64,000 nucleotides of DNA. Source: an uncultured bacterium (GTDB lineage Bacteria; Patescibacteriota; Minisyncoccia; Phycocordibacterales; PALSA-1337). Positions 1 through 64,000 of this stretch are shown one piece after another; positions within the stretch are counted from its first letter, which is position 1, and each line of letters begins with the position of its first letter. The notes beneath the pieces were generated by a model that saw nothing but the letters and a program-made list of their open reading frames with translations, did no database searches and was not told the origin of the DNA. The stretch covers positions 175,341 through 239,340 of the forward strand of contig CAWKEA010000005.1 in assembly GCA_963848635.1 (NCBI GenBank), written 5' to 3'. Position numbers and translations under genes: made by a program.

Positions 1-354
1 AAAAGGGACAACTGCGCAGGAGCCGTCTTATTCTTGGCATCTATGTCCTTTAAAAATTGAAAATATACCAAAGGCTTTTCATCAGTGGTTCTAGCCAATT
101 CTTCATAATCATTCAATGCCCTCAGGAGCTCCTGTACGTCATTGAGATATTTCTTCTTTGGAGTGTCATATGTCTTTGCAAAGGAATCGAACTTTTTTTC
201 GATCGATCTGATGTCAGATTCCATCCTGCTGTCATTTTCAGAAGCGTATAAAAGACCGAGGTTCCATTGGTGTTTATTTAGTTTTTTCATTATTATATAA
301 AGCAAGATAGCACAACCAAATCGCGAAGGATAGGCTTCCGCATGCGGGTCTGCC

Positions 355-948
355 TCACGCGAACTTCTTCAAAACCTCGAAGTCTTTTTGCAAAGTATCT
401 CGCATTCCGCCGTTGTAGAGTGCGGCGGCTGGATGGTAGAGGGTGACGATCGACAGCGGACCATAGGGCGCCTTCGTCTCGAATACTTTTCCGTGGATCT
501 TTGAGATCGGTTCGAGCTCGAGATCGAGGCCGAATTTTTTCATGACATACTTCATGCTGTATCGGCCGAGAGTGGCGATGACCTTCGGCTGGATTATCTC
601 TATCTGCCGATCGAGGAACGGCCCATAGAGGTCGATCTCGCCCTGCGTCGGGTCGCGATTCTCCGGCGGACGATCCTTGACGATATTGGTGATGTAGACC
701 TTGTCGCGCGTGAGGCCGATCGATCCGATCAAGAAAGTCAAGAACTTCCCTGCCGCGCCGCAAAACGGCTTGCCCGTCAGCGCTTCGTTCTTGCCCGGCG
801 CCTCGCCGACGAACATGATATGCGCATCGTGGCTTCCTTCGCCTATGACGGGAAAATATTCATTCTGCGTCCGATACTCAAAAAGCGGCGACTCCTCGAA
901 AGCAAAGAGCTCGTCGCGGACCTTTTTCATCTCTTCGAATTTCGACAT
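355..948 (-). CDS. Uracil-DNA glycosylase, family 4
   Basis: Translation carries 'MFVGEAPGKNE' (the GEAPG motif) and the C-terminal 'HPAAALYN' typical of family-4 UDG. 197 aa. Confidence 0.85.
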   Translation of the reverse strand: MSKFEEMKKVRDELFAFEESPLFEYRTQNEYFPVIGEGSHDAHIMFVGEAPGKNEALTGKPFCGAAGKFLTFLIGSIGLTRDKVYITNIVKDRPPENRDPTQGEIDLYGPFLDRQIEIIQPKVIATLGRYSMKYVMKKFGLDLELEPISKIHGKVFETKAPYGPLSIVTLYHPAAALYNGGMRDTLQKDFEVLKKFA

Positions 949-1026
949 GATGCTATTTTAACATGGAAATCGGCTCGGAAACGCGCTTCAAAAAAAGGCA
1001 CCAATGATGGCCTGCGCCCGCTCATT

Positions 1027-1113
1027 CGAGATTTGATCTTGATTTTTGAGATCCGATCTTGTTATTCTGAGATCCGATCTTGATTTGTTCGTACAAGATC
1101 CGATCTCGTTTTA
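1027..1113. repeat. Array of four ~22-bp units each containing AGATCCGATCT (two GATC sites) in the udg/comEC divergent promoter
   Basis: Direct reading: gagatttgatcttga / gagatccgatcttgt / gagatccgatcttga / caagatccgatctcgt. The same 20-mer (19/20 identical) occurs twice inside holB at 11229-11270. Confidence 0.75.
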
Positions 1114-1118
1114 AAAAA

Positions 1119-1165
1119 ACTTTAGAATTATTTTAACTTTTCTTAATGGGCTTTTTGTATACTGC
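1119..1165 (+). promoter_or_regulatory. Conserved promoter module, copy 1 (cTTTAGAATTATTTTAACTTTTCTTAATg..tttttgTATACT) 7 nt upstream of the comEC ATG
   Basis: Near-identical module at 4251-4294 (reverse), 18796-18837, 44334-44378 (reverse) and 58891-58949. Ends in a TATACT/TATAAT -10-like hexamer. Confidence 0.6.
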
Positions 1166-1171
1166 ACGGAT

Positions 1172-3463
1172 ATGCCGATCGACAAGATATTCTATTCTGC
1201 ATGCCTCGGCTTTTCGGCCGGCGTTTTGTGGCGCTCCTTGGCGCGTCTCGACCTTATAGACGTCATATGCATCGGCTCGATATATCTTCTGCTTGTCTTT
1301 CTTTTCTCGATCATTTTAAAGAAAGACTGGGACATCCTTATATCGGTTTTCACGATCGCCCTTGTCCTTGGAATAGCGAGATTCCAGATAGCAGATATAC
1401 AGCCGCCAGCTATCTTTGAAGACCAAGTGAATAAAACCGTTTCTTTTTCTGCCATGATCGTTGACGAACCGGCGAGAAATGCGAGCCAGACGAAATTGAT
1501 CCTCGAGACGAATGGCTCTCTCGAGTCGGCTACAAAAATCACTGGCGATACAAAAGACGTCCCCGACGCTCACACTGAAATAGGCCAAGCAAAAACTGCC
1601 GATATGCGCATTAAAACAAATACAAAGACTGAAAAAGATCCGCTCCGAGTCGGCATCGTCGTCTTTTCAAAAGGAAACGGCGGATTCCATTACGGCGACC
1701 TTGTCAAAGTGACTGGCAAATTAGAAAAGCCCGCTGATTTCATGACAGACCAGGACATGGAATTCGACTACGTGGACTATCTGCGCAAAGACGGGATCTT
1801 TTACACCATTCATAATCCTGATATCAAGATCCTTTCATCCGGTCACGGCAACCCTATCAAGCGCTGGCTCTTCTCGTGGCGGGAAAGATTCGATACAGCC
1901 ATTGATACGGCGATACCCTCGCCCGAATCAACAGTGATCGGTGGCATCATCATCGGCGAACGCTATGCCTTCAGCGAACAATTGCGCCAGATATTCATGG
2001 ATACGGGCACCATCCACATCGTCACTATCGGCGGCTATCATGTCACTCTCGTGGCTGAATGGATCATGAAGATATTCTCGTTCCTACCGAGATTCGCAGG
2101 CTGGGGAGCCGGCATCGTCAGCATATTCCTCTATGTCATCGTCACGGGCGGAGCAGAGACATCAATCCGCGCAGGGATCATGGCGGCTCTCGCCATTTTT
2201 GCCACTGCGACCGGACGCACATACGCTTCCGGCCGAGCGCTCGTCCTCGCCGCGATCGTCATGATATGCATAAATCCGTTCGTCCTCGTCTACGACATAT
2301 CGTTTGATCTGTCGTTCATGGCCACGATCGCCATCATATTCCTTTCGCCGCGTCTCGAGCCGTATCTCGAATGGATCCCATGGAAATGGCTGCGCGGAAT
2401 CGTCACTGTCACCGTTTCGATGTATGCTTTCGCGTTGCCCTTCGTGCTCTATCGCATCGGCAATCTCTCGCTCGTATCACTGCCCGCGAACATGGCTATC
2501 GTGCCCCTCATGCCCGCGACTATGATCGCCGGATTCATCACCGGTTTCGCGGGGCTGATATCGCCCATGCTTGCTGTCATTCCCGGCAAGATCGCTTACA
2601 CGCTCCTCTACTATCAGATCGGCGCCGTGGCTCTCCTTGCAAGATTGCCGTTCGCCGCAGTCGCCATCCAGAATTTTTCACTGCCGATCGTCATCGCCAT
2701 TTACGCGTGCTTCGGTTGTATCTTTTTAAAGGGAGACAGTAAGGCAAGAAAAGCCGCAGGCGCGGCTCTCGGGCCGCAAAGCCTGACGGCCAAGCGTCTT
2801 TCGAAGCTCAATGTTCTCATGCTTTCGATCCCCCTCATCATCACTTTTTCAGCCGCAGGTTTTCTGTATTACAGCCATTACCGGTCAGACCAAGCTTCCT
2901 TGAAAGCCATTCAAAAGCTTCTTTACGAAACAACGACTGCTGACCCTTCGGAAGTATTTTCTTCCACATCGACGGCTCATGTCTTTATGCCGAATCCAAG
3001 AACTGCTTCAAGCGATTGCAAAATAAATGGTGTTTACCCCGACCACACGTGCACACCCGGCGCCGTATTCACCGACGCGACAACAGAGGATGTCTGCGTC
3101 AAAGGCTATACAGCGACCGTCAGAAACGTGTCGGAAAAGACAAAGAAACAGGTATTCGAAGAATACGGCATAGCCTATCCGCAACCGGCTGGCGCGTACG
3201 AGGTCGACCATTTCATTCCCCTGGCTCTTGGCGGGGCGAACGATATCGCCAATCTTTTCCCAGAGGCGGCCGCACCGACGCCGGGATTTCACGAAAAAGA
3301 CGTCGTCGAAGTCTTCTTGCAAGAAGAAGTGTGCTCCGGCCACGCCGCGCTTGCCGCCGCTCAACGGCAAATCTCCACCGATTGGCTGGCAGTCTATGAG
3401 AATATCCCGTTCGAAGACATTCAAAAGATCAAGAATAAGTATGGCGGGAGCGCGGTTCAATAA
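1172..3463 (+). CDS. comEC: ComEC/Rec2 DNA-internalisation channel with a C-terminal HNH-like nuclease domain (no metallo-beta-lactamase domain)
   Basis: 763 aa. N-terminal OB/DUF4131-like region, then a polytopic competence domain. The C-terminal ~150 aa carry 'YEVDHFIPLALGGANDIANLFP' (HNH D-H...N...N signature) where the usual MBL domain would be. Confidence 0.8.
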   Translation: MPIDKIFYSACLGFSAGVLWRSLARLDLIDVICIGSIYLLLVFLFSIILKKDWDILISVFTIALVLGIARFQIADIQPPAIFEDQVNKTVSFSAMIVDEPARNASQTKLILETNGSLESATKITGDTKDVPDAHTEIGQAKTADMRIKTNTKTEKDPLRVGIVVFSKGNGGFHYGDLVKVTGKLEKPADFMTDQDMEFDYVDYLRKDGIFYTIHNPDIKILSSGHGNPIKRWLFSWRERFDTAIDTAIPSPESTVIGGIIIGERYAFSEQLRQIFMDTGTIHIVTIGGYHVTLVAEWIMKIFSFLPRFAGWGAGIVSIFLYVIVTGGAETSIRAGIMAALAIFATATGRTYASGRALVLAAIVMICINPFVLVYDISFDLSFMATIAIIFLSPRLEPYLEWIPWKWLRGIVTVTVSMYAFALPFVLYRIGNLSLVSLPANMAIVPLMPATMIAGFITGFAGLISPMLAVIPGKIAYTLLYYQIGAVALLARLPFAAVAIQNFSLPIVIAIYACFGCIFLKGDSKARKAAGAALGPQSLTAKRLSKLNVLMLSIPLIITFSAAGFLYYSHYRSDQASLKAIQKLLYETTTADPSEVFSSTSTAHVFMPNPRTASSDCKINGVYPDHTCTPGAVFTDATTEDVCVKGYTATVRNVSEKTKKQVFEEYGIAYPQPAGAYEVDHFIPLALGGANDIANLFPEAAAPTPGFHEKDVVEVFLQEEVCSGHAALAAAQRQISTDWLAVYENIPFEDIQKIKNKYGGSAVQ

Positions 3464-3480
3464 TAGAAGTCGGACCCCGA

Positions 3481-3503
3481 GTGTCAAGATGACATCTTGA
3501 CAC
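3481..3503. repeat. REP-like palindrome GTGTCAAGATGACATCTTGACAC (copy 1)
   Basis: Perfect 10-bp inverted arms in the comEC/LTD convergent gap. Same core as seven other loci. Confidence 0.8.
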
Positions 3504-3519
3504 GAAATTTAGATATATC

Positions 3520-4206
3520 TCACTTCGTTTTTTTTAACTTTTTTGAAAAAAACGGTGCGACAAAAGCCGCGCCATTCTCCGCTTTCGGAGTGCCCCCAAT
3601 AGCCGACGAAGTATGCCAGCCGAGCGTCTTTGGATCGCGCTCCATCGTCCTCTTGGTCGCGTCATCGCCCGCAGGCCATCTTGAGCTGGCAACAACCTGA
3701 TCGATCAAGGAACAATACCTGTCAAAGAGCCGGAAGCTGTCGCCGGCATTTTTGATTATGCCGACGAAAAAATTGTCCGCTTTGATGCTCGGCAAAAAAT
3801 CCATTCCGCCTCGTTCCAAAAGATAGAGCCCTCCCGCCGCGACCTTTGCCCCGCTCCGGAAGACGACTTTTATCTTGCCGCTCGCATTCGCGAGCTCCCA
3901 GCCGCCGATCGAAACAGTGCTCGAGGAGACGTTCTTGAGCTCGATCCACTCGTGATTCGAGCTCGTCGCATCGCCCATCCAGGCGATCTCGTTCATGATG
4001 ACAGGAACATGCTCCGGGATCTCTGTCGTGTCGAAAGCGCAGTTCGTGATCGGAGCCGTCGAAGCACTGCTTACGCCCGTCGATGAAGACGCTTGACCGA
4101 CGCTATCCACCAGATTTTTGACGCTGTTATTCCTTGAAAAATAAAAAGCCATCCCGGCAATAGCTAGTACTGTTATACAGGTGAGGATCGGGTGTTCGCT
4201 GAACAT
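3520..4206 (-). CDS. Lamin-tail-domain (LTD) protein with N-terminal membrane anchor
   Basis: 'NEIAWMGDATSSNHEWIELKN' is the LTD signature. N-terminal TM helix. 228 aa. Confidence 0.7.
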   Translation of the reverse strand: MFSEHPILTCITVLAIAGMAFYFSRNNSVKNLVDSVGQASSSTGVSSASTAPITNCAFDTTEIPEHVPVIMNEIAWMGDATSSNHEWIELKNVSSSTVSIGGWELANASGKIKVVFRSGAKVAAGGLYLLERGGMDFLPSIKADNFFVGIIKNAGDSFRLFDRYCSLIDQVVASSRWPAGDDATKRTMERDPKTLGWHTSSAIGGTPKAENGAAFVAPFFSKKLKKTK

Positions 4207-4250
4207 GAAAGTTATACGGCTTTATCTCCATCGATATCATCTACACGCGC

Positions 4251-4294
4251 AGTATACGAAAAATTCATTAAGAAAAGTTAAAATAATTCTAAAG
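4251..4294 (-). promoter_or_regulatory. Conserved promoter module, copy 2 (reverse orientation), upstream of the LTD gene
   Basis: Reverse complement reads ctttagaattattttaacttttcttaatgaatttttcgTATACTgcgcg, near-identical to copy 1 including the TATACT. Confidence 0.6.
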
Positions 4295-4316
4295 AAACCC
4301 TAAAATGACACATTAC

Positions 4317-4380
4317 ATAGGTCCGCATAGGTCGGACCTTGGTACATTGATATATAGGTCGCTATATAGGTCGGGCCTAT
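4317..4380. repeat. Cluster of four ATAGGTCG(G/C) motifs (two direct, one inverted pair)
   Basis: ataggtccgcataggtcggacc ... tatataggtcgctatataggtcgggcctat. Lies between the 4-gene operon end and the LTD promoter. Confidence 0.6.
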
Positions 4381-4433
4381 GTAAACTAAGAAAAAACCGC
4401 CCCGTTTTTAATGAGGTGGCCTATGATCGTCGG

Positions 4434-4946
4434 TTATTTCGTCGTGACAGAGAAATCGAGAGCTCGAACAGAAAGCTCCTGCGGCAAATAGCGTTTCTCG
4501 ATGCCCCAGCGGTCGCAGTTGCCATGCTCCCATCGCGCGCCAAACGATGATTCCCAACCATGGATGAAGTGAAGCGCACTGACTTTGCCGGAAAGGAATA
4601 CCTTCTCGTAAAAGTCATTCAGGATCGGCGTGCAATATTCTTCCGCCGGATTCTGTCTGTGCCATTCGAGGTAGAGCTCGACCATCTTATCCTCGAAAGG
4701 CATCTGGCTGAAGATATTCCGATGCGATTCGCCGATGAGGATCTCGATGACGCCTTCGAAGACTTTCCGATTGCCCTGAATAGTGCCGACGCCGCCAGTC
4801 GAGATCGGTCCAGACACCATTTCGGCTTTTCCAGGCGTACGGCGAAGGATATCGAGAGCGATCGCCGCCAAATCGACGAACGACTTCGCGTCCTTGAGAG
4901 CATCGTGATCCCGAGGGTTCCAATGTCTGTAATGTTCAATGTTCAT
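4434..4946 (-). CDS. Hypothetical protein, possibly SLOG / nucleoside 2-deoxyribosyltransferase-like (DUF4406-like)
   Basis: 170 aa. 'MVSGPISTGG' resembles the glycine-rich strand-1 loop of NDT-like / DUF4406 proteins. Assignment from memory of the family motif only. Confidence 0.45.
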   Translation of the reverse strand: MNIEHYRHWNPRDHDALKDAKSFVDLAAIALDILRRTPGKAEMVSGPISTGGVGTIQGNRKVFEGVIEILIGESHRNIFSQMPFEDKMVELYLEWHRQNPAEEYCTPILNDFYEKVFLSGKVSALHFIHGWESSFGARWEHGNCDRWGIEKRYLPQELSVRALDFSVTTK

Positions 4947-4993
4947 ATTGTCGAAAATCTACTCCACATACAGCTAAAATGCAAATCTAAAAA

Positions 4994-5362
4994 TCATTTT
5001 CCGGATCTGTGTTTTTTCTTGATATCCTTGTATTTTTTTGAGATATCACTTCCGCTGATAGCGCTTGGGGGATATTTCTTTGCGGCCGCCGAGAGCTTGT
5101 CATGAACGATCTCTCGGATATCGACGTTGAGGACGAGCGCCATCGCGATCGCATAGACGAAGACATCCGCCAATTCCTTGACGATCTCTTTCTTTATCCG
5201 TGGATCCTTTACGACCTCTTCGCCGAAGAAATTCTCCCACTGGAAATGTTCCAGCAATTCGGCGGCTTCGATGACGATCGATTTCGCCAAGTCCGCAGGA
5301 GGCTGATCGGACCAACCCCGCTCTGCCATGAATCTTTTGACTTCTTCTCTGGAGTTTTCCAT
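4994..5362 (-). CDS. MazG-like nucleotide pyrophosphohydrolase
   Basis: 122 aa all-alpha protein. 'EAAELLEHFQWE...ELADVFVYAIAMA' matches the MazG/HisE EExxE..D core. Confidence 0.7.
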   Translation of the reverse strand: MENSREEVKRFMAERGWSDQPPADLAKSIVIEAAELLEHFQWENFFGEEVVKDPRIKKEIVKELADVFVYAIAMALVLNVDIREIVHDKLSAAAKKYPPSAISGSDISKKYKDIKKKHRSGK

Positions 5363-5392
5363 GACGTTTTTTATGAGGGATATGCTAGCATT

Positions 5393-5767
5393 TCAGCTCT
5401 TAAAAAGATACTTGTTCATTATATATCCATTCTTGTCTTTCTTTTGTTCAAGGAGGATGCCTCCCGCTGATTCGATGACTTTTTTTGAAGGAAAATTAAG
5501 ATCGTCGCAGACGACTGTTATCCTAGCGATGCCAAGATCATGCGCTTGCGTGATCGTATCATTGAATAGTTTTGTTCCAAAGCCTTTGTGCTGAAAATCC
5601 GGATAGATTTCATAATAGATATGGCTCTCAAAACCTTCCGGCATTTCATCGCTTTTTTGCGCAGTGAGCCTTATTTGAGAATAACCGACCGGAATGTCGT
5701 CATCATTGAACAATCTATATACTAACGTATTCCCTTTATTGAGCTTTTCTTTAAATGCAAACCTCAT
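5393..5767 (-). CDS. GNAT family N-acetyltransferase
   Basis: 124 aa from an internal ATG (MRFAFKEK...). 'IYPDFQHKGFGTKLF' is the acetyl-CoA-binding motif A. The upstream part of the listed ORF is antisense to the next gene. Confidence 0.7.
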   Translation of the reverse strand: MRFAFKEKLNKGNTLVYRLFNDDDIPVGYSQIRLTAQKSDEMPEGFESHIYYEIYPDFQHKGFGTKLFNDTITQAHDLGIARITVVCDDLNFPSKKVIESAGGILLEQKKDKNGYIMNKYLFKS

Positions 5768-5769
5768 GG

Positions 5770-6612
5770 CTATATCTTGCACATCAACCGGGCCTCGTTG
5801 AGGATCTTGTCTGCCTTGACGCCTTTGACGCCAGCGTCTTCGAGATATCCGGGATATTTGACGAGATCGCGGCACAGGACGATGCCATTTTGGAAGAGGT
5901 TGCGGCGGATTTCGCCGTCGACGGAAGCGAGAATAGTGAAAGGATAGAGCGAAAGCTCCTCGATGATCTGGTGCAAATTGCCTGAATGCGGATAATTCCA
6001 GCCGATCAAGGGGAGTCCCGCGCATTGGGCGTACTTGATGGCTTCGGAAGTGAATTTGGTATTGGTGATGAGCCAGCCTTTCGAGAGCATGCGCTCGCGG
6101 CCGCCAAAGGTGAATTTACGGCTCGCGAGATCCTCGAAGCGCGCTTTGACGTACAGGGCGACTTTCAGATCGGACTTCAGGCCGAATTCATTGTGGAATT
6201 TAGCTTCGACCATATCGAGCTTGTCGTCTTTCCAGGCGACGACATCAATCTCGTGCTGGACGCAGTGGCCTTCGACGATGACATCTGTCGTCGTCTCGTA
6301 CCCCCAGGCCTTGAAGATTTCGGCCACGAATTTTTCGAACGGATAGCCGTTCGGTCCGAGCTCGGCCAAAGCGCGGCGCATGGAATACCGTGCGGCGGCA
6401 TGGTGCAGATTCGACGAGCGGAGGTAATCAAATGCTCGGGCATAGATGAGAGCCGTCGACATGCCGTCTTTTATTTCGCTCTCCACTCTGTCGACGATCT
6501 CCTCGATGGCTTCTTTCGATCCGCCGGCGGCTCGAAGCGATTCAATGAGCTTGTTCTCCTCGAAAAGCTCTTTTTCGCCGTTCGATTTTGTGACATTGAT
6601 GAGGCGATTCAT
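5770..6612 (-). CDS. ATP-cone domain fused to Mrr-like restriction endonuclease domain
   Basis: The N-terminal 'INVTKSNGEKELFEENKLIESLRAAG' is an ATP-cone. The C-terminal 'GHCVQHEIDVVAWKDDKLDMVEAKF' fits a PD-(D/E)xK Mrr_cat core. Confidence 0.65.
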   Translation of the reverse strand: MNRLINVTKSNGEKELFEENKLIESLRAAGGSKEAIEEIVDRVESEIKDGMSTALIYARAFDYLRSSNLHHAAARYSMRRALAELGPNGYPFEKFVAEIFKAWGYETTTDVIVEGHCVQHEIDVVAWKDDKLDMVEAKFHNEFGLKSDLKVALYVKARFEDLASRKFTFGGRERMLSKGWLITNTKFTSEAIKYAQCAGLPLIGWNYPHSGNLHQIIEELSLYPFTILASVDGEIRRNLFQNGIVLCRDLVKYPGYLEDAGVKGVKADKILNEARLMCKI

Positions 6613-6744
6613 TGGGAATATTGTAGCATGTCGCCCAAGAAAAAACCTTAGATAACTTGAAAAGAAAAACGTATATTTTATGTAAATAATTTCGCTTCTG
6701 TGTCCTTATCCCCACATTGTTCACTTTTCCGATTGCTTTTTCCC

Positions 6745-6772
6745 CTTGACCTATTTCGAGGCATGCTACAAT
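6745..6772 (+). promoter_or_regulatory. Putative sigma70-type promoter for dnaB (TTGACC-N15-tgcTACAAT), ATG at or near +1
   Basis: Read directly. Extended -10 TGnTACAAT. The ATG at 6779 follows 6 nt later. Confidence 0.35.
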
Positions 6773-6778
6773 CAGTGC

Positions 6779-8194
6779 ATGGCAGAGACGACAAAATCTC
6801 CTTACTACAAGACATCCGACCTGCGCATACCGCCGCAGTCGCTCGAGGCGGAGCGCGCTCTCCTCGGCTCGGTGATGATGCGGCCCGAAGTCATCCACGA
6901 GATCATCGATGTCGTCTCAGACAGGACCTTCTATTCGGATCGTCATCGCCTGATCTGGCTCTCTATGCTCGAGCTCCACCAAAAAGCCACGCCGATCGAC
7001 CTGCTCTCGCTCTCCTCGAGGCTCAAGGAAAAAGAACTGATCGAAACGGTCGGCGGCATGACCTATCTGACCGAATTGGTCCAAAGCGTGCCGTCATCGG
7101 CCAACGCGAAATATTACGCGGAGATAATCCAGAAGAAACAGCTCATGCGCGACCTCATCAGCGCCTCCGAATACATCGGCAATCTCGGCTTCGATCAGGA
7201 TGGAGACCTCGAAGAGACATTGGATAAGGCGGAAAAGAGGATATTTGACGTGACCAATTTTGCCGGCAGTCAGCACAAGTTCATCGCTCTGAAAGACACC
7301 CTCGTCGAAGCATGGGAGCGCCTCGAAAAGCTCCACGAGACTCGCGGCGAATTGCGCGGCATACCGACCGGCTACAAGGAGCTCGACAACAAATTAGCCG
7401 GCTTCCAAAAGTCAGACCTTATCATCCTCGCCGCCCGGCCATCCATGGGAAAAACGTCGCTCGCGCTCGACATCGCCCGCAAGGCGGCCGTCCTCCACAA
7501 TGTATCCGTCGGCATATTCTCCCTGGAAATGAGCTCGCAACAGCTCGTCGACCGCATGCTCGCGGCAGAAGCATCAGTCGACGCCTGGAAATTGCGCACC
7601 GGCCATAACTTGTCCATCGAGCACGATTTCAAGGCGATTCGCGACGCCATGGACCGCCTCTCAAAAGCGCCGATCTATATCGACGACCAGGCGGCCAACA
7701 ATATTCTAAAGATGCGCGCCGTCGCTCGCCGGCTCAAGAGCGAGAAAGGCCTCGGCCTTATCGTCGTGGACTACTTGCAATTGATGGTGCCGACGAATGC
7801 GCGCCACAACGACAACATGGTTCAGCAGGTCACTGAGATTTCGCGCTCGCTCAAACAGCTGGCGCGCGAATTGGAAGTGCCCGTCCTTGCCCTATCACAG
7901 CTGTCTCGCGCCGTCGAACAGCGCGGCGAAGGCGGCCGTCCGAAACTATCCGACTTGCGCGATTCCGGTTCCATCGAGCAGGACGCCGACGTGGTCATGT
8001 TCATCCATCGCGAGGACAAATACAACAAAGACTCGGGCAAGCCGAATATCGCCAATATCATCATCGAAAAGCACCGCAACGGCCCGACAGGCACGGTCGA
8101 ATTGTACTTTGACGAGAAGAAAACTACATTCCTTTCCATCGAAAAGGCCGATTTTGGAGATTTTGACAAAGGCGGGAACGATCAGCCATTTTAA
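6779..8194 (+). CDS. dnaB: Replicative DNA helicase DnaB
   Basis: N-terminal 'ERALLGSVMM' followed by Walker A 'ARPSMGKTSLAL' and the RecA-like core. 471 aa. Confidence 0.9.
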   Translation: MAETTKSPYYKTSDLRIPPQSLEAERALLGSVMMRPEVIHEIIDVVSDRTFYSDRHRLIWLSMLELHQKATPIDLLSLSSRLKEKELIETVGGMTYLTELVQSVPSSANAKYYAEIIQKKQLMRDLISASEYIGNLGFDQDGDLEETLDKAEKRIFDVTNFAGSQHKFIALKDTLVEAWERLEKLHETRGELRGIPTGYKELDNKLAGFQKSDLIILAARPSMGKTSLALDIARKAAVLHNVSVGIFSLEMSSQQLVDRMLAAEASVDAWKLRTGHNLSIEHDFKAIRDAMDRLSKAPIYIDDQAANNILKMRAVARRLKSEKGLGLIVVDYLQLMVPTNARHNDNMVQQVTEISRSLKQLARELEVPVLALSQLSRAVEQRGEGGRPKLSDLRDSGSIEQDADVVMFIHREDKYNKDSGKPNIANIIIEKHRNGPTGTVELYFDEKKTTFLSIEKADFGDFDKGGNDQPF

Positions 8195-8247
8195 TAATGT
8201 AAAATTAAAAAATCAAAAGGTAAAATGACATATTAAAATTTAAAAAT

Positions 8248-8556
8248 ATGAAACTATACAAAAATTGGAGTCTTTGGTACTGGATAATCATTTTTGCTTA
8301 TTGGTTTTTTTATCAAATTCCACTATCCAACACTTTTACTCCTAGTACACTAGGAGTTCCAAATTCAGCAGATTTTGTACTCTACGCAATTTCTGATATT
8401 ATCCCCGCTTTCTATATTTGGTTTATCATAAAAATAATTCTCAGTATTTTAAAGAAGATAAAAACTCAACAAAATAAAGTCAATTATTCTATTCTTTTAG
8501 TTTGTGTTATTCTCTCTAGTGTTCTTATTGCATGGTATGTGTTTAAGTTATTTTAA
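8248..8556 (+). CDS. Hypothetical small membrane protein (cassette cargo)
   Basis: 102 aa, three predicted TM helices, very AT-rich codon usage. Confidence 0.45.
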   Translation: MKLYKNWSLWYWIIIFAYWFFYQIPLSNTFTPSTLGVPNSADFVLYAISDIIPAFYIWFIIKIILSILKKIKTQQNKVNYSILLVCVILSSVLIAWYVFKLF

Positions 8557-8577
8557 GTGTGACATAAGAACATCAAA

Positions 8578-8952
8578 ATGGAAAATGACAGAGAAAAATT
8601 CAAAAATGAATTCAAGAAAAGGTTGTATGCTTGGGTGTTACGACTTGTAAAATTCATTGATTCATTAAAGAAAGATTCAACTTCGTTAGTTATTGGCAAA
8701 CAGTTATTACGAAGCGGAACAAGCATTCTTGCCAACTATATCGAAGCACATTCTGCAAGCTCAAAAAGAGATTTCGGTAACTTTTTCAATCATTCACTTA
8801 AATCTGCAAATGAATCAAAGGTCTGGCTTGCAATAATTCGTGATACTGACAAAGGTAACCAGAGAGAAGTATCGTGGCTCTTGAAAGAGTTGACTGAAAT
8901 ATCAAATATCTTTGCTTCAAGTCTATTAACACTTCGAGGTAAAAAGAAATGA
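8578..8952 (+). CDS. Four-helix-bundle protein (TIGR02436-like; 23S rRNA intervening-sequence protein family)
   Basis: 'LVIGKQLLRSGTSILANYIEAHSASSKRDFGNFFNHSLKSANESKVWL' matches the family signature. Confidence 0.7.
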   Translation: MENDREKFKNEFKKRLYAWVLRLVKFIDSLKKDSTSLVIGKQLLRSGTSILANYIEAHSASSKRDFGNFFNHSLKSANESKVWLAIIRDTDKGNQREVSWLLKELTEISNIFASSLLTLRGKKK

Positions 8953-9012
8953 ATATTTTGTCATTTTACATTGTAATTTTCCCTTTTGATTTTTAATTTT
9001 TACATTCTTATT

Positions 9013-9645
9013 ATGGATCCCGTCAACAAACTCATCGAGCTCTTCTCCGAATTCCCCGGCATCGGGCCGAGGCAGGCGCGGCGGTTCGCGTATTTCATTT
9101 TGACGCGCAACAACGGCTTTTTGGATGATTTTACAAGGAATATCGCGGCGGCAAAGAAATCGTTGCGGGTTTGCTCGATGTGCCAGCGCTTCTTTACTTC
9201 TGCGGAGGGTAGACCTCCGCAGGCCGCAAAGACATGCCCCATCTGCTCTGACGACACGCGCGACCAGGCCAGCCTCATGATCGTCGCACGCGACAGCGAT
9301 TTCGAAGCGATAGAAAAGAGCGGCGTCTATCATGGCCTTTATTTCATCCTCGGCGGCAGTGTGCCGATCCTCGAAAAAGAGCCGGAAAAGAGAGTGCGAT
9401 TGGCGGAGCTCAAAAAGCGAGTGCAAGGCGTTGGTCAAGATGTCATCTTGACAGAGATCATCCTCTCTATGAGCGTCACGCCTGACGGCGAGCATACGGC
9501 AGAAGTCGTCAAAGCTTTCCTTGAAAAGTCGATCGACGCTGAAAAAGTCAAAATAACTGTCTTGGGCAAAGGCCTTTCGACGGGAACGGAGCTGGAGTAT
9601 TCTGATACGGAGACGCTCAAGAATGCGCTCAAAAATCGGGCTTGA
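9013..9645 (+). CDS. recR: Recombination protein RecR
   Basis: 'FPGIGPRQARRFAYF' HhH, C4 zinc finger 'CSMCQ...CPICSD', Toprim 'MIVARDSDFEAIEKSGVYHGLYFILGG'. Confidence 0.9.
   Translation: MDPVNKLIELFSEFPGIGPRQARRFAYFILTRNNGFLDDFTRNIAAAKKSLRVCSMCQRFFTSAEGRPPQAAKTCPICSDDTRDQASLMIVARDSDFEAIEKSGVYHGLYFILGGSVPILEKEPEKRVRLAELKKRVQGVGQDVILTEIILSMSVTPDGEHTAEVVKAFLEKSIDAEKVKITVLGKGLSTGTELEYSDTETLKNALKNRA
9434..9452. repeat. REP-like palindrome GTCAAGATGTCATCTTGAC inside the recR CDS (encodes GQDVILT)
   Basis: Perfect palindrome in-frame within recR. Confidence 0.8.
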
Positions 9646-9780
9646 CGGATTGTTAAAAAATGATAAACTTTTCTTGGATCCTTAACTGCATGGTTAAGTC
9701 GTTCGTTGCATCGATAGATGGCGAATAAGGAAGTGTACGCATTCTTCTTCTAATGCATAATCGAGAGAAAGGAGTGCTGT

Positions 9781-10161
9781 ATGGCACACCAAAATAAGAT
9801 AATAAAAGCACCGTCAAAATGGGACCTCCACCTGGCCTTCTTTGATTTGATTCCAGAAAGGTCTGCATCGCAGGAAACTCGGCGAACAGCCCGGTTCGAT
9901 GTCAGAGGACCTGATTTTGTTCCCTTTCCAACGGACATTTGGCCCGGTGAAACATACAGAGTCGATCTGGTGATCGATATGCTTGAATGGGAGGACGGGT
10001 CAGGAAATAGCTGGAATTTCAAAGGTCACGTAAAGATGATCAACTTCGTTCATGAAGAATGGAATGTAGTTCAAGGCCGATTTAGCACTACGAATCGTAC
10101 CGGATGGATTGAGTACCTGGAAAAGCCCCTCTCACACCAACTGGCTTCATCAATAAAATAA
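9781..10161 (+). CDS. Hypothetical protein
   Basis: 126 aa. RBS aaaggag 7 nt upstream of the ATG. Followed by an intrinsic terminator. Confidence 0.6.
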   Translation: MAHQNKIIKAPSKWDLHLAFFDLIPERSASQETRRTARFDVRGPDFVPFPTDIWPGETYRVDLVIDMLEWEDGSGNSWNFKGHVKMINFVHEEWNVVQGRFSTTNRTGWIEYLEKPLSHQLASSIK

Positions 10162-10189
10162 CCTATCTTTAGTGGATTTTATCCGACAC

Positions 10190-10216
10190 CAAAACCGCCC
10201 TCCCGGCGGTTTTCCT
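10190..10216 (+). terminator. Rho-independent terminator (ACCGCC-ctccc-GGCGGT + TTTCCTTT)
   Basis: 6-bp GC stem plus T-rich tail immediately after the 9781-10161 CDS. Confidence 0.7.
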
Positions 10217-10226
10217 TTGTTAAATT

Positions 10227-10251
10227 TTGAGGTCGCAAATTGTGACCTCAA
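10227..10251. promoter_or_regulatory. Palindrome TTGAGGTCGCAAATTGTGACCTCAA
   Basis: Near-perfect 12-bp arms. The half-site TTGAGGTCGYAAATTGYGA recurs at 46719-46745. Confidence 0.5.
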
Positions 10252-10515
10252 AAATCATAAAGCGACGCCTCCTGGAGATTTATTTTTTTAGGCCTACATT
10301 TTTTAATCGTAGGATCGTACGATTTTCCAAGACTCATAGCCGTACAATTAACGTTTTGCATGCCAAATCGTAGAATTGTACGGTTTACAAAAGCCTCATT
10401 TAAAAAGATATGCCATAGATACATACCATCAAAAAAGCTGCTTCTAAGCGACTTTTTTATTTGTGTTTTTCCTTTTATACTTTTTATATTTTCAGGCCTA
10501 TTATTTAAAATCCTA

Positions 10516-10875
10516 TTATTTGAAATCCTCTATCTTTATCGAAAAATATGGTTGGCGATGGCCGGCTTTCTTGAAATACTTGCTCTTTTGCTTGTACTTG
10601 ATGACCGTGACTTTTTTGGCACGGGCGATCCGAGCGATAGTGCCGGTGACGCGGGCCTTTTCGATATACGGAGTGCCGATAGTAGTGTCAGAGCCATTGT
10701 CGACGAGCAAAACCTTGTCAAAGACGACTTTGTCGCCCTCCTTATATTCGGCGGTTTTTGCGGCGTCTTTGCCGTCCCCTTTTCCTTTTGGAGCCGCGAG
10801 CTTTTCAATGCGAATGAGGTCGCCTTTTGCAACGGTGTATTGCTTGCCGCCTGTTTCGATGATGGCTATTTCCAT
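10516..10875 (-). CDS. rplU: 50S ribosomal protein L21
   Basis: 'MEIAIIETGGKQYTVAKGDLIRIEKL' is the canonical L21 N-terminus. No rpmA follows. Confidence 0.9.
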   Translation of the reverse strand: MEIAIIETGGKQYTVAKGDLIRIEKLAAPKGKGDGKDAAKTAEYKEGDKVVFDKVLLVDNGSDTTIGTPYIEKARVTGTIARIARAKKVTVIKYKQKSKYFKKAGHRQPYFSIKIEDFK

Positions 10876-10976
10876 AGGGAATTATTCTCGCATATTTGTA
10901 AAAAGAATGCAAATTTTAGCTTCCCTTGTCGGACTCAAAAAACCGAGCGACCAGTTGAAGGCTGGCACGACTGCAT

Positions 10977-11714
10977 TCAAACGCTGAGCGCCATATATTC
11001 CAAAAGCTGTTTTACGGATGCCGCGCGATCGCGGAGATATGATTCGGTTCGCGCGATGGCGGCAAGAGGAGCGGCGTTCTTTTCGATGCCGCTGTCATGC
11101 AAAAGCTTCGAGAGATCCGCGCAGAATTCGAGAGCGGCGCTTTTCGGCTTTTTGCCGTCAGAGATATCCGCGGATAGCTTGTCGGCAAAGGCGACGCGGC
11201 TAGCCAGCGGTGAAGCGAGAAAATCCCGTACGAGATCCGATCTCGTGGCCGATACAAGATCCGATCTTGTAGTCCGCACCATGTAAAGCCTCGAACGCAC
11301 CGTCGGCAGGAGCGATTCATCCGAAGGTATGACGATGAAAAAAAGCGCGTACCCGTTCGGCTCCTCGAGCATCTTTAAAAGAGCGTTTTGCGCTTCGTGC
11401 GTGATCGAACGGATCACGATGACAAAAAATCTCCGAGCGACATCGCCGCCCCGCGAAGAGAACGGCCGCGTGGCGTGCATATCCTTTAGCTCGCGGGCAT
11501 CGTCGATGGTCAGAATTTCATACGTACGGACGAAGACGTCGGGATTGCCTTGAATTGAGACGCCCTGCTTTTCCTTTAAAAAAGAAAGTATCTCTAGTTG
11601 CGCGTCTTCAGCGCCGACGATGCAGTAGGCATGATGAGAAAGATTTCCGAGCGATTGCGATAGTTCCATGCCAGCTATTGTATCAAATAGTCCCGGCAAA
11701 ATCTGTCTCTTCAA
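10977..11714 (-). CDS. holB: DNA polymerase III delta' subunit-like protein
   Basis: 'THEAQNALLKMLEEPNGYALFFIV' matches the delta'/clamp-loader box. Contains an in-frame tandem 'TRSDLVSATRSDLV' encoded by the AGATCCGATCT repeat. Confidence 0.7.
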   Translation of the reverse strand: MKRQILPGLFDTIAGMELSQSLGNLSHHAYCIVGAEDAQLEILSFLKEKQGVSIQGNPDVFVRTYEILTIDDARELKDMHATRPFSSRGGDVARRFFVIVIRSITHEAQNALLKMLEEPNGYALFFIVIPSDESLLPTVRSRLYMVRTTRSDLVSATRSDLVRDFLASPLASRVAFADKLSADISDGKKPKSAALEFCADLSKLLHDSGIEKNAAPLAAIARTESYLRDRAASVKQLLEYMALSV

Positions 11715-11868
11715 GATTCTCCGATGATTTGTCGTCGTTGATTCACGATGAATGATGGGCTGAACTCACGTGGCTCGCCCTTGGATATGGCATAGACACC
11801 AGTAATTTCAAGTGGTATAACTACAACAGTTAGCCCTTTAAAGAACTTTCAACAAAAGGAGATTCCAA

Positions 11869-13434
11869 ATGAAGATACAAATGAAACGGACGGGAAACGA
11901 CAGTTGGCCGCTCGTGCGGTTCATAGTGCCCGCATATCCCGAAGTGAACATATTCTCCGGCAGTAGGATCACTCCGCTCGGCATCATAAACGTAGCCTCG
12001 TCCGCCAGCACGCTGTGGGGATGGAGGGTGGAGATCATCGACGAGAACAACTACAGGGGTCCGCGGGACGAGAACGGCCTGCCCGACCATAGGAGATTGC
12101 AGGATGAGAACCCCGCTTCAGTCATCGGCTTTTATTGCGGGCTCTCTTCTACTATGGACCGCGTATTCGAACTGTCGAGATTCTACTCGGATCAAGGCAC
12201 CGTGAATATGGGCGGCGGCTGGCATGCCCACTACTGCCCCGCCGAGGTCCTCGAGCATGACTTCGACATCGTCATCCATGGAGACGGCGAGCTTGTCACG
12301 AGAGACATCCTGCAGGCGCTCATGAATGACAGCGATGTGACGGGCCTCGCCGGGATATCGTTCTCGCAGGACGGCGTCAAAAAGACGAACCCACCGCACG
12401 CGCTCGAGCTCGAAGACCTGAGCAGTCTGCCGTATCCGAACTTCGGCCTTATACGATATGCGAGAAAGATAAAGACATATCCGATCGGCAGGACTCGCGG
12501 TTGCTCAAAGCATTGCGAGTTCTGTAGCGTCAAGGGAGCGCCGCGGTCCGCCGATCCGCGCTCCACATTCGGCGTCGTGCAATGGCTCGTCGAGAAGAGG
12601 AATGCCAAGCATTTCTTCATCGTCGACGATAGGTTGGATGGCGACCGCCAAGGTCTTCTGGAGCTCCTCGGCCTCATCAGTGAAAAGTACGGCGATCGCC
12701 TTCATTTCACTGTTCAGATCAGATTGGAAGCCGCCAAGGACGCAGAGCTCCTCCTCGCCATGCAGAAAGCGGGCATAAGGACCGTCTGTATCGGCTATGA
12801 GTCGCCGATAGCTGAAGACCTGAAGTCGATGCATAAAGGCCTGTCGCCCAAGGACATGATCGAATGGACGCTCGTCATGCGAAAGTATTTTTGGGTCCAC
12901 GGCATGTTCATATTCGGATATCCGAACATCGAACCGTCGAAGATATCCGTCGCTGAAGCGGTGAAGCGGTACGAGCAATTCATCCGAAAAGCCGGCATCA
13001 GCAGTATCCAGGTCCTTCACCCGGTGCCGCTCGTCGGAACAGAGCTCCGCGCGCGGCTTGAAAGCGAGGGCCGTCTGTTCCCTCTCGGCGTCGTGCCGTG
13101 GAGGATGTATGACGGCAGTTACGCTTGTTTCCTGCCGGGCAACATGACCATCGCGGAGCTTCAAAACGCTCCGATCGAGATCATGAGATGGTTCTACAAC
13201 CCGTGGAGCTTCTGGCGGATACCTTTGAGAACGCTGGTTTTCCCGATCCATTATCTCGTCGCTGGCTGGAAGCATTGGCATTACGCATGGTTACGCGATC
13301 TGGTGAGGTATGGCGGACATCGTATCCTGCTCAAATGGTTCAGCAACCCCGCAAGCAGGAATTTCGCCGCCACATTGGAAAAGCACGCCAAAGCGCGTAG
13401 GCCTTTCAGCCGAAAAGCCGTTCCTCAAGCATAG
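11869..13434 (+). CDS. B12-binding domain radical SAM protein
   Basis: CxxxCxxC 'GCSKHCEFC' about 180 aa after an N-terminal Rossmann-like B12-binding region. 521 aa. Confidence 0.8.
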   Translation: MKIQMKRTGNDSWPLVRFIVPAYPEVNIFSGSRITPLGIINVASSASTLWGWRVEIIDENNYRGPRDENGLPDHRRLQDENPASVIGFYCGLSSTMDRVFELSRFYSDQGTVNMGGGWHAHYCPAEVLEHDFDIVIHGDGELVTRDILQALMNDSDVTGLAGISFSQDGVKKTNPPHALELEDLSSLPYPNFGLIRYARKIKTYPIGRTRGCSKHCEFCSVKGAPRSADPRSTFGVVQWLVEKRNAKHFFIVDDRLDGDRQGLLELLGLISEKYGDRLHFTVQIRLEAAKDAELLLAMQKAGIRTVCIGYESPIAEDLKSMHKGLSPKDMIEWTLVMRKYFWVHGMFIFGYPNIEPSKISVAEAVKRYEQFIRKAGISSIQVLHPVPLVGTELRARLESEGRLFPLGVVPWRMYDGSYACFLPGNMTIAELQNAPIEIMRWFYNPWSFWRIPLRTLVFPIHYLVAGWKHWHYAWLRDLVRYGGHRILLKWFSNPASRNFAATLEKHAKARRPFSRKAVPQA

Positions 13435-13577
13435 ATCACGGCCGCACAGAAACGGCCTATCCGAAATCAGGATCTTTATGATTCATCACACCCCGCAGGC
13501 TTTTGTCTGGCGGGGTTTTTATTTTATATCTGCCTTATCTGCACCAATAGTATGATTGGGACATTGTTTTCGAAACG

Positions 13578-14333
13578 CTATTTCTTCGCGTCGCCTTTTA
13601 TCGTGGCGATCGCTTCCTGCACCGTCGTCATGAATTGCGCCGGGAAGATGATGGTGGAATTCTTTTCCGTGGCGATCTCTGACATTGTCTGGAGCGTGCG
13701 CAATTGAAGGGCGACCGGGTGCTGGGAGATGATGTCAGCCGCTTCGCCGAGCTTGACCGATGCCTGGAACTCGCCTTCCGCGGCGACGATCTTGGCTCTG
13801 CGCTCGCGCTCTGCTTCGGCTTCTTTTGCCATCGCTCTCTGCATGTTATCCGGCAAAGTGATGTCTTTGATCTCGACGGCTGTCACTTGGGCGCCCCATG
13901 GCTCGGTGTGCGTGTCGATGACGTCCTTGATCTGCACGTTGATGTCGCCCGTCTGCGACAGGAGCTGGTCGAGCATGAATTTGCCGACGACGTTTCGGAC
14001 GGTGGTCTGGCTGATCTGATTGACCGCGTCATGGACGTTCTCGATGGCTATGACGGATTTTTTCGGATCGACGATGTGATAATAGGCAACGGCCGCGATG
14101 TCGATGGAGACGTTATCCTTTGTGATTATCTTTTGCGACGGGATGTTCATGGTGATCGTGCGCAGAGTGACCTTTGTCATGCGTTCAAAGACAGGTATAA
14201 GGATGATGAGGCCGGGACCTCTGACGCCCGTGCATTTGCCGAGAAAAAATATGACGCCGCGATCGTACTCTTTGACTACTTTTAGCGATAATGCGAGCAG
14301 GATGACGACGATTATGATTATTGTGTATAGCAT
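13578..14333 (-). CDS. SPFH/Band-7 (stomatin-like) membrane protein
   Basis: N-terminal TM helix. '[27 protein letters not shown]' is the SPFH C-terminal coiled coil. Confidence 0.85.
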
Positions 14334-14437
14334 GAATGTAGTATAGCGCGATTTTCTTGAACTAGTAAGGATTTCTTACTAGTTGGATTTTACTTTGAAC
14401 TATTAAGCAATCTTTAATGGTTGGGGTTGGCACAGCT

Positions 14438-14953
14438 TTATTGACGGCTTTTTGGCTCCATATCCTTTGTAAGTTTGAAGACGAGCTTGCCCTTCAATTT
14501 GCCCTGATATTTTGGAGACGACATGAGAGCCAGTGTCTCGTCGAGCCCTTCCACAGCTTCAGGTGATCTCTCTAGCTTGTAATGATTGAGAGCATAGCCC
14601 TGCTTTAAATACTCCTTCAAGACACCTGTCGCCCATATGCGGAATTGAGTGGCTTTTTTGGAATTAACCCGATAACCGACAGCGATAATGGCGTCGAGGT
14701 TATAAAACTTCGTATCTCGTTTTACCTTGCGACCGCTTTCGTTTTGAACTATTCGGAATTTCCGAATAGTTGAGATTTCATCTAACTCATCTGTCATGAA
14801 TATATTTTTCAAATGTTCATTGACTGTTGGAACGCTTATTTCAAACAAGTCGCTGATCTGTGCTTGCGTTGCCCAAATGGTGTCCTTTTCGATATCCGCC
14901 CGCAATTCGACGTTACCATCCTTGTCCTCAAAAATGACGATGTTGTTTTTCAT
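14438..14953 (-). CDS. RhuM-family protein
   Basis: 'KFRIVQNESGRKVKRDTKFYNLDAIIAVGYRVNSKKATQFRIWATGVLKEY' matches RhuM (PF13310). AT-rich island. Confidence 0.75.
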   Translation of the reverse strand: MKNNIVIFEDKDGNVELRADIEKDTIWATQAQISDLFEISVPTVNEHLKNIFMTDELDEISTIRKFRIVQNESGRKVKRDTKFYNLDAIIAVGYRVNSKKATQFRIWATGVLKEYLKQGYALNHYKLERSPEAVEGLDETLALMSSPKYQGKLKGKLVFKLTKDMEPKSRQ

Positions 14954-15295
14954 AGTTATGAAAATAATTAATTAGTAAAAAATCACCGGCTGATTTTGCC
15001 AGACACAAGCGACATCAGTAGAGAAAAAGTGGATGTCGAAATCAAACTACGCTGCGAGGATAAATAAACGAGATGATAGCGTGGGGATAGTATAGCAGAA
15101 ATCTGGGAGAAATACAGAAACCGCAACATTTCTGCTGCGGTTTCGCGTTCTGCCACCGAAGCGACAGAAAGTATGTATGTATAATAGCGCGCTGTGAGCA
15201 AATGTCAAGGGAAGTTTTGGGATATTGGAAGTGCAATCAGTCTAGGCTGCCTCAGGCTTTTGCCAAGCGGGGTTTTTGATTTTGGTCTTATATAA

Positions 15296-15610
15296 TTAAT
15301 TGCCCTTACTCATTTTAGAATTAGTAAAAATCAGCCAGATTATCATAATAATATTGATTACAGGAATGAAAAGTAAAAAGGCTGCAAGTTTTTCTCTACC
15401 TAATGTATCCAAACGGTTTCGAACTATTAAATACAACCAAATAACTGCACATAAAATCACGATGCTAAAAACGCTACTGAACAGCACAATACTACCAAAT
15501 GGGATTAGGCAGTAAGATACTAAATACAAGACAATTGGTGTCCCCACCAAAAGACCAAGCAGGGTTAGGACATATTTCTTTCCACTAATAGGTGGTTTTA
15601 TAAAATTCAT
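15296..15610 (-). CDS. Hypothetical small membrane protein
   Basis: 104 aa, three TM helices, AT-rich. Confidence 0.45.
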   Translation of the reverse strand: MNFIKPPISGKKYVLTLLGLLVGTPIVLYLVSYCLIPFGSIVLFSSVFSIVILCAVIWLYLIVRNRLDTLGREKLAAFLLFIPVINIIMIIWLIFTNSKMSKGN

Positions 15611-15724
15611 TTATTTTTTCTTGTGACTTATATAGTATAACTCTATTTGCTTTTTACACCAGTCTTAGCTCTTTTATGTAATACCAAAGCGAATAATGCA
15701 CCCATGCAAAGCTAAATTCATTTC

Positions 15725-16408
15725 TCAAATTATTTCTGGTAATGGCAATGAAAGCACTCCAAGATTTGTCAGATCTGTACCAGATCCACGCTTTAAAAAA
15801 GTTGCGAGCTCCTTCTGGTTTATGTTCTTCTGTATAACTGAATGAAGGTTAAACGATAATCTCCATTTTAATGGATAGATTTGAACAAGTTCATAATCGT
15901 CTTCATATGAGGAAGCTGACAAAATAAATATATTAGCAAAAGGGATTGATATCTTATTTATTGAATCGAAAATTGCATCATAGTCTAATAAATATCCGCC
16001 CTTGCGTGCATATATTAGTAGCTGAAAATAATCAGGATAAGATTTAAATGATTTTTGTTTGATAATATCTTCAATTGTTTTTGAATGTTCTTCAAAGTCA
16101 GTGATCTCAATATTATAAACACCTCGATGATAATTACCGTTGATAATATCAATTTTATAACCATAAATATCTGGGGTCGCCTCTTCGACAACTATTTCCA
16201 GCCAATATTGTGATGGTTGGATTTCGTTGAGACCTAACAAAAAAACTCCAGCAACCCAAGCTTCTCTCTCATGTTTAGTACCATTTGCTAAAATACGCTT
16301 GAGATCGTTCCCACATCTTTCCAATAAAATATCCAGTCTCTTGATTGCAATGGATGGGCTCATCCAAATACCCTTGTAATTTTTTACGTTATATTTTTCA
16401 AAATTCAT
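15725..16408 (-). CDS. Hypothetical protein (AT-rich; start codon overlaps the uvrB stop in ATGA)
   Basis: 227 aa with no recognisable motif. 4-nt overlap with uvrB suggests translational coupling despite foreign composition. Confidence 0.5.
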   Translation of the reverse strand: MNFEKYNVKNYKGIWMSPSIAIKRLDILLERCGNDLKRILANGTKHEREAWVAGVFLLGLNEIQPSQYWLEIVVEEATPDIYGYKIDIINGNYHRGVYNIEITDFEEHSKTIEDIIKQKSFKSYPDYFQLLIYARKGGYLLDYDAIFDSINKISIPFANIFILSASSYEDDYELVQIYPLKWRLSFNLHSVIQKNINQKELATFLKRGSGTDLTNLGVLSLPLPEII

Positions 16409-18738
16409 CTTTTTGCTCTTCTTTTCCCCCTCTTCTCCGGCGCCACGAGATTGAACTTCTTTCTCAAAACCAATATCTCATCGCGTAGAATAGCGGCAGT
16501 CTCGAAATCGAGCTCTTTGACAGCATCGGCCATCTGCTCTTCTTTCTCGCGGACAAGGCCTTTTGGATCGGTTCGCATACGTTCGGAATCGATGACAACA
16601 AGATCGCCGACGGCTTGGTCATGGTCACTCCTCATCTGGTCGGTGATGTCGTGGATGGCTTTCTTGATAGTGATCGGGGTGATGCCATGCGCGGTGTTGT
16701 AGGCGACCTGAATGGCGCGGCGGCGGTTGGTTTCGTTGATGGCGTATTGCATCGAGCCGGTCATGTTGTCGGCGTACAGGATGACGCGGCCGGCGGCGTT
16801 GCGAGCGGCGCGGCCGATCGTCTGGATAAGGGCCGTCTCAGAGCGCAGGAAGCCTTCCTTGTCTGCATCGAGGATGCCGATGAGGGACACCTCGGGCAGG
16901 TCGAGGCCCTCGCGCAAGAGGTTAACGCCGACGAGGATGTCATACGTGCCTTTGCGGAATTCGGTCAAAATATTGATGCGCTCGATCGTCTTGATGTCGC
17001 TGTGGAGATAGGCCGCCTTTATCTTCTTTTCCTTTAAAAATTCGCTCAGATCCTCGGCCATTTTTTTGGTCAAAGTAGTGGCAAGGACGCGGTCGCCTTT
17101 CGCGATCACTTTTTCCGATTCGTCTATAAAGTCGAAAATCTGGCCTTTGTAGGCGGAATTTTTACTGCGCTCATCGGCAGAAATTTCTCGCAACTCGCTA
17201 CCTGTACCTGTCGCTTTCGACGACTTTGAAAAGTCGGCAAGATTCTTGTCATCTTTTTGAGTCGACGGTAAAGACATACCCCCCGCTTGTTCAGAAAGAT
17301 CATTTTGTCGCGACGATTCGCCTCCCCTACCTTTTACTTTTGACGACTTTGAAAAGTCGGCAAGATTCTTGTCATCTTTTGCAGGCATGCCTGAGGACAT
17401 AGCCGCCCCTTGTATAGCTGTCCCTTGCATAGCAACTCCTTGCAAAATCGGTCTGACTTCAACTTCTGGGTCAATAAGGCCGGTCGGACGTATGACTTGT
17501 TCCACGATCTGCTCGCTGACTTCCCTCTCGTAGTCGCTCGGCGTCGCGGACGTAAAGACGACAGGACCGACGCGTTCCTGAAACTCTTCGAACGAGAGCG
17601 GGCGATTGTCGCGGGCGGAGGGCAAGCGGAAACCGTAGTCGACGAGCGTCTGCTTGCGGCTGGCGTCACCCGCACGCATGCCGCGGATCTGTGGCACTGT
17701 CACGTGCGATTCGTCGATGATAGTAAGAAAATCAGGCTTGCCGTCTTTGGTTTTTGGAAAATATGATAGAAGTGAATCCGGCGGTTCACCCGGCTGTTTG
17801 CCAGAGAAATGGCGCGAGTAATTTTCGATGCCGTTGCAGTAGCCGACCTCCTTGATCATGGCAAGGTCATAGCGGACGCGGCGCTTGAGGCGCTCGGCTT
17901 CCAAAACTTTTCCTGCTTTTTCAAGCTCGGCCAAACGGTCTTTGAGCTCGGCTTGTATAGTGCCAAATGCGCGCTTTGCATCGTCGTCGCTCGTGACAAA
18001 ATGCTTTGCAGGAAATATAAAAATGCTCCGTGGCTCGCCGCGCAGGGTGCGATTGACCGGGTCGATCTCCATGATGCTCGCGATGGTCGAACCGGAATAT
18101 TCGATGCGATAGAGCGTCTTGTCGCTGACCGGCATGATCTCGACCGTGTTGCCGACAGCGCGGAAAAAACCCGGTTTGAGGTCAGCGCTTGTCCTGGTGA
18201 AATGAATGTCAATGAGCTTTCTTATCAGTTCAAGTCGGGACAGTTCCATTCCCCGTTCCAGCTTTACATTGACCTTCATATATTCTTCAGGACTGCCCAA
18301 ACCATAGATACAAGAAACCGATGCGACGATGATGACATCGCGGCGCGTGAGGAGAGCCTGCGTCGATGCGTGGCGCAAACGATCGATCTCCTCGTTTATC
18401 ATCGCTTCCTTTTCAATATACGTATCCGTCGCGGGCATGTATGCTTCAGGCTGATAAAAATCATAGTACGAGACGAAATAGTGCACAGCGTTATCAGGAA
18501 AGAATTCCTTGTACTCCTGCGCGAGCTGGGCGGCGAGCGTCTTGTTATGCGCGATGACGAGCGTCGGCTTGTCGAAATTCTGAATGATATTTGCCGCTGT
18601 GAATGTCTTGCCAGAACCTGTTACGCCGAGCAGGGTCTCGTGCCGCATGCCCTTTTTAAGGCCTTCGGTGAGGTCTTTTATAGCCTTTGGCTGGTCGCCG
18701 GCCGGCTTCCAGTCTGAACGGAGGTTGAAAGTTGACAT
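16405..18738 (-). CDS. uvrB: Excinuclease ABC subunit B with ~100-aa in-frame low-complexity insertion
   Basis: 'GVTGSGKTFT' Walker A and the UvrB helicase motifs. The insertion 'KDDKNLADFSKSSK' x2 sits where E. coli has 'EVRPVATQVDDLL'. Start taken at the ATG giving MSTFNLRSDW. Confidence 0.9.
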   Translation of the reverse strand: MSTFNLRSDWKPAGDQPKAIKDLTEGLKKGMRHETLLGVTGSGKTFTAANIIQNFDKPTLVIAHNKTLAAQLAQEYKEFFPDNAVHYFVSYYDFYQPEAYMPATDTYIEKEAMINEEIDRLRHASTQALLTRRDVIIVASVSCIYGLGSPEEYMKVNVKLERGMELSRLELIRKLIDIHFTRTSADLKPGFFRAVGNTVEIMPVSDKTLYRIEYSGSTIASIMEIDPVNRTLRGEPRSIFIFPAKHFVTSDDDAKRAFGTIQAELKDRLAELEKAGKVLEAERLKRRVRYDLAMIKEVGYCNGIENYSRHFSGKQPGEPPDSLLSYFPKTKDGKPDFLTIIDESHVTVPQIRGMRAGDASRKQTLVDYGFRLPSARDNRPLSFEEFQERVGPVVFTSATPSDYEREVSEQIVEQVIRPTGLIDPEVEVRPILQGVAMQGTAIQGAAMSSGMPAKDDKNLADFSKSSKVKGRGGESSRQNDLSEQAGGMSLPSTQKDDKNLADFSKSSKATGTGSELREISADERSKNSAYKGQIFDFIDESEKVIAKGDRVLATTLTKKMAEDLSEFLKEKKIKAAYLHSDIKTIERINILTEFRKGTYDILVGVNLLREGLDLPEVSLIGILDADKEGFLRSETALIQTIGRAARNAAGRVILYADNMTGSMQYAINETNRRRAIQVAYNTAHGITPITIKKAIHDITDQMRSDHDQAVGDLVVIDSERMRTDPKGLVREKEEQMADAVKELDFETAAILRDEILVLRKKFNLVAPEKRGKRRAKR

Positions 18739-18795
18739 AAAGGATACTATAGCGCATCGCGCATGATGGGGCAATGAAAAAAGATTTTAATCTTT

Positions 18796-18837
18796 CTTTA
18801 GAATTATTTTAACTTTTCTTAATAACTTTTTGATATG
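18796..18837 (+). promoter_or_regulatory. Conserved promoter module, copy 3, upstream of dprA
   Basis: ctttagaattattttaacttttcttaataactttttgaTATGGT. Confidence 0.55.
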
Positions 18838-18861
18838 GTTGTGAGGTTTGATAAAAAACTT

Positions 18862-19755
18862 ATGACGCCCGCAGAAACCATGCATACCATATTCGAGCTT
18901 CGAAAAACCGAATGGCCGGAGCTTTTACTGCAGATGAACGACCCGCCGAAGCGTCTCTACTGCATCGGCCAACAGCCGGCGCGGAAAGCCATATATCTGA
19001 CAGTCATCGGCTCTCGCACGCCGACGGATTATGGGCGCGATTGCGTGCATCGTCTCGTAACAGGGCTCGCGGGATATCCGATCATCATAGTTTCTGGCCT
19101 TGCCGTCGGCATCGATGGACTCGCCCACGAAGCGGCGCTCGAAGCTGGTTTGAAGACAGTCTCCTTCCCAGGCTCCGGATTGAATTGGGACGCCATCTAT
19201 CCGTCCCAGCATCGTGCTTTGGCCGATAGAATAATCAGTGCTGGCGGATGCCTTTTATCTGAATTCAAACATGAGCAAATGGGCACATATTGGTCGTTTC
19301 CCCAGCGCAACCGCCTCATGGCAGGCATCTCTCAAGCCACGCTCATAATAGAGGGCAAGTTGAAGAGCGGGAGCCTCATCACCACAAAACAGGCTTTCGA
19401 CTACAATCGATCCGTTTTAGCGGTGCCGGGTTCCATCGACAACCCTCTTTCCGCTGGGCCAAACATGCTCTTGCATACGCCTTCGGCTCTGGCTGTCAGT
19501 TCCCCGAAAGAGATACTGGAGGAGCTCGGCTTCGAGGCAGACGAATCAGCGCCGAGCATTTCCCCCGAGCGGCTGGCGGCTCTCGATCCGCTTTCGCGCC
19601 GGATAGTCGAGGCCCTCGAAAACAGGCCGACGAACAAAGATGATCTTTGTCGCGATCTCGGCATGCCGATGACAGAGCTCAATCCGCTCATTTCTTTCCT
19701 TGAAATAGACGGCCTCGTGAGGACAAACGGGAACATGGTGAGGAGAGTCCGCTAG
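18862..19755 (+). CDS. dprA: DNA processing protein DprA/Smf
   Basis: 'VSGLAVGIDGLAHEAALEAG' and 'GSLITTKQAFDYNRSVLAVPGSIDNPLSAGPN' match the DprA Rossmann core. ATG chosen downstream of the -10. Confidence 0.85.
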   Translation: MTPAETMHTIFELRKTEWPELLLQMNDPPKRLYCIGQQPARKAIYLTVIGSRTPTDYGRDCVHRLVTGLAGYPIIIVSGLAVGIDGLAHEAALEAGLKTVSFPGSGLNWDAIYPSQHRALADRIISAGGCLLSEFKHEQMGTYWSFPQRNRLMAGISQATLIIEGKLKSGSLITTKQAFDYNRSVLAVPGSIDNPLSAGPNMLLHTPSALAVSSPKEILEELGFEADESAPSISPERLAALDPLSRRIVEALENRPTNKDDLCRDLGMPMTELNPLISFLEIDGLVRTNGNMVRRVR

Positions 19756-19834
19756 AATTTTCAGACGATTTTTTTGCCGCCTGATTTGCCAAACAATCCG
19801 TCATCGTGCAATACTTACGCGCACAACTATATAT

Positions 19835-22165
19835 ATGAAGCTCGTCATCGTCGAAAGCCCGTCGAAAGCGAAAACGATCTCGAAATATCTCGGGAAGGAT
19901 TTTCGTGTGCTTGCATCCGTCGGCCATGTGCGCGACTTGCCAAAATCCAACAAGAAAGCCATCGACATCGAAAACGGCTTCGTGCCGCATTATGAAGTCG
20001 TGGCAAAGAAAGCCGACATCATCGCCGACATACGGAAAGAAGCGGCAAAAGCAGACGAGATCCTCATCGCTACCGACCCTGACCGTGAAGGCGAGGCCAT
20101 CGCATGGCACTTGCAGGAACTGCTGACGAATAAAAAAATCGGTGGCACAGTGCCAAAGAGTGAGATCAAGCGCATCACGTACCACGAAGTGACGAAAGAG
20201 GCCGTCGAAGAAGCTTTGAAGCATCCGCGCGCCATCGATGAGCACCTGCGCGAGGCACAGGAAGCGCGACGCGTGCTCGACCGGCTCGTCGGCTATGACT
20301 TGTCAGGCCTGATCTGGAAAAAAGTCCGCTACGGCCTCTCTGCGGGGCGCGTCCAATCGCCCGCTCTGCGCATCATCATGGAGCGCGAGCGCGAGATACG
20401 AGCCTTCAGACCGGAGGGCTATTGGACGATTGTCGGCAATTTCAAAACAGTTGGCAAGTCGAATCTGGCCCTGACCTGCGTCGAGGAACCCCGCGACAAA
20501 ACAGAGGTCGATCGAATACTTGATATCGCACGCCTGAATCCTTGGAAAATTTTAGACATAGAAGAGAGCGAACAGAAGCGCCAGCCGCGCGCGCCCTTCA
20601 TCACGTCCACCCTGCAACAGACCGCCAGCTCGCGGCTCGGCTTCTCGCCTTCTCGCACTATGGGCATCGCCCAAAAATTGTACGAGGCCGGATATATCAC
20701 CTATATGCGCACGGATTCGACGAACTTGAGCCAACAGGCTCTCGGAGCGATCGCGACGACCGTGGAAAAGATGTACGGAAAAGAATACCTCCAGTTCCGC
20801 ACGTACTCCGCAAAGAGCAAGAATGCCCAGGAAGCGCACGAGGCCATCCGTCCATCTCATTTCGAAAAAGAATCAGCGGGCGCTAACGATGAGCAGAAAA
20901 GACTCTATCGGCTCATCTGGGCCCGCACCGTCACTTCGCAGATGACCGATGCGCGCGTGGCAAGGACAAAGATAGTGGCGAATGTGGAGGGAGTCAACAA
21001 AGGGCACAAGGCAAAGGGTAAAAGTGAGGAGACAAAAAGCGAAGCGATCGGAAGAGATCGAGGGGATATCCCCAACTTCACCGCCACCGGCTCACGCATC
21101 ATCTATGACGGCTGGCTCAGGGCCGACCCAGAATCGACCGGCGAAGAGGTCAATCTGCCGAAATGCGCAAAGGACGAGAAGCTCGATCTGGTCTCGATCG
21201 ATTCAGAGGCCAAACAAACCCAGCCGCCAGCCCGCTACACAGAAGCAGGCCTCATCAAAGAGCTCGAAAAGCGCGGCATAGGACGTCCTTCGACGTATGC
21301 TTCGATCACACGGACGATCGAGGAGCGCGGCTATGTCGAAAAAGAGGGGCGCTCGCTCAAGCCGACCGATACCGGCGACGTCGTCTCTTCTTTTCTTGAA
21401 GAGAATTTCCCTTCGTACATCAGCGACACGTTCACCGCGGAAATGGAGAACGAGCTCGATGAGATCGCCACAGGCGAACGCACGTATCTTAAGACCTTGT
21501 CCGATTTTTACGGTCCTTTCAACAAAGAAGTCAAGGCAAAGGACAAGCTCGCAAAAGCTACGAACCTCGGACACGCCGATCCGAAATTCAAATGCCCGAA
21601 ATGCGGCAGTCCGATGGAGATAAAGCTCGGCCGCGGCGGCAAATTCTTGTCCTGCTCGCGCTATCCCGATTGCGATGGAGCCCTTTCTATCGACGGCATG
21701 GAATACAAAAAAGACGAACCGATCGGCACGGATCCGACGACTGGCCTGCCGATCTTCGTGTTGAATGGACGATTCGGCCCCTATGTCCAGCTCGGCGTCA
21801 AATTGCCAAAGGAAAAGAAGACAAAGAAGCCAAGAAAAACGAAACGTGCAAAAGAAGCTTCTGCGCCAGCGCCTGCAAAGCCGCGAATGGCCTCGATCCC
21901 AAAGACCGTCGATCCATCCAAGGTTACCGTGGCAGAAGCCTTGAGATATCTTTCCTTGCCGCGCATCCTCGGAACCGATCCCTCGACTGGCAAAGAGATA
22001 AAAGTCTCCATCGGCAGATTCGGGCCGTATGTCGTGCGCGACAACGATTTCCGTTCCATCAAGCCGCCGGAAAATCCCTACGACATAACCCTTGAAATAG
22101 CCCTCGAGCTTCTCGCACAAGAGAAAAAACAGCGCGGTTTCGCAAAGAAAAAGAAGGCTGAATGA
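19835..22165 (+). CDS. topA: DNA topoisomerase I
   Basis: 'MKLVIVESPSKAKTISKYLG' Toprim, active-site region, C-terminal C4 zinc ribbons 'CPKCGSPM'. Carries the 24-nt repeat agcgaagcgatcggaagagatcga in frame at ~21036. Confidence 0.9.
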   Translation: MKLVIVESPSKAKTISKYLGKDFRVLASVGHVRDLPKSNKKAIDIENGFVPHYEVVAKKADIIADIRKEAAKADEILIATDPDREGEAIAWHLQELLTNKKIGGTVPKSEIKRITYHEVTKEAVEEALKHPRAIDEHLREAQEARRVLDRLVGYDLSGLIWKKVRYGLSAGRVQSPALRIIMEREREIRAFRPEGYWTIVGNFKTVGKSNLALTCVEEPRDKTEVDRILDIARLNPWKILDIEESEQKRQPRAPFITSTLQQTASSRLGFSPSRTMGIAQKLYEAGYITYMRTDSTNLSQQALGAIATTVEKMYGKEYLQFRTYSAKSKNAQEAHEAIRPSHFEKESAGANDEQKRLYRLIWARTVTSQMTDARVARTKIVANVEGVNKGHKAKGKSEETKSEAIGRDRGDIPNFTATGSRIIYDGWLRADPESTGEEVNLPKCAKDEKLDLVSIDSEAKQTQPPARYTEAGLIKELEKRGIGRPSTYASITRTIEERGYVEKEGRSLKPTDTGDVVSSFLEENFPSYISDTFTAEMENELDEIATGERTYLKTLSDFYGPFNKEVKAKDKLAKATNLGHADPKFKCPKCGSPMEIKLGRGGKFLSCSRYPDCDGALSIDGMEYKKDEPIGTDPTTGLPIFVLNGRFGPYVQLGVKLPKEKKTKKPRKTKRAKEASAPAPAKPRMASIPKTVDPSKVTVAEALRYLSLPRILGTDPSTGKEIKVSIGRFGPYVVRDNDFRSIKPPENPYDITLEIALELLAQEKKQRGFAKKKKAE

Positions 22166-22238
22166 ATTACTCTCACCGCACGCGGTGAGAAATTGTATCG
22201 ATTGAAAGCCTCTGGTGCGACAGAATTTTAGCGCGAGA

Positions 22239-23213
22239 TTATAACGAAAAATCTTTCAGGGAGTACAGATCTGAATTGTCATCCTTGTCCTTTTCTTCGG
22301 GCGAACGGTCGTCTATCGGCGCGGAATCTGCTTGGAGAACAGCATTTCCAGGAGCATGCAGAGACTCCGCGGCGCCCCCTTTGCCCTTGTTCAAAAGCTC
22401 GAGTATGCCCCGCACATCGGCATTCGAGAAGAAGTCGATCATGATCTTGCCGCCCTTCTCCCTTTTTTCAATATAGACCTTTGTGCCGAGCGATCCTGCA
22501 AGCATATTCTCGAGCTCCTCGAGCTCCGGATCGTTCTTGTCTTTCTTGCGGGCACGGTCCTGGGCGATGCGGCGAGCGAACATCTCGGCTTCGCGCACAT
22601 TTATCTTGTTCGTCTGGATCTCCTTGAAGAGGACCATCTGCTCTTCGGGCCTGTCGACGAGCATGAGGAGTGGCCTCGTGTGGCCTTCCGACATCTTGCC
22701 CGCCGAGACAGCGTCGAGCATCTCCGCGGGCAACGCCAGGATGCGCAAGGTGTTCGAGACATATTCGCGGCTCTTGCCTATCTTTTCGGCGACTTGGACA
22801 TGCTTCATGCCGAATTCTTTTATCAGACGGTCAAAGGCTCGCGCGCGGTCGACGGCGTTGATGTCCTCGCGCTGGAGGTTCTCGATGATGGCGAGCTCGA
22901 GCTTGATCCTGTCTGAATCTTCGGAGGTGCGGACAAGCGCCGGAACGCGGGCGAGACCGGCGATCTTTGAAGCGCGCAGGCGGCGCTCACCTGAAATCAA
23001 TTCATAGCTGACAATAAGCCCGTCCTCATGCGGCGTCTCCTGGCGCGTGACGACGAGCGGCTGGAGGATTCCGTACATGCGTATCGATTCGGAAAGGTCT
23101 TTCAGTTTGGCCTCATCGAATTCGCGGCGCGGCTGGAAAGGATTCGGCTGGATCTTTTCGACTTCTATCCAAAAGATAGAGTCGGCGAAGTACTTGTTCT
23201 GGGGGTTTTGCAT
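22239..23213 (-). CDS. parB: Chromosome partitioning protein ParB/Spo0J
   Basis: 'ELISGERRLRASKIAGLARVPALV' ParB box II. HTH 'HVQVAEKIGKSREYVSNTLRIL'. Confidence 0.85.
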   Translation of the reverse strand: MQNPQNKYFADSIFWIEVEKIQPNPFQPRREFDEAKLKDLSESIRMYGILQPLVVTRQETPHEDGLIVSYELISGERRLRASKIAGLARVPALVRTSEDSDRIKLELAIIENLQREDINAVDRARAFDRLIKEFGMKHVQVAEKIGKSREYVSNTLRILALPAEMLDAVSAGKMSEGHTRPLLMLVDRPEEQMVLFKEIQTNKINVREAEMFARRIAQDRARKKDKNDPELEELENMLAGSLGTKVYIEKREKGGKIMIDFFSNADVRGILELLNKGKGGAAESLHAPGNAVLQADSAPIDDRSPEEKDKDDNSDLYSLKDFSL

Positions 23214-23369
23214 GGTATGATTATATCAAAGGACATTGATTATGAACAATGAAAAGAAAAAGACGGTGAAAATCATGTTGCCGCCTCCTAAAAAAGGCAG
23301 ACAATTGAACATTGGGTTTACGTTATGGAAGCATAATGTAATCAATCCTCAAATCAAAGGACAACGTTT

Positions 23370-23507
23370 ATGAAAAGGAAAATCACATTTCTGTGTTTGA
23401 TCAATCCGGTTCGCAAGCCTTGGTGGGTTCCTCTCGCCATACTTGCTTCCAGTATAATTATAAGCACAATACTCACTCTTGTGCCGTCACCTCATTGGTT
23501 CAGATAA
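23370..23507 (+). CDS. Possible 45-aa small membrane protein
   Basis: AAAGGA 9 nt upstream of the ATG. Single TM helix. Terminator follows. Low confidence. Confidence 0.3.
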   Translation: MKRKITFLCLINPVRKPWWVPLAILASSIIISTILTLVPSPHWFR

Positions 23508-23523
23508 GCGAGAAAAATTCAAA

Positions 23524-23549
23524 GCCGCACCCACTGTGCGGCCTTTTTC
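23524..23549 (+). terminator. Rho-independent terminator (GCCGCAC-ccact-GTGCGGC + TTTTT)
   Basis: 7-bp stem plus T5, read directly. Confidence 0.55.
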
Positions 23550-23595
23550 TTGATTTTCTTGCAAAAAAAGACTATCCTTGAACGGTCAAGCAAGC

Positions 23596-23677
23596 GCCGG
23601 GATGGCGGAATTGGTAGACGCACACGACTCAAAATCGTGCGGAGCAATCCATGGGAGTTCGATTCTCCCTCCCGGCA
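23596..23677 (+). tRNA. tRNA-Leu(CAA)
   Basis: Manual fold: acceptor GCCGGGA/TCCCGGC, anticodon stem CACGA/TCGTG, loop CTCAAAA, long variable arm. CCA not encoded. Confidence 0.85.
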
Positions 23678-23999
23678 CATTATTTAACCACATACAGAGC
23701 ATTGCATAGCAATGCGGAGCGAGAATCGAAAGCCGGAGCAATGTTCCGAGCAGCAGCGAGGAACTGCGAGGCGTGGTCACGGAAATTTTCGAGCGACGGC
23801 GAGAAAATTATCTGTGACCGATTCTCCCTCCCGGCACATTGTTTAACCACATACAGAGCATTGCATAGCAATGCGGAGCGAGAATCGAAAGCCGGAGCAA
23901 TGTTCCGAGCAGCAGCGAGGAACTGCGAGGCGTGGTCACGGAAATTTTCGAGCGACGGCGAGAAAATTATCTGTGACCGATTCTCCCTCCCGGCACAAT
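23661..23999 (+). repeat. Two tandem 160-bp units, each ending in the 19-bp tRNA-Leu 3' end (gattctccctcccggcaca), plus a diverged third start
   Basis: Units at 23680-23839 and 23840-23999 are near-identical. The listed ORF 23651-24025 is just translation of this repeat. Confidence 0.85.
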
Positions 24000-24458
24000 A
24001 TATGACCACATACAGAGCATTGTGATGACGACACGGCAAGATGATCGAAAGTCGGAACACGCCAGGCCAAGCACGACGAGCCTGCGAGACAAGCGATCGG
24101 ATAAACAAAAAAGAATAAACTCTGGAAAAATTCCGAGCGGCAGTGACACAGCAAAAACCGCCCGAAGCCCTCGGGCAGTTTTTGAGCGGATCACTTTTTG
24201 ACGGCGCATCCACAGCTACATGTTCCGTCTTTTTCCTTGTGCTCGTGGCCGCAGGTTGGGCATGTTTTCATATGATATATAAAATTGCCTGATAAATTCG
24301 ACCCCGTGACGGCAGGCAGACGCTATAATACGGGTATGCCGATTAAAGCGATGCTCGACAACGTGATAAAAAAATTGCGTTGTATTGTTCAACGGCACGG
24401 TCAAAATGCATTGAAAAGAAAAACCGCCATGCGACGCACAGCGGCTGATATTTTGAAA

Positions 24459-24531
24459 GTGGACCCTACAGGTCTCGAACCTGCCACCTCCTCATTGCAA
24501 ATGAGGCGCTCTACCAGATGAGCTAAGGGCC
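24459..24531 (-). tRNA. tRNA-Ala(TGC)
   Basis: Manual fold on the reverse strand: acceptor GGGCCCT with the G3:U70 pair, anticodon loop TTTGCAA, T-arm GCAGG/CCTGT. Confidence 0.85.
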
Positions 24532-24620
24532 CTTTTATCGCAGACAGTACAGCTTACCTTGAAACGGCTATTTCTTCAAATTTTTTGGCGTCTTATCGAT
24601 AAACGACTGCTTTTACTGAA

Positions 24621-25640
24621 CTAAGCGACTGTTAAATCGATCAGGTGTTCGACAAGCTCCTTGACGGACGAACCGACTGCATTGAGCGCCTTTGGCACCA
24701 GCGATCCATCGGTCAGTCCCGGCAAAGAATTGGTTTCGAGCACGAAAATGCCGCGGCGGGGCGAGACGATGAAATCGGAGCGCGAATACTGCGAGAGCCC
24801 GAGGGCTGTATGCGCGATGATGGCGAGGCGCTCGAGCTCTTTTTTAATTGAAGAGGAAAACGTCGCAGGAACGATCTCTTGCGCCGCTTGACGAACGACT
24901 GCAGAAGCATCTTGTACGGATACATCGTTCTCGCCGCCATATTTATCGACATAGCCGAAGATATGCCCCTCGCTTTTGCGTATCTCGATCGGCGGCAAGG
25001 CATACATATCCTGGCCGCGGAAGCCTTTGATGACGCCGACGGTCGCTTCGATGCCGGGAATGAATTCTTCTATGATGACCGAGCCATGCTTTTTAAGAAT
25101 ATCTCTCAAGGCGCCCGCGAACTCCGCCCTGTCCGTCACGAGCGCGACGCCGAGAGACGAGCCTCCAGAAGCTGGCTTGATGACATAGGGCAAGGAGAAC
25201 TTTGAATGGACAAGAGCGAGAATCTTAGCAATATCGGGTTCTTTATCATCCGCCTTTTGAACGAGAACATGCAGAGGTGTTTTCAAACCTTCGCGCCGAT
25301 AGACTTCTTTGGCGACGTGCTTGGCCATCGTCATGGCAGATGAAAGCGAATCAGAACCGGTAAAAGGGATGCCGTGCGTCTCGAATAACTGCTGTATCTT
25401 GCCGTCTTCGCCATACGATCCGTGCAAAGCGTTGAAAACAGCATCGGCTCGCCGCAAAGCTGAATATGGCTTCACTTCAACGCCTTGAATATGCCAAGCA
25501 CCGCTCTTCGATATGTGGATATCCAATGGATCATACTTTTCCTTGTTTAAAGCGAGGAGCACTGCCGTGCCGGTTTTGAGCGATATATCATATTCGTCGC
25601 TCGGGCCGCCGCGCACCACGCCGATTCGAGTCTTTGTCAT
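24621..25640 (-). CDS. ddl: D-alanine--D-alanine ligase
   Basis: 'RIGVVRGGPSDEYDISL', ATP-grasp 'EEFIPGIEATVGVI', C-terminal 'LETNSLPGLT'. Confidence 0.9.
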   Translation of the reverse strand: MTKTRIGVVRGGPSDEYDISLKTGTAVLLALNKEKYDPLDIHISKSGAWHIQGVEVKPYSALRRADAVFNALHGSYGEDGKIQQLFETHGIPFTGSDSLSSAMTMAKHVAKEVYRREGLKTPLHVLVQKADDKEPDIAKILALVHSKFSLPYVIKPASGGSSLGVALVTDRAEFAGALRDILKKHGSVIIEEFIPGIEATVGVIKGFRGQDMYALPPIEIRKSEGHIFGYVDKYGGENDVSVQDASAVVRQAAQEIVPATFSSSIKKELERLAIIAHTALGLSQYSRSDFIVSPRRGIFVLETNSLPGLTDGSLVPKALNAVGSSVKELVEHLIDLTVA

Positions 25641-25800
25641 GCGATAATTGTAGCAATTTTCTGAACAATTAAAAAGGCGATCTTTAAAAAGAGGCTGATA
25701 TCTGCAAAAACTTCTAAAAAGGAAAAGATACGAATTGTGTCCGACCCACCTTGCACTGCCTCATTTTGGTGATAATTCTAGTTGCGATTTAATCGCATCT

Positions 25801-25860
25801 AGATTGCGAATGTTAGCCGTGTAATTAAAAACAGTTGCGACTGAGTCGCAACTAAAAATA
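25801..25860. repeat. Palindrome-bearing element gttagcc..AGTTGCGACTGAGTCGCAACT, homologous to 36601-36660
   Basis: Perfect 10-bp arms here. The copy at 36575-36660 has the same layout and is also followed by a CCCCG..CGGGG hairpin. Confidence 0.6.
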
Positions 25861-25958
25861 ATCGAAAAACAACCTCCTCCCCGCAGTTCCTGCGGGGTTT
25901 CCTGGAAAAGAAAAACCGCCCGACACATATGAGTGTAGGGCGGCGTCGAGATTGTGCG

Positions 25959-26366
25959 CTAGCGCTTATTTGCGACGTGAACGAAGTAGCCGTTCGTTAT
26001 AGACAGCTCTCGAGCAGCTTTTATGATGACCCAGCTATCAGACCAATTGCCGTAACTGCCATCCATATACGTATAAACGTTGACGATCGGTTGGTTCGTA
26101 GCTGTCTCGTTCTGGATGAACGATGAGAGCTCGCCATTTGCATTCGTGTGTGCGTCGCTGATGTAATACCACCCGTCTGTCAGATGGACAGGTTCACTTG
26201 AGTTGATCCCCTTTTCGGCGATGACGTGAAGCATGGCAGTCAAAGGATCTCCAGCTGTCAGCTGTGCCTCTTCGACATGAGGAATCAGTAAGGCGGCAGT
26301 TATTGAGATTAAGGCAATCACGATCAACAATTCGCTAAATGAGAATCCGCCATTTTTCGTCTTCAT
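25959..26366 (-). CDS. Type IV pilin-like protein (prepilin N-terminal methylation motif)
   Basis: 'GGFSFSELLIVIALISITAALLIP' is a class III signal plus a hydrophobic pilin helix. Confidence 0.7.
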   Translation of the reverse strand: MKTKNGGFSFSELLIVIALISITAALLIPHVEEAQLTAGDPLTAMLHVIAEKGINSSEPVHLTDGWYYISDAHTNANGELSSFIQNETATNQPIVNVYTYMDGSYGNWSDSWVIIKAARELSITNGYFVHVANKR

Positions 26367-26498
26367 AAGTTCCTTTCAATGTTCGTGTCATTCGAAGCTC
26401 TGTTGAGCGGTTGGAGGTGGAGTGACGCACCTTTACTTTAACTTATAATATAATACATATTCATAGTATATATGTCAAGATGCCGTCAATTTCGATTT

Positions 26499-27860
26499 TC
26501 ATTTTAAAAAATTCCTCTTACGAAGGTTCTTGTGATAGAGAACGGCAAAACGATGCGCTTCGCTGTTGGCAAGGATGATCGCGCGTTTGTAGCCAGCGAG
26601 CAGAGCCGGATTCTTGGCAGTCAACGATTCATCGGCAAGGATGCCGCGTGCCTTATGCTTGTCGTCCTTGACCAAGGCGACCGCCATGATGTCTGATTTG
26701 AGCTCCGACAGGACTTTCTGGGCAACATTGAGCTGGATCTGGCCTCCATCGACGACGATAAGCGACGGGTACGGCCACTCTGGATGGCCGAGGCGGCGCA
26801 AGAGCACTTCGCGGAGGGCCGCCGCGTCGTCGTTCTTTTCCTTTGATATCTTGAACTTCCGATACTCATTCTTGTTCGGCTCGCCTCCTTCGACAACCGT
26901 CATGACGCCGACGACGTTCTTGCCGGAGAGATGCGCGATATCGTAGGCTTCGATGCGGAACCGGCCGTGATTGCCCGCCAAACCTGCAGTCCTGTCGTCT
27001 TTTATGAGAGCGACATCCTCGATGTGCTCGAGCGCGTAAATAGTATGTTTGACCTTGTCTGCCTTCTCGAATTCCTGATCTTTTGCGTGCGCCATCATCT
27101 CCTTTTTCAGATTTTTGACGATCATCGCCTTCTTGCCGTCGAGAAACAGCCTGATATTCTTGATCGTCTTTAGATACTCGTCGTGCGAAGCAGAGCCGCC
27201 AAGGATGGGAGAAAGGCCGATCGAAGCATAGAACGAGCGATGCTTGGGGTCGAGGGACTTCTCGTCGAGATAGGGAAAGATGCGGCGGATGATCTTGAGG
27301 GCGTCGCGCAAAAGACCACCTGCGGGATAGGGGCCGAAGACCTTTGGCCTAAGGTTCGAGCTTCGCGACGGAAGAGTCTCAGGAGCACGAACAATTTCCT
27401 GCTGGAAATTTTCTCCCACTCGCGCCGTCGAGGCTCTAAGGCTCCTTCGATCTCTTCCGATCGCTTCGCTCTCAACTTTTCTTGATTTCTCAAGGTTCCT
27501 TCCCCGTTCAACGATCACGCGCGGCCATTCTTCGCCGGTGATGACGATATAGTTCCAGCTTTTGTCGTCTTTCTCGTCGGTGTTGTACTTCGGCTGGTAT
27601 TTCTTTATCAGATTGGCTTCAAGGATTATCGCCTCGAGGACAGAATCGGTCTTTTCAAAAGCGACTGTTTTGGCGCGCGTGACCATATCGACGATGCGCG
27701 ACCCGCGGGTGCTTATGACGTCGTCGCTGAAATAGCTCCGGACACGGCTGCGCAATGACGTGGCGCGGCCGATATACAGAGTCCTTCCTTTTGAATCCTT
27801 GAAGAAATAGACGCCCGGGACATCGGGCAGATTCAGTTTTCGCAATCCTCGGATTTTCAT
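26499..27860 (-). CDS. uvrC: Excinuclease ABC subunit C (short form: GIY-YIG plus RNase H-like domain, no HhH)
   Basis: 'GVYFFKDSKGRTLYIGRATSLRSRVRSY' GIY-YIG, 'EAYDIAHLSG' nuclease motif. In-frame insertion 'ESEAIGRDRRSL...' shares a 24-nt repeat with topA. Confidence 0.85.
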   Translation of the reverse strand: MKIRGLRKLNLPDVPGVYFFKDSKGRTLYIGRATSLRSRVRSYFSDDVISTRGSRIVDMVTRAKTVAFEKTDSVLEAIILEANLIKKYQPKYNTDEKDDKSWNYIVITGEEWPRVIVERGRNLEKSRKVESEAIGRDRRSLRASTARVGENFQQEIVRAPETLPSRSSNLRPKVFGPYPAGGLLRDALKIIRRIFPYLDEKSLDPKHRSFYASIGLSPILGGSASHDEYLKTIKNIRLFLDGKKAMIVKNLKKEMMAHAKDQEFEKADKVKHTIYALEHIEDVALIKDDRTAGLAGNHGRFRIEAYDIAHLSGKNVVGVMTVVEGGEPNKNEYRKFKISKEKNDDAAALREVLLRRLGHPEWPYPSLIVVDGGQIQLNVAQKVLSELKSDIMAVALVKDDKHKARGILADESLTAKNPALLAGYKRAIILANSEAHRFAVLYHKNLRKRNFLK

Positions 27861-27862
27861 GG

Positions 27863-30514
27863 CTATTTTTTCTTCAGCTTTTTCTTCAGATACATCCCAG
27901 TATAGCTCTTTTCATTCCGCGCGACGTCTTCCGGTGTTCCCTTTGCCACTATCTTGCCGCCATGCTTGCCGCCGAGGGGACCGATGTCGATGACGTAGTC
28001 GGCGTTTTTGACGAGGTCGAGATTGTGCTCGATGACGACGACAGTGTTCCCTTTGTCGACCAGCCTCTGCAAGATCTCAATGAGCTTCTTGACGTCTTCA
28101 TAATGAAGGCCGACCGTCGGTTCGTCGAGCAAGTAGATCGTCTTTTGGATATGTGCGCGATACAGCTCGGCGGAGATCTTGACGCGCTGGGCCTCGCCGC
28201 CAGAGAGCGTGGTCGCGCTCTGGCCGAGCGTCAGGTAGCCGAGGCCGACCTCGTTGAGCGTGAGCAAGCGGTCGGAAATGGCCGGGATGTCTTCGAAGAA
28301 GCTCATAGCTTCCTCGACGGTCATCTGGAGGACTTCGTGGATGTTCTTGCCTTTGTAATCGATGTCGAGGGTCTCTTTCATGAATCGAGTGCCGCCGCAG
28401 ACGTCGCACGGCACATAGACGGTCGGAAGAAAATGCATCTCGACGGCTATCTCGCCGTTGCCTTCGCAGGCTTCGCATCGTCCGCCTGGGCGGTTAAAGG
28501 AAAAACGCCCCGGGCCCCAGCCTCGGGCGCGGGCTTCGGAGCTAGCGGCGAACATGTCGCGGATATGCGACCATGCGCCGGTATAGGTGGCCGGGTTGCT
28601 CCGCGGCGTGCGGCCGATCGGCGACTGATCGATCAGAATGGATCGACCGAGATATTCCGATCCTGAAAACGAATCGGCGTTGTAGGTCAAGGAATTCCGC
28701 TTGCTCCTTTCGAGACGCGCTTCGAGGTTCTTGTGCAGGATCTCGTACATGAACGACGACTTGCCGGAACCGGAAACGCCGGTGATGACATTGAAGACGC
28801 CGAGCGGCACGTCCACATTCATGTCTTTGATATTGAAAATATTCCCGCCGCGTATCATGATCTTGCCTTTCGGCTCGCGGCGCTTGTTCGGCGTATCGAT
28901 CTCCATTTCCCCGCGCAGATAGGCAAGCGTGATCGATTCCTTGCCTTCGCCTTTTGCAAGAGTCTTTTTGGTCAAGAGGTCTTCAAGCCAGCCCGATACG
29001 ACGACTCTGCCGCCATGGATGCCTGCGCCCGGGCCTATGTCGATGATATAGTCCGAAGCATACATGGTGTCCTCGTCATGTTCGACGACGATGATGGTAT
29101 TGCCGAGGTCGCGCAGGTCGAGAAGGGTGCTGATGAGCCGATCATTGTCGCGCTGATGGAGCCCGATGGTCGGCTCATCGAGGACGTAGAGCGCGCCGAC
29201 AAGACCGGACCCAAGCTGTGAGGCAAGGCGTATGCGCTGGGCTTCCCCGCCGGATAACGTGTTGGCGCGTCGGTCGAGCGTCAAATATTCGATGCCGACG
29301 TTTATCATGAACGATAGCCTCGAGCCGATCTCTTTCATGACCACTTTTGCGATCTCTTTTTCCGTCGGCGTGAGCGTCAGATGATCGAAAAAATTCGCAG
29401 CCTCAGTGATAGACAGCGCGGTCGTCTCGACGATATTCTTGCCGTCCACAAGCACATGCAATGCCTCCTCGCGCAGTCGTTTTCCTCCGCACATCTCGCA
29501 TGGGTCGTCGCTGAAAAAGTCCTTGGTGCCGAGGCCTTTGCAGGCAGGACAGGCGCCGTACGGCGAGTTGAACGAGAAGAGACGCGGCTCGATCTCGGGA
29601 TATGAAAAACCGTCATGCGGGCACATGAATTTGACGGACATGAGCTTCTCTTCATCTGGAAATTCGACTTTGATCAGGCCGCTCGCTTCGGTGACGGAAC
29701 GCTCGAGCGCTTCGGACAGGCGTTCGCGCGAATTCTTCGAGTCATTCTTGTCCCGAAGCTCACTCGAGAATATCTCATCGATGAGGATGTCGATGTCGTG
29801 CTTTTTGTTCTTTTCTATGATGATCTGGTCTCTCAGATGGTATGTCGTCCCGTCGACGCGCACGCGATCGTAGCCTTTGCCGAGCAAGTCATACAGCAAC
29901 TGATAGTATTCTCCTTTTCTGCCGACGACGACCGGCGCCCAGATGCGGATCTTTTCATCGGAGATCGTGACGCCCATGATCTTCTTGTCCGCCGCCTTTT
30001 CGCTTTTATCTATGCTTTTTGCTTTATGCCTCCCGCTTTCTGCCTTTCCTGCTTGACCCAAGACTATCTCGAGTATCTCTTCCTTTGATATACGATGTAT
30101 CTCCCTATTGCAGACGAGGCAATGCGGCGTCCCCACGCGGGCAAAGAGGATGCGCATGTAGTCGTATATCTCGGTGATGGTGGCGACGGTCGAACGCGGA
30201 TTGTTGGAGCGCGATTTCTGGTCGATGGAAATGGCGGGAGACAAGCCGATGATCTCGTCGACGTCGGGCTTTTGCATTCGATGCAGGAATTGCCGGGCGT
30301 ATGCCGAGAGCGACTCGACATAGCGCCGCTGGCCCTCGGCAAAGATCGTGTCGAATGCGAGCGACGATTTCCCAGAACCGGACAGACCGGTGATGGCTAT
30401 CATCCGATTGCGCGGCATCTCGACGGTGATGTTTTTCAGATTGTGCGTGCGCGCGCCTTTGACGATTATCTTGTCGTCAAACGGTCCCGCGCCTTTCTTT
30501 TCGTGAGCATGCAT
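27863..30514 (-). CDS. uvrA: Excinuclease ABC subunit A
   Basis: Two ABC ATPase modules ('[12 protein letters not shown]', '[10 protein letters not shown]') and zinc-finger cysteines. 883 aa. Confidence 0.9.
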
Positions 30515-30576
30515 CGTGGCGCGGATTATAGCAGATATTTTACAAAAAAGGAAGGATATTTTATCCTATCTCCCGG

Positions 30577-31350
30577 CTATCCGACCATTTTCTCGACTTG
30601 AGCGACGATCTCGTCGAGAGAGACGGCGGCCTTGATTATGAAGCCGGCGGCGCCGAGCTTCTTTGATTTCTCTATATCCGATGGCGACGACAGGTTAGAA
30701 AGCATGATGACCGGAATTTTCTTGAATCTCTCCTGCATCTTGAGCTTTTGCAAGACTTCAAACCCATTCAGGTCCGGCATGACGATGTCGAGCATGACGA
30801 TGTCAGGGGTGTCACTCTCAGCGAGCTTCAATGCTTCGACGCCATTGCTGGCTTTGATGAGATTGTAGCCGAGTGAGATGAATTTCTTTGAAAGAATGTC
30901 CGAAAGGAATTTGTCGTCCTCGACCCATAGTATCTTGATCGCCTTTTTTGCCTTCCCTTGTGCCATCTCTGGAACGTAATTGAGTATACTGCAGACCTTG
31001 TCGATGACTTCTTCGGGGCTGATATGCGTCTTGATCAGATATTCCCGGATGCCAACGACGGGCAAGCGCTTCATATCGACAGGAAGCCCCATGTTCGAGG
31101 CGACGATGACGGGAATCTTTGTTATGTCTTTGTCGTAGGATTTCGCCGCGAGGAGGTCGTAGCCGTCCATGCCCGGCAGTACCACGTCGGCGATGAGGAT
31201 ATCGGGACGCAGTTCGCGCATCTTTGACAATGTGGCGTTGCCGTCTTCGACAGTGATGGCGCGCATGCCTTTTTCTTTTGCCAAGGCAGAGATCGATTCG
31301 GCAAGAAAGGCGTCCGAGAGAGCTATGAGAATGAGCTTTGAAGGGATCAT
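30577..31350 (-). CDS. Response regulator with two tandem receiver (REC) domains and no output domain
   Basis: 'DILIADVVLPGMDGYDLL' and 'DIVMLDIVMPDLNGFEVL' are acid-pocket/phospho-acceptor patterns, each followed by 'KIPVI..S'. Confidence 0.75.
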   Translation of the reverse strand: MIPSKLILIALSDAFLAESISALAKEKGMRAITVEDGNATLSKMRELRPDILIADVVLPGMDGYDLLAAKSYDKDITKIPVIVASNMGLPVDMKRLPVVGIREYLIKTHISPEEVIDKVCSILNYVPEMAQGKAKKAIKILWVEDDKFLSDILSKKFISLGYNLIKASNGVEALKLAESDTPDIVMLDIVMPDLNGFEVLQKLKMQERFKKIPVIMLSNLSSPSDIEKSKKLGAAGFIIKAAVSLDEIVAQVEKMVG

Positions 31351-31458
31351 GTGTAGTATCAAGCAGAGAAATGATACCACGGCGACTTCGATCGGACAAC
31401 CAACAGAAAAGCGCGCCGACGGGTGTCTTCATGAAGCGCTTCATGATATAATGTGGGC

Positions 31459-32154
31459 ATGAACGGCACTGCCATCGCGTATGCATTCCTTGCAGGGGTC
31501 TTGCCATCGCTTCTTTGGCTCTTTTTCTGGCTGAGAGAGGACAATCTCCATCCCGAGCCGCGCCTTATCATCGCTCTCGCGTTTCTGCTCGGCATGCTGT
31601 CGGTCGCTTTGGCTATCTATTTCGAGAGCATATCGTCGGTTTTTCTCAAAAGCCAGACCGAGCAGTATATCGTGTGGGCGGTCATCGAAGAAGCCGTGAA
31701 GGGCCTCGTCGTCGTGGTTATGGTCTTGTTCTCGAGCGAGATAGACGAACCGATCGACTTCATGATCTATTTCATCGCCGCCGCTCTCGGCTTCGCTGCC
31801 ATAGAAAACTCATTTTTCCTGCTCGATCCCCTATCGAACGGCAACATATCATCCTCGATCAATCTGGGAGATTTCAGGTTCATCGGCTCGACCTTGGTCC
31901 ATACCGTCTCATCCGCTTTCATCGGCTTTTGCGTCGCGCTCGTCTTTTATCGCGGAACGTTCCTAAAGATACTCATGGCGCTCGTCGGCCTCATCGGGGC
32001 GTCAGCCTTGCATAGCGCCTTTAACCTATCCCTCCTGTCAGCGCCGCACTACAGCGTCATCTATGTCTTTGCGTGGATATGGTGCACCGTCATCATCCTC
32101 ATGATCCTGTTCGAGGAGATCAAAGCAGTGCGCAATCCTTTGAAGTCGACATAG
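31459..32154 (+). CDS. PrsW-family intramembrane metalloprotease
   Basis: 'VIEEAVKG' (EExxK), 'FAAIENSFF' (FxxxE), 'ALHSAFNLS' (HxxxN) across multiple TM helices. Confidence 0.7.
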   Translation: MNGTAIAYAFLAGVLPSLLWLFFWLREDNLHPEPRLIIALAFLLGMLSVALAIYFESISSVFLKSQTEQYIVWAVIEEAVKGLVVVVMVLFSSEIDEPIDFMIYFIAAALGFAAIENSFFLLDPLSNGNISSSINLGDFRFIGSTLVHTVSSAFIGFCVALVFYRGTFLKILMALVGLIGASALHSAFNLSLLSAPHYSVIYVFAWIWCTVIILMILFEEIKAVRNPLKST

Positions 32155-32279
32155 GCCTGGAAGGACTATAGATAGAAATAAACAAAACTCGTGTGAAGAC
32201 ATACGCAAACTGAGGGAGCTACCTTTATCCACAAGAGCAGAGGCAGAAGTGCGGCGGGATTATATGGTAGAATAATCGC

Positions 32280-32762
32280 ATGGCAAAAAACAAACCTTCG
32301 TTTTTTGAAAGACTCACGGGCGCCGTCAATCTCGATGACGCTGACGCTCGAACAGCGAGCATATCGCCAGCCATGCGAGCTATGGAAACGCCGTCCATCA
32401 AAACTGCCTCATGGGCAGAAGAGAGCGCCGAAGAAGGCGAACTGACTGTCGATGTCTATCAGAACAACGACACTATCTTCGTCAAAGCAATGATAGCCGG
32501 AGTCAGACCAGAGGATCTCGACATCAATATCAGCCGCGACATGGTCACTATCCGTGGCAAGCGCGAAGAAGAGCGGGCGAGCTCGAACGACGACTATTTC
32601 ATCCGCGAGCTCTATTGGGGATCGTTCTCACGCTCCGTTTCCCTGCCCGAGGAGATCGACGTCGACGAAGCCGAGGCGATAGAAAAGCACGGCTTGCTCA
32701 TATTGCGCCTGCCAAAATTAGACAAGAAAAGGCAGTCGAAATTAAAGGTCAAGACGATCTAG
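32280..32762 (+). CDS. Hsp20/alpha-crystallin small heat-shock protein
   Basis: 'ELTVDVYQNNDTIFVKAMIAGVRPEDLDINI...LPEEIDVDEAEAIEKHGLLILRLPK' alpha-crystallin domain. Confidence 0.85.
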   Translation: MAKNKPSFFERLTGAVNLDDADARTASISPAMRAMETPSIKTASWAEESAEEGELTVDVYQNNDTIFVKAMIAGVRPEDLDINISRDMVTIRGKREEERASSNDDYFIRELYWGSFSRSVSLPEEIDVDEAEAIEKHGLLILRLPKLDKKRQSKLKVKTI

Positions 32763-33218
32763 CTGAAGCGTCTCTCCCACATAAAGGGAATGCTGTCGTG
32801 CGAGGCCGGAATTAACCTCTATCACATATTTCGAAGGAGAGCCCGGATAAAAGACGCTCGGATAGGTCGAGGGAGAAAGGCTGTTTTCGATGTGGACTAT
32901 TTTAAAATCCTGATCAAGCCAGATGATGTCGATGGGAAATTCCATGTCCTTCATCCAGAATCCGTAATTGTTCGGCTTGTCAAAGACAAAGAACATGCCG
33001 GAATTCGGTGATAGCGAAGGCCTGTCGCCGAGACCAAGCTCCTGTTCGGCCGAAGTCGACGCTATGGTCAAGGTCAAAGTCTCACCGGGCAATGACCACA
33101 CAAAGCTGTTTTCCGGAACAGCAGTCACAGGAAAGACGTCCCGTACACAAAAGACTATGACGCAGACAGCGACGATCGAACAGGCGGCGGCGATTATATT
33201 TTTCGTCTTTCCGCTCAT
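32742..33218 (-). CDS. DUF192 domain protein with N-terminal TM anchor
   Basis: 'FWMKDMEFPIDIIWLD' is the DUF192 core. Confidence 0.65.
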   Translation of the reverse strand: MSGKTKNIIAAACSIVAVCVIVFCVRDVFPVTAVPENSFVWSLPGETLTLTIASTSAEQELGLGDRPSLSPNSGMFFVFDKPNNYGFWMKDMEFPIDIIWLDQDFKIVHIENSLSPSTYPSVFYPGSPSKYVIEVNSGLARQHSLYVGETLQLDRLDL

Positions 33219-33241
33219 GCGATTATGATTAGACGCCCAGT

Positions 33242-33499
33242 CTACGACAGATGTTTCGAGACAAGCTTTGTCATTTCGAACATATTGACCACAGATTTGC
33301 CGTCGAATACTTTTTTCAAAGCCTCATCGGCGTTGATATTCCTCTTGTTCTTTGGATCCTGGAGATTGTTGCCTTTTATGTATTTCCACAGAGCTTTGAC
33401 GACTTCCGAACGCGGCATCGGCCCCTTGCCGACGATGACTGCGAGGTCGGGACTAATGTCCATCGGCTTCATAAACGCTGAATTTGTTTTCTTTTCCAT
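33242..33499 (-). CDS. SWIB/MDM2 domain protein
   Basis: 'PRSEVVKALWKYIKGNNLQDPKNKRNINADEALKKVFD' SWIB fold signature. 85 aa. Confidence 0.8.
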   Translation of the reverse strand: MEKKTNSAFMKPMDISPDLAVIVGKGPMPRSEVVKALWKYIKGNNLQDPKNKRNINADEALKKVFDGKSVVNMFEMTKLVSKHLS

Positions 33500-33634
33500 A
33501 TATTTTGTGCTGTTTTATTTGAATAAGCGGATAAATGATCGATGCAGAACAGTATAGCATATAAAGTCAACAGCGTTGTATCAGAAGGATTCTTGAGCGC
33601 TCGACTACCTATTGACATTCAAGCTGACTCGTGT

Positions 33635-33722
33635 TGGCGGAGGGTAAGAGATTCGAACTCTTGGTGAGTTGCCCCACACACGCTTTCCAAGCGTGCGCAC
33701 TAGACCACTATGCGAACCCTCC
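33635..33722 (-). tRNA. tRNA-Ser(GGA)
   Basis: Reverse-strand fold: acceptor GGAGGGT, anticodon stem CACGC/GCGTG, loop TTGGAAA, long variable arm, CCA encoded. Confidence 0.8.
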
Positions 33723-33852
33723 TCATTTTGTGCTTTGTACCGCTTCATTTATAGCACGGATCGCCCCTTTAATAAAACTCAGACCAGACATCGCCCGATA
33801 TGATAGAATGAGGGCAAAGGTCGATAATTTCATCATAACGAATACAATAATC

Positions 33853-34056
33853 ATGAACGGAGAAAATAATCAAAAGACATGCGGCCATCACAAGGTCATG
33901 CCCTTTGCGCTCATCATCGTGGGCATCGTCGCGCTCCTCGCGGATTTCAATGTCTTTTCCTGGTCAGTCTTTAACATCGTTTGGCCGATCCTCATCATCC
34001 TCGTCGGCTGTGCAAAGATGTGCAAGTGCGGCAAGACGTGCGAGGCGCCGAAATAG
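33853..34056 (+). CDS. Small membrane protein with Cys-rich C-terminus
   Basis: 67 aa from an internal ATG. Two TM helices then 'CAKMCKCGKTCEAPK'. The upstream part of the listed ORF overlaps the tRNA. Confidence 0.4.
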   Translation: MNGENNQKTCGHHKVMPFALIIVGIVALLADFNVFSWSVFNIVWPILIILVGCAKMCKCGKTCEAPK

Positions 34057-34220
34057 ATAGCGATCACATTCTTTTCAAGAAGAACAAAGACAGCCGAGCG
34101 CTGTTTTTGTTTTGGCTTATTTATTGTCCGAACTTCCCTTTTTTGGATTTTTATGCTTTAATGGATGTCCGAGCGATTCCCTTGTCTCGCGGGGTCAGCT
34201 CTCTTTTTTAATTTACTCAT

Positions 34221-36035
34221 ATGGAAATCCGTAATATCGCTATCATAGCCCACGTCGACCACGGCAAGACGACGCTCACCGACGCCATCATGACCCAATG
34301 CGGCCATGCCGACGAGGGATCGATGGACTCGAACGCGCTCGAACAGGAGCGCGGCATTACGATATATGCAAAAAACACCTCGATCATCTATCCCTCGCCG
34401 GGCTCGGGACGTCCCGCCACCAAGATCAACATCGTCGACACGCCAGGCCACGCTGATTTCGGTTCAGAGGTTGAACGCGTGCTCCGCTCGATCGACACCG
34501 TTCTCCTCGTCGTCGACGCCCAGGAAGGCCCGATGCCGCAGACGCGCTTCGTTCTGAAAAAATCGCTTGAGCTCGGTCTTAAGCCGATCGTCGTCATCAA
34601 CAAGATAGACAAAGCCGCCGCGGATCCAGAACGCACCCATAACGAGGTGCTCGAGCTTTTTATCGAGCTCGGCGCGCACGATTCTCAGATAGATTTCCCC
34701 GTCATATACGCCATAGGCCGCGAAGGAGTGGCAAAGAAAACGTTAAAGGAAGGATTCAAGGACATCACACCGCTTTTGGACACGATACTCGAGCATGTCC
34801 CGCCGGCGAACAAGGATTCAAATGCGCCTTTGACAGCGCAAGTCTTCAACCTCAGCTACGACAATTTCCTCGGACGCCTCGCCGTCGCGCGCATCTATGA
34901 TGGAACTATAAAAGACGGTCAGAATGTCTGGATAAAGGACATAGACGGAAAATCATTCACAGGAAAAGTGACCAAGCTCTTCACCTTCGACGGCAAGAAG
35001 CGCCTCGAAGTGCCGCAAGCCGAATCAGGCGACATCATCACGGTGGCCGGCATCCCGGATATTTACATTGGCGAGACTATTGCTGATAGCGAGTCGACGA
35101 CGCCCTTGACCGCGATCAAAGTCGACGAGCCGACGATTTCACTCCAATTCCTCGTCAATAGCTCCCCTTTTGCAGGCCGCGAAGGCACGTTCGTCACCGG
35201 TCGCCAGATACGCGAGCGGCTTGAGCGCGAGCTCGAAACGAACGTCGGGCTGAAAGTCGATTTCTCGTCGAACGAATACTTCACCGTCTACGGCCGTGGC
35301 GAGCTTCACATCGCCATCCTCATCGAGAACATGCGCCGCGAAGGCTATGAGCTCCAGGTATCTCAGCCGAAAGTCATATTAAAGGAAGAGGGCGGCAGGA
35401 CATTCGAGCCTTTCGAAGAGGTCATCATCGATACGCCACAGGAATATTCAGGCCCGATCATCGAGACCCTCGGCAAGAGAAAGGGCGTCATGACAAATAT
35501 GACGAACCACGGCAACCAGGCGCGCCTCGTCTTCGAGATACCGACGCGCGGATTGCTCGGATATCGCAACGCTTTCACCATCGACACCAAAGGCGAAGGC
35601 ATCATGTCGAGCCGCTTCATCGAATTCCGCGAGCATGCCGGCCAGATCGAAAAGCGCGAGACCGGCTCCATGACATCCATGGCCTCCGGCAAATCGCTCG
35701 GCTTCTCGCTCTGGAATCTCCAGGATCGCGGACGCCTCTTCATCGGCCCGGCTGTCGAAGTCTATGAGGGCATGGTCATCGGCGACACCGCAAAAGGAGA
35801 CGACCTCGACGTCAATCCGACCAAGGGCAAACAGCTCTCGAACATGCGCTCGTCCGGCAAGGACGAGGCCCTCATGCTCGTGCCGCCATTTGAATTGTCC
35901 ATCGAGCGCGGTCTCGAACTGATGCGCGACGACGAATATCTCGAGATCACGCCGAAATCCGTCCGCCTGCGCAAGAAATTCCTGACCGAGCTCGATCGCG
36001 CGAAAGCAGGCAGGAAGGACGGGACGCTGAAATAG
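34221..36035 (+). CDS. typA: Translational GTPase TypA/BipA
   Basis: '[20 protein letters not shown]' G1, 'DTPGHADF' G3, then EF-G-like domains. 604 aa. Confidence 0.9.
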
Positions 36036-36158
36036 TTAGTGGTTTGTTAGAGGTCTACCCTCACACTCAGGTCTCACTCTGGACGGACCTGGGCCAATTT
36101 AAATCACGAACGAAATGCCGCCTCACGGTCAGTTTTCTTTTTTTGCTCTTTTTCTAAA

Positions 36159-36268
36159 TATAACCAATTGGTTATATATGCAAACTAATATAAATATTTG
36201 GGCTCGAATACCGCTAAATGACGGCTGTCATTTTTGCTCTTTATTGAAATATAACCAATAGGTTATAA
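36159..36268. repeat. Two copies of a ~58-bp direct repeat each centred on palindrome TATAACCAATTGGTTATA (second copy TATAACCAATAGGTTATA)
   Basis: Read directly in a 685-bp ORF-free convergent intergenic region. Confidence 0.7.
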
Positions 36269-36475
36269 ATTTAAAATCACATAAAATATTGCACCGCGGC
36301 CTGGAGGATAAAAAATGAACCCGGCACGCGCTCGGGGTTTTTGTATTAAATGAATATAAATTAAGGGCTGAAACTTTCGTTCCAGCCCTTGTTGAATCTT
36401 GCTGATCGCTTACGTTGCCATCTCCCCGTCAACTGTAATGATTTTTGTCATGTAAAAATGGTAGCATTTATTGTA

Positions 36476-36493
36476 CGAGATGTCATCTTGACG
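36476..36493. repeat. Degenerate REP-like copy CGAGATGTCATCTTGACG
   Basis: The surrounding 'ttgtacgagatgNcatcttga' matches the RAYT 5' flank at 58951-58973. Confidence 0.6.
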
Positions 36494-36721
36494 TAAAACT
36501 TATGAAAAAATGCATAAATGATGTAGTTATTTACCCCACGCTTGCCACCTATGACTATCTCATTTTTGACAAAAAACTAGTTGCGACTCAGTTGCAACTA
36601 GTTCACGAAAGTTAGCCATATAATGAAAAGTAATTGCGACTCAATTACAATTAGAAAACTCGATAAAAAAATAACCCCGGGCCGCAGCTCGGGGTTGTTT
36701 GATGGGTGCATCTTTTCAAAC

Positions 36722-37024
36722 TCAATCGAGACCAAACTCGGGAAAGGCTTTCGCTTTCCAACAATCCCACAGCAGATTGCTTCGCCTCCAAGGATACGAG
36801 ATTGCATCAACAATCGCGACTGTGGAAGCGACGAGCAATGCGACCGTTATTGCAAGACCGATACATGCGAAAAGCATGAAGATTCCACAAGCGTGCAAAC
36901 TCGTTAGCGGCACCAGCTTGTCCAACGACCCAGTGAGCAACATGCTACCAATGCACAGCATGAATAAGATCACTGACAATGTGAGCAGTCCGATTGTGAT
37001 ACTGATAATTTTCAATATTTTCAT
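36722..37024 (-). CDS. Hypothetical membrane protein
   Basis: 100 aa, three TM helices. Confidence 0.5.
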   Translation of the reverse strand: MKILKIISITIGLLTLSVILFMLCIGSMLLTGSLDKLVPLTSLHACGIFMLFACIGLAITVALLVASTVAIVDAISYPWRRSNLLWDCWKAKAFPEFGLD

Positions 37025-37114
37025 AAGAACTTTTTATTTCTTCCAACTTTTATCTCCCCTCCCTTCTCGCACGTCGCGGAAAAAAAGCGTGAAGCAAAGT
37101 GTTTTATCAAGAAC

Positions 37115-37870
37115 TTAAAACTCTCCAATTTTTGTCCTCTTTATAGAAAAAGCAAAAGCGACGGTGCCGGCTCCTCTTCCGATCCGTTCCGCGAGACTGC
37201 GCATGTAGGTGCCGCTTGTGCATGCAACACGAAGCTTAATTAAAGGAAAATCAACGGCGCCATATTCCCTTCCAAATTTTTTCCAGCCGGTGATTATCTC
37301 TTCTTGCCGAAAATCGCCATTCACTTTTGTTATATTCCCTATTGCTTGCGCGGCGATGTCACTGCCGCTCAATAAATCCGCCTGTTTCGAGCTTTTTTCA
37401 TGGCTGCGGCCGGCAAGCCCTTTACCTATTTCTTCTATCGAATATATCTCGACCTCTTTTGTCGGCATCTCATCGGGCAATTCACCAGTTCGAGCGAGAG
37501 AGTGGAGCTGGCGGCCATCAACTGTCTTTGAAGAATACGCCGGATAAGCCTGCATGAACTTGCCGCAGAATTTTGTCTGTACGAGATGACATCTCGTACA
37601 GACAACTTTGGTTATCAGCCCGAGCGCATCTCCAGTGTCAGTTTCGATGCCAAAAAGCACCTCGACCTCATACTCCTTGTCCAGACCGAGATATTTTTCT
37701 TTTTCCTTGCACTCGTCGCCGACGAGCGCCAAAAGCTTGCCGCAGGCAAGCGGGTCAAGCCGGCCAGCATACGTCATCGGCACATCTGCGGCAATGCCAT
37801 TTTCAAGCCGCGCCCTTTCGAGGCATTCGAGCGGCGTTTTGCCGATTTCTTTATTTAATATCAGCTTCAT
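37115..37870 (-). CDS. truB: tRNA pseudouridine(55) synthase TruB
   Basis: 'AGRLDPLACGKLLALVGD' with the catalytic Asp, plus the TruB core. Confidence 0.85.
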   Translation of the reverse strand: MKLILNKEIGKTPLECLERARLENGIAADVPMTYAGRLDPLACGKLLALVGDECKEKEKYLGLDKEYEVEVLFGIETDTGDALGLITKVVCTRCHLVQTKFCGKFMQAYPAYSSKTVDGRQLHSLARTGELPDEMPTKEVEIYSIEEIGKGLAGRSHEKSSKQADLLSGSDIAAQAIGNITKVNGDFRQEEIITGWKKFGREYGAVDFPLIKLRVACTSGTYMRSLAERIGRGAGTVAFAFSIKRTKIGEF

Positions 37871-37944
37871 TTTCAGTTACTCCTAAGTATGCTTGTTTTT
37901 ATGAAAAAGGAAAGCGACGGGCACAAGAGGAAAGCGACGGGCAC

Positions 37945-37976
37945 AAAAAAGCCGCCCGATGGTTGTCGAGCGGCTT
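37945..37976 (-). terminator. Rho-independent terminator on the minus strand (AGCCGC..GCGGCT stem, A6 on plus = T6 on minus)
   Basis: Lies between the small ORF 37995-38186 and truB. Preceded by a direct repeat ggaaagcgacgggcacaa x2. Confidence 0.5.
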
Positions 37977-37994
37977 GAAACAAAGAGGTCAAGA

Positions 37995-38186
37995 TCAATC
38001 GGAAGGACCTCCGTAACCAGGACCGGAACATTCCACAGCCGTCGGAACGCTTGTCCCGACTACCGCTGGTTCCCCTGGATCATCATCGAAGCCAAGTCCT
38101 GGAGACTGAGTATCCTCCGCCGTCGGAGGCCGCTGTACCGTACTTGGAATATCGTTTCCTCTAAGGGATCTCGTTGTGACAGGCAT
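37995..38186 (-). CDS. Hypothetical 63-aa Pro/Gly-rich protein
   Basis: Has its own downstream terminator. No recognisable domain. Confidence 0.3.
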   Translation of the reverse strand: MPVTTRSLRGNDIPSTVQRPPTAEDTQSPGLGFDDDPGEPAVVGTSVPTAVECSGPGYGGPSD

Positions 38187-38433
38187 ATTGTTATTTCGTT
38201 GTGATTTGTTGTGTGCTGTTCTTGCTTTTCAATCCCGACCGCTCGTGCGGCCGGGAAGCAAAACGGACTCCGCTTTGGAGTCCGTTGTGATAATCAATCG
38301 AGAGAGATTCATTACCATGACCGACCCCAAAGCGCCCCGTCATACTTGACGGAGAGCGATGTAAAGGCTGATGTGGCAATCGAATGAATCATGGGTTTCA
38401 TTGTAGCATAGCCTGATTTTTTGAGAAGGGGCG

Positions 38434-39433
38434 TCATTTTTTCCTCAAAACCGCCTTTTTTGCCGCCGAATAGATGCTGTTTTCGTCCATTCCGTAGAGC
38501 CTGATGAGCTCCTCGGGAGTGCCGCTCTGACCGAATCTGTCATGGACGCCGATGAATTCAATGGGCACGGGAAAATTACGGGCGAGACATTCTGCGACGG
38601 CCGAACCCATGCCGCCGGCGATCTGATGTTCTTCGACCGTGACAACGGCGCCCGCCTCATGGGCAAGGTGGACGACGGCTTCTTCATCGAGCGGCTTTAT
38701 GGTGACGAGATTCATGACGACTGCCGCAATTCCTTCACCCTCAAGTTTTTTGGCGACGACAAGAGCTTTGTAGAGGAGCGCACCGGTGGCAATGATGCCG
38801 ACGACAGGCTTTTTCCCGCTTGCCCTGAAATATTCCTGCGCTTTTCCAATTTCAAAAGGAGTGTCCGCAGTCGTGATGAGCGGCGTCTTTTCGCGGGCGA
38901 GGCGGATGTACGTCGGATCTTTTGTTCGAGCGGCGGCGATGGTCGCCTTCTTTGCCTCTATCGCATCGCACGGCGAGATGACGACCATGCGCGGTATGAC
39001 GCGAGTAATGGCGATATCTTCGATGGCCTGATGCGTGCCGCCGTCGGGGCCGACAGAAACGCCAGCGTGCGAGCCGGCGATTTTCACCGGCACATTGTTA
39101 TAGGCAATCGTCGTGCGGATCTGCTCCCAATTGCGGCCAGGCGAGAACATGGCGTACGAACTGATGAAAGGGAACCTTGCCCATGTGCGCCATACCAGAG
39201 GCGACCGCTGCGAGATTCTGCTCAGCGACGCCGATCTCGACGAACCTGTCGGGATATTTCTTTTGAAAGAGGTCCATGCGCGTCGACTCTGCAAGGTCAG
39301 CGCAAAGCCCGACGATATTCTTGTCGCTGTCTGCCGCGATGACGAGGCCTTCGCCAAAACCCTGGCGAATCGGCAATTGCTCGACGTCGGGCGAGAAGAG
39401 CTTTGCGTTGAGTTTTAGGTTAGGGTTTAACAT
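38434..39433 (-). pseudogene. tktB: Transketolase C-terminal subunit, interrupted by a +1 frameshift near 39168-39170
   Basis: Frame A gives 'MLNPNLKL...GMAHMGKVPF'. Frame B continues 'ISSYAMFSPGRNWEQIRTTIAYNNVPVKIAGSHAGVSVGPDGGTHQ'. An extra T in ccctTTcat (AAA on the plus strand). Confidence 0.75.
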
Positions 39434-39507
39434 GAGTAAAGTATAGCACGCACAAAAAATGACTTGTGCACATAACAAAAGCCTGCGGGGGCCAGTCACA
39501 TATTCGA

Positions 39508-39780
39508 TTATGCTTGGACAATCTTTACCTTCAAGCCGAGGACTTTGCAGAATTTTTGCAGGGTGGCAAGGGTAGCGCTGATCTTGCCGGATTCAAAGCG
39601 AGCGATGGCTGATTGTCGCAAGCCCATCTTTTCCCCAAGCTGCTTTTGTGTGAGCTTGTTCCTGATGCGAGCGTCAACTATTGCTTCGTAAAGAACGAAC
39701 TCCGGCTCAAGATCCTCATATGCTTTGCGGCGCCCTGGATCCTTCATAGCTTCCTCTGTAAATTGTTTGAGAGTCTTCAT
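39508..39780 (-). CDS. XRE-family HTH antitoxin (HigA-like)
   Basis: 'LTQKQLGEKMGLRQSAIARFESGK' HTH_XRE. 90 aa, immediately downstream of the toxin gene. Confidence 0.7.
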   Translation of the reverse strand: MKTLKQFTEEAMKDPGRRKAYEDLEPEFVLYEAIVDARIRNKLTQKQLGEKMGLRQSAIARFESGKISATLATLQKFCKVLGLKVKIVQA

Positions 39781-39809
39781 AATACAGAAAGTATAACATA
39801 TCTGTTATA

Positions 39810-40109
39810 TCATGCAAGCTCGGCGATTTCCCTTTGTACATGTCTCGCATAGTTGATATCTTTACGAGGGATTTTCCAAGCTTTTTTGATAAATCCGTGG
39901 ATCAAATAGATTTTATCGTTCTTAAAGACATATAGGATCCTGATTTGTTTTCTTCCGTGAATCCTCAACTCAAATAAACCATCTCCAAGACACTTTGAAT
40001 CCGGCATAGCAAGTAGATGTCCTTTTTGTTCAAGTAAACCGAGCGACCTGCGAGTTCGTCCAAATGATTCATCGTCAAGACAATTCATAAAACTCTCTAG
40101 ATATATCAT
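39810..40109 (-). CDS. RelE/ParE-superfamily toxin (HigB/Gp49-like)
   Basis: 'LGDGLFELRIHGRKQIRILYVFKNDKIYLIHGFIKKAWKIPRKDI' matches the Gp49/HigB fold. Start placed at MIYLESF. Confidence 0.7.
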   Translation of the reverse strand: MIYLESFMNCLDDESFGRTRRSLGLLEQKGHLLAMPDSKCLGDGLFELRIHGRKQIRILYVFKNDKIYLIHGFIKKAWKIPRKDINYARHVQREIAELA

Positions 40110-40201
40110 CGCAAGGAGATAATCGTTTGTAACAAAAGGAATCAAAGCGATCATGGCAACCACTGGTAGCGCTTCACCGATTATTTTAAGGATTTTCATC
40201 G

Positions 40202-40348
40202 TCATTTTAAGTCTTTCACCATCTCCTCATAGCACCCTTTGCATAGATGCCATTTCCGCACCATACCATCCTTGTCAGGTGGCGACAGCAAAATGCCGCC
40301 AAAGTCGATTAATTCTTTCTTGCACCTGTCGCAGATTGGTTTGATCAT
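40202..40348 (-). CDS. Small zinc-ribbon protein
   Basis: 48 aa. 'CDRCKK...CKGC' two CxxC pairs. 4-nt overlap with the upstream gene. Confidence 0.45.
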   Translation of the reverse strand: MIKPICDRCKKELIDFGGILLSPPDKDGMVRKWHLCKGCYEEMVKDLK

Positions 40349-40605
40349 GAATGCAGGAAGACAACGATGGCGCCGAGAACCAAAATCGCGCCTTCGATCC
40401 TGCGAATCCAATATACCCTGTTCATCTTCGGATAGTTCTTTGGATAACCATAGCTCTCGTGCTTGTTAAAGATGAGGACAAGGCCTAGAACAAGGCCGAC
40501 GTAGACGAGCGCCATGAACCAATGGCCAAAAACCTGGCCGGTCACGATGACAGTGATCGACAGAGCGAGGAATGTGAGTTTGAGGATTATTTCGATTATT
40601 TTCAT
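40345..40605 (-). CDS. Hypothetical membrane protein
   Basis: 86 aa, three TM helices. Confidence 0.5.
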   Translation of the reverse strand: MKIIEIILKLTFLALSITVIVTGQVFGHWFMALVYVGLVLGLVLIFNKHESYGYPKNYPKMNRVYWIRRIEGAILVLGAIVVFLHS

Positions 40606-40611
40606 GGTTGG

Positions 40612-41016
40612 CTAGGGTTGAGTATGAAATACAGATTGAACAAGTGTAAAAAGTGCTAATACAACAGGTACAACGAAAACAATTATTGAAATAATGAATG
40701 GAATAATATATGGTTTTGTTGAAAGGTCTTTTTTTCTTTTCCTAATACCAATAAATAACGCCGATGTTATTAAACAAGGAAAGGTTGCGATGGCCGCCAA
40801 AAGCGGCCCCACAAAGATAAAGAGTGCCCTTCCTACGGAATATCCAATCTTAGCTTCCACACTATTGTCACACAAGTTATAGAATTCACAAGTTGCTTTA
40901 TCATAAACAAGTGATAATAAAAATAACGCGAAAGCCACAACTATAATAAACATTATCCAGGTTATTATTATTGAAATGATATCGTCTCTCTTTAAAAAGT
41001 AAACAACTTTATTCAT
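40612..41016 (-). CDS. Hypothetical membrane protein
   Basis: 134 aa, four TM helices, AT-rich. Confidence 0.5.
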   Translation of the reverse strand: MNKVVYFLKRDDIISIIITWIMFIIVVAFALFLLSLVYDKATCEFYNLCDNSVEAKIGYSVGRALFIFVGPLLAAIATFPCLITSALFIGIRKRKKDLSTKPYIIPFIISIIVFVVPVVLALFTLVQSVFHTQP

Positions 41017-41021
41017 ATTAT

Positions 41022-41900
41022 TTATTGATGTTCCCCCCTTACCCTCCCGCCAAGCGTCCGAATCTCACCAAGCGCGCGACGAGCCGTCTCGATCTCGGCT
41101 GGCGTCGTCGGCGGCTTGCCATGCCATTCGAACTGGCGCTCGAATTCGGGGATGCCCTTGGACGGGATGGTGTGGGCGATGATGATGGATGGCCGACCGG
41201 ACATGGCTTGCGCCTGGTTCCAGGCTTCATCGAGCGCGCGAAAATCGTGGCCGGAGACTTCTTGGACATGCCAGTTGAAGTTGACCCATTTTTCAGGCAA
41301 GGGCTCGAGCGGCATGACGTTCTCGGTGTAGCCGTCGATCTGGATGTTGTTGCGGTCGAGGATGACCGTCAGATTCTGCATCTTTTCGCGCCCCGCGAGG
41401 AGGATGGCTTCCCAGCTGTTCCCCTCGTCCAATTCGCCGTCCGACATGAGACAGACGATCCTGCGGCCCGAAGAGACGCCGCTGTCCATTCTGTCTGCGA
41501 TGGCCATACCGACCGCTTGGGACAAGCCGCAACCAAGGGGACCAGACGAAGTCTCGAGCATAGGCAAAAAATCGCGATGTGGATGGCCTTGCAGTCTTGA
41601 ACCTAATTTGCGCAAAGTCTTTAGTTCAGAAACGGGAAAATATCCCGAGTGCGCCATGGTCGCGTAGAGCACGGGACATATGTGTCCATTCGACAAAACC
41701 ACCATATCGCGATAGGCCCACGTCGGATTCTTTGGCTCATGCTTTAACGCGTGAAAATACAAATAGGTAAAGACGTCAGCCATATCGAGCGGTCCGGCAG
41801 TATGGCCGGATTTCGCCTCGATCAACATCTCGATGATCGAACGCCGAATGTCGAGCGCTTTTTTCTCGAGGAATTTTACTTTGTCGTCAGTGAGGGACAT
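41022..41900 (-). CDS. tktA: Transketolase N-terminal (TPP-binding) subunit
   Basis: 'SGHTAGPLDMADVFTYLY' and 'GPLGCGLSQAVGMAIA...SDGELDEGNSWEA' TPP-binding motifs. Confidence 0.85.
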   Translation of the reverse strand: MSLTDDKVKFLEKKALDIRRSIIEMLIEAKSGHTAGPLDMADVFTYLYFHALKHEPKNPTWAYRDMVVLSNGHICPVLYATMAHSGYFPVSELKTLRKLGSRLQGHPHRDFLPMLETSSGPLGCGLSQAVGMAIADRMDSGVSSGRRIVCLMSDGELDEGNSWEAILLAGREKMQNLTVILDRNNIQIDGYTENVMPLEPLPEKWVNFNWHVQEVSGHDFRALDEAWNQAQAMSGRPSIIIAHTIPSKGIPEFERQFEWHGKPPTTPAEIETARRALGEIRTLGGRVRGEHQ

Positions 41901-41909
41901 GTAGGATTA

Positions 41910-42388
41910 TTATAGCACTTTTGCAGGCATCGTCATTTCGACTTGTTCGATTATAGACCCGCTCTTCATTCTGAATTTTTCGTCTTTAATTATTGTATCA
42001 GTCTCTTTAAAACCCAACTTTTTATAGAAATTAATGGCACGCTTGTTATATGTCGCAACTTGAACAATCACAGGTTTTAGAGGATCGAAATATTTTATTG
42101 CTTCATTCCATAACAAAGTACCAATTCCTTTTCTATAATAATTTGGAAGGATATAAATAGCTTGAAGTTGATTTTTATCTCCGTGCAAAACAATTCTACA
42201 ACGGAACCAAGAGCGATGTTCCCCGCAGTCAATTCCTTTTCAAAGAAATCGTATATCTTTTCTTTTTCAAGCTCATACAAAGCCCTGTCGGAGTCGTGCA
42301 ATGCACGCAATCGCTTGATCATCTCCGGCACTTCAAAATACCAATGCGGCTCGCCGATCTTCTTTTTCCATTCATCTTGGTCAAACAT
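41910..42388 (-). pseudogene. GNAT acetyltransferase interrupted by a frameshift
   Basis: N-terminal frame 42095-42388 ('WYFEVPEMIKRLRALH...') and C-terminal frame 41910-42188 ('LQAIYILPNYYRKGIGTLLWNEAIKYF...FYKKLGFKE') overlap at 42095-42188. Confidence 0.55.
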
Positions 42389-42543
42389 GATTTTAAGGTG
42401 CCATCATCTCCTTAAATTTCTGCTGTCGTTCTTCTTTCGTCGTGAAAGAAAGTGCAAAATCCCAAATTGTTTCATATTCTTTGATTGCTATCGAAAAATC
42501 ATCTAGGTCAGAATCTGGCAAAAAATTTATTTCGAGCATGTTT

Positions 42544-43221
42544 TTATATATTCTTGAACCGTTCAATCGTCTCGACGACATTCTCGCTCTCGAATATTGC
42601 CGAACCGATAATGAGGCGGTCTGCGCCGGCGGCGCGCAAAAGCGGCGCTGTTTCGAGATTGACGCCGCCGTCGATCTGGATTTCAAGATCCGGATATTTT
42701 TCCTTCGCTTCTTTTATCTTTGCGATGACTTTTTCATCGAAAGACTGACCTTGGAAACCGACGTTATCTATGCCCATGAGTTGGATGTATTTTATAGTGC
42801 ATTCGCGTATCTTGTCTTTGTATCTTTCAAGAACGTCGATCGGCGTGTCGATGTTCAAAGCCAGCCCTATCTCTACTTTTCCTAATAGTTTTTCAATAGC
42901 GTCCGCTATATTTCCCTTGGCTTCAGTGTGAAGCACGATGCGAGAGGCTCCAGCAGCGACATATGTCAAGATGTCATCTTGACAGTTATTCACCATCAGA
43001 TCGAACTCGTATTCGATTTCTTCCCAATATGGCATGCCACGATCCTCATGCGCAATGGCTTCAAAATTCGCGTCGGGCTTTTTATACGGCCAGCTGGGTG
43101 ACGGCGTGAATTGCCCGTCGCAGATGTCGATTTGGACAAGAGGAACGAGGCCTTTGACTCGAGCGACGTGCTCCTCGAGGTCGGCAAAGTCTTTTGGAAG
43201 GATGGCGGGAATTATTTCCAT
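42544..43221 (-). CDS. rpe: Ribulose-phosphate 3-epimerase-like protein
   Basis: TIM-barrel 'IPAILPKDFADLEEHV...VQIDICDGQF' and C-terminal 'IQIDGGVNLETAPLLRAAGADRLIIGSAIF'. Contains a REP palindrome in frame. Confidence 0.7.
   Translation of the reverse strand: MEIIPAILPKDFADLEEHVARVKGLVPLVQIDICDGQFTPSPSWPYKKPDANFEAIAHEDRGMPYWEEIEYEFDLMVNNCQDDILTYVAAGASRIVLHTEAKGNIADAIEKLLGKVEIGLALNIDTPIDVLERYKDKIRECTIKYIQLMGIDNVGFQGQSFDEKVIAKIKEAKEKYPDLEIQIDGGVNLETAPLLRAAGADRLIIGSAIFESENVVETIERFKNI
42964..42984. repeat. REP-like palindrome TGTCAAGATGTCATCTTGACA inside the rpe CDS
   Basis: Perfect 10-bp arms. Confidence 0.8.
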
Positions 43222-43225
43222 GTGA

Positions 43226-43468
43226 TCAGATAGTTTTCATATCAGGATAGAACTTGTCAAAACGACTTTCGAATCTATCCAAACGCCCACCAAACTGATC
43301 TAATCGATTATTGAATTGATCGAGCCTATTCTCTAGCTTGTCGACGCTCTTCTGGAGAAAACCGACTTTCTCATATAGCCGAATAATAGCTTCCTTTGTA
43401 TTTCCAAGCAACAACAAAGACACAAAGTTGCCGATTTTTTCTGCGATAGTGATTTTTTCAGTAAGCAT
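43226..43468 (-). CDS. Hypothetical coiled-coil protein with NRLDQF heptad-like repeats
   Basis: 80 aa. 'ENRLDQFNNRLDQFGGRLDRFESRFDKF'. Confidence 0.5.
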   Translation of the reverse strand: MLTEKITIAEKIGNFVSLLLLGNTKEAIIRLYEKVGFLQKSVDKLENRLDQFNNRLDQFGGRLDRFESRFDKFYPDMKTI

Positions 43469-43540
43469 AATATTGAGTATGAGTTAGCTGCAAGTAAATT
43501 TTACAATTACAGGTAAAGGAAATCAATAGTAAACGGTATT

Positions 43541-44026
43541 TTATTCGATGCTATCGATCTCCTCTATTCGCCTTCGATGCCTTTCTTCGTTCGAAAACGG
43601 CGTCGAGAGCCATAGTTTGACCGCGGCTATCATCTCGTCCTTTGAAACAAAGCCCGCGCCGATGGAGAGGATATTCGCGTCGTTATGCTCGCGGGAGAGG
43701 CGGATGATATCACGAGAGACGACGTCAGAACCGCCATACCAGACAGCCGCACGAACGCCAGGAAGACGATTAGCCACCATCGCTTCGCCTTGGCCTGACA
43801 TGCCAAAAATGACGGCTTTTGTGTTTTCGGGATCTTCGACGACTTTCATGGCCGCCTTGACCATGAATTCCGGGTAATCGTCGTCCTTGACGAAGGAATA
43901 AGCGCCGACATCTACTACATCAAAGCCTTCCTCTTTTAAATATGAAAGAAGCTCATTTTTGCGCTCAAGGCCTGCGTGATCTGATGCGACGATTATTCTT
44001 AATTCCTTTTTTGGCTGTTTTTCCAT
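43541..44026 (-). CDS. rpiB: Ribose-5-phosphate isomerase B
   Basis: 'LRIIVASDHAGLERKNEL' and 'VIFGMSGQGEAMVANRLPGVRAAV' RpiB/LacAB signature. Confidence 0.85.
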   Translation of the reverse strand: MEKQPKKELRIIVASDHAGLERKNELLSYLKEEGFDVVDVGAYSFVKDDDYPEFMVKAAMKVVEDPENTKAVIFGMSGQGEAMVANRLPGVRAAVWYGGSDVVSRDIIRLSREHNDANILSIGAGFVSKDEMIAAVKLWLSTPFSNEERHRRRIEEIDSIE

Positions 44027-44115
44027 GGTTTTGTTTTTTATTCCGGCTAGCGAGGATCGGCGTGGACGAGTATTCTCGTACATGACGTCCGAGCGAAGAC
44101 GGAAGAAAGTAATCT

Positions 44116-44301
44116 TTATTGTTCGTTCATTATATCAAGCATATCCTCTAGTACGTCAATACGCCTTGATGCATGGTCGAGATCGCTCGATGTGGCATGT
44201 TCCCTGTCGAATTCGTCGAAGCGCTCGTCTATGCATTGTAGTCTATCATAAATGGCGCGGATATCGCGGATAATGAAATCGCTGTTTTGTTCTGTAGGCA
44301 T
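44116..44301 (-). CDS. Hypothetical 61-aa acidic protein
   Basis: Sits 33 nt downstream of a copy of the conserved promoter module. Confidence 0.4.
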   Translation of the reverse strand: MPTEQNSDFIIRDIRAIYDRLQCIDERFDEFDREHATSSDLDHASRRIDVLEDMLDIMNEQ

Positions 44302-44333
44302 GATGTTTTCTATAGCTAACTATTAATGCATAT

Positions 44334-44378
44334 ATTATAGAAAAACGGTTATTAAGAAAAGTTAAAATAAAAATAAAG
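44334..44378 (-). promoter_or_regulatory. Conserved promoter module, copy 4 (reverse), with TATAAT
   Basis: Reverse complement reads ctttatttttattttaacttttcttaataaccgtttttcTATAAT. Confidence 0.5.
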
Positions 44379-44464
44379 ATTTCTTAATAATTCTATCGAC
44401 TCGTTTCTGTTGACAAGGTCGACCAGTTTGATATCATTATGACACGCTACAGTTATGTCCATCG

Positions 44465-44497
44465 AGATTCCCTCCCTAATCGGAGGGAATCGTTTTT
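44465..44497 (+). terminator. Strong intrinsic terminator (GATTCCCTCC-ctaatc-GGAGGGAATC + GTTTTTA)
   Basis: Perfect 10-bp stem. Preceded ~50 nt upstream by TTGACA-N16-TATCAT. Confidence 0.65.
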
Positions 44498-44632
44498 ATA
44501 GAGGATACCATAGACTCGACCTCTGTCTTTATTACTGAGAATTCCTCTTCATTCATCCTTGAAACAAAGCGCAGGAGACGCTTACTGCTTATCATTCTAA
44601 GTTGGAACAACAGTATCATTTGCGGACGATCT

Positions 44633-44941
44633 TTATGGGTCGTTTTTAGTTCCATTTGTTTTGTTCTTAATCTTTCCATAAATCCAACCCAATATTGCAC
44701 CAATAATAAATGAAATGGTAATGATTATTAACCAAATTGAAGCAGTATTATGTGCAAATCCAGACAATGAATTGGCAATCAAAGCAACGGGTACCTGAAG
44801 AAATAGTCCAATCACAAGCAAGACAAAACCTAGAAAAGGAATATCTGCCAACCATTGAAGGCTGTGACCAGACATAAAAATCGTATCTATCACCGCAATA
44901 ATCACAACGATCATTCCGCCAATCAAGATATGCTTTTTCAT
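44633..44941 (-). CDS. Hypothetical membrane protein
   Basis: 102 aa, three TM helices. Confidence 0.5.
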   Translation of the reverse strand: MKKHILIGGMIVVIIAVIDTIFMSGHSLQWLADIPFLGFVLLVIGLFLQVPVALIANSLSGFAHNTASIWLIIITISFIIGAILGWIYGKIKNKTNGTKNDP

Positions 44942-44959
44942 GTTAAATAATTAAAGTTG

Positions 44960-45227
44960 TCCCCCTGCCTTTATCACATGCTGGACGAGCGCGTGGCTGT
45001 ACCTTACTTCATTACCATACCAACTATCAGTAGTCCAAAAAAGATCACTAATACTAGAACCAAGAGAAATTTAAAAAATGGAGAAAGTTCTTTAAATTGC
45101 CTTGTCGTAGTTTTTGTAAACCACCAAGTTGGAAGAAGTTTTGTAAGATTGTTTTTAAGGCTCATGGATTTAATTTTAAACTAATCTACCTGCCTTTATC
45201 ACATGTTGAACGAGCGCGTGGCTGTAG
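44960..45227. repeat. 40-bp direct repeats of the gap 3' end (44960-45000 and 45188-45227) flanking a 187-bp insert
   Basis: cctgcctttatcacatgYtgRacgagcgcgtggctgta, 38/40 identical. The right copy is the genuine gap C-terminus (HALVQHVIKAGRLV). Confidence 0.8.
45004..45165 (-). CDS. Possible 53-aa small membrane protein inside the gap-3'-flanked insert
   Basis: MSLKNNLTKLLPTWWF...LVLVLVIFFGLLIVGMVMK. Below the ORF-track cutoff. Confidence 0.35.
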   Translation of the reverse strand: MSLKNNLTKLLPTWWFTKTTTRQFKELSPFFKFLLVLVLVIFFGLLIVGMVMK

Positions 45228-46207
45228 CCGCCTTCGTTGTCGTACCAGGCGAGGACTTTGACGAGGTTGCCGTCGACGACGCGCGTCATGGAGAGCTCGG
45301 CGATGGACGGATTCGGATTGCCGACGATGTCAGACGAAACGAGCGGATCTTCGGTCACGGCGAATATGCCCTTCCAGCGCGGGTCGAGGGCGGCTTTGCG
45401 GAGGATGTCATTGACTTCTTCGGCTGTAGTATTTTTCTTTGAGATAAAGGTGACGTCAGCGATGGAACCGGCCGGAACGGGGACGCGGAGCGAGATGCCG
45501 TCGAATTTTCCGGCGAGCTTTGTGTACGCCTTGGTCACGGCGATGGCGGCGCCGGTCGAAGCAGGAACGATGTTGATGGCGGCGGCGCGACCTTCGCGGA
45601 TGTCCTTTCTGGCGGGCGCGTCAACGAGAGCCTGGCTCGCGGTGTATGCATGCGTCGTATTCAAAATGGCCTTTTCAATGCCGATGGCTTCGTCAAGAAT
45701 GACGATGACTGGCGACGCGCCGTTCGTCGTACATGACGCGTTCGAAGTGACTTTTGAGGTTGCAAACTGATCCTCATTGATGCCCATCAGAATCGTTGCG
45801 CTCTGCATGGCTGCGCCCGGCTCGTCTTTTGACGGAGCGGAGATGACGACGCGCTTTGCGCCGGCTTTGAGGTGGCCGGAAGCTTTGTCGGCGCTGATGA
45901 AGAGGCCGGTCGATTCGACGACGACGTCGACGTTCATTTTGCCCCACGGCAGATTGGCCGGATCCTTTTCGCTCACATAGGCGACTTCATTTTCGCCAAT
46001 TGTGAACGATGTGTCGCTCTTTTTTGCCACTGGAAATTTACTCCCTCCATAGACTGAATCGTATTTGAGGAGATAAATGGCGTTGTCGATCGATGCGATG
46101 TCGTTGACGGCCACTATCTGGAGGTCGTTCGGATATTCCTGGGCTATCTTGAAAAAGTTCCTGCCGATGCGGCCGAAGCCGTTGATTGCGACGCGTAATT
46201 TTGCCAT
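45176..46207 (-). CDS. gap: Glyceraldehyde-3-phosphate dehydrogenase, type I
   Basis: 'VAINGFGRIGRNF' NAD-binding, catalytic 'SNASCTTN'. Confidence 0.9.
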   Translation of the reverse strand: MAKLRVAINGFGRIGRNFFKIAQEYPNDLQIVAVNDIASIDNAIYLLKYDSVYGGSKFPVAKKSDTSFTIGENEVAYVSEKDPANLPWGKMNVDVVVESTGLFISADKASGHLKAGAKRVVISAPSKDEPGAAMQSATILMGINEDQFATSKVTSNASCTTNGASPVIVILDEAIGIEKAILNTTHAYTASQALVDAPARKDIREGRAAAINIVPASTGAAIAVTKAYTKLAGKFDGISLRVPVPAGSIADVTFISKKNTTAEEVNDILRKAALDPRWKGIFAVTEDPLVSSDIVGNPNPSIAELSMTRVVDGNLVKVLAWYDNEGGYSHALVQHVIKAGRLV

Positions 46208-46718
46208 GTGTTTGAAAAGTTAAGTTAAAGACGGATAAAATGATTGCGGATAAATATTGAACCTATGCTGTATATACTATAGCACAGGCAAAAAAGTTCC
46301 TTAATGGTTATTTAATAGCTCAAGCAGCTTGGCTTTCGCCTCTGCTACCGTTGAAGGCATGTTTCCAGTTATTGTCATGCTCGTTTGATTGGCCGGCTAA
46401 ATATACTTTGATCTTTTTCATTACTTGCTATTATATCAAATCCAACCCTCTTAAATGTGCGACCATGAGTGTGGTGTATTCTTTTTTAAAATGACATTTT
46501 TTGTGTCGTATAACTGTACGATTTTTGACTATTTATAGCCATATAATCGCGATTACCTACCCTAAATCTTATGAATATACGACTTACCAGAAGCCTCTTT
46601 TAAAAAAGGAATGTCACCGCCCGGGTTCAAGGACATTCTAAAGGCTACAGACAAACTAACTTTTCGGACAAGCAAAGTAAAAAGCATGCGGACTGGGGGC
46701 TAATGTCATTCTTTAAAA

Positions 46719-46745
46719 CTTGAGGTCGTAAATTGCGATATCAAG
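46719..46745. promoter_or_regulatory. Motif CTTGAGGTCGTAAATTGCGAtatcaag sharing a 19-bp half-site with 10227-10251
   Basis: Direct comparison. At 46795-46830 sits aaaagtcggcaagaatattgtcaactttt, related to the uvrB in-frame insertion. Confidence 0.45.
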
Positions 46746-47482
46746 TTTGGCACGAAGGATTGACGACTGAAGGACGCATATTTATTGGTCATTTTAAAAG
46801 TCGGCAAGAATATTGTCAACTTTTGTGACCAGCAAAAAAGACCTTCATGCCCGCGATCTTGATCTGCTATTCTTTAATGAAAAAACTGCTTCAGAACTTT
46901 CGTAATGAAGCGGCTGGAAGCGCGGTGCACGAAAGGCGCTTACGCTTGCCCAAGGATCTCCTTTTTGCCTGCCTTGGTCAGCCGGAATGTCGAAACTTGG
47001 CATTGTTCATCATCTTGAGTTCTCTCGCAATAAAGCAACCCCTGGTCTATCGCCCAAGCAGCGCCTGCAGCCAAGAATTGCTGACCCCTCATGTTGCTGT
47101 CCAAAACAACTTTAACTTGAATAATCCTCGGATATATCAATCATGGTATAATGTTCCGAATGGAAAGAACCGACGCCGAAATCATCAAGGCAACGATCGA
47201 CGGCGACACATCGGCGACGCATTGATACTGCTCTATGAGGCAAGATATGGGCCTAGATATTGCCAAAAATACGATTTTAGCATATAGTGCTCATGTAAAA
47301 GACAGACCGCACAGAGCGATCTGGTCGTCAGTTTTACAAAAAATAGCGCGATAAAACCGCAATTGATGTCCCGAGCGCCGTTCATAACCCTGTCAGACAC
47401 GCATATCTTGCGTCTCTCTGGGCTCGGAACTGGATACTCGGCACTTTATTATTAGTTTAAAAAGCGGAGCGCGCCGAATCAA

Positions 47483-48775
47483 ATGTCACTATTCACAAAA
47501 GTAAAAGACAAGATAACCCACAAGGAAGGAGAAGCCGAAAGCCAAAAGCTTAAAACAGAAAGCAGAGAAGAGACAAAGAAAGACAAAGCAGACGAGCCGA
47601 CAGCGGCGGCCGATGAAAGATCGACTGAAAAAGCGCCGAAAGCGGCCAAGACGAAGAAACCCGCATCGAAAGACACGAAAGCCGCAGATGACGCGGCAAA
47701 GGCAAAAGCCGCGACGATGATGGGCAAGCTTTTGACGGAGTCGAAAACTCCCCCATCAGAAGGCGACATCATCGAGGGTCCCGTCATCAATATCGACAAG
47801 ACCGCCGTATATGTCGACCTTGCTCCGTTCGGAACCGGCATCATTTTCGGCAAGGAATTCCTGACCGCGCGCGACATCATACGGAACATAAATGTCGGCG
47901 ACACCGTAGCGGCAAAGATCGTCGGCTCGGACAATGAAGACGGCTACATCGAGCTCTCTCTCAAGGAAGCCCGCCAAGCGATCATCTGGAGCGAGGCGGA
48001 GACAGCGATCAAAAATCGCACGATCCTCAACCTGCCAGTCACGGAAGCCAACAAAGGCGGCCTCATCATACAATGGCAAGGCATATCGGGCTTTTTGCCT
48101 GCTTCCCAGCTGAAACCAGACCACTATCCGCGCGTGGCTGACGGCGACAAGGAAAAGATCTTCGATGAGCTGAAGAAGCTCGTCGGCAAGAATCTGTCGG
48201 TAGCCATCATCACCGCCAGTCCAAAGGAGGGCAAGCTCATCTTCTCGGAAAAGAGCCCCGGCGAGAAAGACAAGGAAAAGATGACCGGCAAATATGCTGT
48301 CGGCGACGAGATAGAGGGCGAAGTGACCGGCGTCGTCGATTTCGGCGCTTTCGTCAAGATCGAAGACAATCTGGAAGGCCTCGTCCACATCTCCGAGATC
48401 GATTGGTCTCTCGTCGAGAATCCGAATGCGTACGTCAAAGTCGGACAAAAGATCCGGGCCAAGATAATCGACATCAAGGACGGCAAGATCTCGCTCTCGC
48501 TCAAGGCCCTCAAGGAGAACCCATGGGTCGAAGCGGCAAAGAAATACAAGAAAGACATGAAAGTCGACGGCGTCATCATCAAATTCAACAAGCATGGCGC
48601 GCTCGCCTCGATCGAAGAAGGCGTGGCAGGCCTCGTCCATGTCTCGGAATTCGGCTCCGAGGAAAAGCTCCGAAAGAACCTCGAACTCGGCAAAGTCTAT
48701 CCGTTCAAGATAACCGTCTTCGATGCCAAGGAGCAAAAGATGGCCTTGTCGTTCGCAGGGAAAAAATCTATCTAA
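47483..48775 (+). CDS. rpsA: S1 RNA-binding domain protein (ribosomal protein S1-like, four S1 repeats) with ~85-aa K/A/E-rich N-terminal extension
   Basis: Repeated 'G..V.G.V..I...GAFVKI..LEGLVHISEI' S1 motifs. Confidence 0.8.
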   Translation: MSLFTKVKDKITHKEGEAESQKLKTESREETKKDKADEPTAAADERSTEKAPKAAKTKKPASKDTKAADDAAKAKAATMMGKLLTESKTPPSEGDIIEGPVINIDKTAVYVDLAPFGTGIIFGKEFLTARDIIRNINVGDTVAAKIVGSDNEDGYIELSLKEARQAIIWSEAETAIKNRTILNLPVTEANKGGLIIQWQGISGFLPASQLKPDHYPRVADGDKEKIFDELKKLVGKNLSVAIITASPKEGKLIFSEKSPGEKDKEKMTGKYAVGDEIEGEVTGVVDFGAFVKIEDNLEGLVHISEIDWSLVENPNAYVKVGQKIRAKIIDIKDGKISLSLKALKENPWVEAAKKYKKDMKVDGVIIKFNKHGALASIEEGVAGLVHVSEFGSEEKLRKNLELGKVYPFKITVFDAKEQKMALSFAGKKSI

Positions 48776-48863
48776 ATTTCGCGAGAACTCGTCTGGAATT
48801 TTTGAAGCAAATCATAAACAAAAACTGCCGATCCATGGGCAGTTTTTTGTTGCGCAGTCGTAA

Positions 48864-48941
48864 TGGTGCCGAGGACCAGGATCCCAGACGCAGGCTGTGC
48901 CTGCTATCGGTAACTTACTATCGGTGCCGAGGACCAGGATC
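48864..48941. repeat. Direct duplication of the tRNA-Phe 3' end (ggtgccgaggaccaggatc) ~40 bp apart
   Basis: Copies at 48864-48882 and 48923-48941. Inter-copy segment holds a GCAGGC-aca-GCCTGC hairpin. Confidence 0.8.
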
Positions 48942-48997
48942 GAACTGGTGACCCTTCCCTCTTCAGGGGAATGCTCTACCAACTGAGCTACCTCGGC
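48925..48997 (-). tRNA. tRNA-Phe(GAA)
   Basis: Reverse-strand fold: GCCGAGG acceptor, loop CTGAAGA, T-arm CCAGTTCGATCCTGG. Confidence 0.85.
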
Positions 48998-49013
48998 GTA
49001 TTGTATTTTACTG

Positions 49014-49325
49014 TTATTGCGATTGATACTGTTTCAGCGCGTTCTGAAGCTCCTGACCGAATGATTGGCTTTGACCCGTACTGCTTCCACCGCTCGTCTG
49101 ACTGCCGGATAAACTGCTCACATCTCCGAGGGCGCCCGTCAACGAATTGATATATGGCTGGATAAAGTAGAATGCGCCGAAAGTCAGCCCTATGATGAGC
49201 ACCCAATACAAAATTTGAAAAGTAGATTGCCAGCGCGCAGAGCGTCGCATCGATTTCAAGAGCTTGTTGTTCTCTTCGGTCAAGGCGGCGGTACGCTCCA
49301 GCAATGATCTTTCTTCGGGTGTCAT
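49014..49325 (-). CDS. Hypothetical small membrane protein with Ser/Gly-rich tail
   Basis: 104 aa from the internal ATG (MTPEERSLLERTAAL...). One TM helix. Confidence 0.45.
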   Translation of the reverse strand: MTPEERSLLERTAALTEENNKLLKSMRRSARWQSTFQILYWVLIIGLTFGAFYFIQPYINSLTGALGDVSSLSGSQTSGGSSTGQSQSFGQELQNALKQYQSQ

Positions 49326-49362
49326 GAGAAATAGTCTAGCAAAAGTCGTGCAAAAAGGCCAC

Positions 49363-50744
49363 TTAGGCCAAGGTGCTACCTTGACCATACGCCGCTGCCT
49401 CGCCTCCTGCAACGTAGCCCGTCGTCCAGCAGAGCTGTAGAGAATAGCCGCCGGATGGACGGTTGATATGCAAAAGGTCGCCCGTGACGAACAGGTTGTC
49501 CACGACTTTCGACGCACACGTGCGCATATCGATCTCATCGAGCGCGACGCCGCCGTCGGAAACGACGGCGCGATCATTGCCCATGAGGCCGGTGATCGTG
49601 ACAGGCAAAGCTTTGAGGAGCCGGACGAGCGTCTTGCGCTCATCACGGGTGATGCTGTGGACTTTTGTTGCAAGGTCGATCGTGCCGGATCGTCCTTTAT
49701 CATCTCCAATATGCGCATCAAAACTTTCGACTAATATCTCGACGCCTTTCGCCATGCCGGCAGGCAGGATATCGCCGAGCACGTTCTTGAGCATCTTATT
49801 CTTGTTCTGATCGAATACTGCGACGACCCTTTTCTCAAAGGTTCCGAGGTCTTCGGCAGGAAAAAGATCGATGCTCGCTGTCACCGCGCCGGACTTCAAA
49901 AGATCGGATACTTTTTTCGCGCTGTTGAGGATAAGAGGGCCCGAAAGGCCGAAATGGGTAAAAAGCAGGCGGCCTTTCTTTGAAAAGGATTTGACCCCGT
50001 CGACAAAAAAAGCTATCTTCATGTCTTCGACGGAAATACCGGCCATCTTTTTGATCCAAGCGTCGCTCACTGAGAGAGGCACGATCGAGGGAGTCGGGTC
50101 TACGACCGTATGCCCTAGTTTTCGAAGCCAGCCAAAGCCGTCGCCTGTCGAGCCAGTTTCCTTGTGCGATGCGCCGCCTGTGGCAAAAATGAACGATCTT
50201 CCATAATATTCCGTTGTGCCGCATGCGACGGAAATGATCCGGCTTTCCCGCTTTTCTTGCACGTCTGCCCTTCGCCTTCTTCCGCGTCTCGCTCATTTTG
50301 AGAGCTTAAAATATCATCGCAATTCACTCGTGTCACCGCCGAGCTTGTCTTGACTATCACTCCGCCGCCGCGCACATATCTTTCAAGGACGTCATAGACA
50401 TCTGTGGCCTTCTGGCTCTTTGGAAACGCTCGCTTGCGCTCTTCGATCACGAGGGGCAAGCCGCGCGACTCAAAGAACGAGAACGTCTCCGCGATGCCGA
50501 ATCTCGAAAATATCGAGAATAGAAATTTTCCAGCCGGGCCATAATGAGCAAGGAGCGCATGCACGTCATATTCTGCATTGGTGATGTTGCAACGGCCTCC
50601 GCCGGTTATCTTGAGCTTCTCGCCCATCTTTGAATTCTTTTCGAGGATAAGGACCCGAGCGCCGATCTCGGCCGCTCGCCCTGCGGCCATCAATCCCGAT
50701 GCGCCTCCTCCGACGACGATGACGTCATAGATGTCTTTGCTCAT
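49363..50744 (-). pseudogene. HI0933-family FAD-dependent flavoprotein interrupted by a frameshift
   Basis: N-terminal frame 'YDVIVVGGGASGLMAAGRAAE...GGGRCNITN'. C-terminal frame 'FIFATGGASHKETGSTGDGFGWL...'. Frames overlap at 50115-50262. Confidence 0.6.
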
Positions 50745-50747
50745 ATG

Positions 50748-50820
50748 TGCCCCCACCAGGAATCGGACCTGGATCTTTTCCTTAGGACGGAATCGTTCTA
50801 TCCATTGAACTACAGGGGCG
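50748..50820 (-). tRNA. tRNA-Arg(CCT)
   Basis: Reverse-strand fold: acceptor GCCCCTG/TGGGGGC (two G-U pairs), D-stem GTTC/GAAC, loop GTCCTAA, T-arm CCAGG/CCTGG. One A-A mismatch at the anticodon-stem base. Confidence 0.6.
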
Positions 50821-50905
50821 AATTCGACTGCGGTCGAATTCGTGCCGGTAGTAGCAACTACCGGCCATGTAAATTAACCGCTGTGCTCATTTATCTATTA
50901 TCTTT

Positions 50906-51138
50906 TTACTTCCCGAGCGCAGCCGCGATGGCTTTCTCATCAAAGCCGACGATGACTGTTTCGCCGATCAGATGACCGGCACGCCCAACTGGCCGGTCTT
51001 GTCGACCATCTCCTTTCGCCTCACTTCGTCAGAGGCGACGTTGTATTCAGTGAAAGCGACGTTGTTCTTCGTGAAATAGTCCTTTGCGGCCTTGCAATAG
51101 GTGCAGGTAGGGGTTGAATATATGGTTATTGATGGCAT
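50906..51138 (-). pseudogene. Glutaredoxin/NrdH-like small redoxin with a frameshift after 'GVPVI'
   Basis: 'MPSITIYSTPTCTYCKAAKDYF...QLGVPVI' then TGA. The next frame gives 'IGETVIVGFDEKAIAAALGK'. Length is not a multiple of 3. Confidence 0.5.
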
Positions 51139-51458
51139 GATGTGGTTTGATTATTATGGCAAGCGAGGATCATGTGATTGCTTGCAAGCACAATGTCCGA
51201 GCGCAGTCATAAGAAAGTATTCTTTATGCGGTTAATTCGTCAGAGAAAGTATAGCACAAATCGATAATGGACCGGAAGCGGCGAACATGACAAACGAACA
51301 TGTTCTAGCTTTGAACCACATCTTCTGTGCCACATAGCCATCGCGATTGATAGAGATACTCTAATCAGAGTACGGGATCGATTGCTATATTTCATTCATC
51401 TTGTTATCATTCTACTGCTCAATAGAGTCATTTTTCGCTTCAATCAAAACACTAATTC

Positions 51459-54377
51459 ATGTTCATTCCCACAAAGAAACTAAAGAGGGTCTTGATTCCA
51501 GCTATCATTTTTTTTGCAGGCATATTTTCATTTATAAATCACGCGCATGCCGCACTCATCAATGCAAGCGCGGTCTTGGGCCAAGGCGGCAGTTATACCA
51601 CCGACACCGCAAACTACCCTTCGGGTAGCGTCACCCCTTATGGATTAAGCCAAACATGGAGCGTTGCTCTCGATACAGTCAATAATCGCCTGTTCGTTTC
51701 AGACTCTGGCAACAACCGCATCCTCGTCTACCCTCTTGATAGCTCCAACAATCTGACGACAACGACCCCGAGCTACGTTCTCGGTTCTTGCAACTTTACG
51801 GCTGCTGGCGCCGGCGGCGTGTCATCGACTACTTTTAGCGCAGGCGATTGGGTTAATGTAGAGTATGATTATACCAATTCTCGTCTCTTTGTTTCAGATG
51901 GCAATCATAACCGAGTACTTGGTTTCAATGTCGCAACTTCGACCATCAGCAACTGCGAGCCCGCTTCGTTCGTCGTAGGCCAAGGAAGCTTCACTTCATC
52001 TACTGCCACAACGACGCAAAACGGCCTTAACGGTCCTGATGACATGTTTTATGATCCGATAAATGGACGTTTATTTGTGTCTGATAACCCTAACAATCGC
52101 GTGATGGCCTTTAGCGTTCCCGCAAACGCCACGAGCAGTATCAACGGCGAAAACGCTATCTTTGAACTCGGTCAATCGAGCTTTTCTGGGAAAGCTACCG
52201 GCCTGTCGCAGAGCGGCCTCAATGGACCAAACGGTCTGTCGTATGATTATGTGAATTCACGCCTATTCGTCTCTGACGGCAACAATAATCGCGTGATGGC
52301 CTTTAGCGTTCCCGCAAACGCCACGAGCAGTATCAACGGCGAAAACGCTATCTTTGAACTCGGTCAGCCGGATTTTAACACAGGCACTGCTGCTACGACG
52401 CAATCAGGATTGAATCTCTCCGATGACAGCGACTGGGATTCGACGGCGAACCGTCTTTTTGTCGCCGATGCCCTAAATGCAAGGATCGTTATTTTCAATG
52501 TTCCCAACAATGCCACGAGCAGTATCAACGGCGAAAATGCTGAACAGAATATAGGTCAATCGAATTGGACGAACAAGACTGCCGGCACCGCGCAAAATCA
52601 GTTTACCTATGTCGAATCTCCTCATGCATATGATCCTGTCAATAATAAATTCTGGACATATGAATGGACGAGGAACCGCGTTCTCGAATTCAGTATGATA
52701 AAGATCACGACTGCTTCGCTCCCTTCCGCTACCGTCGGCAGTCTGTATTCTCAGACCCTCATCTCGACTTCTTCCCAAGGGACGGTCACGTGGAACCTCG
52801 CGAGCACATCCTCAAGCCTTCCCGCCGGTCTTTCCTTGAACTCTTCCACGGGAGTGATTTCAGGGACACCCACTGTCATCGGCAGTTACCCGGTGACTAT
52901 CGAAGCGGATGATAATTACACGACGGGCCCTTTCTTCTATCGACAAAATTATACGATTCAAGTCAATGCTGCGTATCCAACCGTCATTCTCACTGCAGGC
53001 CTCGCCACGTCATCCATAACTCAGACATCAGTGATCTTGAACGCTACTACAACATCGACCGGAGGCGCTTCCACCACCATCGAAGGCTTCAATATCGGCA
53101 CGACGACGAGCTATGGCACGGTAGCATCGACATCCGGAACTTTTGGTATAGGTCCTTTTTCTCAATCAGTCAGCGGTTTAACGTGCGGTACGATTTATAA
53201 TTTCCAAGCGTTTGCAACAAACTCCGGCGGAACAGGTACTTCCTCCAATATGACATTCACTACCAATCCCTGCACCTACACCCTCAGCTACGCCGCCGGA
53301 ACGAACGGCACGATATCAGGATCCTCGACCCAAGTGGTGTCGAGCGGCTCAAGCGGCAGTCCTGTCACCGCCGTGGCCAACTCCGGCTATCATTTCGTCA
53401 GCTGGTCCGACGCTTCGACCACGAATCCCCGCACCGACGCGAACGTAGCCGGCAATGTGACGGTGACGGCGAGCTTCGCTACGACCACCTACACCCTCAG
53501 CTACGCCGCCGGAACGAACGGCACGATATCAGGATCCTCGACCCAAGTGGTGTCGAGCGGCTCAAGCGGCAGTCCTGTCACCGCCGTGGCCAACTCCGGC
53601 TATCATTTCGTCAGCTGGTCCGACGCTTCGACCACGAATCCCCGCACCGACGCGAACGTAGCCGGCAATGTGACGGTGACGGCGAGCTTCGCTACGACCA
53701 CCTACACCCTCAGCTACGCCGCCGGAACGAACGGCACGATATCAGGATCCTCGACCCAAGTGGTGTCGAGCGGCTCAAGCGGCAGTCCTGTCACCGCCGT
53801 GGCCAACTCCGGCTATCATTTCGTCAGCTGGTCCGACGCTTCGACCACGAATCCCCGCACCGACGCGAACGTAGCCGGCAATGTGACGGTGACGGCGAGC
53901 TTCGCTGTGACAGATGTCACGGCACAGCAACAACAAACAACCGCTCCGAGCGTCTCATCCTCTGGCGGTTCGATCTCTGCGTCGGCTTTAGCTTCGATCC
54001 TCGCTCCAAGCCCCGCAACGACCGCCTATCTTGATTCTCTTGAAAAGCAAACTTCCAATTGTCCTCCCGGATTCATGTGCGCGCCGCTTGCAACGGCTAC
54101 GAGCACCTATCCGTCACCTATGGTTCTCCCGCTTGCCTTCACTCGGGACCTGACCATCGGTTCGATCGGCTCTGACGTAAAAGCACTCCAAATATACCTG
54201 AATCGTCACGGATCTATCCTCGCTCAGACAGGCCCCGGCTCTCCCGGGGATGAAACCGCATCCTTCGGCGTCCTCACCAGATCCGCTCTTGCCAGACTCC
54301 AGAGAGCAGATGACATATCGCCGTCCATCGGATATTTTGGCACGATCACGAGAAATTATATTCTGAAGCATCCATAA
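51459..54377 (+). CDS. Large secreted surface protein: NHL-like repeats, Ig-like domain, three identical 71-aa bacterial repeat units, C-terminal peptidoglycan-binding domain
   Basis: Signal/TM 'VLIPAIIFFAGIFSFINHAHA'. 'NNRILVY/NHNRVLGF/NNRVMAF' NHL-type blades. 'YTLSYAAGTNGTISGSS...GYHFVSWSD' x3. 'VKALQIYLNRHGSILAQTG' PG_binding_1. Confidence 0.8.
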   Translation: MFIPTKKLKRVLIPAIIFFAGIFSFINHAHAALINASAVLGQGGSYTTDTANYPSGSVTPYGLSQTWSVALDTVNNRLFVSDSGNNRILVYPLDSSNNLTTTTPSYVLGSCNFTAAGAGGVSSTTFSAGDWVNVEYDYTNSRLFVSDGNHNRVLGFNVATSTISNCEPASFVVGQGSFTSSTATTTQNGLNGPDDMFYDPINGRLFVSDNPNNRVMAFSVPANATSSINGENAIFELGQSSFSGKATGLSQSGLNGPNGLSYDYVNSRLFVSDGNNNRVMAFSVPANATSSINGENAIFELGQPDFNTGTAATTQSGLNLSDDSDWDSTANRLFVADALNARIVIFNVPNNATSSINGENAEQNIGQSNWTNKTAGTAQNQFTYVESPHAYDPVNNKFWTYEWTRNRVLEFSMIKITTASLPSATVGSLYSQTLISTSSQGTVTWNLASTSSSLPAGLSLNSSTGVISGTPTVIGSYPVTIEADDNYTTGPFFYRQNYTIQVNAAYPTVILTAGLATSSITQTSVILNATTTSTGGASTTIEGFNIGTTTSYGTVASTSGTFGIGPFSQSVSGLTCGTIYNFQAFATNSGGTGTSSNMTFTTNPCTYTLSYAAGTNGTISGSSTQVVSSGSSGSPVTAVANSGYHFVSWSDASTTNPRTDANVAGNVTVTASFATTTYTLSYAAGTNGTISGSSTQVVSSGSSGSPVTAVANSGYHFVSWSDASTTNPRTDANVAGNVTVTASFATTTYTLSYAAGTNGTISGSSTQVVSSGSSGSPVTAVANSGYHFVSWSDASTTNPRTDANVAGNVTVTASFAVTDVTAQQQQTTAPSVSSSGGSISASALASILAPSPATTAYLDSLEKQTSNCPPGFMCAPLATATSTYPSPMVLPLAFTRDLTIGSIGSDVKALQIYLNRHGSILAQTGPGSPGDETASFGVLTRSALARLQRADDISPSIGYFGTITRNYILKHP
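53273..53903 (+). repeat. Three tandem 213-bp units, identical at nucleotide level, within the surface-protein gene
   Basis: Unit starts at 53273, 53486 and 53699. The third is truncated. Confidence 0.85.
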
Positions 54378-54430
54378 AAGACATTGGGTCATTTGGCAAT
54401 TGATTCGGTATTTGGCGGTACTAATGATTA

Positions 54431-54604
54431 TGTGCGAGATGCGGGAATCGGTCACAGGTCTCGCCGTGCTCGGCTCGCCCGCGACCCCGCCTCGCTCGCC
54501 TTCGCTCGCTCCGGCTTTCGATTCTCCCATCATCGTCGCAATGATGCTTCGTTCGAACAGCCCCCGGCCGTTCTCACGAATCATTGTGCGAGATGCGGGA
54601 ATCG
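54431..54604. repeat. Duplicated tRNA-Gly 3' end (tgtgcgagatgcgggaatcg) enclosing a ~135-bp mini-element homologous to the tRNA-Leu-associated unit
   Basis: Copies at 54431-54450 and 54585-54604. The element shares 'gagaatcgaaagccggagc' and the terminal 'ggcgaga..ctgtgacc' with the 23680-23839 unit. Confidence 0.75.
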
Positions 54605-54657
54605 AACCCGCGTTTAATGCTTGGGAAGCACTCGTTTTGCCACTAAACTAATCTCGC
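54587..54657 (-). tRNA. tRNA-Gly(CCC)
   Basis: Reverse-strand fold: acceptor GCGAGAT/ATCTCGC, loop TTCCCAA, T-arm GCGGG/CCCGC. Confidence 0.85.
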
Positions 54658-54671
54658 GTTCGCCGCTTTTT

Positions 54672-55058
54672 TTAAAAGACATTTCCAAACCATTCACCGG
54701 CACTTTGCCAAAACGTCATGTGCGTCGTCGTCGCTGTGGCACTAGCCGCGCTATCAATGATGACGGCCAGCGATTCACCTGGCTTGACGATGCGAAAATC
54801 GGTGCGCATGACGGTTTCAGTGCCGGAAGCGGTCGAAAGCTCTGCGATCGACTGCGACAAATTTCCCTCCTGTGTTTTGAGGGCGTCAAACTGATCTTCG
54901 GCCTCGCTGAGACGGCTTTTTGACAGATCATATTTTTCATGGATGCTCCATGTCGCTCGAGCCAACAAGACTACCACGAGCCCGAGGACGATGATCGCCA
55001 CGGGAGAATAGAGCAGGCGCTTCGCCTTGCGTCGAGATTTGAATTGGTTTATGGCCAT
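54672..55058 (-). CDS. Septum-formation initiator-like protein (FtsB/DivIC-type: TM helix plus coiled coil)
   Basis: 128 aa. N-terminal TM 'VAIIVLGLVVVLLA' then coiled coil. Assignment by architecture only. Confidence 0.45.
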   Translation of the reverse strand: MAINQFKSRRKAKRLLYSPVAIIVLGLVVVLLARATWSIHEKYDLSKSRLSEAEDQFDALKTQEGNLSQSIAELSTASGTETVMRTDFRIVKPGESLAVIIDSAASATATTTHMTFWQSAGEWFGNVF

Positions 55059-55606
55059 AGTTTATGATTGAAGATCGATAGTTTGAATTGGGATCTTGAT
55101 ATGCGCGAGCAGAAGATTTCAAATCTACAATTTAAATCGTCAATTTCTCGATCGCTTGCGCGGACCGGCCTTTATAGTATACTACACGGCACAACAATCA
55201 TGCTTTTCCACAAGACAACCCGCAAGGTGCTCAACTGGACCATCATGGCTATCGGCATACTCGTCATCTTGAGCATGCTGATGCTTTATTTTCCAGCGCT
55301 CTGGCAGTCATAATCAGATCAAACACGCGTATTTAACATGTTAGACATCTGCTGATGTCTAACAGAATAAGGCTACGAAATTCAATAAGATCGGAATTAC
55401 ACAGATTTCGTTGACTTTTTCCGAGCTTAGGTATAGCTTTTTATCAGATAACCAAACGAAAGGACTTTACAATGAAAAAGAACATCGACCTCAAACCGTG
55501 ATTCAAGGATCAAAAGGCTCGTAAGATACGAGCTTCCAAAGCTAAAAAAGCTTATGAGGCCGAAATAGCAGGCCTCTTAAAATTCTATAAGAAGGCGAAA
55601 GACAAG

Positions 55607-56266
55607 GTGACCAAATTGATTCGTTCAGGCCAAACCACCGGCAATCGATTGACGGACGAAGTCATATTGCTGAGGGGCCTCGATGGTGACGCGATCGCCC
55701 GAATCAATGCATTCAGTGCAGATTGGTCCCTCGGCCAGGAGGTCTTGATCAGTGTACCGCGACTAAAGTGCACCAGGCATGTATTCATACCCACACCGGG
55801 ACACGATAATGAGTACGTCACTTTGATCGGCTACATATATGGAATTCCGTCGGGCGAAGGCATCATGGTCAATGGGAAGGGCAAAGAGCATCCAGCGGGA
55901 TTTGAAATCATCCTGCCCTTCAAACGCTATGTCATGTGGGACTTCGAACATATGAATACGGTCACCCCCGCCGAAGGACCGTTGGTTGTTGATGGAAACA
56001 TATTTGTCAGTCCAAGCGCTGAAAGATTGCTTGATGCCATCATTTCGGACGGAACACCCATATCGCTCGAGAAAATCGAGAAAAGAATGTTGCATCGATC
56101 GGATATTTTGACACCGGAAATTAAAATAACGATCATCAGCAAGGATAAAGACAGGCTTCCTGCTGAACACCGCGGAGAGACGCAGACGCATACGGCTCTC
56201 GAACACGGGCGTCGGGAAATCCAGGAATCAACGCCAGGCGAAAAGATCGCCGGCGGAGGCATCTGA
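55607..56266 (+). CDS. Hypothetical protein
   Basis: 219 aa. No motif recognised. Confidence 0.5.
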   Translation: MTKLIRSGQTTGNRLTDEVILLRGLDGDAIARINAFSADWSLGQEVLISVPRLKCTRHVFIPTPGHDNEYVTLIGYIYGIPSGEGIMVNGKGKEHPAGFEIILPFKRYVMWDFEHMNTVTPAEGPLVVDGNIFVSPSAERLLDAIISDGTPISLEKIEKRMLHRSDILTPEIKITIISKDKDRLPAEHRGETQTHTALEHGRREIQESTPGEKIAGGGI

Positions 56267-56418
56267 AATTCAGAAATAAACTGCCTCGCAGCAAGCTGCG
56301 GAGTAGTTACTCGTTTGTTCCGTCGTCGCTCGGACGTTGTGTACGAGAATACTCGTCCACACGTTCCTCGCTAGCCGGAATAAAAGCTTCCTCAGAGAGT
56401 TCCGCAAGGGACTCTTTT

Positions 56419-58293
56419 TTATTCCCCCGCCCGCATCATCTTTACAAAAACCTCCTGCGGTATATTAACCGAACCGTGCTCTTTGAGGCGCTTGCGGCCC
56501 TCTTTTTGCTTTTCGCGGAGCTTCATCTTGCGGGTGATGTCGCCGCCGGAAAGCGTGCCTGCGGCGTCCTTTTTCTTGCCAGAAACCGTGCGCGACGAGA
56601 TGATGCGGCCGAGAGCCTTGGCTTGGACCTTGAACGTAAAGAGCTCTCGCGGCAAAATTTTATAAAGCTTTTCGACGACTTCCTCGGCCTCCTGCTCGGC
56701 ACGGCGGCGCGAGACGACACGAGTGAAAGCGACCACAGGCTCGTCGGCTACAAGGATATCCATTCGGACGACATCGGCCGGACGGCTGTCGGTTATGTCA
56801 TACGAGATCGAGGCATAGCCGGACGAAACGCTCTTTGCCTCATCGAAAAAATTACGCATGAGCTCGCGCAAAGGCATGCGCAGAGTGAGCATCGTCCTGT
56901 TGTCGCCAAAATTATCCGTGCCTGTTATCTCCCCTTCATGATCGTAGAGCAATTTCATTATTCCTCCGATATACGCCGGCGGCGTGATTATCTTCATGGT
57001 GACGATCGGTTCGACCACTGACTTGACCTCGTTCTCGTCCGGAAAAAGAGCAGGCGAATAGATCGTGACCATTTTTCCATCCTTTTTTTCGACAATGTAC
57101 GTGATCGACGGCGTAGTGACGACAAGGTTCAAGTTGAATTCGCGATGCAGGCGCTCGGTTATTATCTCCATATGCAACATGCCGAGAAAGCCGCAACGAT
57201 AGCCTTTGCCCAACGTGCCCGAAGCCTCTTCTTCATAGGTAAAGGAAGAATCAGACAAGCGCAAACGGCCAAGAGCCTGACGCAAGAGCGCGAGATCGTC
57301 CTGCGATTCTGGATAGACAGACGCCCAGACGACGGGCCGAGGGCTCTGATAGCCGGGCATAGGCGCCTGCGTATCCTTGAGCGACGCAACGGTGTCTCCG
57401 ACAGACGCGACGCCCGGCTCCTTTATCCCTGTGACGATATAGCCGATCTCGCCCGCTGAAAGCGATTCCATCGGGACATTGTCAGGAGAAAAGATGCCGA
57501 CCTCGAGCGCTTCGAACGCGCGCTTTGAATTCTTGAAGATGAGCTTGTCGTGACGGCGAACCGAGCCCTGCATGACGCGCACATAGACGATGACGCCGGT
57601 GTGATTGGAATATTGGAAGTCAAAGATGAGGGAGCGGAAGGCTGAATTATCTGAGCTTCGCGACGGAAGAGTCTCGCCCTGCGTCGGCGGCGGCACCCGC
57701 TTTATCACCTCTTCCAACAGATGCGCCACGCCTTCGCCTGTCTTGCCGGAGACTTTCAAGATGTCCTCAGGCTTGCAGTCAAGAAGCTGGCAGACTTCAT
57801 GGACGACTTCTTCGGTCATGGCAAGCGGCGAGTCGATCTTTGAAACCGTCGGGATGATGGTGAGACCTGCTTCTCGTGCCATCGCGAGCGTCGTCAAGGT
57901 CTGCGCTTGGACGCCCTGCGTCGCATCGACAAGAAGAATGGAACCTTCGACGGCCTTCAGCGCGCGCGAGACTTCATAGGAAAAATCGATGTGGCCGGGC
58001 GTGTCGATGAGGTTGAGGATGTATTCTTGATCATCTTTGCCTTCAATCACTGGTCCTTGATCTTCAGTTTTGAATTTTGAGTTTTGAGCTTTCAGTTTCC
58101 ATTTCATTCTGACCGGTTGCATCTTTATCGTGATCCCCCTCTCGCGCTCGAGCTCCATGCTGTCGAGGACTTGCTCCTGCATCTTGCGCTTTTCGATGGT
58201 GCCGGTTATCTCGAGCAGACGATCGGCAAGAGTGCTCTTGCCGTGGTCGATGTGAGCTATGATGCTGAAATTGCGTATATGAGATGAATCCAT
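56419..58293 (-). CDS. lepA: Elongation factor 4 (LepA) with short in-frame low-complexity insertion in the G domain
   Basis: 'IIAHIDHGKSTLADRLL', 'DTPGHIDF', C-terminal LepA-specific domain. Insertion 'KWKLKAQNSKFKTEDQGPVIEGKDDQ' before 'YILNLIDTPGH'. Confidence 0.9.
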   Translation of the reverse strand: MDSSHIRNFSIIAHIDHGKSTLADRLLEITGTIEKRKMQEQVLDSMELERERGITIKMQPVRMKWKLKAQNSKFKTEDQGPVIEGKDDQEYILNLIDTPGHIDFSYEVSRALKAVEGSILLVDATQGVQAQTLTTLAMAREAGLTIIPTVSKIDSPLAMTEEVVHEVCQLLDCKPEDILKVSGKTGEGVAHLLEEVIKRVPPPTQGETLPSRSSDNSAFRSLIFDFQYSNHTGVIVYVRVMQGSVRRHDKLIFKNSKRAFEALEVGIFSPDNVPMESLSAGEIGYIVTGIKEPGVASVGDTVASLKDTQAPMPGYQSPRPVVWASVYPESQDDLALLRQALGRLRLSDSSFTYEEEASGTLGKGYRCGFLGMLHMEIITERLHREFNLNLVVTTPSITYIVEKKDGKMVTIYSPALFPDENEVKSVVEPIVTMKIITPPAYIGGIMKLLYDHEGEITGTDNFGDNRTMLTLRMPLRELMRNFFDEAKSVSSGYASISYDITDSRPADVVRMDILVADEPVVAFTRVVSRRRAEQEAEEVVEKLYKILPRELFTFKVQAKALGRIISSRTVSGKKKDAAGTLSGGDITRKMKLREKQKEGRKRLKEHGSVNIPQEVFVKMMRAGE

Positions 58294-58372
58294 GAAAGTG
58301 TCTCGTATACTAGCAGAAAACATTGAAAAAAGCAGGTTTTACAAGGTGGCGCCTCAATCGCGAACAAGGTAG

Positions 58373-58397
58373 CATGTCAAGATGACATCTTGACATG
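58373..58397. repeat. REP-like palindrome CATGTCAAGATGACATCTTGACATG (12-bp arms)
   Basis: Read directly, between lepA and the RRM gene. Confidence 0.8.
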
Positions 58398-58472
58398 GCA
58401 TTGCAACAAAAAACCGCCCAAACTTTTACATTTGCGCGGTTCTTTGTTTTTGACGAGAGGTACGCTCTGTCT

Positions 58473-58748
58473 TTAGCGCGCCATGCGAGGAGCGCGAGGC
58501 TCCATCGGGCGTGCTTCGTTGACGGTAAGCGCTCTTCCATCCATTTCCTTGCCATTGAACATATCAATAGCCTTGGCAGCCTCGTCATCCGCGGACATTT
58601 CCACGAATCCGAAACCCTTTGAACGGCCGGTCATCTTGTCTATGATAACCGTTGCTGATGCGACTGCGCCTGCTTGCTCAAAATAAGTCTTGAGCGAAGC
58701 GTCGTTAGTCGTATAAGGCAGATTGCCTACATATAGCTTTTTTGCCAT
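58473..58748 (-). CDS. RRM-domain RNA-binding protein
   Basis: RNP-2 'LYVGNLPY' and RNP-1 'KGFGFVEM'. 91 aa. Confidence 0.8.
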   Translation of the reverse strand: MAKKLYVGNLPYTTNDASLKTYFEQAGAVASATVIIDKMTGRSKGFGFVEMSADDEAAKAIDMFNGKEMDGRALTVNEARPMEPRAPRMAR

Positions 58749-58849
58749 TTTTCTTTATAACCCTCGTCTTTTACAATAACGGTAAGCGATGAGGAAAACT
58801 TACACCCTGGCATCATAGCACAGAGCGGCTATTTTTGCAAGTTTTGCGT

Positions 58850-58870
58850 CGTCAAGATGACATCTTGACG
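58850..58870. repeat. REP-like palindrome CGTCAAGATGACATCTTGACG (upstream flank of the RAYT gene)
   Basis: Perfect 10-bp arms. Confidence 0.8.
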
Positions 58871-58890
58871 TACTGCTCTGCTGCTCTGCT

Positions 58891-58949
58891 CTTTTCTTTA
58901 TAATTCTTTATAATTATTTTAATATTTCTTAATAACCGGTCTGTATAAT
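58891..58949 (+). promoter_or_regulatory. Conserved promoter module, copy 5, with TATAAT -10, upstream of the RAYT gene
   Basis: cttttctttataattctttataattattttaatatttcttaataaccggtctgTATAAT. Confidence 0.5.
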
Positions 58950-58976
58950 TTTGTACGAGATGACATCTTGAACATC

Positions 58977-59573
58977 ATGCACATAATCGGCGAACGATAT
59001 CACGTCTACAATCGCGGCGCGCATAAAGCGCCTATTTTCAATGACTCAGGCGACTATGATCGACTTATGGCGTTGCTATATATCGCCAACACCTCAAAAA
59101 GGCTCGTTTTCAGCAGAATAAAGGAGGGCGACATTTTCTCGATCGAAAGGCCTGACACCCTCGTCGGAATATTCACCTATTGCCTCATGCCGAACCATTT
59201 ACATATCGGCATGGTTGAAAAAGAAGAAGATGGCATCGAACGATTCCTGAAAAAGCTCGGCATAGCGTACGGCATGTACTATAACAAAAAATATAGCCAT
59301 TCCGGCACTTTGTTTCAAGGCGCATGCAAATGCAAACATATAGACAGCCAAGAATACCTGCAATATCTCATCGAATACATACATTTGAACCCATTTGGAA
59401 TCGAGGAACCGGATCTCTTAAAAGAAGCCAGGCGTGAGCTTCGCGACGAAGCGGTCGCATTCTCGAAAAATTACAGATATTCGAGCTTCATGGATTATCT
59501 TGGCGTCAAACGCCCAGAAAACGCGATTTTGTGTCAAGATAACATCTCGCACAGCGTCAAGATGACATCTTGA
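58977..59573 (+). CDS. REP-associated tyrosine transposase (RAYT; IS200/IS605 TnpA-like HUH-Y1 enzyme)
   Basis: 'HVYNRG' N-terminus, HUH 'LMPNHLHIGM', catalytic Tyr in 'LQYLIEYIHLNP'. Flanked by REP copies at 58850, 58956 and 59555. The last one overlaps the stop. Confidence 0.75.
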   Translation: MHIIGERYHVYNRGAHKAPIFNDSGDYDRLMALLYIANTSKRLVFSRIKEGDIFSIERPDTLVGIFTYCLMPNHLHIGMVEKEEDGIERFLKKLGIAYGMYYNKKYSHSGTLFQGACKCKHIDSQEYLQYLIEYIHLNPFGIEEPDLLKEARRELRDEAVAFSKNYRYSSFMDYLGVKRPENAILCQDNISHSVKMTS

Positions 59574-59575
59574 CG
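59555..59575. repeat. REP-like palindrome CGTCAAGATGACATCTTGACG overlapping the RAYT stop codon; a degenerate copy sits at 59530-59552
   Basis: Perfect 10-bp arms. Confidence 0.8.
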
Positions 59576-59583
59576 CAAAGTGA

Positions 59584-61764
59584 TTACCTTCCCATATCAT
59601 ACAACTGCTTGACCTCCCCCGCCGACAAGGCGCGGTTGTAGATGCGATAATCATCTATGGAGCCATTAAATGTATAACTAGAAACGTTACTAGTACTTAT
59701 TGTTCCATTATTAAATGGTATAGTTGTAGACCCTACATTATAGGATGCTTGGAAAATACCATTCTTATATATCGACGCAGTTATTCCTTTCCGTTCTATA
59801 AGAATGAAGTTCCAAGTATTGAAATCCATACCTACGCTAATTGCCCAACTGCCACATCCAGTACCATTTATACAGTAGTAAGAACCTCCACCAGATGGAT
59901 TTATATATAGACGATTATTTGTGTCGTGATACCACAAAGAGTTATGGCCATTCGTACTACTGGCTGATTTCACCCATGCTGACAATGTAAAATCTCCCAT
60001 CGCGGCAGGAAGCCCAGATAGACCGGTAATATAACTATTCGCCCCATTAAACCTCAACGCCTGACCGATCTTCCCTACCACAGGACTTGTCGTCGCGGAC
60101 ATATTGACCAATGTGCCTGTGTTGCCGTTGCCGCTTCTGTCGGTAGTCGTGGCGGCCGTCCAATTGATATCCTTGCCGTCGAATGTCCAATATCCGACGA
60201 GACCGCAGGTAAGGCCGCTTGAGCATGATGTTGAAACTATGCCGGGGGCGCTTGGCGAGGCGTCGGAATGCCCAGCGGAACCCATGTCGTAGAGCTGAAG
60301 GACTTCCGAGGCGGAGAGGGCGCGGTTGTAGATGCGGACGTCGTCGATGGCGCCGGGATAGAAAAGAGAGACTCCAGAACCAATCAAGACGCCTTCAAAT
60401 GAACGAGTAACGGATGTTGGCGCTCCAGCACCTGAATAGGTCAAGACTCCATTGAGATACACGGAGACATTCGAACCATTCAGCACACCTACTATATGAT
60501 TCCATTTGCCATAACTTATAGTACCGGATTGGAACGCAGCTATGTTCGTTCCATTTGGATCTACTTGAAATCCAATGTCAGTACCTGGAGAATTTCGTAT
60601 ATATAGGCAGAATGCATTACTATATAGGCCAGCATCATTGTTACAAATCACTGGTTTATTCCCAGAACTCGCTGTTGGTTTAATCCACACGGAATAACTC
60701 TGATTTCCCGTTAAATTCAAACTCGCACCAGTCCCACCATTCACATACTGACTCGTCCCATTAAACCCCAACGCCTGACCGATCTTCCCTACCACAGGAC
60801 TTGTCGTCGCGGACATATTGACCAATGTGCCTGTGTTGCCGTTGCCGCTTCTGTCGGTAGTCGTGGCGGCCGTCCAATTGATATCCTTGCCATCGAATGT
60901 CCAATATCCGACGAGACCGCAGGTAAGGCCGCTTGAGCATGATGTTGAAACTATGCCGGGGGCGCTTGGCGAGGCGTCGGAATGCCCAGCCGAGCCCATA
61001 TCGTAGAGCTGGAGGATTTCGGCGGCGGAAAGGGCGCGCTTGTAGACATGGATATCATCCAATCTTCCGCCCCAGTTTCCATCGCCATAAGCATCGCGAG
61101 CGCCGATAGTGCTCGACGGACCAATCGAATCTGAATTGCTTGATGTCGCCAATGAAACGCCGTTCGAGTAAAGAGCTATGCCACTGCCGTTCCATACATA
61201 GCACACATGGCTCCATGTGTTATTTTTGAAGACCTGAGCGCTCGATTGCGCTCCATAAGCCGTGCCGCCGACTTTATATGCCACGCCAAAACTACCGGTA
61301 TTGACGATCTCTTCCATATCTATGCCATTGGAGGAATTAATGTATAAGTTGAGGAACGTCTGATTCCATGCATTCGGAAAAAGAGTTATGTCTTTTATAT
61401 ATGCCCAAGCGCACACTGAGCCTGGACTGGAAGTCGTAGCGATAGGGCTCGAAGCAAGACTGATATATGTAGTAGCGCCATCAAACGAGAGCGCTTGGCC
61501 AACTTTGCCTACGGCAGTACTTGTCGTTGCGGACATATTAGCCATGGTGCCAGTATTTCCATTGCCGCTTCTGTCGGTAGTCGTGGCGGCCGTCCAATTG
61601 ATATCCTTGCCGTCAAATGTCCAGTAGGCGACCAAACCATTCGAAATGTTGAGAAGATATGGCGGCGCAGACATGATGGCGGCATATATTTTGAAAGGAA
61701 TGGCAAACGACATTGCGCATGAGAGAAGATATATACAAGATATGATCAAGGACTTTTTATTCAT
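59584..61764 (-). CDS. Secreted protein with three tandem LamG-like (concanavalin-A-like lectin) domains
   Basis: Signal peptide. Three units with 'GLVGYWTFDGKDINWTAATTTDRSGNGNTGT...GQAL.F.G...DDVRIYNRALSA.E..QLY'. Two ~190-bp stretches are nucleotide-identical (60104-60292 and 60818-61006). Confidence 0.75.
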   Translation of the reverse strand: MNKKSLIISCIYLLSCAMSFAIPFKIYAAIMSAPPYLLNISNGLVAYWTFDGKDINWTAATTTDRSGNGNTGTMANMSATTSTAVGKVGQALSFDGATTYISLASSPIATTSSPGSVCAWAYIKDITLFPNAWNQTFLNLYINSSNGIDMEEIVNTGSFGVAYKVGGTAYGAQSSAQVFKNNTWSHVCYVWNGSGIALYSNGVSLATSSNSDSIGPSSTIGARDAYGDGNWGGRLDDIHVYKRALSAAEILQLYDMGSAGHSDASPSAPGIVSTSCSSGLTCGLVGYWTFDGKDINWTAATTTDRSGNGNTGTLVNMSATTSPVVGKIGQALGFNGTSQYVNGGTGASLNLTGNQSYSVWIKPTASSGNKPVICNNDAGLYSNAFCLYIRNSPGTDIGFQVDPNGTNIAAFQSGTISYGKWNHIVGVLNGSNVSVYLNGVLTYSGAGAPTSVTRSFEGVLIGSGVSLFYPGAIDDVRIYNRALSASEVLQLYDMGSAGHSDASPSAPGIVSTSCSSGLTCGLVGYWTFDGKDINWTAATTTDRSGNGNTGTLVNMSATTSPVVGKIGQALRFNGANSYITGLSGLPAAMGDFTLSAWVKSASSTNGHNSLWYHDTNNRLYINPSGGGSYYCINGTGCGSWAISVGMDFNTWNFILIERKGITASIYKNGIFQASYNVGSTTIPFNNGTISTSNVSSYTFNGSIDDYRIYNRALSAGEVKQLYDMGR

Positions 61765-62684
61765 ATAGATAGACGATCGGCCAATGACCGATGCTGTTGT
61801 GATTCGGCTATATACATGCTTTGTATGGCTGAAATAGGAAGGGCTTGGCCGTATATGCGCACATTATCGACATAATATGGATAGTCAGGACCGCCGAGAA
61901 TGTTGCCGTAGCCTTGGATGGTCACAACTTTATTAGTACCAAAGCCACAAGAGCCTACTCCGCCAGTGCCGCCGCTGGAAGCTATAAATTTTGCATTCAT
62001 ATATATACCGATCTTATTTGTTCCAGTACTGCATACGAGCACTATTTGTGTCCACTGATTGAGCGGTGGAACAGGGACTGAAAGATTTATCGTTCCTCCG
62101 CCAGGATTAAAGTCGAACAAGATAAGACCATTGCTGACATTATGCACGGATAAATCCCATGAGCCAGCACTATTGAGATTACTTGCTGCATTGTTCGATA
62201 TAAAGCTAAAAGCGCCCCAATTCGTCGGATAAAGCCACAAAGAAACGCTGAAATCTCCGGTCGGATAATTATTCAGTGAAGGCGATGCGGCAGTGTCGCT
62301 TGAACCGGTGTTTATATACAGAGCCTTGCCTGAAGGGAAAGGATTCGGTGAAGCAACCAAAGAAGCAGAATCGGAAAGCGTCAAATTGTTGTTATTACTG
62401 CTTTGATCTTTGGCGATCAAGCCGCTGTCATTATCAAAATTCCAATCGGCGACGAGGTTGCTGTAGAGCGCGGCATAGGTGTTTCCGTCGAAGGTCTGGT
62501 TGGCGGCGGTGACGCCCTTTGTCCTCGCTCCGACGAGCGCGGCCATGATGATAGACGACAAAAGGCCGATGATGGAGACAACCACAAGAAGCTCGATCAG
62601 AGTAAAGCCATCGCTCCCGGGCGCGTCTTGTGGGATTGTCTCGGCCCGATGGGCGAAAGAAAAGATGATGATTCGAAATTTCAT
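61761..62684 (-). CDS. Type IV pilin-like protein with C-terminal LamG-like domain
   Basis: 'GFTLIELLVVVSIIGLLSSI' prepilin methylation motif. C-terminal 'YVDNVRIYGQALPISAIQSMY' LamG hallmark. Confidence 0.7.
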   Translation of the reverse strand: MKFRIIIFSFAHRAETIPQDAPGSDGFTLIELLVVVSIIGLLSSIIMAALVGARTKGVTAANQTFDGNTYAALYSNLVADWNFDNDSGLIAKDQSSNNNNLTLSDSASLVASPNPFPSGKALYINTGSSDTAASPSLNNYPTGDFSVSLWLYPTNWGAFSFISNNAASNLNSAGSWDLSVHNVSNGLILFDFNPGGGTINLSVPVPPLNQWTQIVLVCSTGTNKIGIYMNAKFIASSGGTGGVGSCGFGTNKVVTIQGYGNILGGPDYPYYVDNVRIYGQALPISAIQSMYIAESQQHRSLADRLSI

Positions 62685-62729
62685 GGATGTAATAATATAA
62701 CTTTTGATGTCTGAAATAAAGGATCTTGA

Positions 62730-64000
62730 TCAGTTGCCGCCGTCCACCGAACCGCTGGGATCAGAAGCCAGTGGTGGCACTGTTCCCCCAGACGGCGCTC
62801 CTGATGGAGCCGCAACAGGATCAGAAATCGCACTGCTTGTCGGAGCTGAGGCTGTGTCGGACGAATTCGCATCGCTTGATGAAGGATTTGCCGATGACTG
62901 GTCGACAGACGATGACGAGCTCGGGACAGAGCTTGTCGCGGCAGTCGAGGTTGTGGTAACAGAAGAAGCCGAGGCGGCTGATGACGCAGACGACGAGGCT
63001 ACGGCAGATGCAGAAGTCGAAGAGGAAGCTGAGGCCGGAGTCGAGGTTGAAGCCGATGTTGAAATTGATGTTGAAATTGATGTTGAAGCCGATGCGTTTG
63101 CGTTCGTTTGAGAAGCATTTGTCTGCTCTTGATCATTGTTCTCTACATTGGTAACAGCGTTCGATGTTTGGCTACCATTTGTAGCCGTAACCGGCGTCGG
63201 AACAAACATAGCCGAGGTCGATGTCGCTGTGGAACAAGCGCCCAGCGTCTTCGCAAAATCTCCGTCCGTTATCCTGACGCAATATATCTGGCCCGTCGCA
63301 GAATCTGTCATCTGCAATCCGTTCGTCACCGAAGCAGTCTGCGCTTCCAGCGTCTGCGTCTGTATGTCATTCGAATATATCGTCGTCGCGGTCAGCTTTG
63401 CGATGACCCAATTCCCTGCCGACTGGATGAGATTTTGAACCGCAGTGGCGATGGCTTCTATGAATGACGTCGAGGTGGCCAATTCTGTCTCAGTCGTGGA
63501 AGCCAGAGTCTCGGTCGATGAGGCAAGCATAGACAAGGCCAGGGTCGTCGAATCAAAATCTGACTGCAAGCTGGCAGTAGTCGATGAAAGCACGGCCAGC
63601 GAAGATGAAAACGCCGACATATTCTGCTCGTCCGCCGCCACAGCGGCAGTCAACTGGGACAAGGACAGCTGTGTGGTGCTCTGATTCGAGAGGATCGACA
63701 AGTTCGTCGACGAAGCCAAGGCTGACAGCTGGCTGCTGATCGCATTCATCGACTGCCCGTAACATTGCGATCCGTTGGCACAGATGTCGCCCGGCACGGT
63801 CAGATTGCCATTCTCGTCGATGGACAAAACTGTAGCGTTATTTTGATTCTCGACATAGAGGCCATTGGCTCCGCCTTGAGTCGTCGTCGCAGTGGTCGAC
63901 GCTTCTGTGAATCTGAAACCGTTCGCAAAGACAAGGTCGCCGTTATACGAAGTGGTCGATCGAAGGACGCCATTGACATACAAATTGCCGGTAATCGTAG
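62730..64000 (-). CDS. Large Ser/Thr/Ala-rich secreted or fibrous protein (partial; start lies beyond the window end)
   Basis: Open frame runs to the window edge. Structured region 'IYCVRITDGDFAKTLGAC' followed by a S/T/A tail. Confidence 0.55.
   Translation of the reverse strand, partial: TITGNLYVNGVLRSTTSYNGDLVFANGFRFTEASTTATTTQGGANGLYVENQNNATVLSIDENGNLTVPGDICANGSQCYGQSMNAISSQLSALASSTNLSILSNQSTTQLSLSQLTAAVAADEQNMSAFSSSLAVLSSTTASLQSDFDSTTLALSMLASSTETLASTTETELATSTSFIEAIATAVQNLIQSAGNWVIAKLTATTIYSNDIQTQTLEAQTASVTNGLQMTDSATGQIYCVRITDGDFAKTLGACSTATSTSAMFVPTPVTATNGSQTSNAVTNVENNDQEQTNASQTNANASASTSISTSISTSASTSTPASASSSTSASAVASSSASSAASASSVTTTSTAATSSVPSSSSSVDQSSANPSSSDANSSDTASAPTSSAISDPVAAPSGAPSGGTVPPLASDPSGSVDGGN

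What the first reader, a model, noticed from the sequence alone, without database searches (positions are those of the whole stretch)
3481..59575. REP-RAYT system: dispersed GTCAAGATGWCATCTTGAC palindromes flank a HUH tyrosine transposase; two copies are in-frame inside recR and rpe
At least eight copies of a 19-25-bp perfect palindrome (3481, 9434, 36476 partial, 42964, 58373, 58850, 58956 partial, 59555). The only HUH-Y1 transposase gene (58977-59573) is bracketed by three of them, one overlapping its stop codon. This is the signature architecture of REP sequences with their RAYT. Density here is about 1 per 8 kb. Copies inside recR (encoding GQDVILT) and rpe preserve reading frame, so REPs are tolerated in coding DNA. 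The copy at 36466-36495 reproduces the RAYT 5' flank (ttgtacgagatgNcatcttga).
Basis: partly seen in the sequence, partly recalled or inferred. Interest (0 to 1): 0.65.

Follow-up and report, generated by a model that had tools for sequence, protein, structure and literature searches.

The report
REP palindromes with their RAYT transposase
A small hairpin-forming DNA repeat and the single-strand transposase gene it surrounds form a REP-RAYT system in an ultra-small (Patescibacteria/CPR) bacterium. Unusually, most dispersed copies lie in frame inside essential genes, and one overwrites native codons without changing the protein's length.

Summary
Six perfect copies of GTCAAGATGWCATCTTGAC lie in 64 kb, where none is expected by chance. 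The only HUH/Y1 gene in the window (58977-59573) has three perfect copies around it, one containing its TGA stop, plus two imperfect copies in mutually inverted orientation at its very ends.

The protein has HUH and Tyr motifs. Its predicted fold matches E. coli TnpA_REP best, ahead of IS608 and ISDra2 transposases. There is no tnpB and no second copy in the window.

Homologues in other Patescibacteria show the same layout: a palindrome or doublet just before the start codon and one over the stop codon. The palindromes differ by paired stem changes. Two paralogues on one contig each carry their own type.

So this is a REP-RAYT ("REPtron") system. It differs from classical ones:
- The repeats are symmetric and lack a GTAG/CGTC tag.
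- Six of the eight copies away from the RAYT locus are inside genes (recR twice, rpe, truB, holB twice).
- The rpe copy replaces 21 native bases with no length change.
- Palindromes of this kind recur at the same rpe codons in orthologue lineages that do not group together.

How the coding copies are installed is unresolved.

The parts
58977..59573 (+). RAYT-like HUH/Y1 single-strand DNA transposase gene (198 aa). HUH motif at H74/H76 (CLMPNHLHIG) and catalytic Tyr134 (YIHLNP). The last ~14 codons (CQDNISHSVKMTS*) are encoded by palindrome copies.
   Evidence: Pfam Y1_Tnp 19.9 bits against a cut-off of 23, and NCBIfam REP_Tyr_transpos 24.6 bits against 80. 119 homologues were found; every one that carries a source name is named as Patescibacteria or an unclassified bacterium. 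Invariant H74, H76, Y134. Profile best PDB hit 4ER8, E 0.006. AF2 model pLDDT 91. Foldseek top hit 4ER8, E 3e-6.
59554..59576 (.). REP-A copy, a 23-bp perfect palindrome GCGTCAAGATGACATCTTGACGC. It contains the RAYT stop codon (TGA 59571-59573).
   Evidence: With 59533-59551 it folds as a longer doublet hairpin, -15.8 kcal/mol, z -5.5.
59533..59551 (.). Degenerate hybrid copy GTCAAGATAACATCTCGCA inside the 3' end of the RAYT ORF. It is inverted relative to the 5' flank copy.
58954..58972 (.). Hybrid copy TACGAGATGACATCTTGAA, ending 4 nt before the RAYT start codon. An imperfect hairpin with a G-T mismatch.
58850..58870 (.). REP-A copy, 21-bp perfect palindrome, intergenic between the RRM-protein gene and the RAYT gene.
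58373..58397 (.). REP-A copy, 25-bp perfect palindrome CATGTCAAGATGACATCTTGACATG, which is the consensus form. It lies between lepA and the RRM-protein gene.
42964..42984 (.). REP-A copy, 21 bp, in frame inside rpe (encodes CQDDILT). It replaces 21 native bases with no length change.
37573..37605 (.). REP-A2 variant, a 33-bp perfect palindrome TTGTCTGTACGAGATGACATCTCGTACAGACAA, in frame inside truB (encodes VVCTRCHLVQT). It sits at a segment of highly variable length among orthologues.
36474..36492 (.). Hybrid copy TACGAGATGTCATCTTGAC. The same type as the RAYT 5' flank. No Pfam-supported gene covers it; it lies between typA and a small unassigned minus-strand ORF.
11230..11271 (.). Family-B doublet ACGAGATCCGATCTCGT + TACAAGATCCGATCTTGTA, in frame inside a holB-like gene (10977-11714, minus strand; by my reading of the minus strand it encodes QDRILY..RDRISY).
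9434..9452 (.). REP-A copy in frame inside recR (GQDVILT), in a linker of highly variable length. The closest relative carries CGGAGATCGGATCTCCG at the same site.
9200..9222 (.). Family-C palindrome CTGCGGAGGGTAGACCTCCGCAG in the recR zinc-finger loop (SAEGRPPQ). It is identical in the relative L060, while neighbouring codons differ at synonymous sites.
3481..3503 (.). REP-A copy, 23-bp perfect palindrome, between the convergent genes comEC and an LTD-domain gene. It is absent from the orthologous spacer of the closest relative.

Best explanation
This is a REP-RAYT system (a "REPtron") of a Patescibacteria-specific clade. The gene at 58977-59573 encodes an HUH/Y1 enzyme. I infer that this enzyme binds the short DNA hairpins that the palindromes form on single-stranded DNA, cuts beside them and rejoins the strands, and so spreads them through the chromosome. 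The gene itself stays single-copy and is bracketed by its own substrates.

Shown here:
- The repeat family and its excess over chance.
- The bracketing of the gene, with imperfect copies in mutually inverted orientation at its two ends.
- The HUH and Tyr motifs and the RAYT-like fold.
- The same layout in homologues from other genomes, with palindromes that differ by paired changes in the stem.
- Two paralogues on one contig, each with its own palindrome type.
- Copies inside genes that keep the reading frame.

Inferred, not shown:
- That this particular RAYT mobilises the GTCAAGATG family.
- That it acts on the lagging-strand template, as in IS200/IS605.
- How the genic copies arise.

For variable loops (recR linker, truB, and gatB and ligA in relatives) ordinary insertion followed by selection for frame is enough. 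For rpe I propose that the enzyme, or short-patch recombination between repeat copies, exchanges a native quasi-palindrome for a genuine REP.
For: Excess over chance: 6 perfect copies against 0 expected.

Gene ends: the gene is flanked at 5' by TACGAGATGACATCTTGAA. At 3' the reverse complement reads TGCGAGATGTTATCTTGAC. Perfect copies lie at 58376, 58851 and 59556, and the last contains the stop codon.

Protein: invariant H74, H76 and Y134 in 54 homologues. The best solved relative by profile and by fold is TnpA_REP 4ER8. There is one copy only and no tnpB.

Homologue loci have the same layout with other palindromes:
- L010 GTACAAGGT-NNN-ACCTTGTAC and L011 GTACAAGGG-NNN-CCCTTGTAC
- L015 CCGAGGTGGAACCTCGG doublets and L018 GGAGGTCCGACCTCC doublets
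- L064 TCAAGGTGGCACCTTGA, on the same contig as L018, with proteins 56% identical

Eleven variants share an invariant AG/CT core, and 7 of 9 stem pairs change on both sides.

The exact 19-mer brackets RAYT homologues in L041 and L055 and lies about 85 bp from one in L004. It is scattered over 39 metagenome contigs.

Presence or absence in the closest relative: it is absent from the comEC/LTD spacer of L060.

Hairpin stability as ssDNA: -8 to -15 kcal/mol, z -3.7 to -8.
Against: - Scores against the curated RAYT model (24.6 bits, cut-off 80) and Pfam Y1_Tnp (19.9 bits, cut-off 23) are below threshold.
- No asymmetric GTAG or CGTC tag flanks the palindrome.
- Most dispersed copies are genic, unlike classical "extragenic" REPs.
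- The closest RAYT homologues (79% and 74% identity) use a different palindrome. The exact 19-mer flanks RAYTs only 36-38% identical to this one. The cognate pairing in this genome is therefore uncertain.
- The rpe copy shows no length change, which simple transposition does not predict.
- Only 64 kb of a 516-kb contig could be examined.
- The covariation table is built from sequences chosen because they are palindromes, so it shows relatedness of variants and is not independent proof of structure.
Confidence: 0.8

Rival explanations
1. An autonomous IS200-type insertion sequence. The gene plus its two subterminal hairpins moves as a unit, and the scattered palindromes are solo ends or miniature derivatives left behind.
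For: The protein belongs to the same Y1/HUH superfamily, and IS608 and ISDra2 TnpA are the next-best fold matches. The gene ends carry imperfect hairpins. Homologues sit in different genomic neighbourhoods in different lineages.
Against: There is one copy in the window and no remnant copies. For the 516-kb contig the evidence is weaker: in the list only P0001 has 515,952 as its longest contig, which hints that no second homologue lies on it. The flanking hairpins are in inverted, not direct, orientation and are symmetric. The repeats far outnumber the gene. Partial synteny with the 79% homologue (RRM gene, RAYT, LamG gene) suggests vertical descent. Two diverged paralogues on one contig each have their own repeat, which is the RAYT pattern.
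Confidence: 0.1
2. The palindromes are binding or recognition sites for a dimeric protein or the DNA-uptake machinery, like uptake sequences or parS. They arise in place by point mutation and drive, and their proximity to the RAYT is secondary.
For: The symmetry is perfect, with only the centre base free. The identical 19-mer occurs in distant Patescibacteria lineages. The rpe copy involves no length change, and intermediate or variant forms occur at the same codons. comEC is in the window, directly upstream of one copy.
Against: The palindrome type follows the RAYT homologue, even for two paralogues on one contig. Arrays of three tandem units and doublets are clearly inserted in gatB and ligA of relatives. 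Density is about 1 per 6-10 kb, well below known uptake sequences (about 1 per kb, from my own knowledge). Twelve of 21 bases differ from the 83% orthologue in a patch flanked by nearly identical codons, which is too many for stepwise drift.
Confidence: 0.07
3. Unrelated hairpins, such as terminators or chance palindromes, that happen to share a core.
For: The copies at 3483 and 58376 lie between gene ends, where terminators are expected.
Against: Zero matches in shuffles. Identical 19-25-mers occur inside four housekeeping genes. The same sequence flanks RAYT homologues elsewhere.
Confidence: 0.02

Closest known systems
REPtrons / REP-RAYT (REPIN-RAYT) systems of Proteobacteria (E. coli TnpA_REP, PDB 4ER8; Pseudomonas; Stenotrophomonas)
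   Same: A single-copy HUH/Y1 gene is bracketed by the very hairpin repeats that are scattered through the chromosome. The bracketing copies are inverted relative to each other. Doublets (REPIN-like) occur in relatives. Each RAYT paralogue has its own repeat. Perfect-palindrome REP groups are already known (PMC8266576, abstract).
   Different: The protein clade is divergent and specific to Patescibacteria, and it falls below the curated model cut-offs. The palindrome is symmetric, with no GTAG or CGTC tag. The start and stop of the RAYT ORF abut or lie inside repeats. Most dispersed copies are inside coding sequence. Repeat type and RAYT phylogeny are not strictly congruent.
IS200/IS605 family (IS200, IS608, ISDra2)
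   Same: The catalytic fold and motifs are shared, and the substrates are hairpins on single-stranded DNA.
   Different: There are no multiple copies of the gene, no tnpB, no asymmetric LE/RE in direct orientation, and the hairpins spread without the gene.
Rickettsia palindromic elements (RPE)
   Same: Palindromic repeats lie in frame inside protein-coding genes, adding or altering peptide segments in housekeeping proteins (my own knowledge; see PMC1779305 for context).
   Different: RPEs are much longer (about 100-150 bp), have no known cognate transposase, and are insertions. Here the units are 19-33 bp, have a cognate RAYT, and one case is length-neutral.
DNA uptake sequences (Neisseria DUS, Pasteurellaceae USS) and cyanobacterial HIP1
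   Same: Short motifs are tolerated in particular reading frames inside genes. They can arise without indels and are sometimes paired as hairpins.
   Different: Those motifs are not linked to a transposase and are far denser. Here the type follows the RAYT, and clear insertions and arrays exist.

Membership tests
RAYT / TnpA_REP (REPtron) | HUH motif and a single catalytic tyrosine on a Y1 transposase fold | tested here: met
   H74, H76 and Y134 are invariant in 54 homologues. The AF2 model has pLDDT 91. The fold matches 4ER8, 2A6M and 2XO6.
RAYT / TnpA_REP (REPtron) | Sequence closer to TnpA_REP than to IS200 TnpA, passing the curated family models | tested here: inconclusive
   The best profile and fold hit is 4ER8, with alignment of YIHLNP to YIYINP. 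However, NCBIfam REP_Tyr_transpos scores 24.6 bits against a cut-off of 80, and Pfam Y1_Tnp 19.9 against 23.
RAYT / TnpA_REP (REPtron) | Gene flanked on both sides by REPs, with copies in inverted orientation | tested here: met
   Copies at 58954-58972 and 59533-59551 are inverted relative to each other. Perfect copies lie at 58376, 58851 and 59556. The layout is the same in L010, L011, L015, L018, L064, L041 and L055.
RAYT / TnpA_REP (REPtron) | Flanking repeat over-represented elsewhere in the genome | tested here: met
   Within the window, 3 perfect and 2 variant copies lie 15-55 kb from the gene, with 0 expected. A whole-genome count was not possible.
RAYT / TnpA_REP (REPtron) | Single gene copy per repeat family per genome | tested here: inconclusive
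   There is one copy in 64 kb. In one search only P0001 has 515,952 as its longest contig, which hints at one copy on that contig. The rest of the genome is unseen.
RAYT / TnpA_REP (REPtron) | Conserved unpaired GTAG or CGTC tag next to the hairpin (PMC3733652, abstract) | tested here: not met
   Position counts over 38 oriented copies show only a symmetric extension, CATG...CATG.
RAYT / TnpA_REP (REPtron) | Repeats essentially extragenic | tested here: not met
   Six of eight palindromes away from the RAYT locus lie inside recR, rpe, truB and holB. The same 19-mer lies inside murB, trmD, atpG, dus, pheT and topA elsewhere.
RAYT / TnpA_REP (REPtron) | Enzyme cleaves and joins its cognate single-stranded REP | not testable with these tools
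   This needs purified protein and oligonucleotide assays.
IS200/IS605 insertion sequence | Several near-identical copies of the whole element (gene plus ends) | tested here: not met
   The window holds only one homologue and no remnants.
IS200/IS605 insertion sequence | Distinct left and right ends with subterminal hairpins in the same orientation; often a tnpB | tested here: not met
   The flanking hairpins are inverted relative to each other and nearly symmetric. The neighbours are an RRM protein and a LamG protein, not TnpB.
DNA uptake sequence | Very high density (about one per kb) and independence from any mobile-element gene | tested here: not met
   There are about 10 copies in 64 kb. 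The type follows the RAYT homologue.

The most novel reading that the evidence does not exclude
In these ultra-small bacteria the RAYT, or recombination between REP copies, does more than insert hairpins. It overwrites native quasi-palindromic stretches inside essential genes with the genome's current REP type. It does so in register and without changing length, and repeatedly at the same codons in independent lineages. REPs thereby become a recurrent, concertedly evolving part of the proteome: QD[DV]ILT and SRCHLD here, and PLYK..TLVQ peptides in relatives. This would be a hairpin-swap mode of HUH-transposase action that has not been described.
Probability: 0.25. Interest if true: 0.8.

Novelty: new variant of a known kind. 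Interest (0 to 1): 0.6.

Why it matters
REP-RAYT systems have been studied almost only in Proteobacteria, where the repeats are extragenic by definition. In this reduced, gene-dense Patescibacteria genome the repeats are written into recombination, translation and central-metabolism genes. The same codons of rpe carry lineage-specific repeat variants in orthologues that do not group together on the gene tree.

If this is general, three things follow:
- A mobile-DNA system shapes protein sequence in the Candidate Phyla Radiation.
- These palindromes offer natural markers for strain typing, and they can break metagenome assemblies.
- The length-neutral cases are a concrete, testable substrate set for asking how RAYTs spread REPs, which is still unresolved (PMC8266576, abstract).

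My two targeted searches of the held library found no paper that links RAYTs or REPINs to Patescibacteria.

Tried and rejected
- A single-sequence search of the RAYT against PDB sequences gave only noise. A family profile was needed.
- The genome-contig scan did not return the window's own genome. Its 8 hits are about what chance gives for the whole collection, but 6 of the 8 are in Patescibacteria.
- The 516-kb source contig could not be fetched. Only a 1.3-kb Logan contig came back, so no genome-wide count or orientation analysis was possible.
- P0110, a 38%-identical homologue on a 514-kb contig, turned out to be another organism without obvious flanking REPs.
- Rfam found nothing at the palindromes, only six tRNAs.
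- The viral contig scan found no copy.
- GC skew shows no clear trend or switch, so the centre-base orientation could not be related to replication direction.
- Comparing recR, rpe and truB with distant solved structures was too coarse to decide between insertion and replacement. Close orthologues were needed.
- The idea that all REP-bearing rpe alleles descend from one event was rejected by the bootstrapped tree: 0 of 200 replicates were monophyletic.
- The covariation count is kept only as a description, because the sequences were chosen as palindromes.


Full report
**1. The observation**

The 19-mer GTCAAGATGWCATCTTGAC occurs six times in the window, starting at 3483, 9434, 42965, 58376, 58851 and 59556. 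None occurred in 100 dinucleotide-preserving shuffles. With their own flanks these are perfect palindromes of 19-25 bp.

A looser search and a palindrome scan added further members:
- 36474-36492, TACGAGATGTCATCTTGAC.
- 58954-58972, TACGAGATGACATCTTGAA.
- 59533-59551, GTCAAGATAACATCTCGCA.
- 37573-37605, a 33-bp perfect palindrome with TACGAGATG arms.
- 11230-11246 and 11253-11271, a related doublet (ACGAGATCCGATCTCGT and TACAAGATCCGATCTTGTA).
- 9200-9222, CTGCGGAGGGTAGACCTCCGCAG.

As single-stranded DNA the perfect copies fold at -8 to -15 kcal/mol, with z-scores of -3.7 to -8. The hybrid copies fold weakly.

**2. Genes around and under the copies**

Pfam assigns the following:

| Gene | Coordinates | Strand |
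|---|---|---|
| comEC | 1172-3463 | + |
| LTD-domain gene | 3520-4206 | - |
| recR | 8986-9645 | + |
| holB-like | 10977-11714 | - |
| typA | 34221-36035 | + |
| truB | 37115-37870 | - |
| rpe | 42544-43221 | - |
| RRM protein | 58473-58748 | - |
| LamG protein | 59584-61764 | - |

lepA (56419-58323, minus strand) is named from its ORF translation, not from a Pfam search.

Where the copies lie:
- The copy at 3483 lies between convergent genes.
- The copy at 36474 is not covered by any Pfam-supported gene.
- The copies at 9200 and 9434 are in recR.
- The doublet at 11230-11271 is in holB.
- The copy at 37573 is in truB.
- The copy at 42964 is in rpe.

All genic copies keep the reading frame.

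Two of the three frames of the palindrome are used:
- GT CAA GAT GNC ATC TTG AC, which is open on both strands and gives Q-D-[DV]-I-L-T.
- G TCA AGA TGT CAT CTT GAC, which gives S-R-C-H-L-D.

The third frame contains TGA. That TGA is the stop codon of the transposase gene, at 59571-59573.

**3. The gene**

ORF 58977-59573 (198 aa) scores below the cut-offs of Pfam Y1_Tnp (19.9 bits against 23) and NCBIfam REP_Tyr_transpos (24.6 bits against 80).

It has 119 homologues. Every one that carries a source name is named as Patescibacteria or an unclassified bacterium. Some are labelled "REP element-mobilizing transposase RayT" by JGI.

In an alignment of 54 homologues, H74 and H76 (CLMPNHxH) and Y134 (YIHLNP) are invariant. 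A profile of that alignment finds E. coli TnpA_REP (4ER8) as the best solved relative (E 0.006), aligning HUH and YIHLNP to YIYINP. ISDra2 TnpA comes next.

The AlphaFold model (pLDDT 91) matches 4ER8 first (E 3e-6), followed by IS608, ISDra2 and IS200 transposases.

tblastn finds no other copy or remnant in the window. The neighbouring genes are not tnpB.

**4. Architecture of the locus**

- Four bases before the ATG lies TTGTACGAGATGACATCTTGAAC.
- Inside the last codons, read on the other strand, lies CTGTGCGAGATGTTATCTTGACAC.

The gene is therefore held between two imperfect hairpins in mutually inverted orientation. Perfect copies lie just outside, at 58851 and at 59556 (over the stop), and a further one at 58376. 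The two 3' copies can fold together as a doublet hairpin.

**5. Related loci**

I fetched DNA around homologues to see whether this layout is general.

| Locus (protein, identity to the window RAYT) | Flanking palindrome | Other copies nearby |
|---|---|---|
| L010 (P0002, 79%) | GTACAAGGT-NNN-ACCTTGTAC at both gene ends | several in 20 kb |
| L011 (P0006, 74%) | GTACAAGGG-NNN-CCCTTGTAC | about 13 in 15 kb |
| L015/L017 (P0037, Taylorbacteria) | doublets CCGAGGTGGAACCTCGG-TA-CCGAGGTTCCACCTCGG before the start and over the stop | inside ligA and in a spacer |
| L018 (P0053) | GGAGGTCCGACCTCC doublets | - |
| L064 (P0061; same contig as L018, about 11 kb away; 56% identical to P0053) | TCAAGGTGGCACCTTGA doublets, before the ATG and over the TGA | - |

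The L064 palindrome differs from the window's by one compensated stem pair and the centre base.

Eleven variants aligned by their centre share an invariant AG...CT core, and 7 of 9 stem pairs change on both sides. Because I chose these sequences as palindromes, this shows that they are related variants. It is not independent proof of a structure.

**6. The same 19-mer in other organisms**

The species-representative genomes gave 8 hits. That is about the chance number for the whole collection, but 6 of them are in Patescibacteria. In a Saccharibacteria contig (L004) the palindrome is about 85 bp from a RAYT homologue.

The metagenome scan gave 39 contigs:
- Two (L031, L056) are the window's own organism at 99% identity.
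- L041 and L055 carry RAYT homologues bracketed on both sides by the exact palindrome.

Over 38 oriented copies the consensus is CATGTCAAGATGACATCTTGACATG. It extends symmetrically, with no GTAG or CGTC tag.

The L041 and L055 RAYTs are only 36-38% identical to the window's and belong to another subgroup. The repeat-enzyme pairing is therefore not simply co-phyletic. The window's RAYT may cross-use REP-A, or another RAYT may exist outside the window. The hybrid copies at the gene ends and at 36474 have a left arm of the GTAC type and a right arm of REP-A. They look like exchange products between the two types. This last point is inference.

**7. Copies inside genes: insertion or not?**

*rpe.*
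- Thirty-seven orthologues of 60-83% identity show no indel at the site.
- At DNA level the window has TGT CAA GAT GAC ATC TTG ACA. The 83% orthologue (L019) has CCA GAA GAC GTC GTT CTC GAT at the same codons. Twelve of the 21 bases differ, in a patch flanked by codons that differ only at synonymous positions.
- Three other orthologues carry palindromes at the same codons. L062 has the same 21-mer with the other centre base. L063 has TCCAAGATGCCATCTTGGA, which is perfect, with its outer stem changed on both arms. L065 has a decayed copy of that contig's own TACAAGATGCCATCTTGTA.
- With the patch masked, a bootstrapped NJ tree places P0123 with the REP-less P0130 (79%) and P0128 with the REP-less P0142 (94%). 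The REP-bearers are never monophyletic (0 of 200 replicates).
- The native sequence is itself a weak palindrome with the same centre (GAAGACG-T-CGTTCTC).

*recR.*
- The linker between KKRVQG and EIILS varies from 3 to more than 50 residues among orthologues. In many of them it encodes GLPLYK..TRATLVQ. By back-translation, that peptide fits the GTACAAGGG palindrome.
- The closest relative (L060, 90% identical) has CGGAGATCGGATCTCCG at this site. The window is 12 nt longer there.
- The zinc-finger-loop palindrome at 9200 is identical in both genomes, while neighbouring codons differ at synonymous positions.

*truB.* The site is a length-variable segment. The window's version is the shortest in the alignment.

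*Intergenic control.* The comEC/LTD spacer of L060 lacks the palindrome.

*Clear insertions in relatives.*
- gatB of L011 carries two in-frame arrays of three 28-bp units (84 bp each). Each unit is read in a different frame.
- ligA of L015 carries a 36-bp doublet.

*Other genomes.* The 19-mer lies in frame in murB, trmD, atpG, dus, pheT, topA and comEC. In dus, 27 bases stand where a REP-less orthologue has 21.

**8. Interpretation**

The repeat family, its bracketing of a single HUH/Y1 gene and the RAYT-like fold fit a REP-RAYT system. So does the same architecture in many homologues, with lineage- and paralogue-specific palindromes. None of this fits an IS200-type element or a protein-binding motif.

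The likely mechanism comes from what is established for TnpA_REP and IS200/IS605 enzymes. The enzyme recognises the folded hairpin on single-stranded DNA, a tyrosine cleaves beside it, and the strand is transferred (PMC8266576, abstract; PDB 4ER8).

Three things differ from the classical picture:
- The symmetry of the repeat.
- The embedding of the ORF's start and stop in repeats.
- The high share of genic copies.

Insertion into length-tolerant loops, with selection for frame, explains recR, truB, gatB and ligA.

The rpe case is length-neutral, in register and recurrent. It needs either exchange of a native quasi-hairpin for a genuine REP or short-patch conversion from other copies. I favour this but could not test it.

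**9. Literature**

My two targeted searches of the held library found no paper that links RAYT or REPIN to Patescibacteria. Known RAYT classifications in those papers rest on cultivated or complete genomes, and perfect-palindrome REP groups are already described (PMC5581495, PMC6006769, PMC8266576). In-frame palindromic elements are known from Rickettsia (my own knowledge), but those are much longer and have no cognate enzyme.

**10. Verdict**

It is a new variant of a known kind. The protein family is already loosely annotated as RayT-like. The repeat family, its genic habit and the length-neutral recurrent replacement appear undescribed.

- Confidence in the REP-RAYT reading: 0.8.
- Interest: 0.6.

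Noticed in passing
window 36158-36177 and 36252-36265; L060 10757-10792: A different palindrome, ATATAACCAATTGGTTATAT, lies in the long region after typA, with a one-mismatch second copy 90 bp away. The same palindrome, extended to 36 bp, lies downstream of recR in the relative L060. It may be an operator or another repeat family.
   Followed up: partly
L011 8576-8652 and 9333-9426 (gatB): Two in-frame arrays of three 28-bp REP units (84 bp each) lie inside gatB. Each unit is translated in a different frame (VQGLPLYK / STRATLVQ / QYKGYPCT). Only arrays whose total length is a multiple of three seem to survive.
   Followed up: partly
window 59584-61764 and 61761-62684: A LamG-domain protein has three long near-identical internal repeats (GHSDASPSAPGIVSTSCSSGLTCGLVGYWTFDGKDINW...). 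It is followed by a second LamG protein with an N-terminal pilin-type methylation motif.
   Followed up: no
window 8578-8952: A gene for a 23S rRNA intervening-sequence protein family member (PF05635) lies immediately upstream of recR.
   Followed up: no
L010 3416-7090 and 14764-15252: The locus of the 79% RAYT homologue is packed with toxin-antitoxin and nucleotidyltransferase pairs (AbiEii, HepT/MNT-like, HicAB).
   Followed up: no
L015/L017 about 10750-10800: A run of GACTA repeats follows the 3' REP doublet of the Taylorbacteria RAYT. The RAYT there sits between two pilin genes of a type IV pilus cluster.
   Followed up: no
alignment A4 (truB orthologues), P0360: The closest truB orthologue (77% identical) carries two large insertions, one containing GTRVALVQKSNRGLPSARK. 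That resembles REP-encoded peptides seen in recR linkers.
   Followed up: no
window 58473-58748; L010 7206-7481; L019 4381-4656: An RRM-type RNA-binding protein gene lies next to or near the RAYT in the window and in L010. In L019 it is followed by a GTTGAAGGGTAGACCTTCAAC hairpin. This may be coincidence or conserved synteny.
   Followed up: no

Follow-up and report, generated by a model that had tools for sequence, protein, structure and literature searches.

An ATP-cone nuclease gene, a predicted nucleotide-pool sanitation pair and an orphan acetyltransferase gene in a probably composite cluster of a Patescibacteria genome

The window, i.e. the whole 64,000-nucleotide stretch analysed here, derives from an uncultured bacterium of the Patescibacteriota (contig CAWKEA010000005.1) and contains four co-directional ORFs, p1 to p4, on the minus strand at 4434-6612, with intergenic gaps of 2, 30 and 47 bp (Table 1). 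A preliminary description made from the sequence alone had regarded these four packed genes, which are divergent from dnaB and flanked on the other side by a repeat cluster, as a candidate nucleotide-linked defence or modification module. The gene arrangement and the repeats were as described. Terminator-like sites between the four genes are not above chance, which makes co-transcription plausible, and from their spacing the genes are probably transcribed together. The mechanically called p2 ORF reaches 6025, but this extension runs across p1 in a different frame and specifies Arg/Pro-rich nonsense; the true start of p2 is the ATG at 5767. Two ORFs on the opposite strand (4560-5105 and 5986-6651) were interpreted as shadows of the minus-strand frames, whose proteins are conserved.

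Table 1. Features of the p1-p4 region, in window coordinates.
Feature	Position	Strand	Length	Description
PepF gene	3-275			Follows the UDG gene, as in other species
UDG gene	355-948	-		UDG-superfamily glycosylase (Pfam UDG, 9.4e-33)
Heptamer cluster	4317-4425			ATAGGNC / GNCCTAT, six copies, between the p4 stop and the start of the LTD gene
p4	4434-4946	-	170 aa	Divergent DUF4406 / nucleoside 2-deoxyribosyltransferase (NDT)-fold protein; predicted nucleotide N-glycosidase (DNPH1-like)
p3	4994-5362	-	122 aa	MazG-like (DCTPP1/RS21-C6-type) all-alpha nucleoside-triphosphate pyrophosphohydrolase
p2	5393-5767	-	124 aa	Small orphan GNAT acetyltransferase
p1	5770-6612	-	280 aa	ATP-cone, Mrr/AF1548-type PD-(D/E)xK nuclease and C-terminal HhH-like (Rad51-N-like) DNA-binding domain
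dnaB	6746-8194	+		Divergent from p1

The repeat cluster consists of four direct copies of ATAGGTC(G/C) at 4317-4373 and two inverted copies of GGCCTAT extending to 4425. ATAGGTCS occurs six times in the entire window, and four of these matches fall within 57 bp. No comparable ATAGGNC cluster was found in the 173 related loci; the cluster is specific to the window and lies outside any conserved unit.

The fusion of an ATP-cone to an Mrr-type nuclease proposed earlier for p1 is supported by Pfam matches to ATP-cone (3.4e-9), Mrr_cat (2.5e-7) and AF1548-like_C (1e-6). The ATP-cone begins at residue 5 and comprises the N-terminal fold of ~90 residues with the conserved phosphate-binding Lys; it is followed by a restriction-endonuclease-like fold with an intact D...(D/E)xK motif and by an HhH-like C-terminal domain. 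The ATP-cone residues K9, G12, F17 and K21 and the catalytic residues D123, E136 and K138 are invariant in 80-81 species, and the invariance of the four ATP-cone residues (80 of 80) argues for a working nucleotide site. In what we take to be the usual ATP-cone motif, K-R-D-G, the Arg is replaced by Ser or Ala in p1. The ATP-cone is shared with NrdR and ribonucleotide reductase, but in p1 the output domain is neither a repressor nor a reductase but a nuclease. The p1 sequence lacks a Cys4 motif, and an NrdR-like repressor was ruled out by the lack of a Zn-ribbon DNA-binding domain, the invariant nuclease triad and the nuclease nature of the C-terminal part. Judging from the invariant residues, the earlier suggestion that nucleotide state gates the nuclease is a reasonable idea for p1.

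The known proteins nearest to p1 differ from it in domain content or context. AF1548 of Archaeoglobus fulgidus (hypothetical protein, PDB 1Y88) shares Mrr_cat and AF1548-like_C with p1, but its solved chain lacks an ATP-cone and aligns only with p1 residues 94-276; since AF1548 itself has no known function, the match provides a fold and an active site but no biology. Literature searches on AF1548, on the ATP-cone in combination with nuclease, restriction endonuclease or anti-phage, on the ATP cone in the Candidate Phyla Radiation and on DUF4406 returned no functional study of the AF1548 or DUF4406 family, the sole relevant item being the prediction in 2007 that AF1548 is a restriction-endonuclease-like protein. 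Other near comparisons are the ligand-gated PD-(D/E)xK nucleases Can2/Card1 and NucC and the repair nuclease NucS/EndoMS. The ligand-gated enzymes use CARF or SAVED sensors where p1 has an ATP-cone, and p1 has no CRISPR or CBASS context, being housekeeping-like and syntenic rather than located in a mobile island. The NCBIfam profiles matched none of the four proteins, and the PHROGs matches were limited to the ATP-cone of phage ribonucleotide reductases, a generic acetyltransferase and a pyrophosphatase, with no match for p4.

At least 582 species genomes of Patescibacteria carry a relative of p1. Among 80 p1 loci, which are the best matches to the query and may therefore exaggerate uniformity, mnmA lies directly upstream on the same strand in 73, and same-strand genes for UDG, PepF and AlaRS are found in 50, 48 and 56, respectively, defining a conserved mnmA-p1-UDG-pepF-alaS block. 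Of 70 informative species loci, 48 encode UDG downstream of p1 and in the same orientation; the UDG gene starts within 150 bp of the p1 end in 24 of them (often at 1-13 bp or overlapping) and further downstream in another 24. The window retains the order p1 ... UDG-PepF, although inserted genes (~4.8 kb) have displaced UDG from p1. Over a common set of 37 loci, the median pairwise identities of p1, MnmA and AlaRS are 54.5, 56.0 and 56.3%, respectively, i.e. p1 diverges at the same rate as the other two. Matches of p1 to PADLOC-DB v2 are partial and confined to the nuclease core (nuclease domains of PDC-S02, CARF-PDDEXK and ZorD; E-values of 1.9e-5 to 1.3e-3), p2, p3 and p4 have none, and no relatives of p1 or p4 were found in 2.9 million viral contigs. 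Given the wide synteny, the AlaRS- and MnmA-like rate and the lack of viral relatives or of more than these core matches in the defence database, p1 behaves like a vertically inherited housekeeping gene of the Paceibacteria core. As UDG is its conserved partner, the most likely role of p1, judged from gene order, is in housekeeping DNA repair or DNA turnover.

Close relatives of p1 are labelled 'restriction endonuclease' by NCBI annotators, and p1 has the Mrr_cat catalytic domain in common with Mrr-type / Type IV restriction endonucleases. However, p1 lacks the N-terminal modified-DNA-binding domain of Mrr and a restriction-modification partner, and its distribution is not patchy, unlike that of Type IV enzymes. 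Membership in a restriction-modification or Type IV (Mrr) system was rejected on the basis of the HhH-like C-terminus, the synteny shared by 73-80 of 80 species loci and the lack of a methyltransferase among the genes at 1-9645; a restriction role is unlikely.

The stretch between p1 and UDG varies in content. It contains genes for Cas4-like PDDEXK (7), NUDIX (6), MGMT (2) and MazG-like (2) proteins, as well as HD and Exo_endo_phos proteins, and thus appears to be a slot that collects DNA-hygiene (repair or sanitation) genes differing by lineage. One protein encoded in this slot in the related loci matches PF05014.

The MazG-like assignment of p3 holds: p3 matches PF12643 (1.4e-13, 51.3 bits; cut-off 27) and, among PDB entries, an archaeal pyrophosphatase (4qgp, 1.3e-12) and dCTP pyrophosphatase 1 (5.3e-10), and the acidic motifs IEAAELLE and ELADV of the MazG-like / DCTPP1 group are visible in its translation. 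For p4, the earlier guess of an NDT- or DUF4406-type protein stands as far as the NDT-type Rossmann-like fold is concerned. A place in the DUF4406 family is probable: 13 of 37 aligned relatives match PF14359 (DUF4406; best E-value 8.4e-8), but p4 itself has no Pfam match. A Foldseek comparison of p4 with the PDB was not significant, and single-sequence and profile searches of PDB sequences yielded nothing meaningful. S134, G136 and E140 are invariant in all 37 sequences; their spacing is presumably that of the S-x-G-x-x-x-E motif of DNPH1, which would make E140 the candidate NDT/DNPH1 catalytic Glu.

Several arrangements tie p3 and p4 to each other. In one locus, the pair lies behind mreB and p1 is missing, the two genes being separated by the same spacer of ~48 bp, and the counterparts overlap by 4 bp in two distant relatives. 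Directly beside p4 relatives, the most frequent genes are those for MazG-like, MazG, NUDIX or HD proteins. Single-ORF fusions of MazG with DUF4406 were found in three loci and of DUF4406 with NUDIX in one, and the representatives at 50% identity include four fusions involving NUDIX and one involving MazG. These patterns suggest that p3 and p4 form a separate, portable functional unit. By analogy with the mammalian enzymes DCTPP1 (RS21-C6) and DNPH1, this unit is probably a two-step nucleotide-pool sanitiser with inferred substrates. DCTPP1 converts dCTP and its analogues to dCMP (PMC11183266). p3 is homologous to DCTPP1, and p4 belongs to the NDT/DNPH1 fold family, as a member of the DUF4406 branch and not of Pfam Nuc_deoxyrib_tr; the order proposed for the pair, from NTP via NMP to base and sugar phosphate, is that of DCTPP1 and DNPH1, and the two activities are linked by gene fusions. 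In mammals, the DCTPP1 and DNPH1 genes are unlinked, in contrast to their adjacency or fusion in bacteria.

The four genes occur together in none of the 173 related loci. p1 and p4 are found together in 7 of the 80 p1-seeded loci and in 19 of the 80 p4-seeded loci, the second figure being far above that expected for random placement, and the triple p1-MazG-p4 is present in four loci. In relatives with p1 at 86-88% identity, p1 and p4 are directly adjacent or separated by a NUDIX gene; the closest relative with shared synteny has a NUDIX gene where the window has GNAT plus MazG. Several lineages share the order p1-(NTP pyrophosphatase)-p4-UDG. The four-gene system envisaged in the preliminary description is thus not borne out, but a looser thematic link is retained, and a direct functional link between the p1 nuclease and the sanitation pair is possible.

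The fourth component, p2, was correctly recognized as a GNAT: it matches Acetyltransf_3 (32.3 bits; cut-off 25.4) and Acetyltransf_1 (29.8 bits; cut-off 20.7), although over the C-terminal two-thirds of these profiles only, and its acetyl-CoA loop, QHKGFG, conforms to the Q/R-x-x-G-x-G/A pattern. Among 5.8 billion proteins, the sole match to p2 was p2 itself, and the GNAT is absent from all 173 related loci. The GC content (38.4%) and GC3 (41.6%) of p2 are low compared with the flanking genes (49-54 and 61-70%, respectively); with the lack of relatives, this gives p2 the appearance of a recent insertion. It probably is one, of foreign composition and part of no conserved unit.

We therefore consider it reasonably probable that the cluster is a composite of three packed and probably co-transcribed parts, namely a core nuclease (p1), a sanitation cassette (p3 and p4) and a stray GNAT (p2), rather than one defence or modification system. 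In this scheme, p1 would be an AF1548/Mrr-type PD-(D/E)xK DNA nuclease with a non-specific HhH-type DNA-binding tail, whose ATP-cone, on the model of ribonucleotide reductase and NrdR, would turn it on or off with ATP/dATP levels; the uracil-DNA glycosylase gene is its conserved partner, and housekeeping DNA repair or turnover its most likely role. The DCTPP1-like pyrophosphatase p3 would convert non-canonical (d)NTPs to (d)NMPs, and the DUF4406/NDT-fold enzyme p4 would cleave their N-glycosidic bond to yield base and (deoxy)ribose-5-phosphate, the substrates of both steps being predicted. The p3-p4 cassette may have landed in the slot between p1 and UDG, with p2 inserted between p1 and the pair.

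A different function for largely the same parts, DNA salvage, appears doubtful. Here, an ATP/dATP-gated p1 would tie the breakdown of imported, foreign or damaged DNA to the dNTP pool, feeding bacteria unable to make nucleotides de novo; the ATP-cone would act as a throttle, as in ribonucleotide reductase, and MazG/NUDIX, DUF4406, UDG and MGMT proteins would clear the modified or deaminated nucleotides brought in. Such a role accords with the sanitisers of the nucleotide pool encoded beside p1 and p4, and mammalian DNPH1 is a salvage-pathway sanitiser. The cluster also adjoins genes for ComEC and the LTD protein in the window's own clade, and a role in taking up host DNA has been proposed for patescibacterial comEC (bioRxiv 10.1101/2024.03.08.584096). 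This adjacency, however, is limited to that clade, most species having p1 between mnmA and UDG; the HhH tail and the tight partnership with UDG suit repair at least equally, and processive DNA degradation by p1 is a supposition.

Pure juxtaposition is unlikely. It would hold that p1 is related neither to nucleotides nor to its neighbours, the ATP-cone being a structural relic and the proximity of p1 and p4 a single inherited ancestral insertion. It would account for the 21 of 70 informative p1 loci with no UDG nearby, for the scarcity of p4 in the p1-seeded scan and for the unrelated contexts of most p4 relatives. It fits poorly with the invariant ATP-cone residues, and p4 relatives of only 33-45% identity are still found beside p1 in five loci, which indicates an association that is long-lived or has arisen repeatedly.

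We regard an anti-phage role as very unlikely. p1 would then be an abortive-infection or restriction effector set off by a phage-induced change in the nucleotide pool, with the MazG, NDT-like and GNAT proteins depleting or altering nucleotides to block phage replication. PemK/MazF-like toxin genes are often nearby, and the weak PADLOC matches of p1 point in the same direction. These matches do not extend beyond the nuclease core, however, and the housekeeping synteny and rate of p1, the missing viral relatives, the absence of a methyltransferase or a specificity domain and a gene set that is never repeated all speak against the defence module first proposed. The other half of that proposal, in which MazG, NDT-like and GNAT proteins would make or swap a modified base in the manner of phage hypermodification or of nucleoside-antibiotic clusters with MilB-like hydrolases, and p1 would tell modified from unmodified DNA, is highly improbable: this genome alone has the GNAT, genes for a glycosyltransferase, hydroxymethylase, kinase or polymerase do not lie beside the p3-p4 pair in any locus, and the proteins that take the place of MazG are hydrolases as well (NUDIX, HD), as would suit a catabolic rather than a synthetic role.

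The supposed new four-gene defence system is thus removed as a false lead. From their adjacency to NTP pyrophosphatase genes, the substitution of NUDIX for MazG and the gene fusions, DUF4406 proteins are predicted to be nucleotide N-glycosidases that probably act directly after an NTP pyrophosphatase; if so, the pair would correspond, in bacteria, to the sanitation route of DCTPP1 and DNPH1. The ATP-cone-nuclease-HhH protein is uncharacterised; in hundreds of Paceibacteria species it is as well conserved as AlaRS, and in most cases it is coupled to UDG. It points to an unstudied nucleotide-regulated DNA-maintenance step in organisms with minimal repair and nucleotide metabolism and, should the salvage role prove true, p1 would represent the nuclease counterpart of ribonucleotide-reductase regulation in ultra-small, nucleotide-scavenging bacteria.

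The four minus-strand genes form a closely packed, co-directional array with gaps of 2, 30, and 47 bp (p1/p2, p2/p3, and p3/p4, respectively), and dnaB is divergent from p1, as stated in the preliminary description. The mechanical ORF of p2 runs to position 6025, and the ATG at 5767 is taken as the true start because the extra part overlaps p1 out of frame and yields an Arg/Pro-rich nonsense translation. The region has no more terminator-like sites than shuffled sequence does, and since none parts the four genes, their co-transcription is plausible. The repeat cluster reported downstream of p4 is likewise real, with ATAGGTC(G/C) repeated directly four times at 4317-4373 and inverted copies (GGCCTAT) reaching 4425; its six ATAGGNC/GNCCTAT heptamers (four direct and two inverted) lie within ~110 bp between the p4 stop and the start of the LTD (lamin-tail-domain protein) gene. 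A comparable heptamer cluster is absent from all 173 related loci analysed; the repeats may serve as an operator or as iteron-like elements.

Features of the p1-p4 region and its surroundings in the window
Feature	Coordinates	Strand	Description
PepF gene	3-275
UDG gene	355-948		uracil-DNA glycosylase superfamily
ComEC gene	1172-3463		adjoins cluster
LTD gene	3520-4206		adjoins cluster
Heptamer cluster	4317-4425		direct and inverted repeats
p4	4434-4946	-	ORF, 170 aa
p3	4994-5362	-	ORF, 122 aa
p2	5393-5767	-	ORF, 124 aa
p1	5770-6612	-	ORF, 280 aa
dnaB	6746-8194		divergent from p1
Low-GC island	8248-8952		between dnaB and recR

The 173 related loci comprise 80 species-level loci seeded with p1, 80 metagenomic loci seeded with p4, and 13 loci around close relatives, and all four genes occur together in none of them (0/173). 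The results do not bear out the proposal that the four genes act as one module for defence or modification. We consider it fairly likely that the cluster is a composite of a housekeeping gene (p1), a two-step sanitizer of non-canonical nucleotides (p3-p4), and an unrelated orphan (p2). The domain assignment of p2 stands, as it encodes a small GNAT with a QHKGFG acetyl-CoA loop (Pfam and translation). Among 5.8 billion proteins, no relative was found except p2 itself. Its GC and GC3 contents are 38.4 and 41.6%, respectively, vs. 49-54 and 61-70% in the neighbouring genes, and it probably entered the locus recently as foreign DNA. The low-GC island (28-34% GC vs. 50% in the window), which contains a small membrane ORF and a gene for a 23S rRNA intervening-sequence protein (PF05635), is probably another insertion.

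The reading of p1 as an ATP-cone fused to an Mrr-type nuclease was confirmed by Pfam matches, each over threshold, to ATP-cone (residues 5-81), Mrr_cat (89-200), and AF1548-like_C (223-275), and by alignment with the AF1548 crystal structure (1Y88; E 1.7e-36). D123, E136, and K138, the counterparts of the predicted active-site residues of AF1548 (PMC1821046), are invariant in 81/81 species sequences, and K9, G12, F17, and K21 of the ATP-cone are invariant in 80/80 sequences; this conservation argues for an intact nuclease whose nucleotide-sensing domain is probably functional. An NrdR-type repressor was rejected, as p1 lacks a Zn ribbon. NCBIfam yielded zero matches for p1.

Relatives of p1 are present in at least 582 species-representative genomes. 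Nearly all of the 80 species-level loci, which are the best 80 of at least 582 matches and may be biased toward query-like loci, are labelled Patescibacteria or candidate-phylum bacteria. Here p1 is embedded in a conserved same-strand array of a sigma factor, DUF8128, YceG, and MnmA, followed by UDG, PepF, and AlaRS. The gene immediately upstream of p1 encodes MnmA in 73/80 loci, and same-strand UDG, PepF, and AlaRS genes are found in 50/80, 48/80, and 56/80, respectively. UDG starts no more than 150 bp past p1 in 24 of the 70 informative loci, often at 1-13 bp or overlapping, and farther downstream in another 24. The order in the window matches, with ~4.8 kb of inserted genes before UDG and PepF. 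Median pairwise identities in the 37 loci with all markers are 54.5% for p1, 56.0% for MnmA, and 56.3% for AlaRS. Across these 80 best-matching loci, p1 behaves as a housekeeping gene, the opposite of the pattern of a mobile defence gene. p1 is most likely a housekeeping DNA nuclease acting alongside UDG in repair or DNA turnover, and, by analogy with RNR and NrdR, its activity would be set by ATP/dATP via its ATP-cone. In translation, the UDG of the window shows a GEAPG family-4-like motif and lacks the N-terminal Cys pair of the Fe-S cluster in canonical family-4 enzymes.

Genes between p1 and a non-adjacent UDG include Cas4-like PD-(D/E)xK nucleases (7), NUDIX (6), p4 relatives (~7), MGMT (2), MazG-like (2), HD, an Exo_endo_phos nuclease, and others, and one locus (L065, 8764-9693) encodes MGMT (6-O-methylguanine methyltransferase, PCHRV motif) fused with UDG directly 3' of p1. 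On these grounds, the slot gathers DNA-repair and nucleotide-sanitation genes, which would explain why p1 lies beside p4 far above chance (7/80 p1-seeded and 19/80 p4-seeded loci), even with p4 relatives of only 33-45% identity. Stand-alone MGMT genes take the same slot in other loci. Two diverged DUF4406-like paralogues stand there in tandem in L110 (1401-2448) and L111 (5992-7079), which suggests subfunctionalization, perhaps toward different substrates.

The preliminary assignments of p3 and p4 were upheld. The pyrophosphohydrolase p3 belongs to the MazG-like family PF12643 and shares homology with dCTP pyrophosphatase 1/RS21-C6 (E 5.3e-10). p4 has no direct Pfam match itself, and its family (151 close relatives; 892 representatives at 50% identity) grades into DUF4406, PF14359 being matched by 13/37 aligned members. 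Its invariant motifs are GPIsTGG-G, FsQmPfE, and S134-x-G136-x-x-W139-E140; the last resembles in its spacing the motif around the catalytic Glu of DNPH1 and nucleoside 2-deoxyribosyltransferases (NDT), a lead only.

The p3-p4 pair is portable and probably a functional unit. It occurs without p1 directly behind mreB in L095, with a spacer of ~48 bp as in the window, and in distant relatives (L121 and L154) its genes share a 4-bp overlap. The commonest immediate same-strand neighbours of p4 relatives are ATP-cone/Mrr (8), MazG-like (7 upstream and 4 downstream), NUDIX (6), HD phosphohydrolase (4-5), and MazG (2) genes. Single-ORF fusions of DUF4406 with MazG (L128, 450-1220; L160, 2371-3138; L165, 1015-1782) and with NUDIX (L151, 5989-6897) are Rosetta-stone evidence for DUF4406 function, and an independent library at 50% identity contains NUDIX in 4 and MazG in 1 of 22 long members. 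Two unrelated pyrophosphatase folds thus interchange beside, or fused to, the same NDT-fold enzyme, for which consecutive reaction steps are the simplest explanation: p3 or NUDIX would convert (d)NTP to (d)NMP and PPi, and p4 would split (d)NMP into base and sugar phosphate. The same order applies to the mammalian sanitation enzymes DCTPP1 and DNPH1; DNPH1 is reportedly the step after DCTPP1, in work by Fugger et al. from 2021. DCTPP1 acts on dCTP and its analogues and yields dCMP (PMC11183266).

In the relatives with 86-88% p1 identity, the order is rpoBC-p1-p4-PemK-LTD...ComEC (L088-L090) or the dnaB/p1...p4...LTD-ComEC frame of the window (L098), the latter with a NUDIX gene exactly at the position of GNAT and MazG. 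The p1-p4...LTD-ComEC order is kept in L088-L090, L096, and L098, and not in other Paceibacteria. L098 also encodes, between p4 and PemK, a 260-aa protein (6612-7391) that has no counterpart in the window and only a below-threshold PRA-isomerase-like (TIM-barrel type) match. Apparently solitary PemK/MazF-like toxin genes adjoin p1 or p4 in several relatives (L088, 8514-8972; L091, 8415-8804; L098, 7592-8110; L019, 581-1915), and in L019 and protein P0159 the toxin frame is continuous with p1 as a single 444-447-aa ORF.

Among other explanations, p1 could be a salvage nuclease that breaks down DNA taken up through ComEC at a rate coupled to dNTP-pool status. comEC adjoins the cluster and is thought to serve host-DNA import in Patescibacteria (bioRxiv 10.1101/2024.03.08.584096), and the neighbouring enzymes are those that sanitation of salvaged modified nucleotides would call for, which makes the reading attractive; however, the ComEC adjacency is confined to the clade of the window, and we regard this role as unlikely. 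Pure juxtaposition of the genes is slightly less probable still, as p1 also adjoins distantly related p4 genes. A defence system is improbable, given the housekeeping pattern of p1; PADLOC gave weak matches to its nuclease core only, and no p1 relatives were found in 2.9 million viral contigs. A base-modification pathway is the least probable.

Both parts of the favoured composite resemble known kinds, p1 being akin to ligand-gated PD-(D/E)xK nucleases and p3-p4 to DCTPP1/DNPH1-type sanitation. The literature searched describes neither the ATP-cone-AF1548-HhH nuclease as belonging to the core, UDG-coupled genes of Paceibacteria nor the genomic evidence for DUF4406 enzymes working with NTP pyrophosphatases; to that extent at least, these two points are new.

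Follow-up and report, generated by a model that had tools for sequence, protein, structure and literature searches.

An AT-rich cassette inserted between dnaB and recR, in a stretch of 64,000 nucleotides of bacterial DNA (termed here the "window"), carries a gene for a four-helix-bundle (FHB) protein between two opposed arrays of heptamer repeats. Among known elements, it comes nearest to the 23S rRNA intervening sequence (IVS) with an S23p ORF, as found in Leptospira and Coxiella burnetii. The cassette lies in sense orientation in the tiny spacer of the co-transcribed dnaB and recR, and we regard the locus as a whole as probably best explained by insertion of a promoterless cassette of the 23S-IVS type, with a mechanism in which RNase III would cleave the stem formed by the arrays and recombination would act on the arrays themselves.

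The upstream host gene dnaB, encoding the replicative helicase, occupies positions 6746-8194 of the plus strand, on which all features described here lie (TIGR00665, E 1e-162; PF03796/PF00772); its stop codon TAA is at 8192-8194, and its start is called in other assemblies at the ATG at 6779. The downstream gene recR follows at 9013-9645 (TIGR00615, E 2e-42; RecR_HhH, Toprim_4 and RecR_C), and the inserted segment spans 8196-9006, between the dnaB stop (8194) and the recR ATG (9013). A sequence-only reading had described an AT-rich segment between these two codons, and the sequence indeed reads so, with a GC content of 0.29 in the gap vs. 0.45-0.54 in the flanking genes and about 0.5 in the host. 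Its right border needs correction, as the right arm ends at 9006 and not at 9007, and six nucleotides (CTTATT) rather than five precede the recR ATG. The same junction was found in two other independent datasets (L001, Logan ERR10755936; L002, JGI 3300014838); it has thus been assembled independently in three datasets including the window, which excludes an assembly artefact. No rRNA was detected in the region or in 20 related loci, which showed only tRNAs, and an Rfam search of the region returned only chance-level matches. A terminator scan gave none within the cassette, and a promoter scan gave promoter-like hexamers pointing outward from both arms, of which that on the right could not act for the conserved recR start.

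The comparison of the dnaB-recR junction among relatives, proposed earlier as a search for an empty site, gave a clear outcome. Among 80 relatives of this dnaB (identity 64-81%), dnaB is followed by recR on the same strand in 77 genomes with a median gap of 29 nt, and the junction table shows recR abutting or overlapping dnaB; in the 11 closest genomes the gaps range from -17 to 45 nt, against 818 nt in the window. With 77 empty sites among relatives, those of all 11 closest genomes among them, the cassette is an insertion. One relative (L080) encodes a different FHB protein (29% identity) between dnaB and recR, which has its own inverted repeat of 35 nt, 91% complementary and unrelated to the arms in the window. 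The end of the gap in another relative (L042) resembles a solo right arm by eye, a likeness below significance.

The FHB gene (8578-8952) encodes a basic protein of 124 aa (pI 10.0) of the Avd/S23p/23S-rRNA-IVS family, which matches PF05635 with an E-value of 4e-17 (62.8 bits, cut-off 33.8), TIGR02436 with 2e-21 (76.4 bits, cut-off 24), and PDB entry 2RLD, which has five chains, with 2e-14 by phmmer. The AF2 model has a pLDDT of 93 with predicted helices at residues 2-29, 34-59, 63-89 and 95-121, and Foldseek places it closest to 2RLD (TM 0.78-0.80) and 2GSC, followed by Avd (4DWL/8UB7, TM 0.68-0.74). Profile matches and predicted fold therefore agree with the earlier assignment to the four-helix-bundle proteins of 23S IVSs. 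The gene is under strong purifying selection, with a dN/dS of 0.03 against its nearest homologue and of 0.03-0.12 in the family, and no close relative of it was found in viral contigs.

The window copy is composite. In order, it has an outer left arm (L1) whose start codon is dead, an orphan segment of 321 nt, a partial inner left arm (L2), the intact FHB gene and the right arm (R). In an nhmmer search the canonical cassette in the window covers 8569-9015 (model positions 32-471, E 2e-108), and L1 matches the same model, built from 38 cassettes, a second time at 8184-8247 (model positions 7-70, E 4e-5). L1 (8196-8247) holds about seven heptamer units (AATGTAA, AATTAAA, AAATCAA, AAGGTAA, AATGACA and so on), is also recovered as an inverted repeat with 8953-9016, and amounts to a complete left arm followed by some 30 nt of an FHB 5' end that is dead, ATGGAA having become AGGTAA. 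L2 (8558-8607) is a direct repeat of 8198-8247 with 78% identity, corresponds to the model from position 32 on, and overlaps the live FHB start codon (ATCAAAATGGAAAATGACA). R (8953-9006) is an array of about seven to eight heptamers (ATTTTGT, CATTTTA, CATTGTA, ATTTTCC, CTTTTGA, TTTTTAA, TTTTTAC, ATT) and corresponds, in reverse complement, to the left arm together with the opening ~28 nt of the FHB gene. The "internal aatgtaaaatgaca duplication" noted previously in the right arm is present, but it is family-wide and is the part complementary to the first FHB codons.

The orphan AT-rich segment (8248-8568) contains ORF1 (8248-8556), a putative gene for a 102-aa protein with three hydrophobic stretches. 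No homologue but itself was found among 5.8 billion proteins, nor did it match any Pfam or NCBIfam domain. We also considered ORF1 as a decayed FHB gene or another known gene and rejected this, since blastn, tblastx and profile searches, including every fetched locus, gave no similarity. Of the two-gene cargo proposed by the sequence-only reading, the FHB gene is hence real, and the "3-TM membrane protein" stands as to its three hydrophobic stretches and is putative as a gene, located in an orphan segment between L1 and the canonical cassette.

Within the 64-kb window, the left arm AATGTAAAATTAAAAAATCAAAAGG (8196-8220) is matched in reverse complement at a single place, 8982-9006, with two mismatches, whereas shuffled sequence gave 0 matches, and the pairing extends without gaps over 64 nt at 80% complementarity (8186-8249 with 8953-9016). 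The termini are opposed tandem heptamer arrays, (TTCAAAA)n on the left and (TTTTGAA)n on the right, with units readable in 8196-8231 and 8953-9006. The cassette had been called TIR-bounded, and its inverted termini are real, although they are such arrays rather than classical TIRs of the transposase type. The lag-7 autocorrelation in the arms of 39 cassettes is 0.57-0.59 vs. 0.25 in coding DNA, and three or more contiguous 7-nt units occur in an intergenic spacer, as in STRR-type repeats, the window's own units being degenerate. Arms of different cassettes are 73-75% identical (composition control 60%) and third codon positions just 41.5%; both arms and ORF are thus under purifying selection, the arms having been kept though synonymous sites are saturated.

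RNA folding pairs the outer arms in both the MFE and the centroid structure (z = -3.5, window; z = -3.3, L083). Mismatch types gave no signal of selection for a sense-strand RNA stem, as would-be G-U mismatches (69) were as common as A-C ones (73). Complementarity of a left arm to its own right arm is 60.9 vs. 56.8 for foreign right arms, a difference that is significant by permutation and small in effect, with the own partner being the best in 4 of 39 cassettes; left arms are more alike among themselves than matched to their own partner right arm. Recognition of a specific sequence would explain such a weak own-arm preference no less well than simple pairing.

A strain polymorphism further defines the exchanged unit. 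In sample ERZ27248494, a SAM-methyltransferase gene (Methyltransf_11) lies directly upstream of recR in place of 8248-9010, as read from two contigs of a conspecific strain: L146 matches the window at 99.3% identity from 9011 onward, and L147 at 99.8% up to 8247, where the contig ends exactly. Retention of L1 in the methyltransferase strain rests on these two separate contigs of one metagenome, and two alleles have a breakpoint at the left arm's inner edge. The unit exchanged between conspecific strains is accordingly 8248-9010, with the left arm staying in place, and not the 8196-9007 first described. The full methyltransferase allele was not recovered from the data, and the closest homologues of this gene are 63% identical and stand in unrelated contexts.

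Beyond this locus, more than 100 clusters are 73-88% identical to the window FHB, and about 40 distinct cassettes carry the same arms. Same-armed cassettes with homologous genes occupy about 30 other junctions in other genomes, so the expectation that these termini recur elsewhere was borne out. The junctions include secD|secF, perM|aaRS, ABC ATPase|permease, PilB|PilC, x|DnaJ, rpoB|x, Mrp subunits, UvrD|KsgA, PrgI|T4SS protein, tRNA-Gly|tRNA-Thr and tRNA-Glu|x; none of these junctions is present in the 64-kb window. The cassette family is Patescibacteria-wide and resides in intercistronic or inter-tRNA junctions. In all 33 cassettes with both neighbours called on one strand, the FHB gene is sense to them; the upstream stop lies mostly 17-27 nt before the FHB ATG, and the downstream ATG mostly 44-67 nt after the FHB stop. 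The FHB gene at the PrgI junction is more conserved than the flanking host genes and has co-diverged with them, and the cassette there has been inherited vertically for a very long time.

The same arrangement is found far outside this family. Inverted heptamer arrays also flank FHB genes borne on plasmids in Cyanobacteria, Bacteroidota, Chloroflexota and Spirochaetota, so that at least five phyla share this layout, with heptamer units that differ by lineage. Across 14 plasmid loci, a lag-7 score of at least 0.75 was reached by 22 of 28 FHB-adjacent spacers vs. 3 of 27 other spacers (Mann-Whitney p = 4e-9). In 12 of the 14 loci the arrays on either side have an exact reverse-complement word of 10-29 nt in common; the word measures 8 nt in Euhalothece and is missing in Pseudanabaena. 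A few plasmid FHB genes are antisense to their neighbours (Anabaena cas2/cas1, Euhalothece, Aulosira), which counts against the IVS-type reading. The unit flanking the Aulosira gene is TTCAAAA/TTTTGAA, as in the window, and this unit is also listed as a repeat of Nostoc 7120 (10.1101/2022.06.06.494920). A search of the literature outside subscription journals found no publication tying PF05635/TIGR02436 to heptamer repeats or describing such cassettes outside rRNA.

Several other explanations have to be weighed against an inserted IVS-type cassette. The sequence-only reading took it for a non-autonomous element, i.e., a MITE-like TIR transposon that carries passenger genes and would be mobilised as DNA by a transposase from another locus. 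Inverted termini, AT-richness, the lack of a transposase inside the cassette (correctly noted from the start), empty sites, many insertion contexts and the inner edge of the left arm used as breakpoint in two alleles would all suit such an element, yet we judge it improbable. A search for further arm copies gave none in the 64-kb window except the internal partial L2, and none in the 80 related dnaB loci (~700 kb) at E <= 0.01, and the target-site duplication also suggested did not appear, no consistent direct repeat flanking about 40 cassettes (the window copy is bordered by ...TAAT and CTTATT). The supposed passenger ORF is the conserved core, arms are kept despite saturated synonymous sites, orientation is strictly sense, co-divergence with host genes has been long and vertical, and the termini are heptamer arrays with lineage-specific units in five phyla. 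To our knowledge, no transposase family accounts for termini of this kind. A decaying MITE would also be unlike an FHB gene under strong purifying selection that co-diverges with its host genes at one junction. Strict sense orientation could in turn result from an RNA intermediate, if an Avd-like FHB protein and a reverse transcriptase encoded elsewhere copied and integrated an arm-closed transcript; the modelled FHB has the Avd fold, and the RNA template of diversity-generating retroelements is flanked by a long-range duplex, with Avd contacting duplexes and stem-loops (10.1101/2023.10.23.563531). We nevertheless consider this RNA-mediated mobility very improbable, given that the cassette is without reverse transcriptase and without a template/variable repeat pair, and that DNA-level exchange of cargo at the arm edge needs no RNA step. 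That the genes are ancestral and were lost in relatives, or that the locus is an assembly chimera, can hardly be entertained: FHB-type material does stand at the same junction in L080 and possibly L042, but the L080 protein is a distant one with unrelated arms, 77 sites including those of all closest relatives are empty, GC is 0.29 vs. about 0.5 in the host, and three independent assemblies have the junction.

Another explanation, somewhat unlikely in our view, is a resident post-transcriptional module that benefits the host instead of being selfish, in which arrays and FHB protein would set the relative expression, processing or translational coupling of neighbouring genes and the dnaB-recR copy would be a recruited site of a regulon. 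It is favoured by the conservation of the FHB gene above that of the flanking genes and its co-divergence at the PrgI junction, by selection on the arms, and by the position of the upstream stop and downstream start at the base of the predicted stem. For Nostoc 7120, moreover, an effect on expression is described for TTTTGAA/TTCAAAA arrays that lie upstream of genes, together with a postulated binding partner (bioRxiv 10.1101/2022.06.06.494920), and TAACTGA arrays have been suggested to act in translation (PMC4679880). However, the cassette is dispensable at dnaB-recR, because it is absent in 77 relatives and replaced by another gene in a conspecific strain; the occupied junctions share no common function, and the stop/start geometry is expected of any insertion into a spacer of a few bases.

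For the inserted IVS-type cassette we envisage the following course. Transcription of the host operon would read through the cassette, and in the transcript both arrays would pair into an imperfect duplex of 45-60 bp, which would sequester the FHB start codon and bring the dnaB stop beside the recR start. RNase III would cut this duplex, as it does in 23S rRNA IVSs, so that the cassette RNA would be freed and the flanking cistrons left unharmed. The FHB protein, as a pentamer, may bind the heptamer arrays or their duplex much as Avd does with RNA stems. In the DNA, the arrays would act as recombination-prone ends at which cassettes and other cargo are gained, exchanged and lost, and ORF-less hairpins of inverted heptamer arrays could be derivatives or landing sites. 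Because of the long vertical inheritance at the PrgI junction, the cassette may be a resident functional module more than an active mobile element.

Of the known systems, 23S IVSs have been recognised for more than 25 years (PMC4990558). The Coxiella IVS is an AT-rich insertion of 428 nt with a 28-bp terminal stem and an S23p ORF, cut by RNase III (PMC4990558), and rRNA insertions with 23S_rRNA_IVP ORFs are known from the candidate phyla radiation (CPR), which includes Patescibacteria (PMC11270868). Our cassettes share with IVSs the length of ~430-440 nt, an AT content above that of the host, sense orientation in a host transcript, sporadic occurrence and the lack of a transposase (PMC4990558), as well as complementary termini that form a long predicted stem around a PF05635 ORF. 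They differ in lying between protein-coding genes (in relatives also tRNA genes) instead of 23S helix 9, 25 or 45, and in having tandem heptamer arrays as termini, which include the ORF start codon; the Coxiella ORF is decaying, whereas the one here is under strong purifying selection, with an RNase III excision that we infer.

Heptameric STRR arrays resemble the arms in being 7-nt tandem units in intergenic spacers, often within operons, often as convergent inverted pairs, and lineage-specific, with GGGAATC in Xanthomonas, GGGGATT in Nostoc, TAACTGA in Beggiatoaceae and TTTTGAA/TTCAAAA in Nostoc 7120 as known examples (PMC4692102, PMC4679880, 10.1101/2022.06.06.494920). The published arrays are, however, without an associated gene and without mention of an FHB/IVS protein, whereas here opposed arrays enclose an FHB gene. 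Avd of diversity-generating retroelements has the same fold and superfamily and is likewise a basic four-helix bundle, pentameric in crystals and acting on RNA with pairing distal segments; as a basic pentamer it contacts RNA duplexes and stem-loops (bioRxiv 10.1101/2023.10.23.563531). Identity to it is only ~12%, and the cassette holds just ORF1 and FHB, flanked by dnaB and recR, with neither reverse transcriptase nor template/variable repeats. Integron cassettes are similarly promoterless, compact and sense-oriented, often carry orphan ORFs and vary in cargo by strain beside a fixed site, and each of the two ORFs in the segment described here follows a copy of one and the same repeat. In contrast to integron cassettes, the repeats here stand at both ends and are inverted, and by eye the arms are unlike GTTRRRY core sites. 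Correia elements of Neisseria and ERIC are hairpin-forming intergenic MITEs, co-transcribed and cut by RNase III, non-coding, present in many copies per genome and associated with target duplications. The inverted termini, the site within an operon and the predicted long RNA stem are common to them and our cassette, but the latter carries a conserved gene, is single-copy in the 64-kb window and has no target duplication.

The S23p protein of IVSs, the large TIGR02436 family and the intergenic heptamer repeats (STRR, GGGAATC, TAACTGA, TTTTGAA) have all three so far been without a function or mechanism, and a single testable proposal would cover them, namely that the FHB protein recognises heptamer arrays. 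We tentatively suggest, as an idea that may well need revision, that S23p/IVS/Avd-like TIGR02436 proteins are the missing partners of heptameric repeats, and that FHB genes in opposed arrays form a widespread, undescribed class of self-contained cassettes, colonising sites where RNA cleavage is harmless, such as intercistronic regions, tRNA spacers and rRNA surface helices. The 23S IVSs would then be a special case and ORF-less hairpins non-autonomous derivatives, and the protein would bind its own arrays and promote spread, maintenance or the processing of host transcripts. At the present locus an IVS-type element stands outside rRNA and within an operon of essential genes, its site being empty in relatives and polymorphic among strains. 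For annotation, cassettes of this kind interrupt operons, among them those of rpoB/rpoC, secD/secF, ABC transporters, defence systems and cas, and they may alter the expression of these operons.

The 818-nt gap between the dnaB stop codon (TAA, 8192-8194) and the recR start codon (ATG at 9013), both genes being assigned by curated profile matches, has a GC content of 0.29, against 0.45 in the last 148 nt of dnaB and 0.54 in recR. Its left terminus, AATGTAAAATTAAAAAATCAAAAGG (8196-8220), is matched in reverse complement just once in the 64-kb window, by 8982-9006 with 2 mismatches, where none is expected by chance; apart from the partial copy described below, the window lacks the further terminus copies for which the sequence-only reading had suggested searching the genome. 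The inverted symmetry of the termini extends without gaps over 64 nt at 80%. The coordinates of that reading were correct within one base, the right arm stopping at 9006 and not 9007, and the distance to the recR ATG is six nucleotides (CTTATT) instead of five. A partial third copy of the left arm (L2, 8558-8607), 78% identical to 8198-8247, includes the start codon of a four-helix-bundle (FHB) gene. AT-rich islands with accessory genes also occur elsewhere in the window (14438-14953, 39810-40205 and 5770-6612), namely a RhuM-family fragment, a Gp49-like (HigB-type) protein and an ATP-cone plus Mrr_cat restriction-endonuclease-like protein, the gene for the last lying directly upstream of dnaB on the opposite strand.

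A DnaB search returned 80 Patescibacteria/Paceibacteria genomes (64-81% identity), 77 of which have recR as the next gene after dnaB in the same orientation; the gap has a median of 29 nt, is 100 nt or less in 53, and narrows to between -17 and 45 nt in the 11 closest genomes. With 8196-9006 taken out, the window would have a spacer of 7 nt (T + CTTATT) resembling those of the relatives, and the junction with the segment is found in two other assemblies as well. The segment is an insertion; the empty sites that the sequence-only reading proposed to look for are there, and its core idea of an inserted, inverted-repeat-bounded cassette with a gene of the type found in 23S rRNA intervening sequences (IVS) is borne out by these sites, the arms and the FHB profiles. 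We regard it as highly probable that the segment is an inserted member of an FHB cassette family. In six of the closest relatives (loci L006, L008-L010, L012 and L013) the 3′ end of dnaB and the 5′ end of recR share 17 nt (ATGGATCCGATTTCTAA or a variant), the C-terminal residues of DnaB and the N-terminal ones of RecR being encoded by the same bases, and insertion in the window would need to have separated or avoided such an overlap. Seven other related loci (L018, L020-L023, L025 and L027) carry ORF-less insertions of 70-210 nt with inverted repeats at this junction, some of them built of heptamer-like units, for example in L027 (CGAAGTC CGAAGTT CGAAGCT CGAAGAG) and L025 (CATTTGAC CATTAAC CATTGAC). 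The inverted heptamer-like arrays in ORF-less gaps score 0.81 in L027, 0.76 in L025 and 0.71 in L020, L023 and L042, and none of 15,420 dnaB control windows reaches 0.75.

The second ORF of the segment, the FHB gene (8578-8952), belongs to the 23S rRNA IVS family (PF05635, E 4e-17; TIGR02436, E 2e-21), as had been proposed from the sequence, and matches PDB 2RLD with E 2e-14; its AlphaFold model has four helices (pLDDT 93), with 2RLD, 2GSC and then Avd, a protein of diversity-generating retroelements (DGRs), as best structural matches. The first ORF (ORF1, 8248-8556) does contain the three hydrophobic stretches behind its earlier description as a 3-TM membrane protein, and no family was matched in profile searches; among 5.8 billion proteins it matches only itself.

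Each arm is an array of ~7-8 tandem heptamers, which resemble TTCAAAA in the left arm and TTTTGAA in the right one, with an autocorrelation of 0.57-0.59 at lag 7 versus 0.30-0.31 at lags 3-4 and 0.25 in a coding control, and this is why the repeat search reported several registers of the inverted repeat. Outside the cassette only two sites in the window are lag-7 periodic. One (58060-58105) lies in the coding region of lepA (EF4; 56419-58323, minus strand), where about five TTTTGAN heptamers, the right-arm unit, encode part of a ~17-aa insertion (…MKWKLKAQNSKFKTEDQGPVIEGKDD…) right before the DTPGH motif; the other (47532-47566; GAAGCCG AAAGCCA AAAGCTT AAAACAG AAAGCAG) is near the 5′ end of a ribosomal-protein-S1-like plus-strand ORF with an S1 domain (47483-48775), either coding or upstream of the true start.

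Relatives of the window FHB form more than 100 cluster representatives at 73-88% identity, and exact-protein look-ups together with a metagenome scan gave ~40 distinct cassettes (protein identity 52-88%) in other genomes, where the same arms accompany a homologous gene; here the further terminus copies were found. All share one architecture: a left arm from about -25/-35 to +28 relative to the FHB ATG, which thus contains the start codon and the first nine codons, an FHB gene of 123-124 codons, and a right arm of ~55 nt beginning immediately 3′ of the stop codon. They occupy roughly 30 kinds of junction, including secD:secF, perM:class-I aaRS, ABC ATPase:FtsX permease, PilB:PilC, x:DnaJ, sugar transferase:glycosyltransferase, rpoB:x, MbhD/E:MnhB, UvrD:KsgA, x:CysRS, PrgI:T4SS protein, tRNA-Gly:tRNA-Thr and tRNA-Glu:x. 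In each of the 33 cases with co-oriented ORFs called on either side, FHB is in sense with its neighbours, and no cassette lies antisense between two such genes. The distance from the upstream stop codon, positioned at the left arm's outer edge, to the FHB ATG is usually 17-27 nt, and the downstream ATG usually lies 44-67 nt past the FHB stop, just outside the right arm. No constant-length direct repeat flanks the arms of the family cassettes, and the search for a target-site duplication suggested earlier came out negative. At secD:secF, loci L086 and L087 (2906-2995) carry within the left heptamer array a GC-rich insert of ~90 nt that L085 does not have; it contains an inverted repeat of its own and is flanked by an apparent 5-bp duplication (ATCAA). 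Two cassettes downstream of rpoB (L131, 2501-2878, and L104), whose upstream proteins are 87% identical, differ in the right arm, which is normal in L104 and has been lost in L131; there the following gene has a 4-nt overlap with the FHB stop.

Comparison of the cassettes shows saturated synonymous sites in FHB (median pS 0.81) and an identity of just 41.5% at its third codon positions, while the non-coding arms are 73-75% identical against 60% in a composition-matched control, equal to the first and second codon positions of FHB (74%). FHB dN/dS ranges from 0.03 (window versus nearest relative) to a median of 0.12 over pairs with definable dS. Both the ORF and the arms are under selection, and with this conservation the arms are functional sequence. 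Predicted transcript folds of the window and of another cassette (L083) pair the outer arms in both MFE and centroid structures (z = -3.5 and -3.3). Two tests for a stem acting purely at the RNA level yielded little: arm mismatches give no such signal, G-U-type (69) and A-C-type (73) being equally frequent, and a left arm is only slightly more complementary to its own right arm than to foreign ones.

The window copy is a composite. A nucleotide profile built from 38 cassettes matches 8569-9015 (model positions 32-471, E 2e-108) and separately 8184-8247 (model positions 7-70), so the outer left arm (L1, 8196-8247) comprises an entire left arm followed by ~30 nt from the 5′ end of an FHB gene in which the start codon has been destroyed (ATGGAA to AGGTAA), and the live FHB retains only the inner part of its left arm (L2). 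The 321 nt in between, containing ORF1, are bordered on both sides by a 39-50-nt direct repeat and resemble no other sequence compared. Two separate contigs of the same species in metagenome ERZ27248494 add a strain polymorphism: L147, 99.8% identical to the window, breaks off exactly at 8247, where L1 ends, and L146 is 99.3% identical from 9011 on and carries directly upstream of recR (3-518) the 3′ part of a SAM-dependent methyltransferase gene with no right arm. Hence 8248-9010 is exchangeable between strains, and L1 was most probably retained in the methyltransferase strain. The closest methyltransferase homologues (63% identity) lie in unrelated contexts, and homologue searches recovered no complete allele. 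Since the inner left-arm edge is a breakpoint twice, in the composite copy and in the strain exchange at 8247, the arm edge appears to act as a recombination breakpoint.

Turnover is shown by the empty sites, by the strain polymorphism and by L080, a related locus (66% DnaB identity) with a different FHB subfamily (5370-5811, 29% identical) at the same dnaB-recR junction, bounded by its own unrelated inverted repeat (35 nt, 91% complementary) and the sole other FHB gene in ~700 kb of related loci. At the PrgI:T4SS-protein junction, common to five cassettes (L110, L122, L125, L127 and L128), FHB identities (50-71%) parallel the values for the host proteins on either side (27-49% and 39-64%), which indicates long vertical inheritance there, and FHB is more strongly conserved than the genes beside it.

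The architecture recurs across phyla. A tblastn search of plasmids with FHB gave 31 records, and in 14 loci examined the gene lies between co-oriented operon genes (DUF1156:FHB:Swt1-HEPN in Gloeocapsa and Chlorohelix, DrmD:FHB:MmeI, helicase:FHB:methylase, RND adaptor:FHB:RND permease, csx2..FHB:cas1), with three antisense exceptions (Anabaena, Euhalothece and Aulosira). Opposed tandem-heptamer arrays flank these genes with a lineage-dependent unit: TAGATTT in Gloeocapsa and Chlorohelix p2, CAGATTG in Nostoc, GAAAGNG in Treponema, AAGGATG in Chlorohelix p1, AATCCCC and TCGTAAA in Planktothrix, ACTGGTC in Euhalothece, and the window cassette's own TTCAAAA/TTTTGAA in Aulosira. Of 28 FHB-adjacent spacers, 22 include a 28-nt stretch scoring 0.75 or more at lag 7 (median 0.86), versus 3 of 27 other spacers of the same loci (median 0.48; Mann-Whitney p = 4e-9, Fisher p = 4e-7). 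An exact reverse-complement match of 10-29 nt connects the two FHB flanks in 12/14 loci, the remaining two being Euhalothece (8 nt) and Pseudanabaena (none). The best argument that arm pairing matters is that the sequence changes wholly between lineages and complementarity is kept, and the constant unit length of seven argues for a common mechanism of recognition or generation. The DUF1156:FHB:Swt1-family HEPN loci L150 (Gloeocapsa) and L156 (Chlorohelix), on plasmids of two phyla with unit TAGATTT, suggest joint transfer of a defence operon and its cassette. FHB genes with heptamer arrays also lie beside or between cas1 and cas2 in L159 (Anabaena cylindrica, 2530-4621; antisense, with cas2 and cas1 on either side) and L160 (Pseudanabaena, 2995-5916), in agreement with an older report listing 23S_rRNA_IVP near CRISPR loci (PMC3936711).

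As to what kind of element this is, a MITE or transposon label fits the locus poorly. The cassette is promoterless-looking and sense-oriented, and neither a transposase in it nor a consistent target duplication was found. The Coxiella IVS, an AT-rich element of 428 nt whose termini form a 28-bp stem, contains an S23p ORF and is cut out by RNase III; where it came from and what it does are described as unclear, an old proposal being that the ORF serves mobility (PMC4990558). In bacteria of the candidate phyla radiation (CPR), Patescibacteria among them, 23S_rRNA_IVP ORFs occur within insertions scattered over 16S and 23S rRNA (PMC11270868). The window element equals an IVS in size, composition, layout of termini plus ORF, and protein family, but lies outside rRNA and so lacks the location that defines an IVS; on this ground it would work like an IVS without being one, and the locus is an IVS-type element outside rRNA.

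Avd, the structural relative of FHB, forms a basic pentamer; within the DGR ribonucleoprotein it makes contact with RNA duplexes and stem-loops (10.1101/2023.10.23.563531). In the mechanism we propose, the cassette would be read through from dnaB, and its arrays would pair into an imperfect duplex of 45-60 bp that hides the FHB start codon and sets the dnaB stop beside the recR start. RNase III may cut this duplex as in IVSs, which would do no harm in any of the three settings from which FHB-type genes are known, namely intercistronic spacers, spacers between tRNAs and surface helices of rRNA; an FHB pentamer may bind the heptamer arrays, and cassettes may be gained, lost and exchanged by recombination at them. 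Taken together, the RNase III, array-binding and array-recombination steps are offered tentatively, as a possible scheme falling somewhat short of probable. The literature portrays heptameric tandem repeats as abundant but unexplained, and the papers on them that were compared do not name an FHB/IVS protein under the terms looked for; within an incomplete coverage, we found no literature joining the FHB family to heptamer arrays or reporting cassettes between protein-coding genes. The locus also points to a general association of the FHB family with inverted heptamer arrays that is apparently undescribed.
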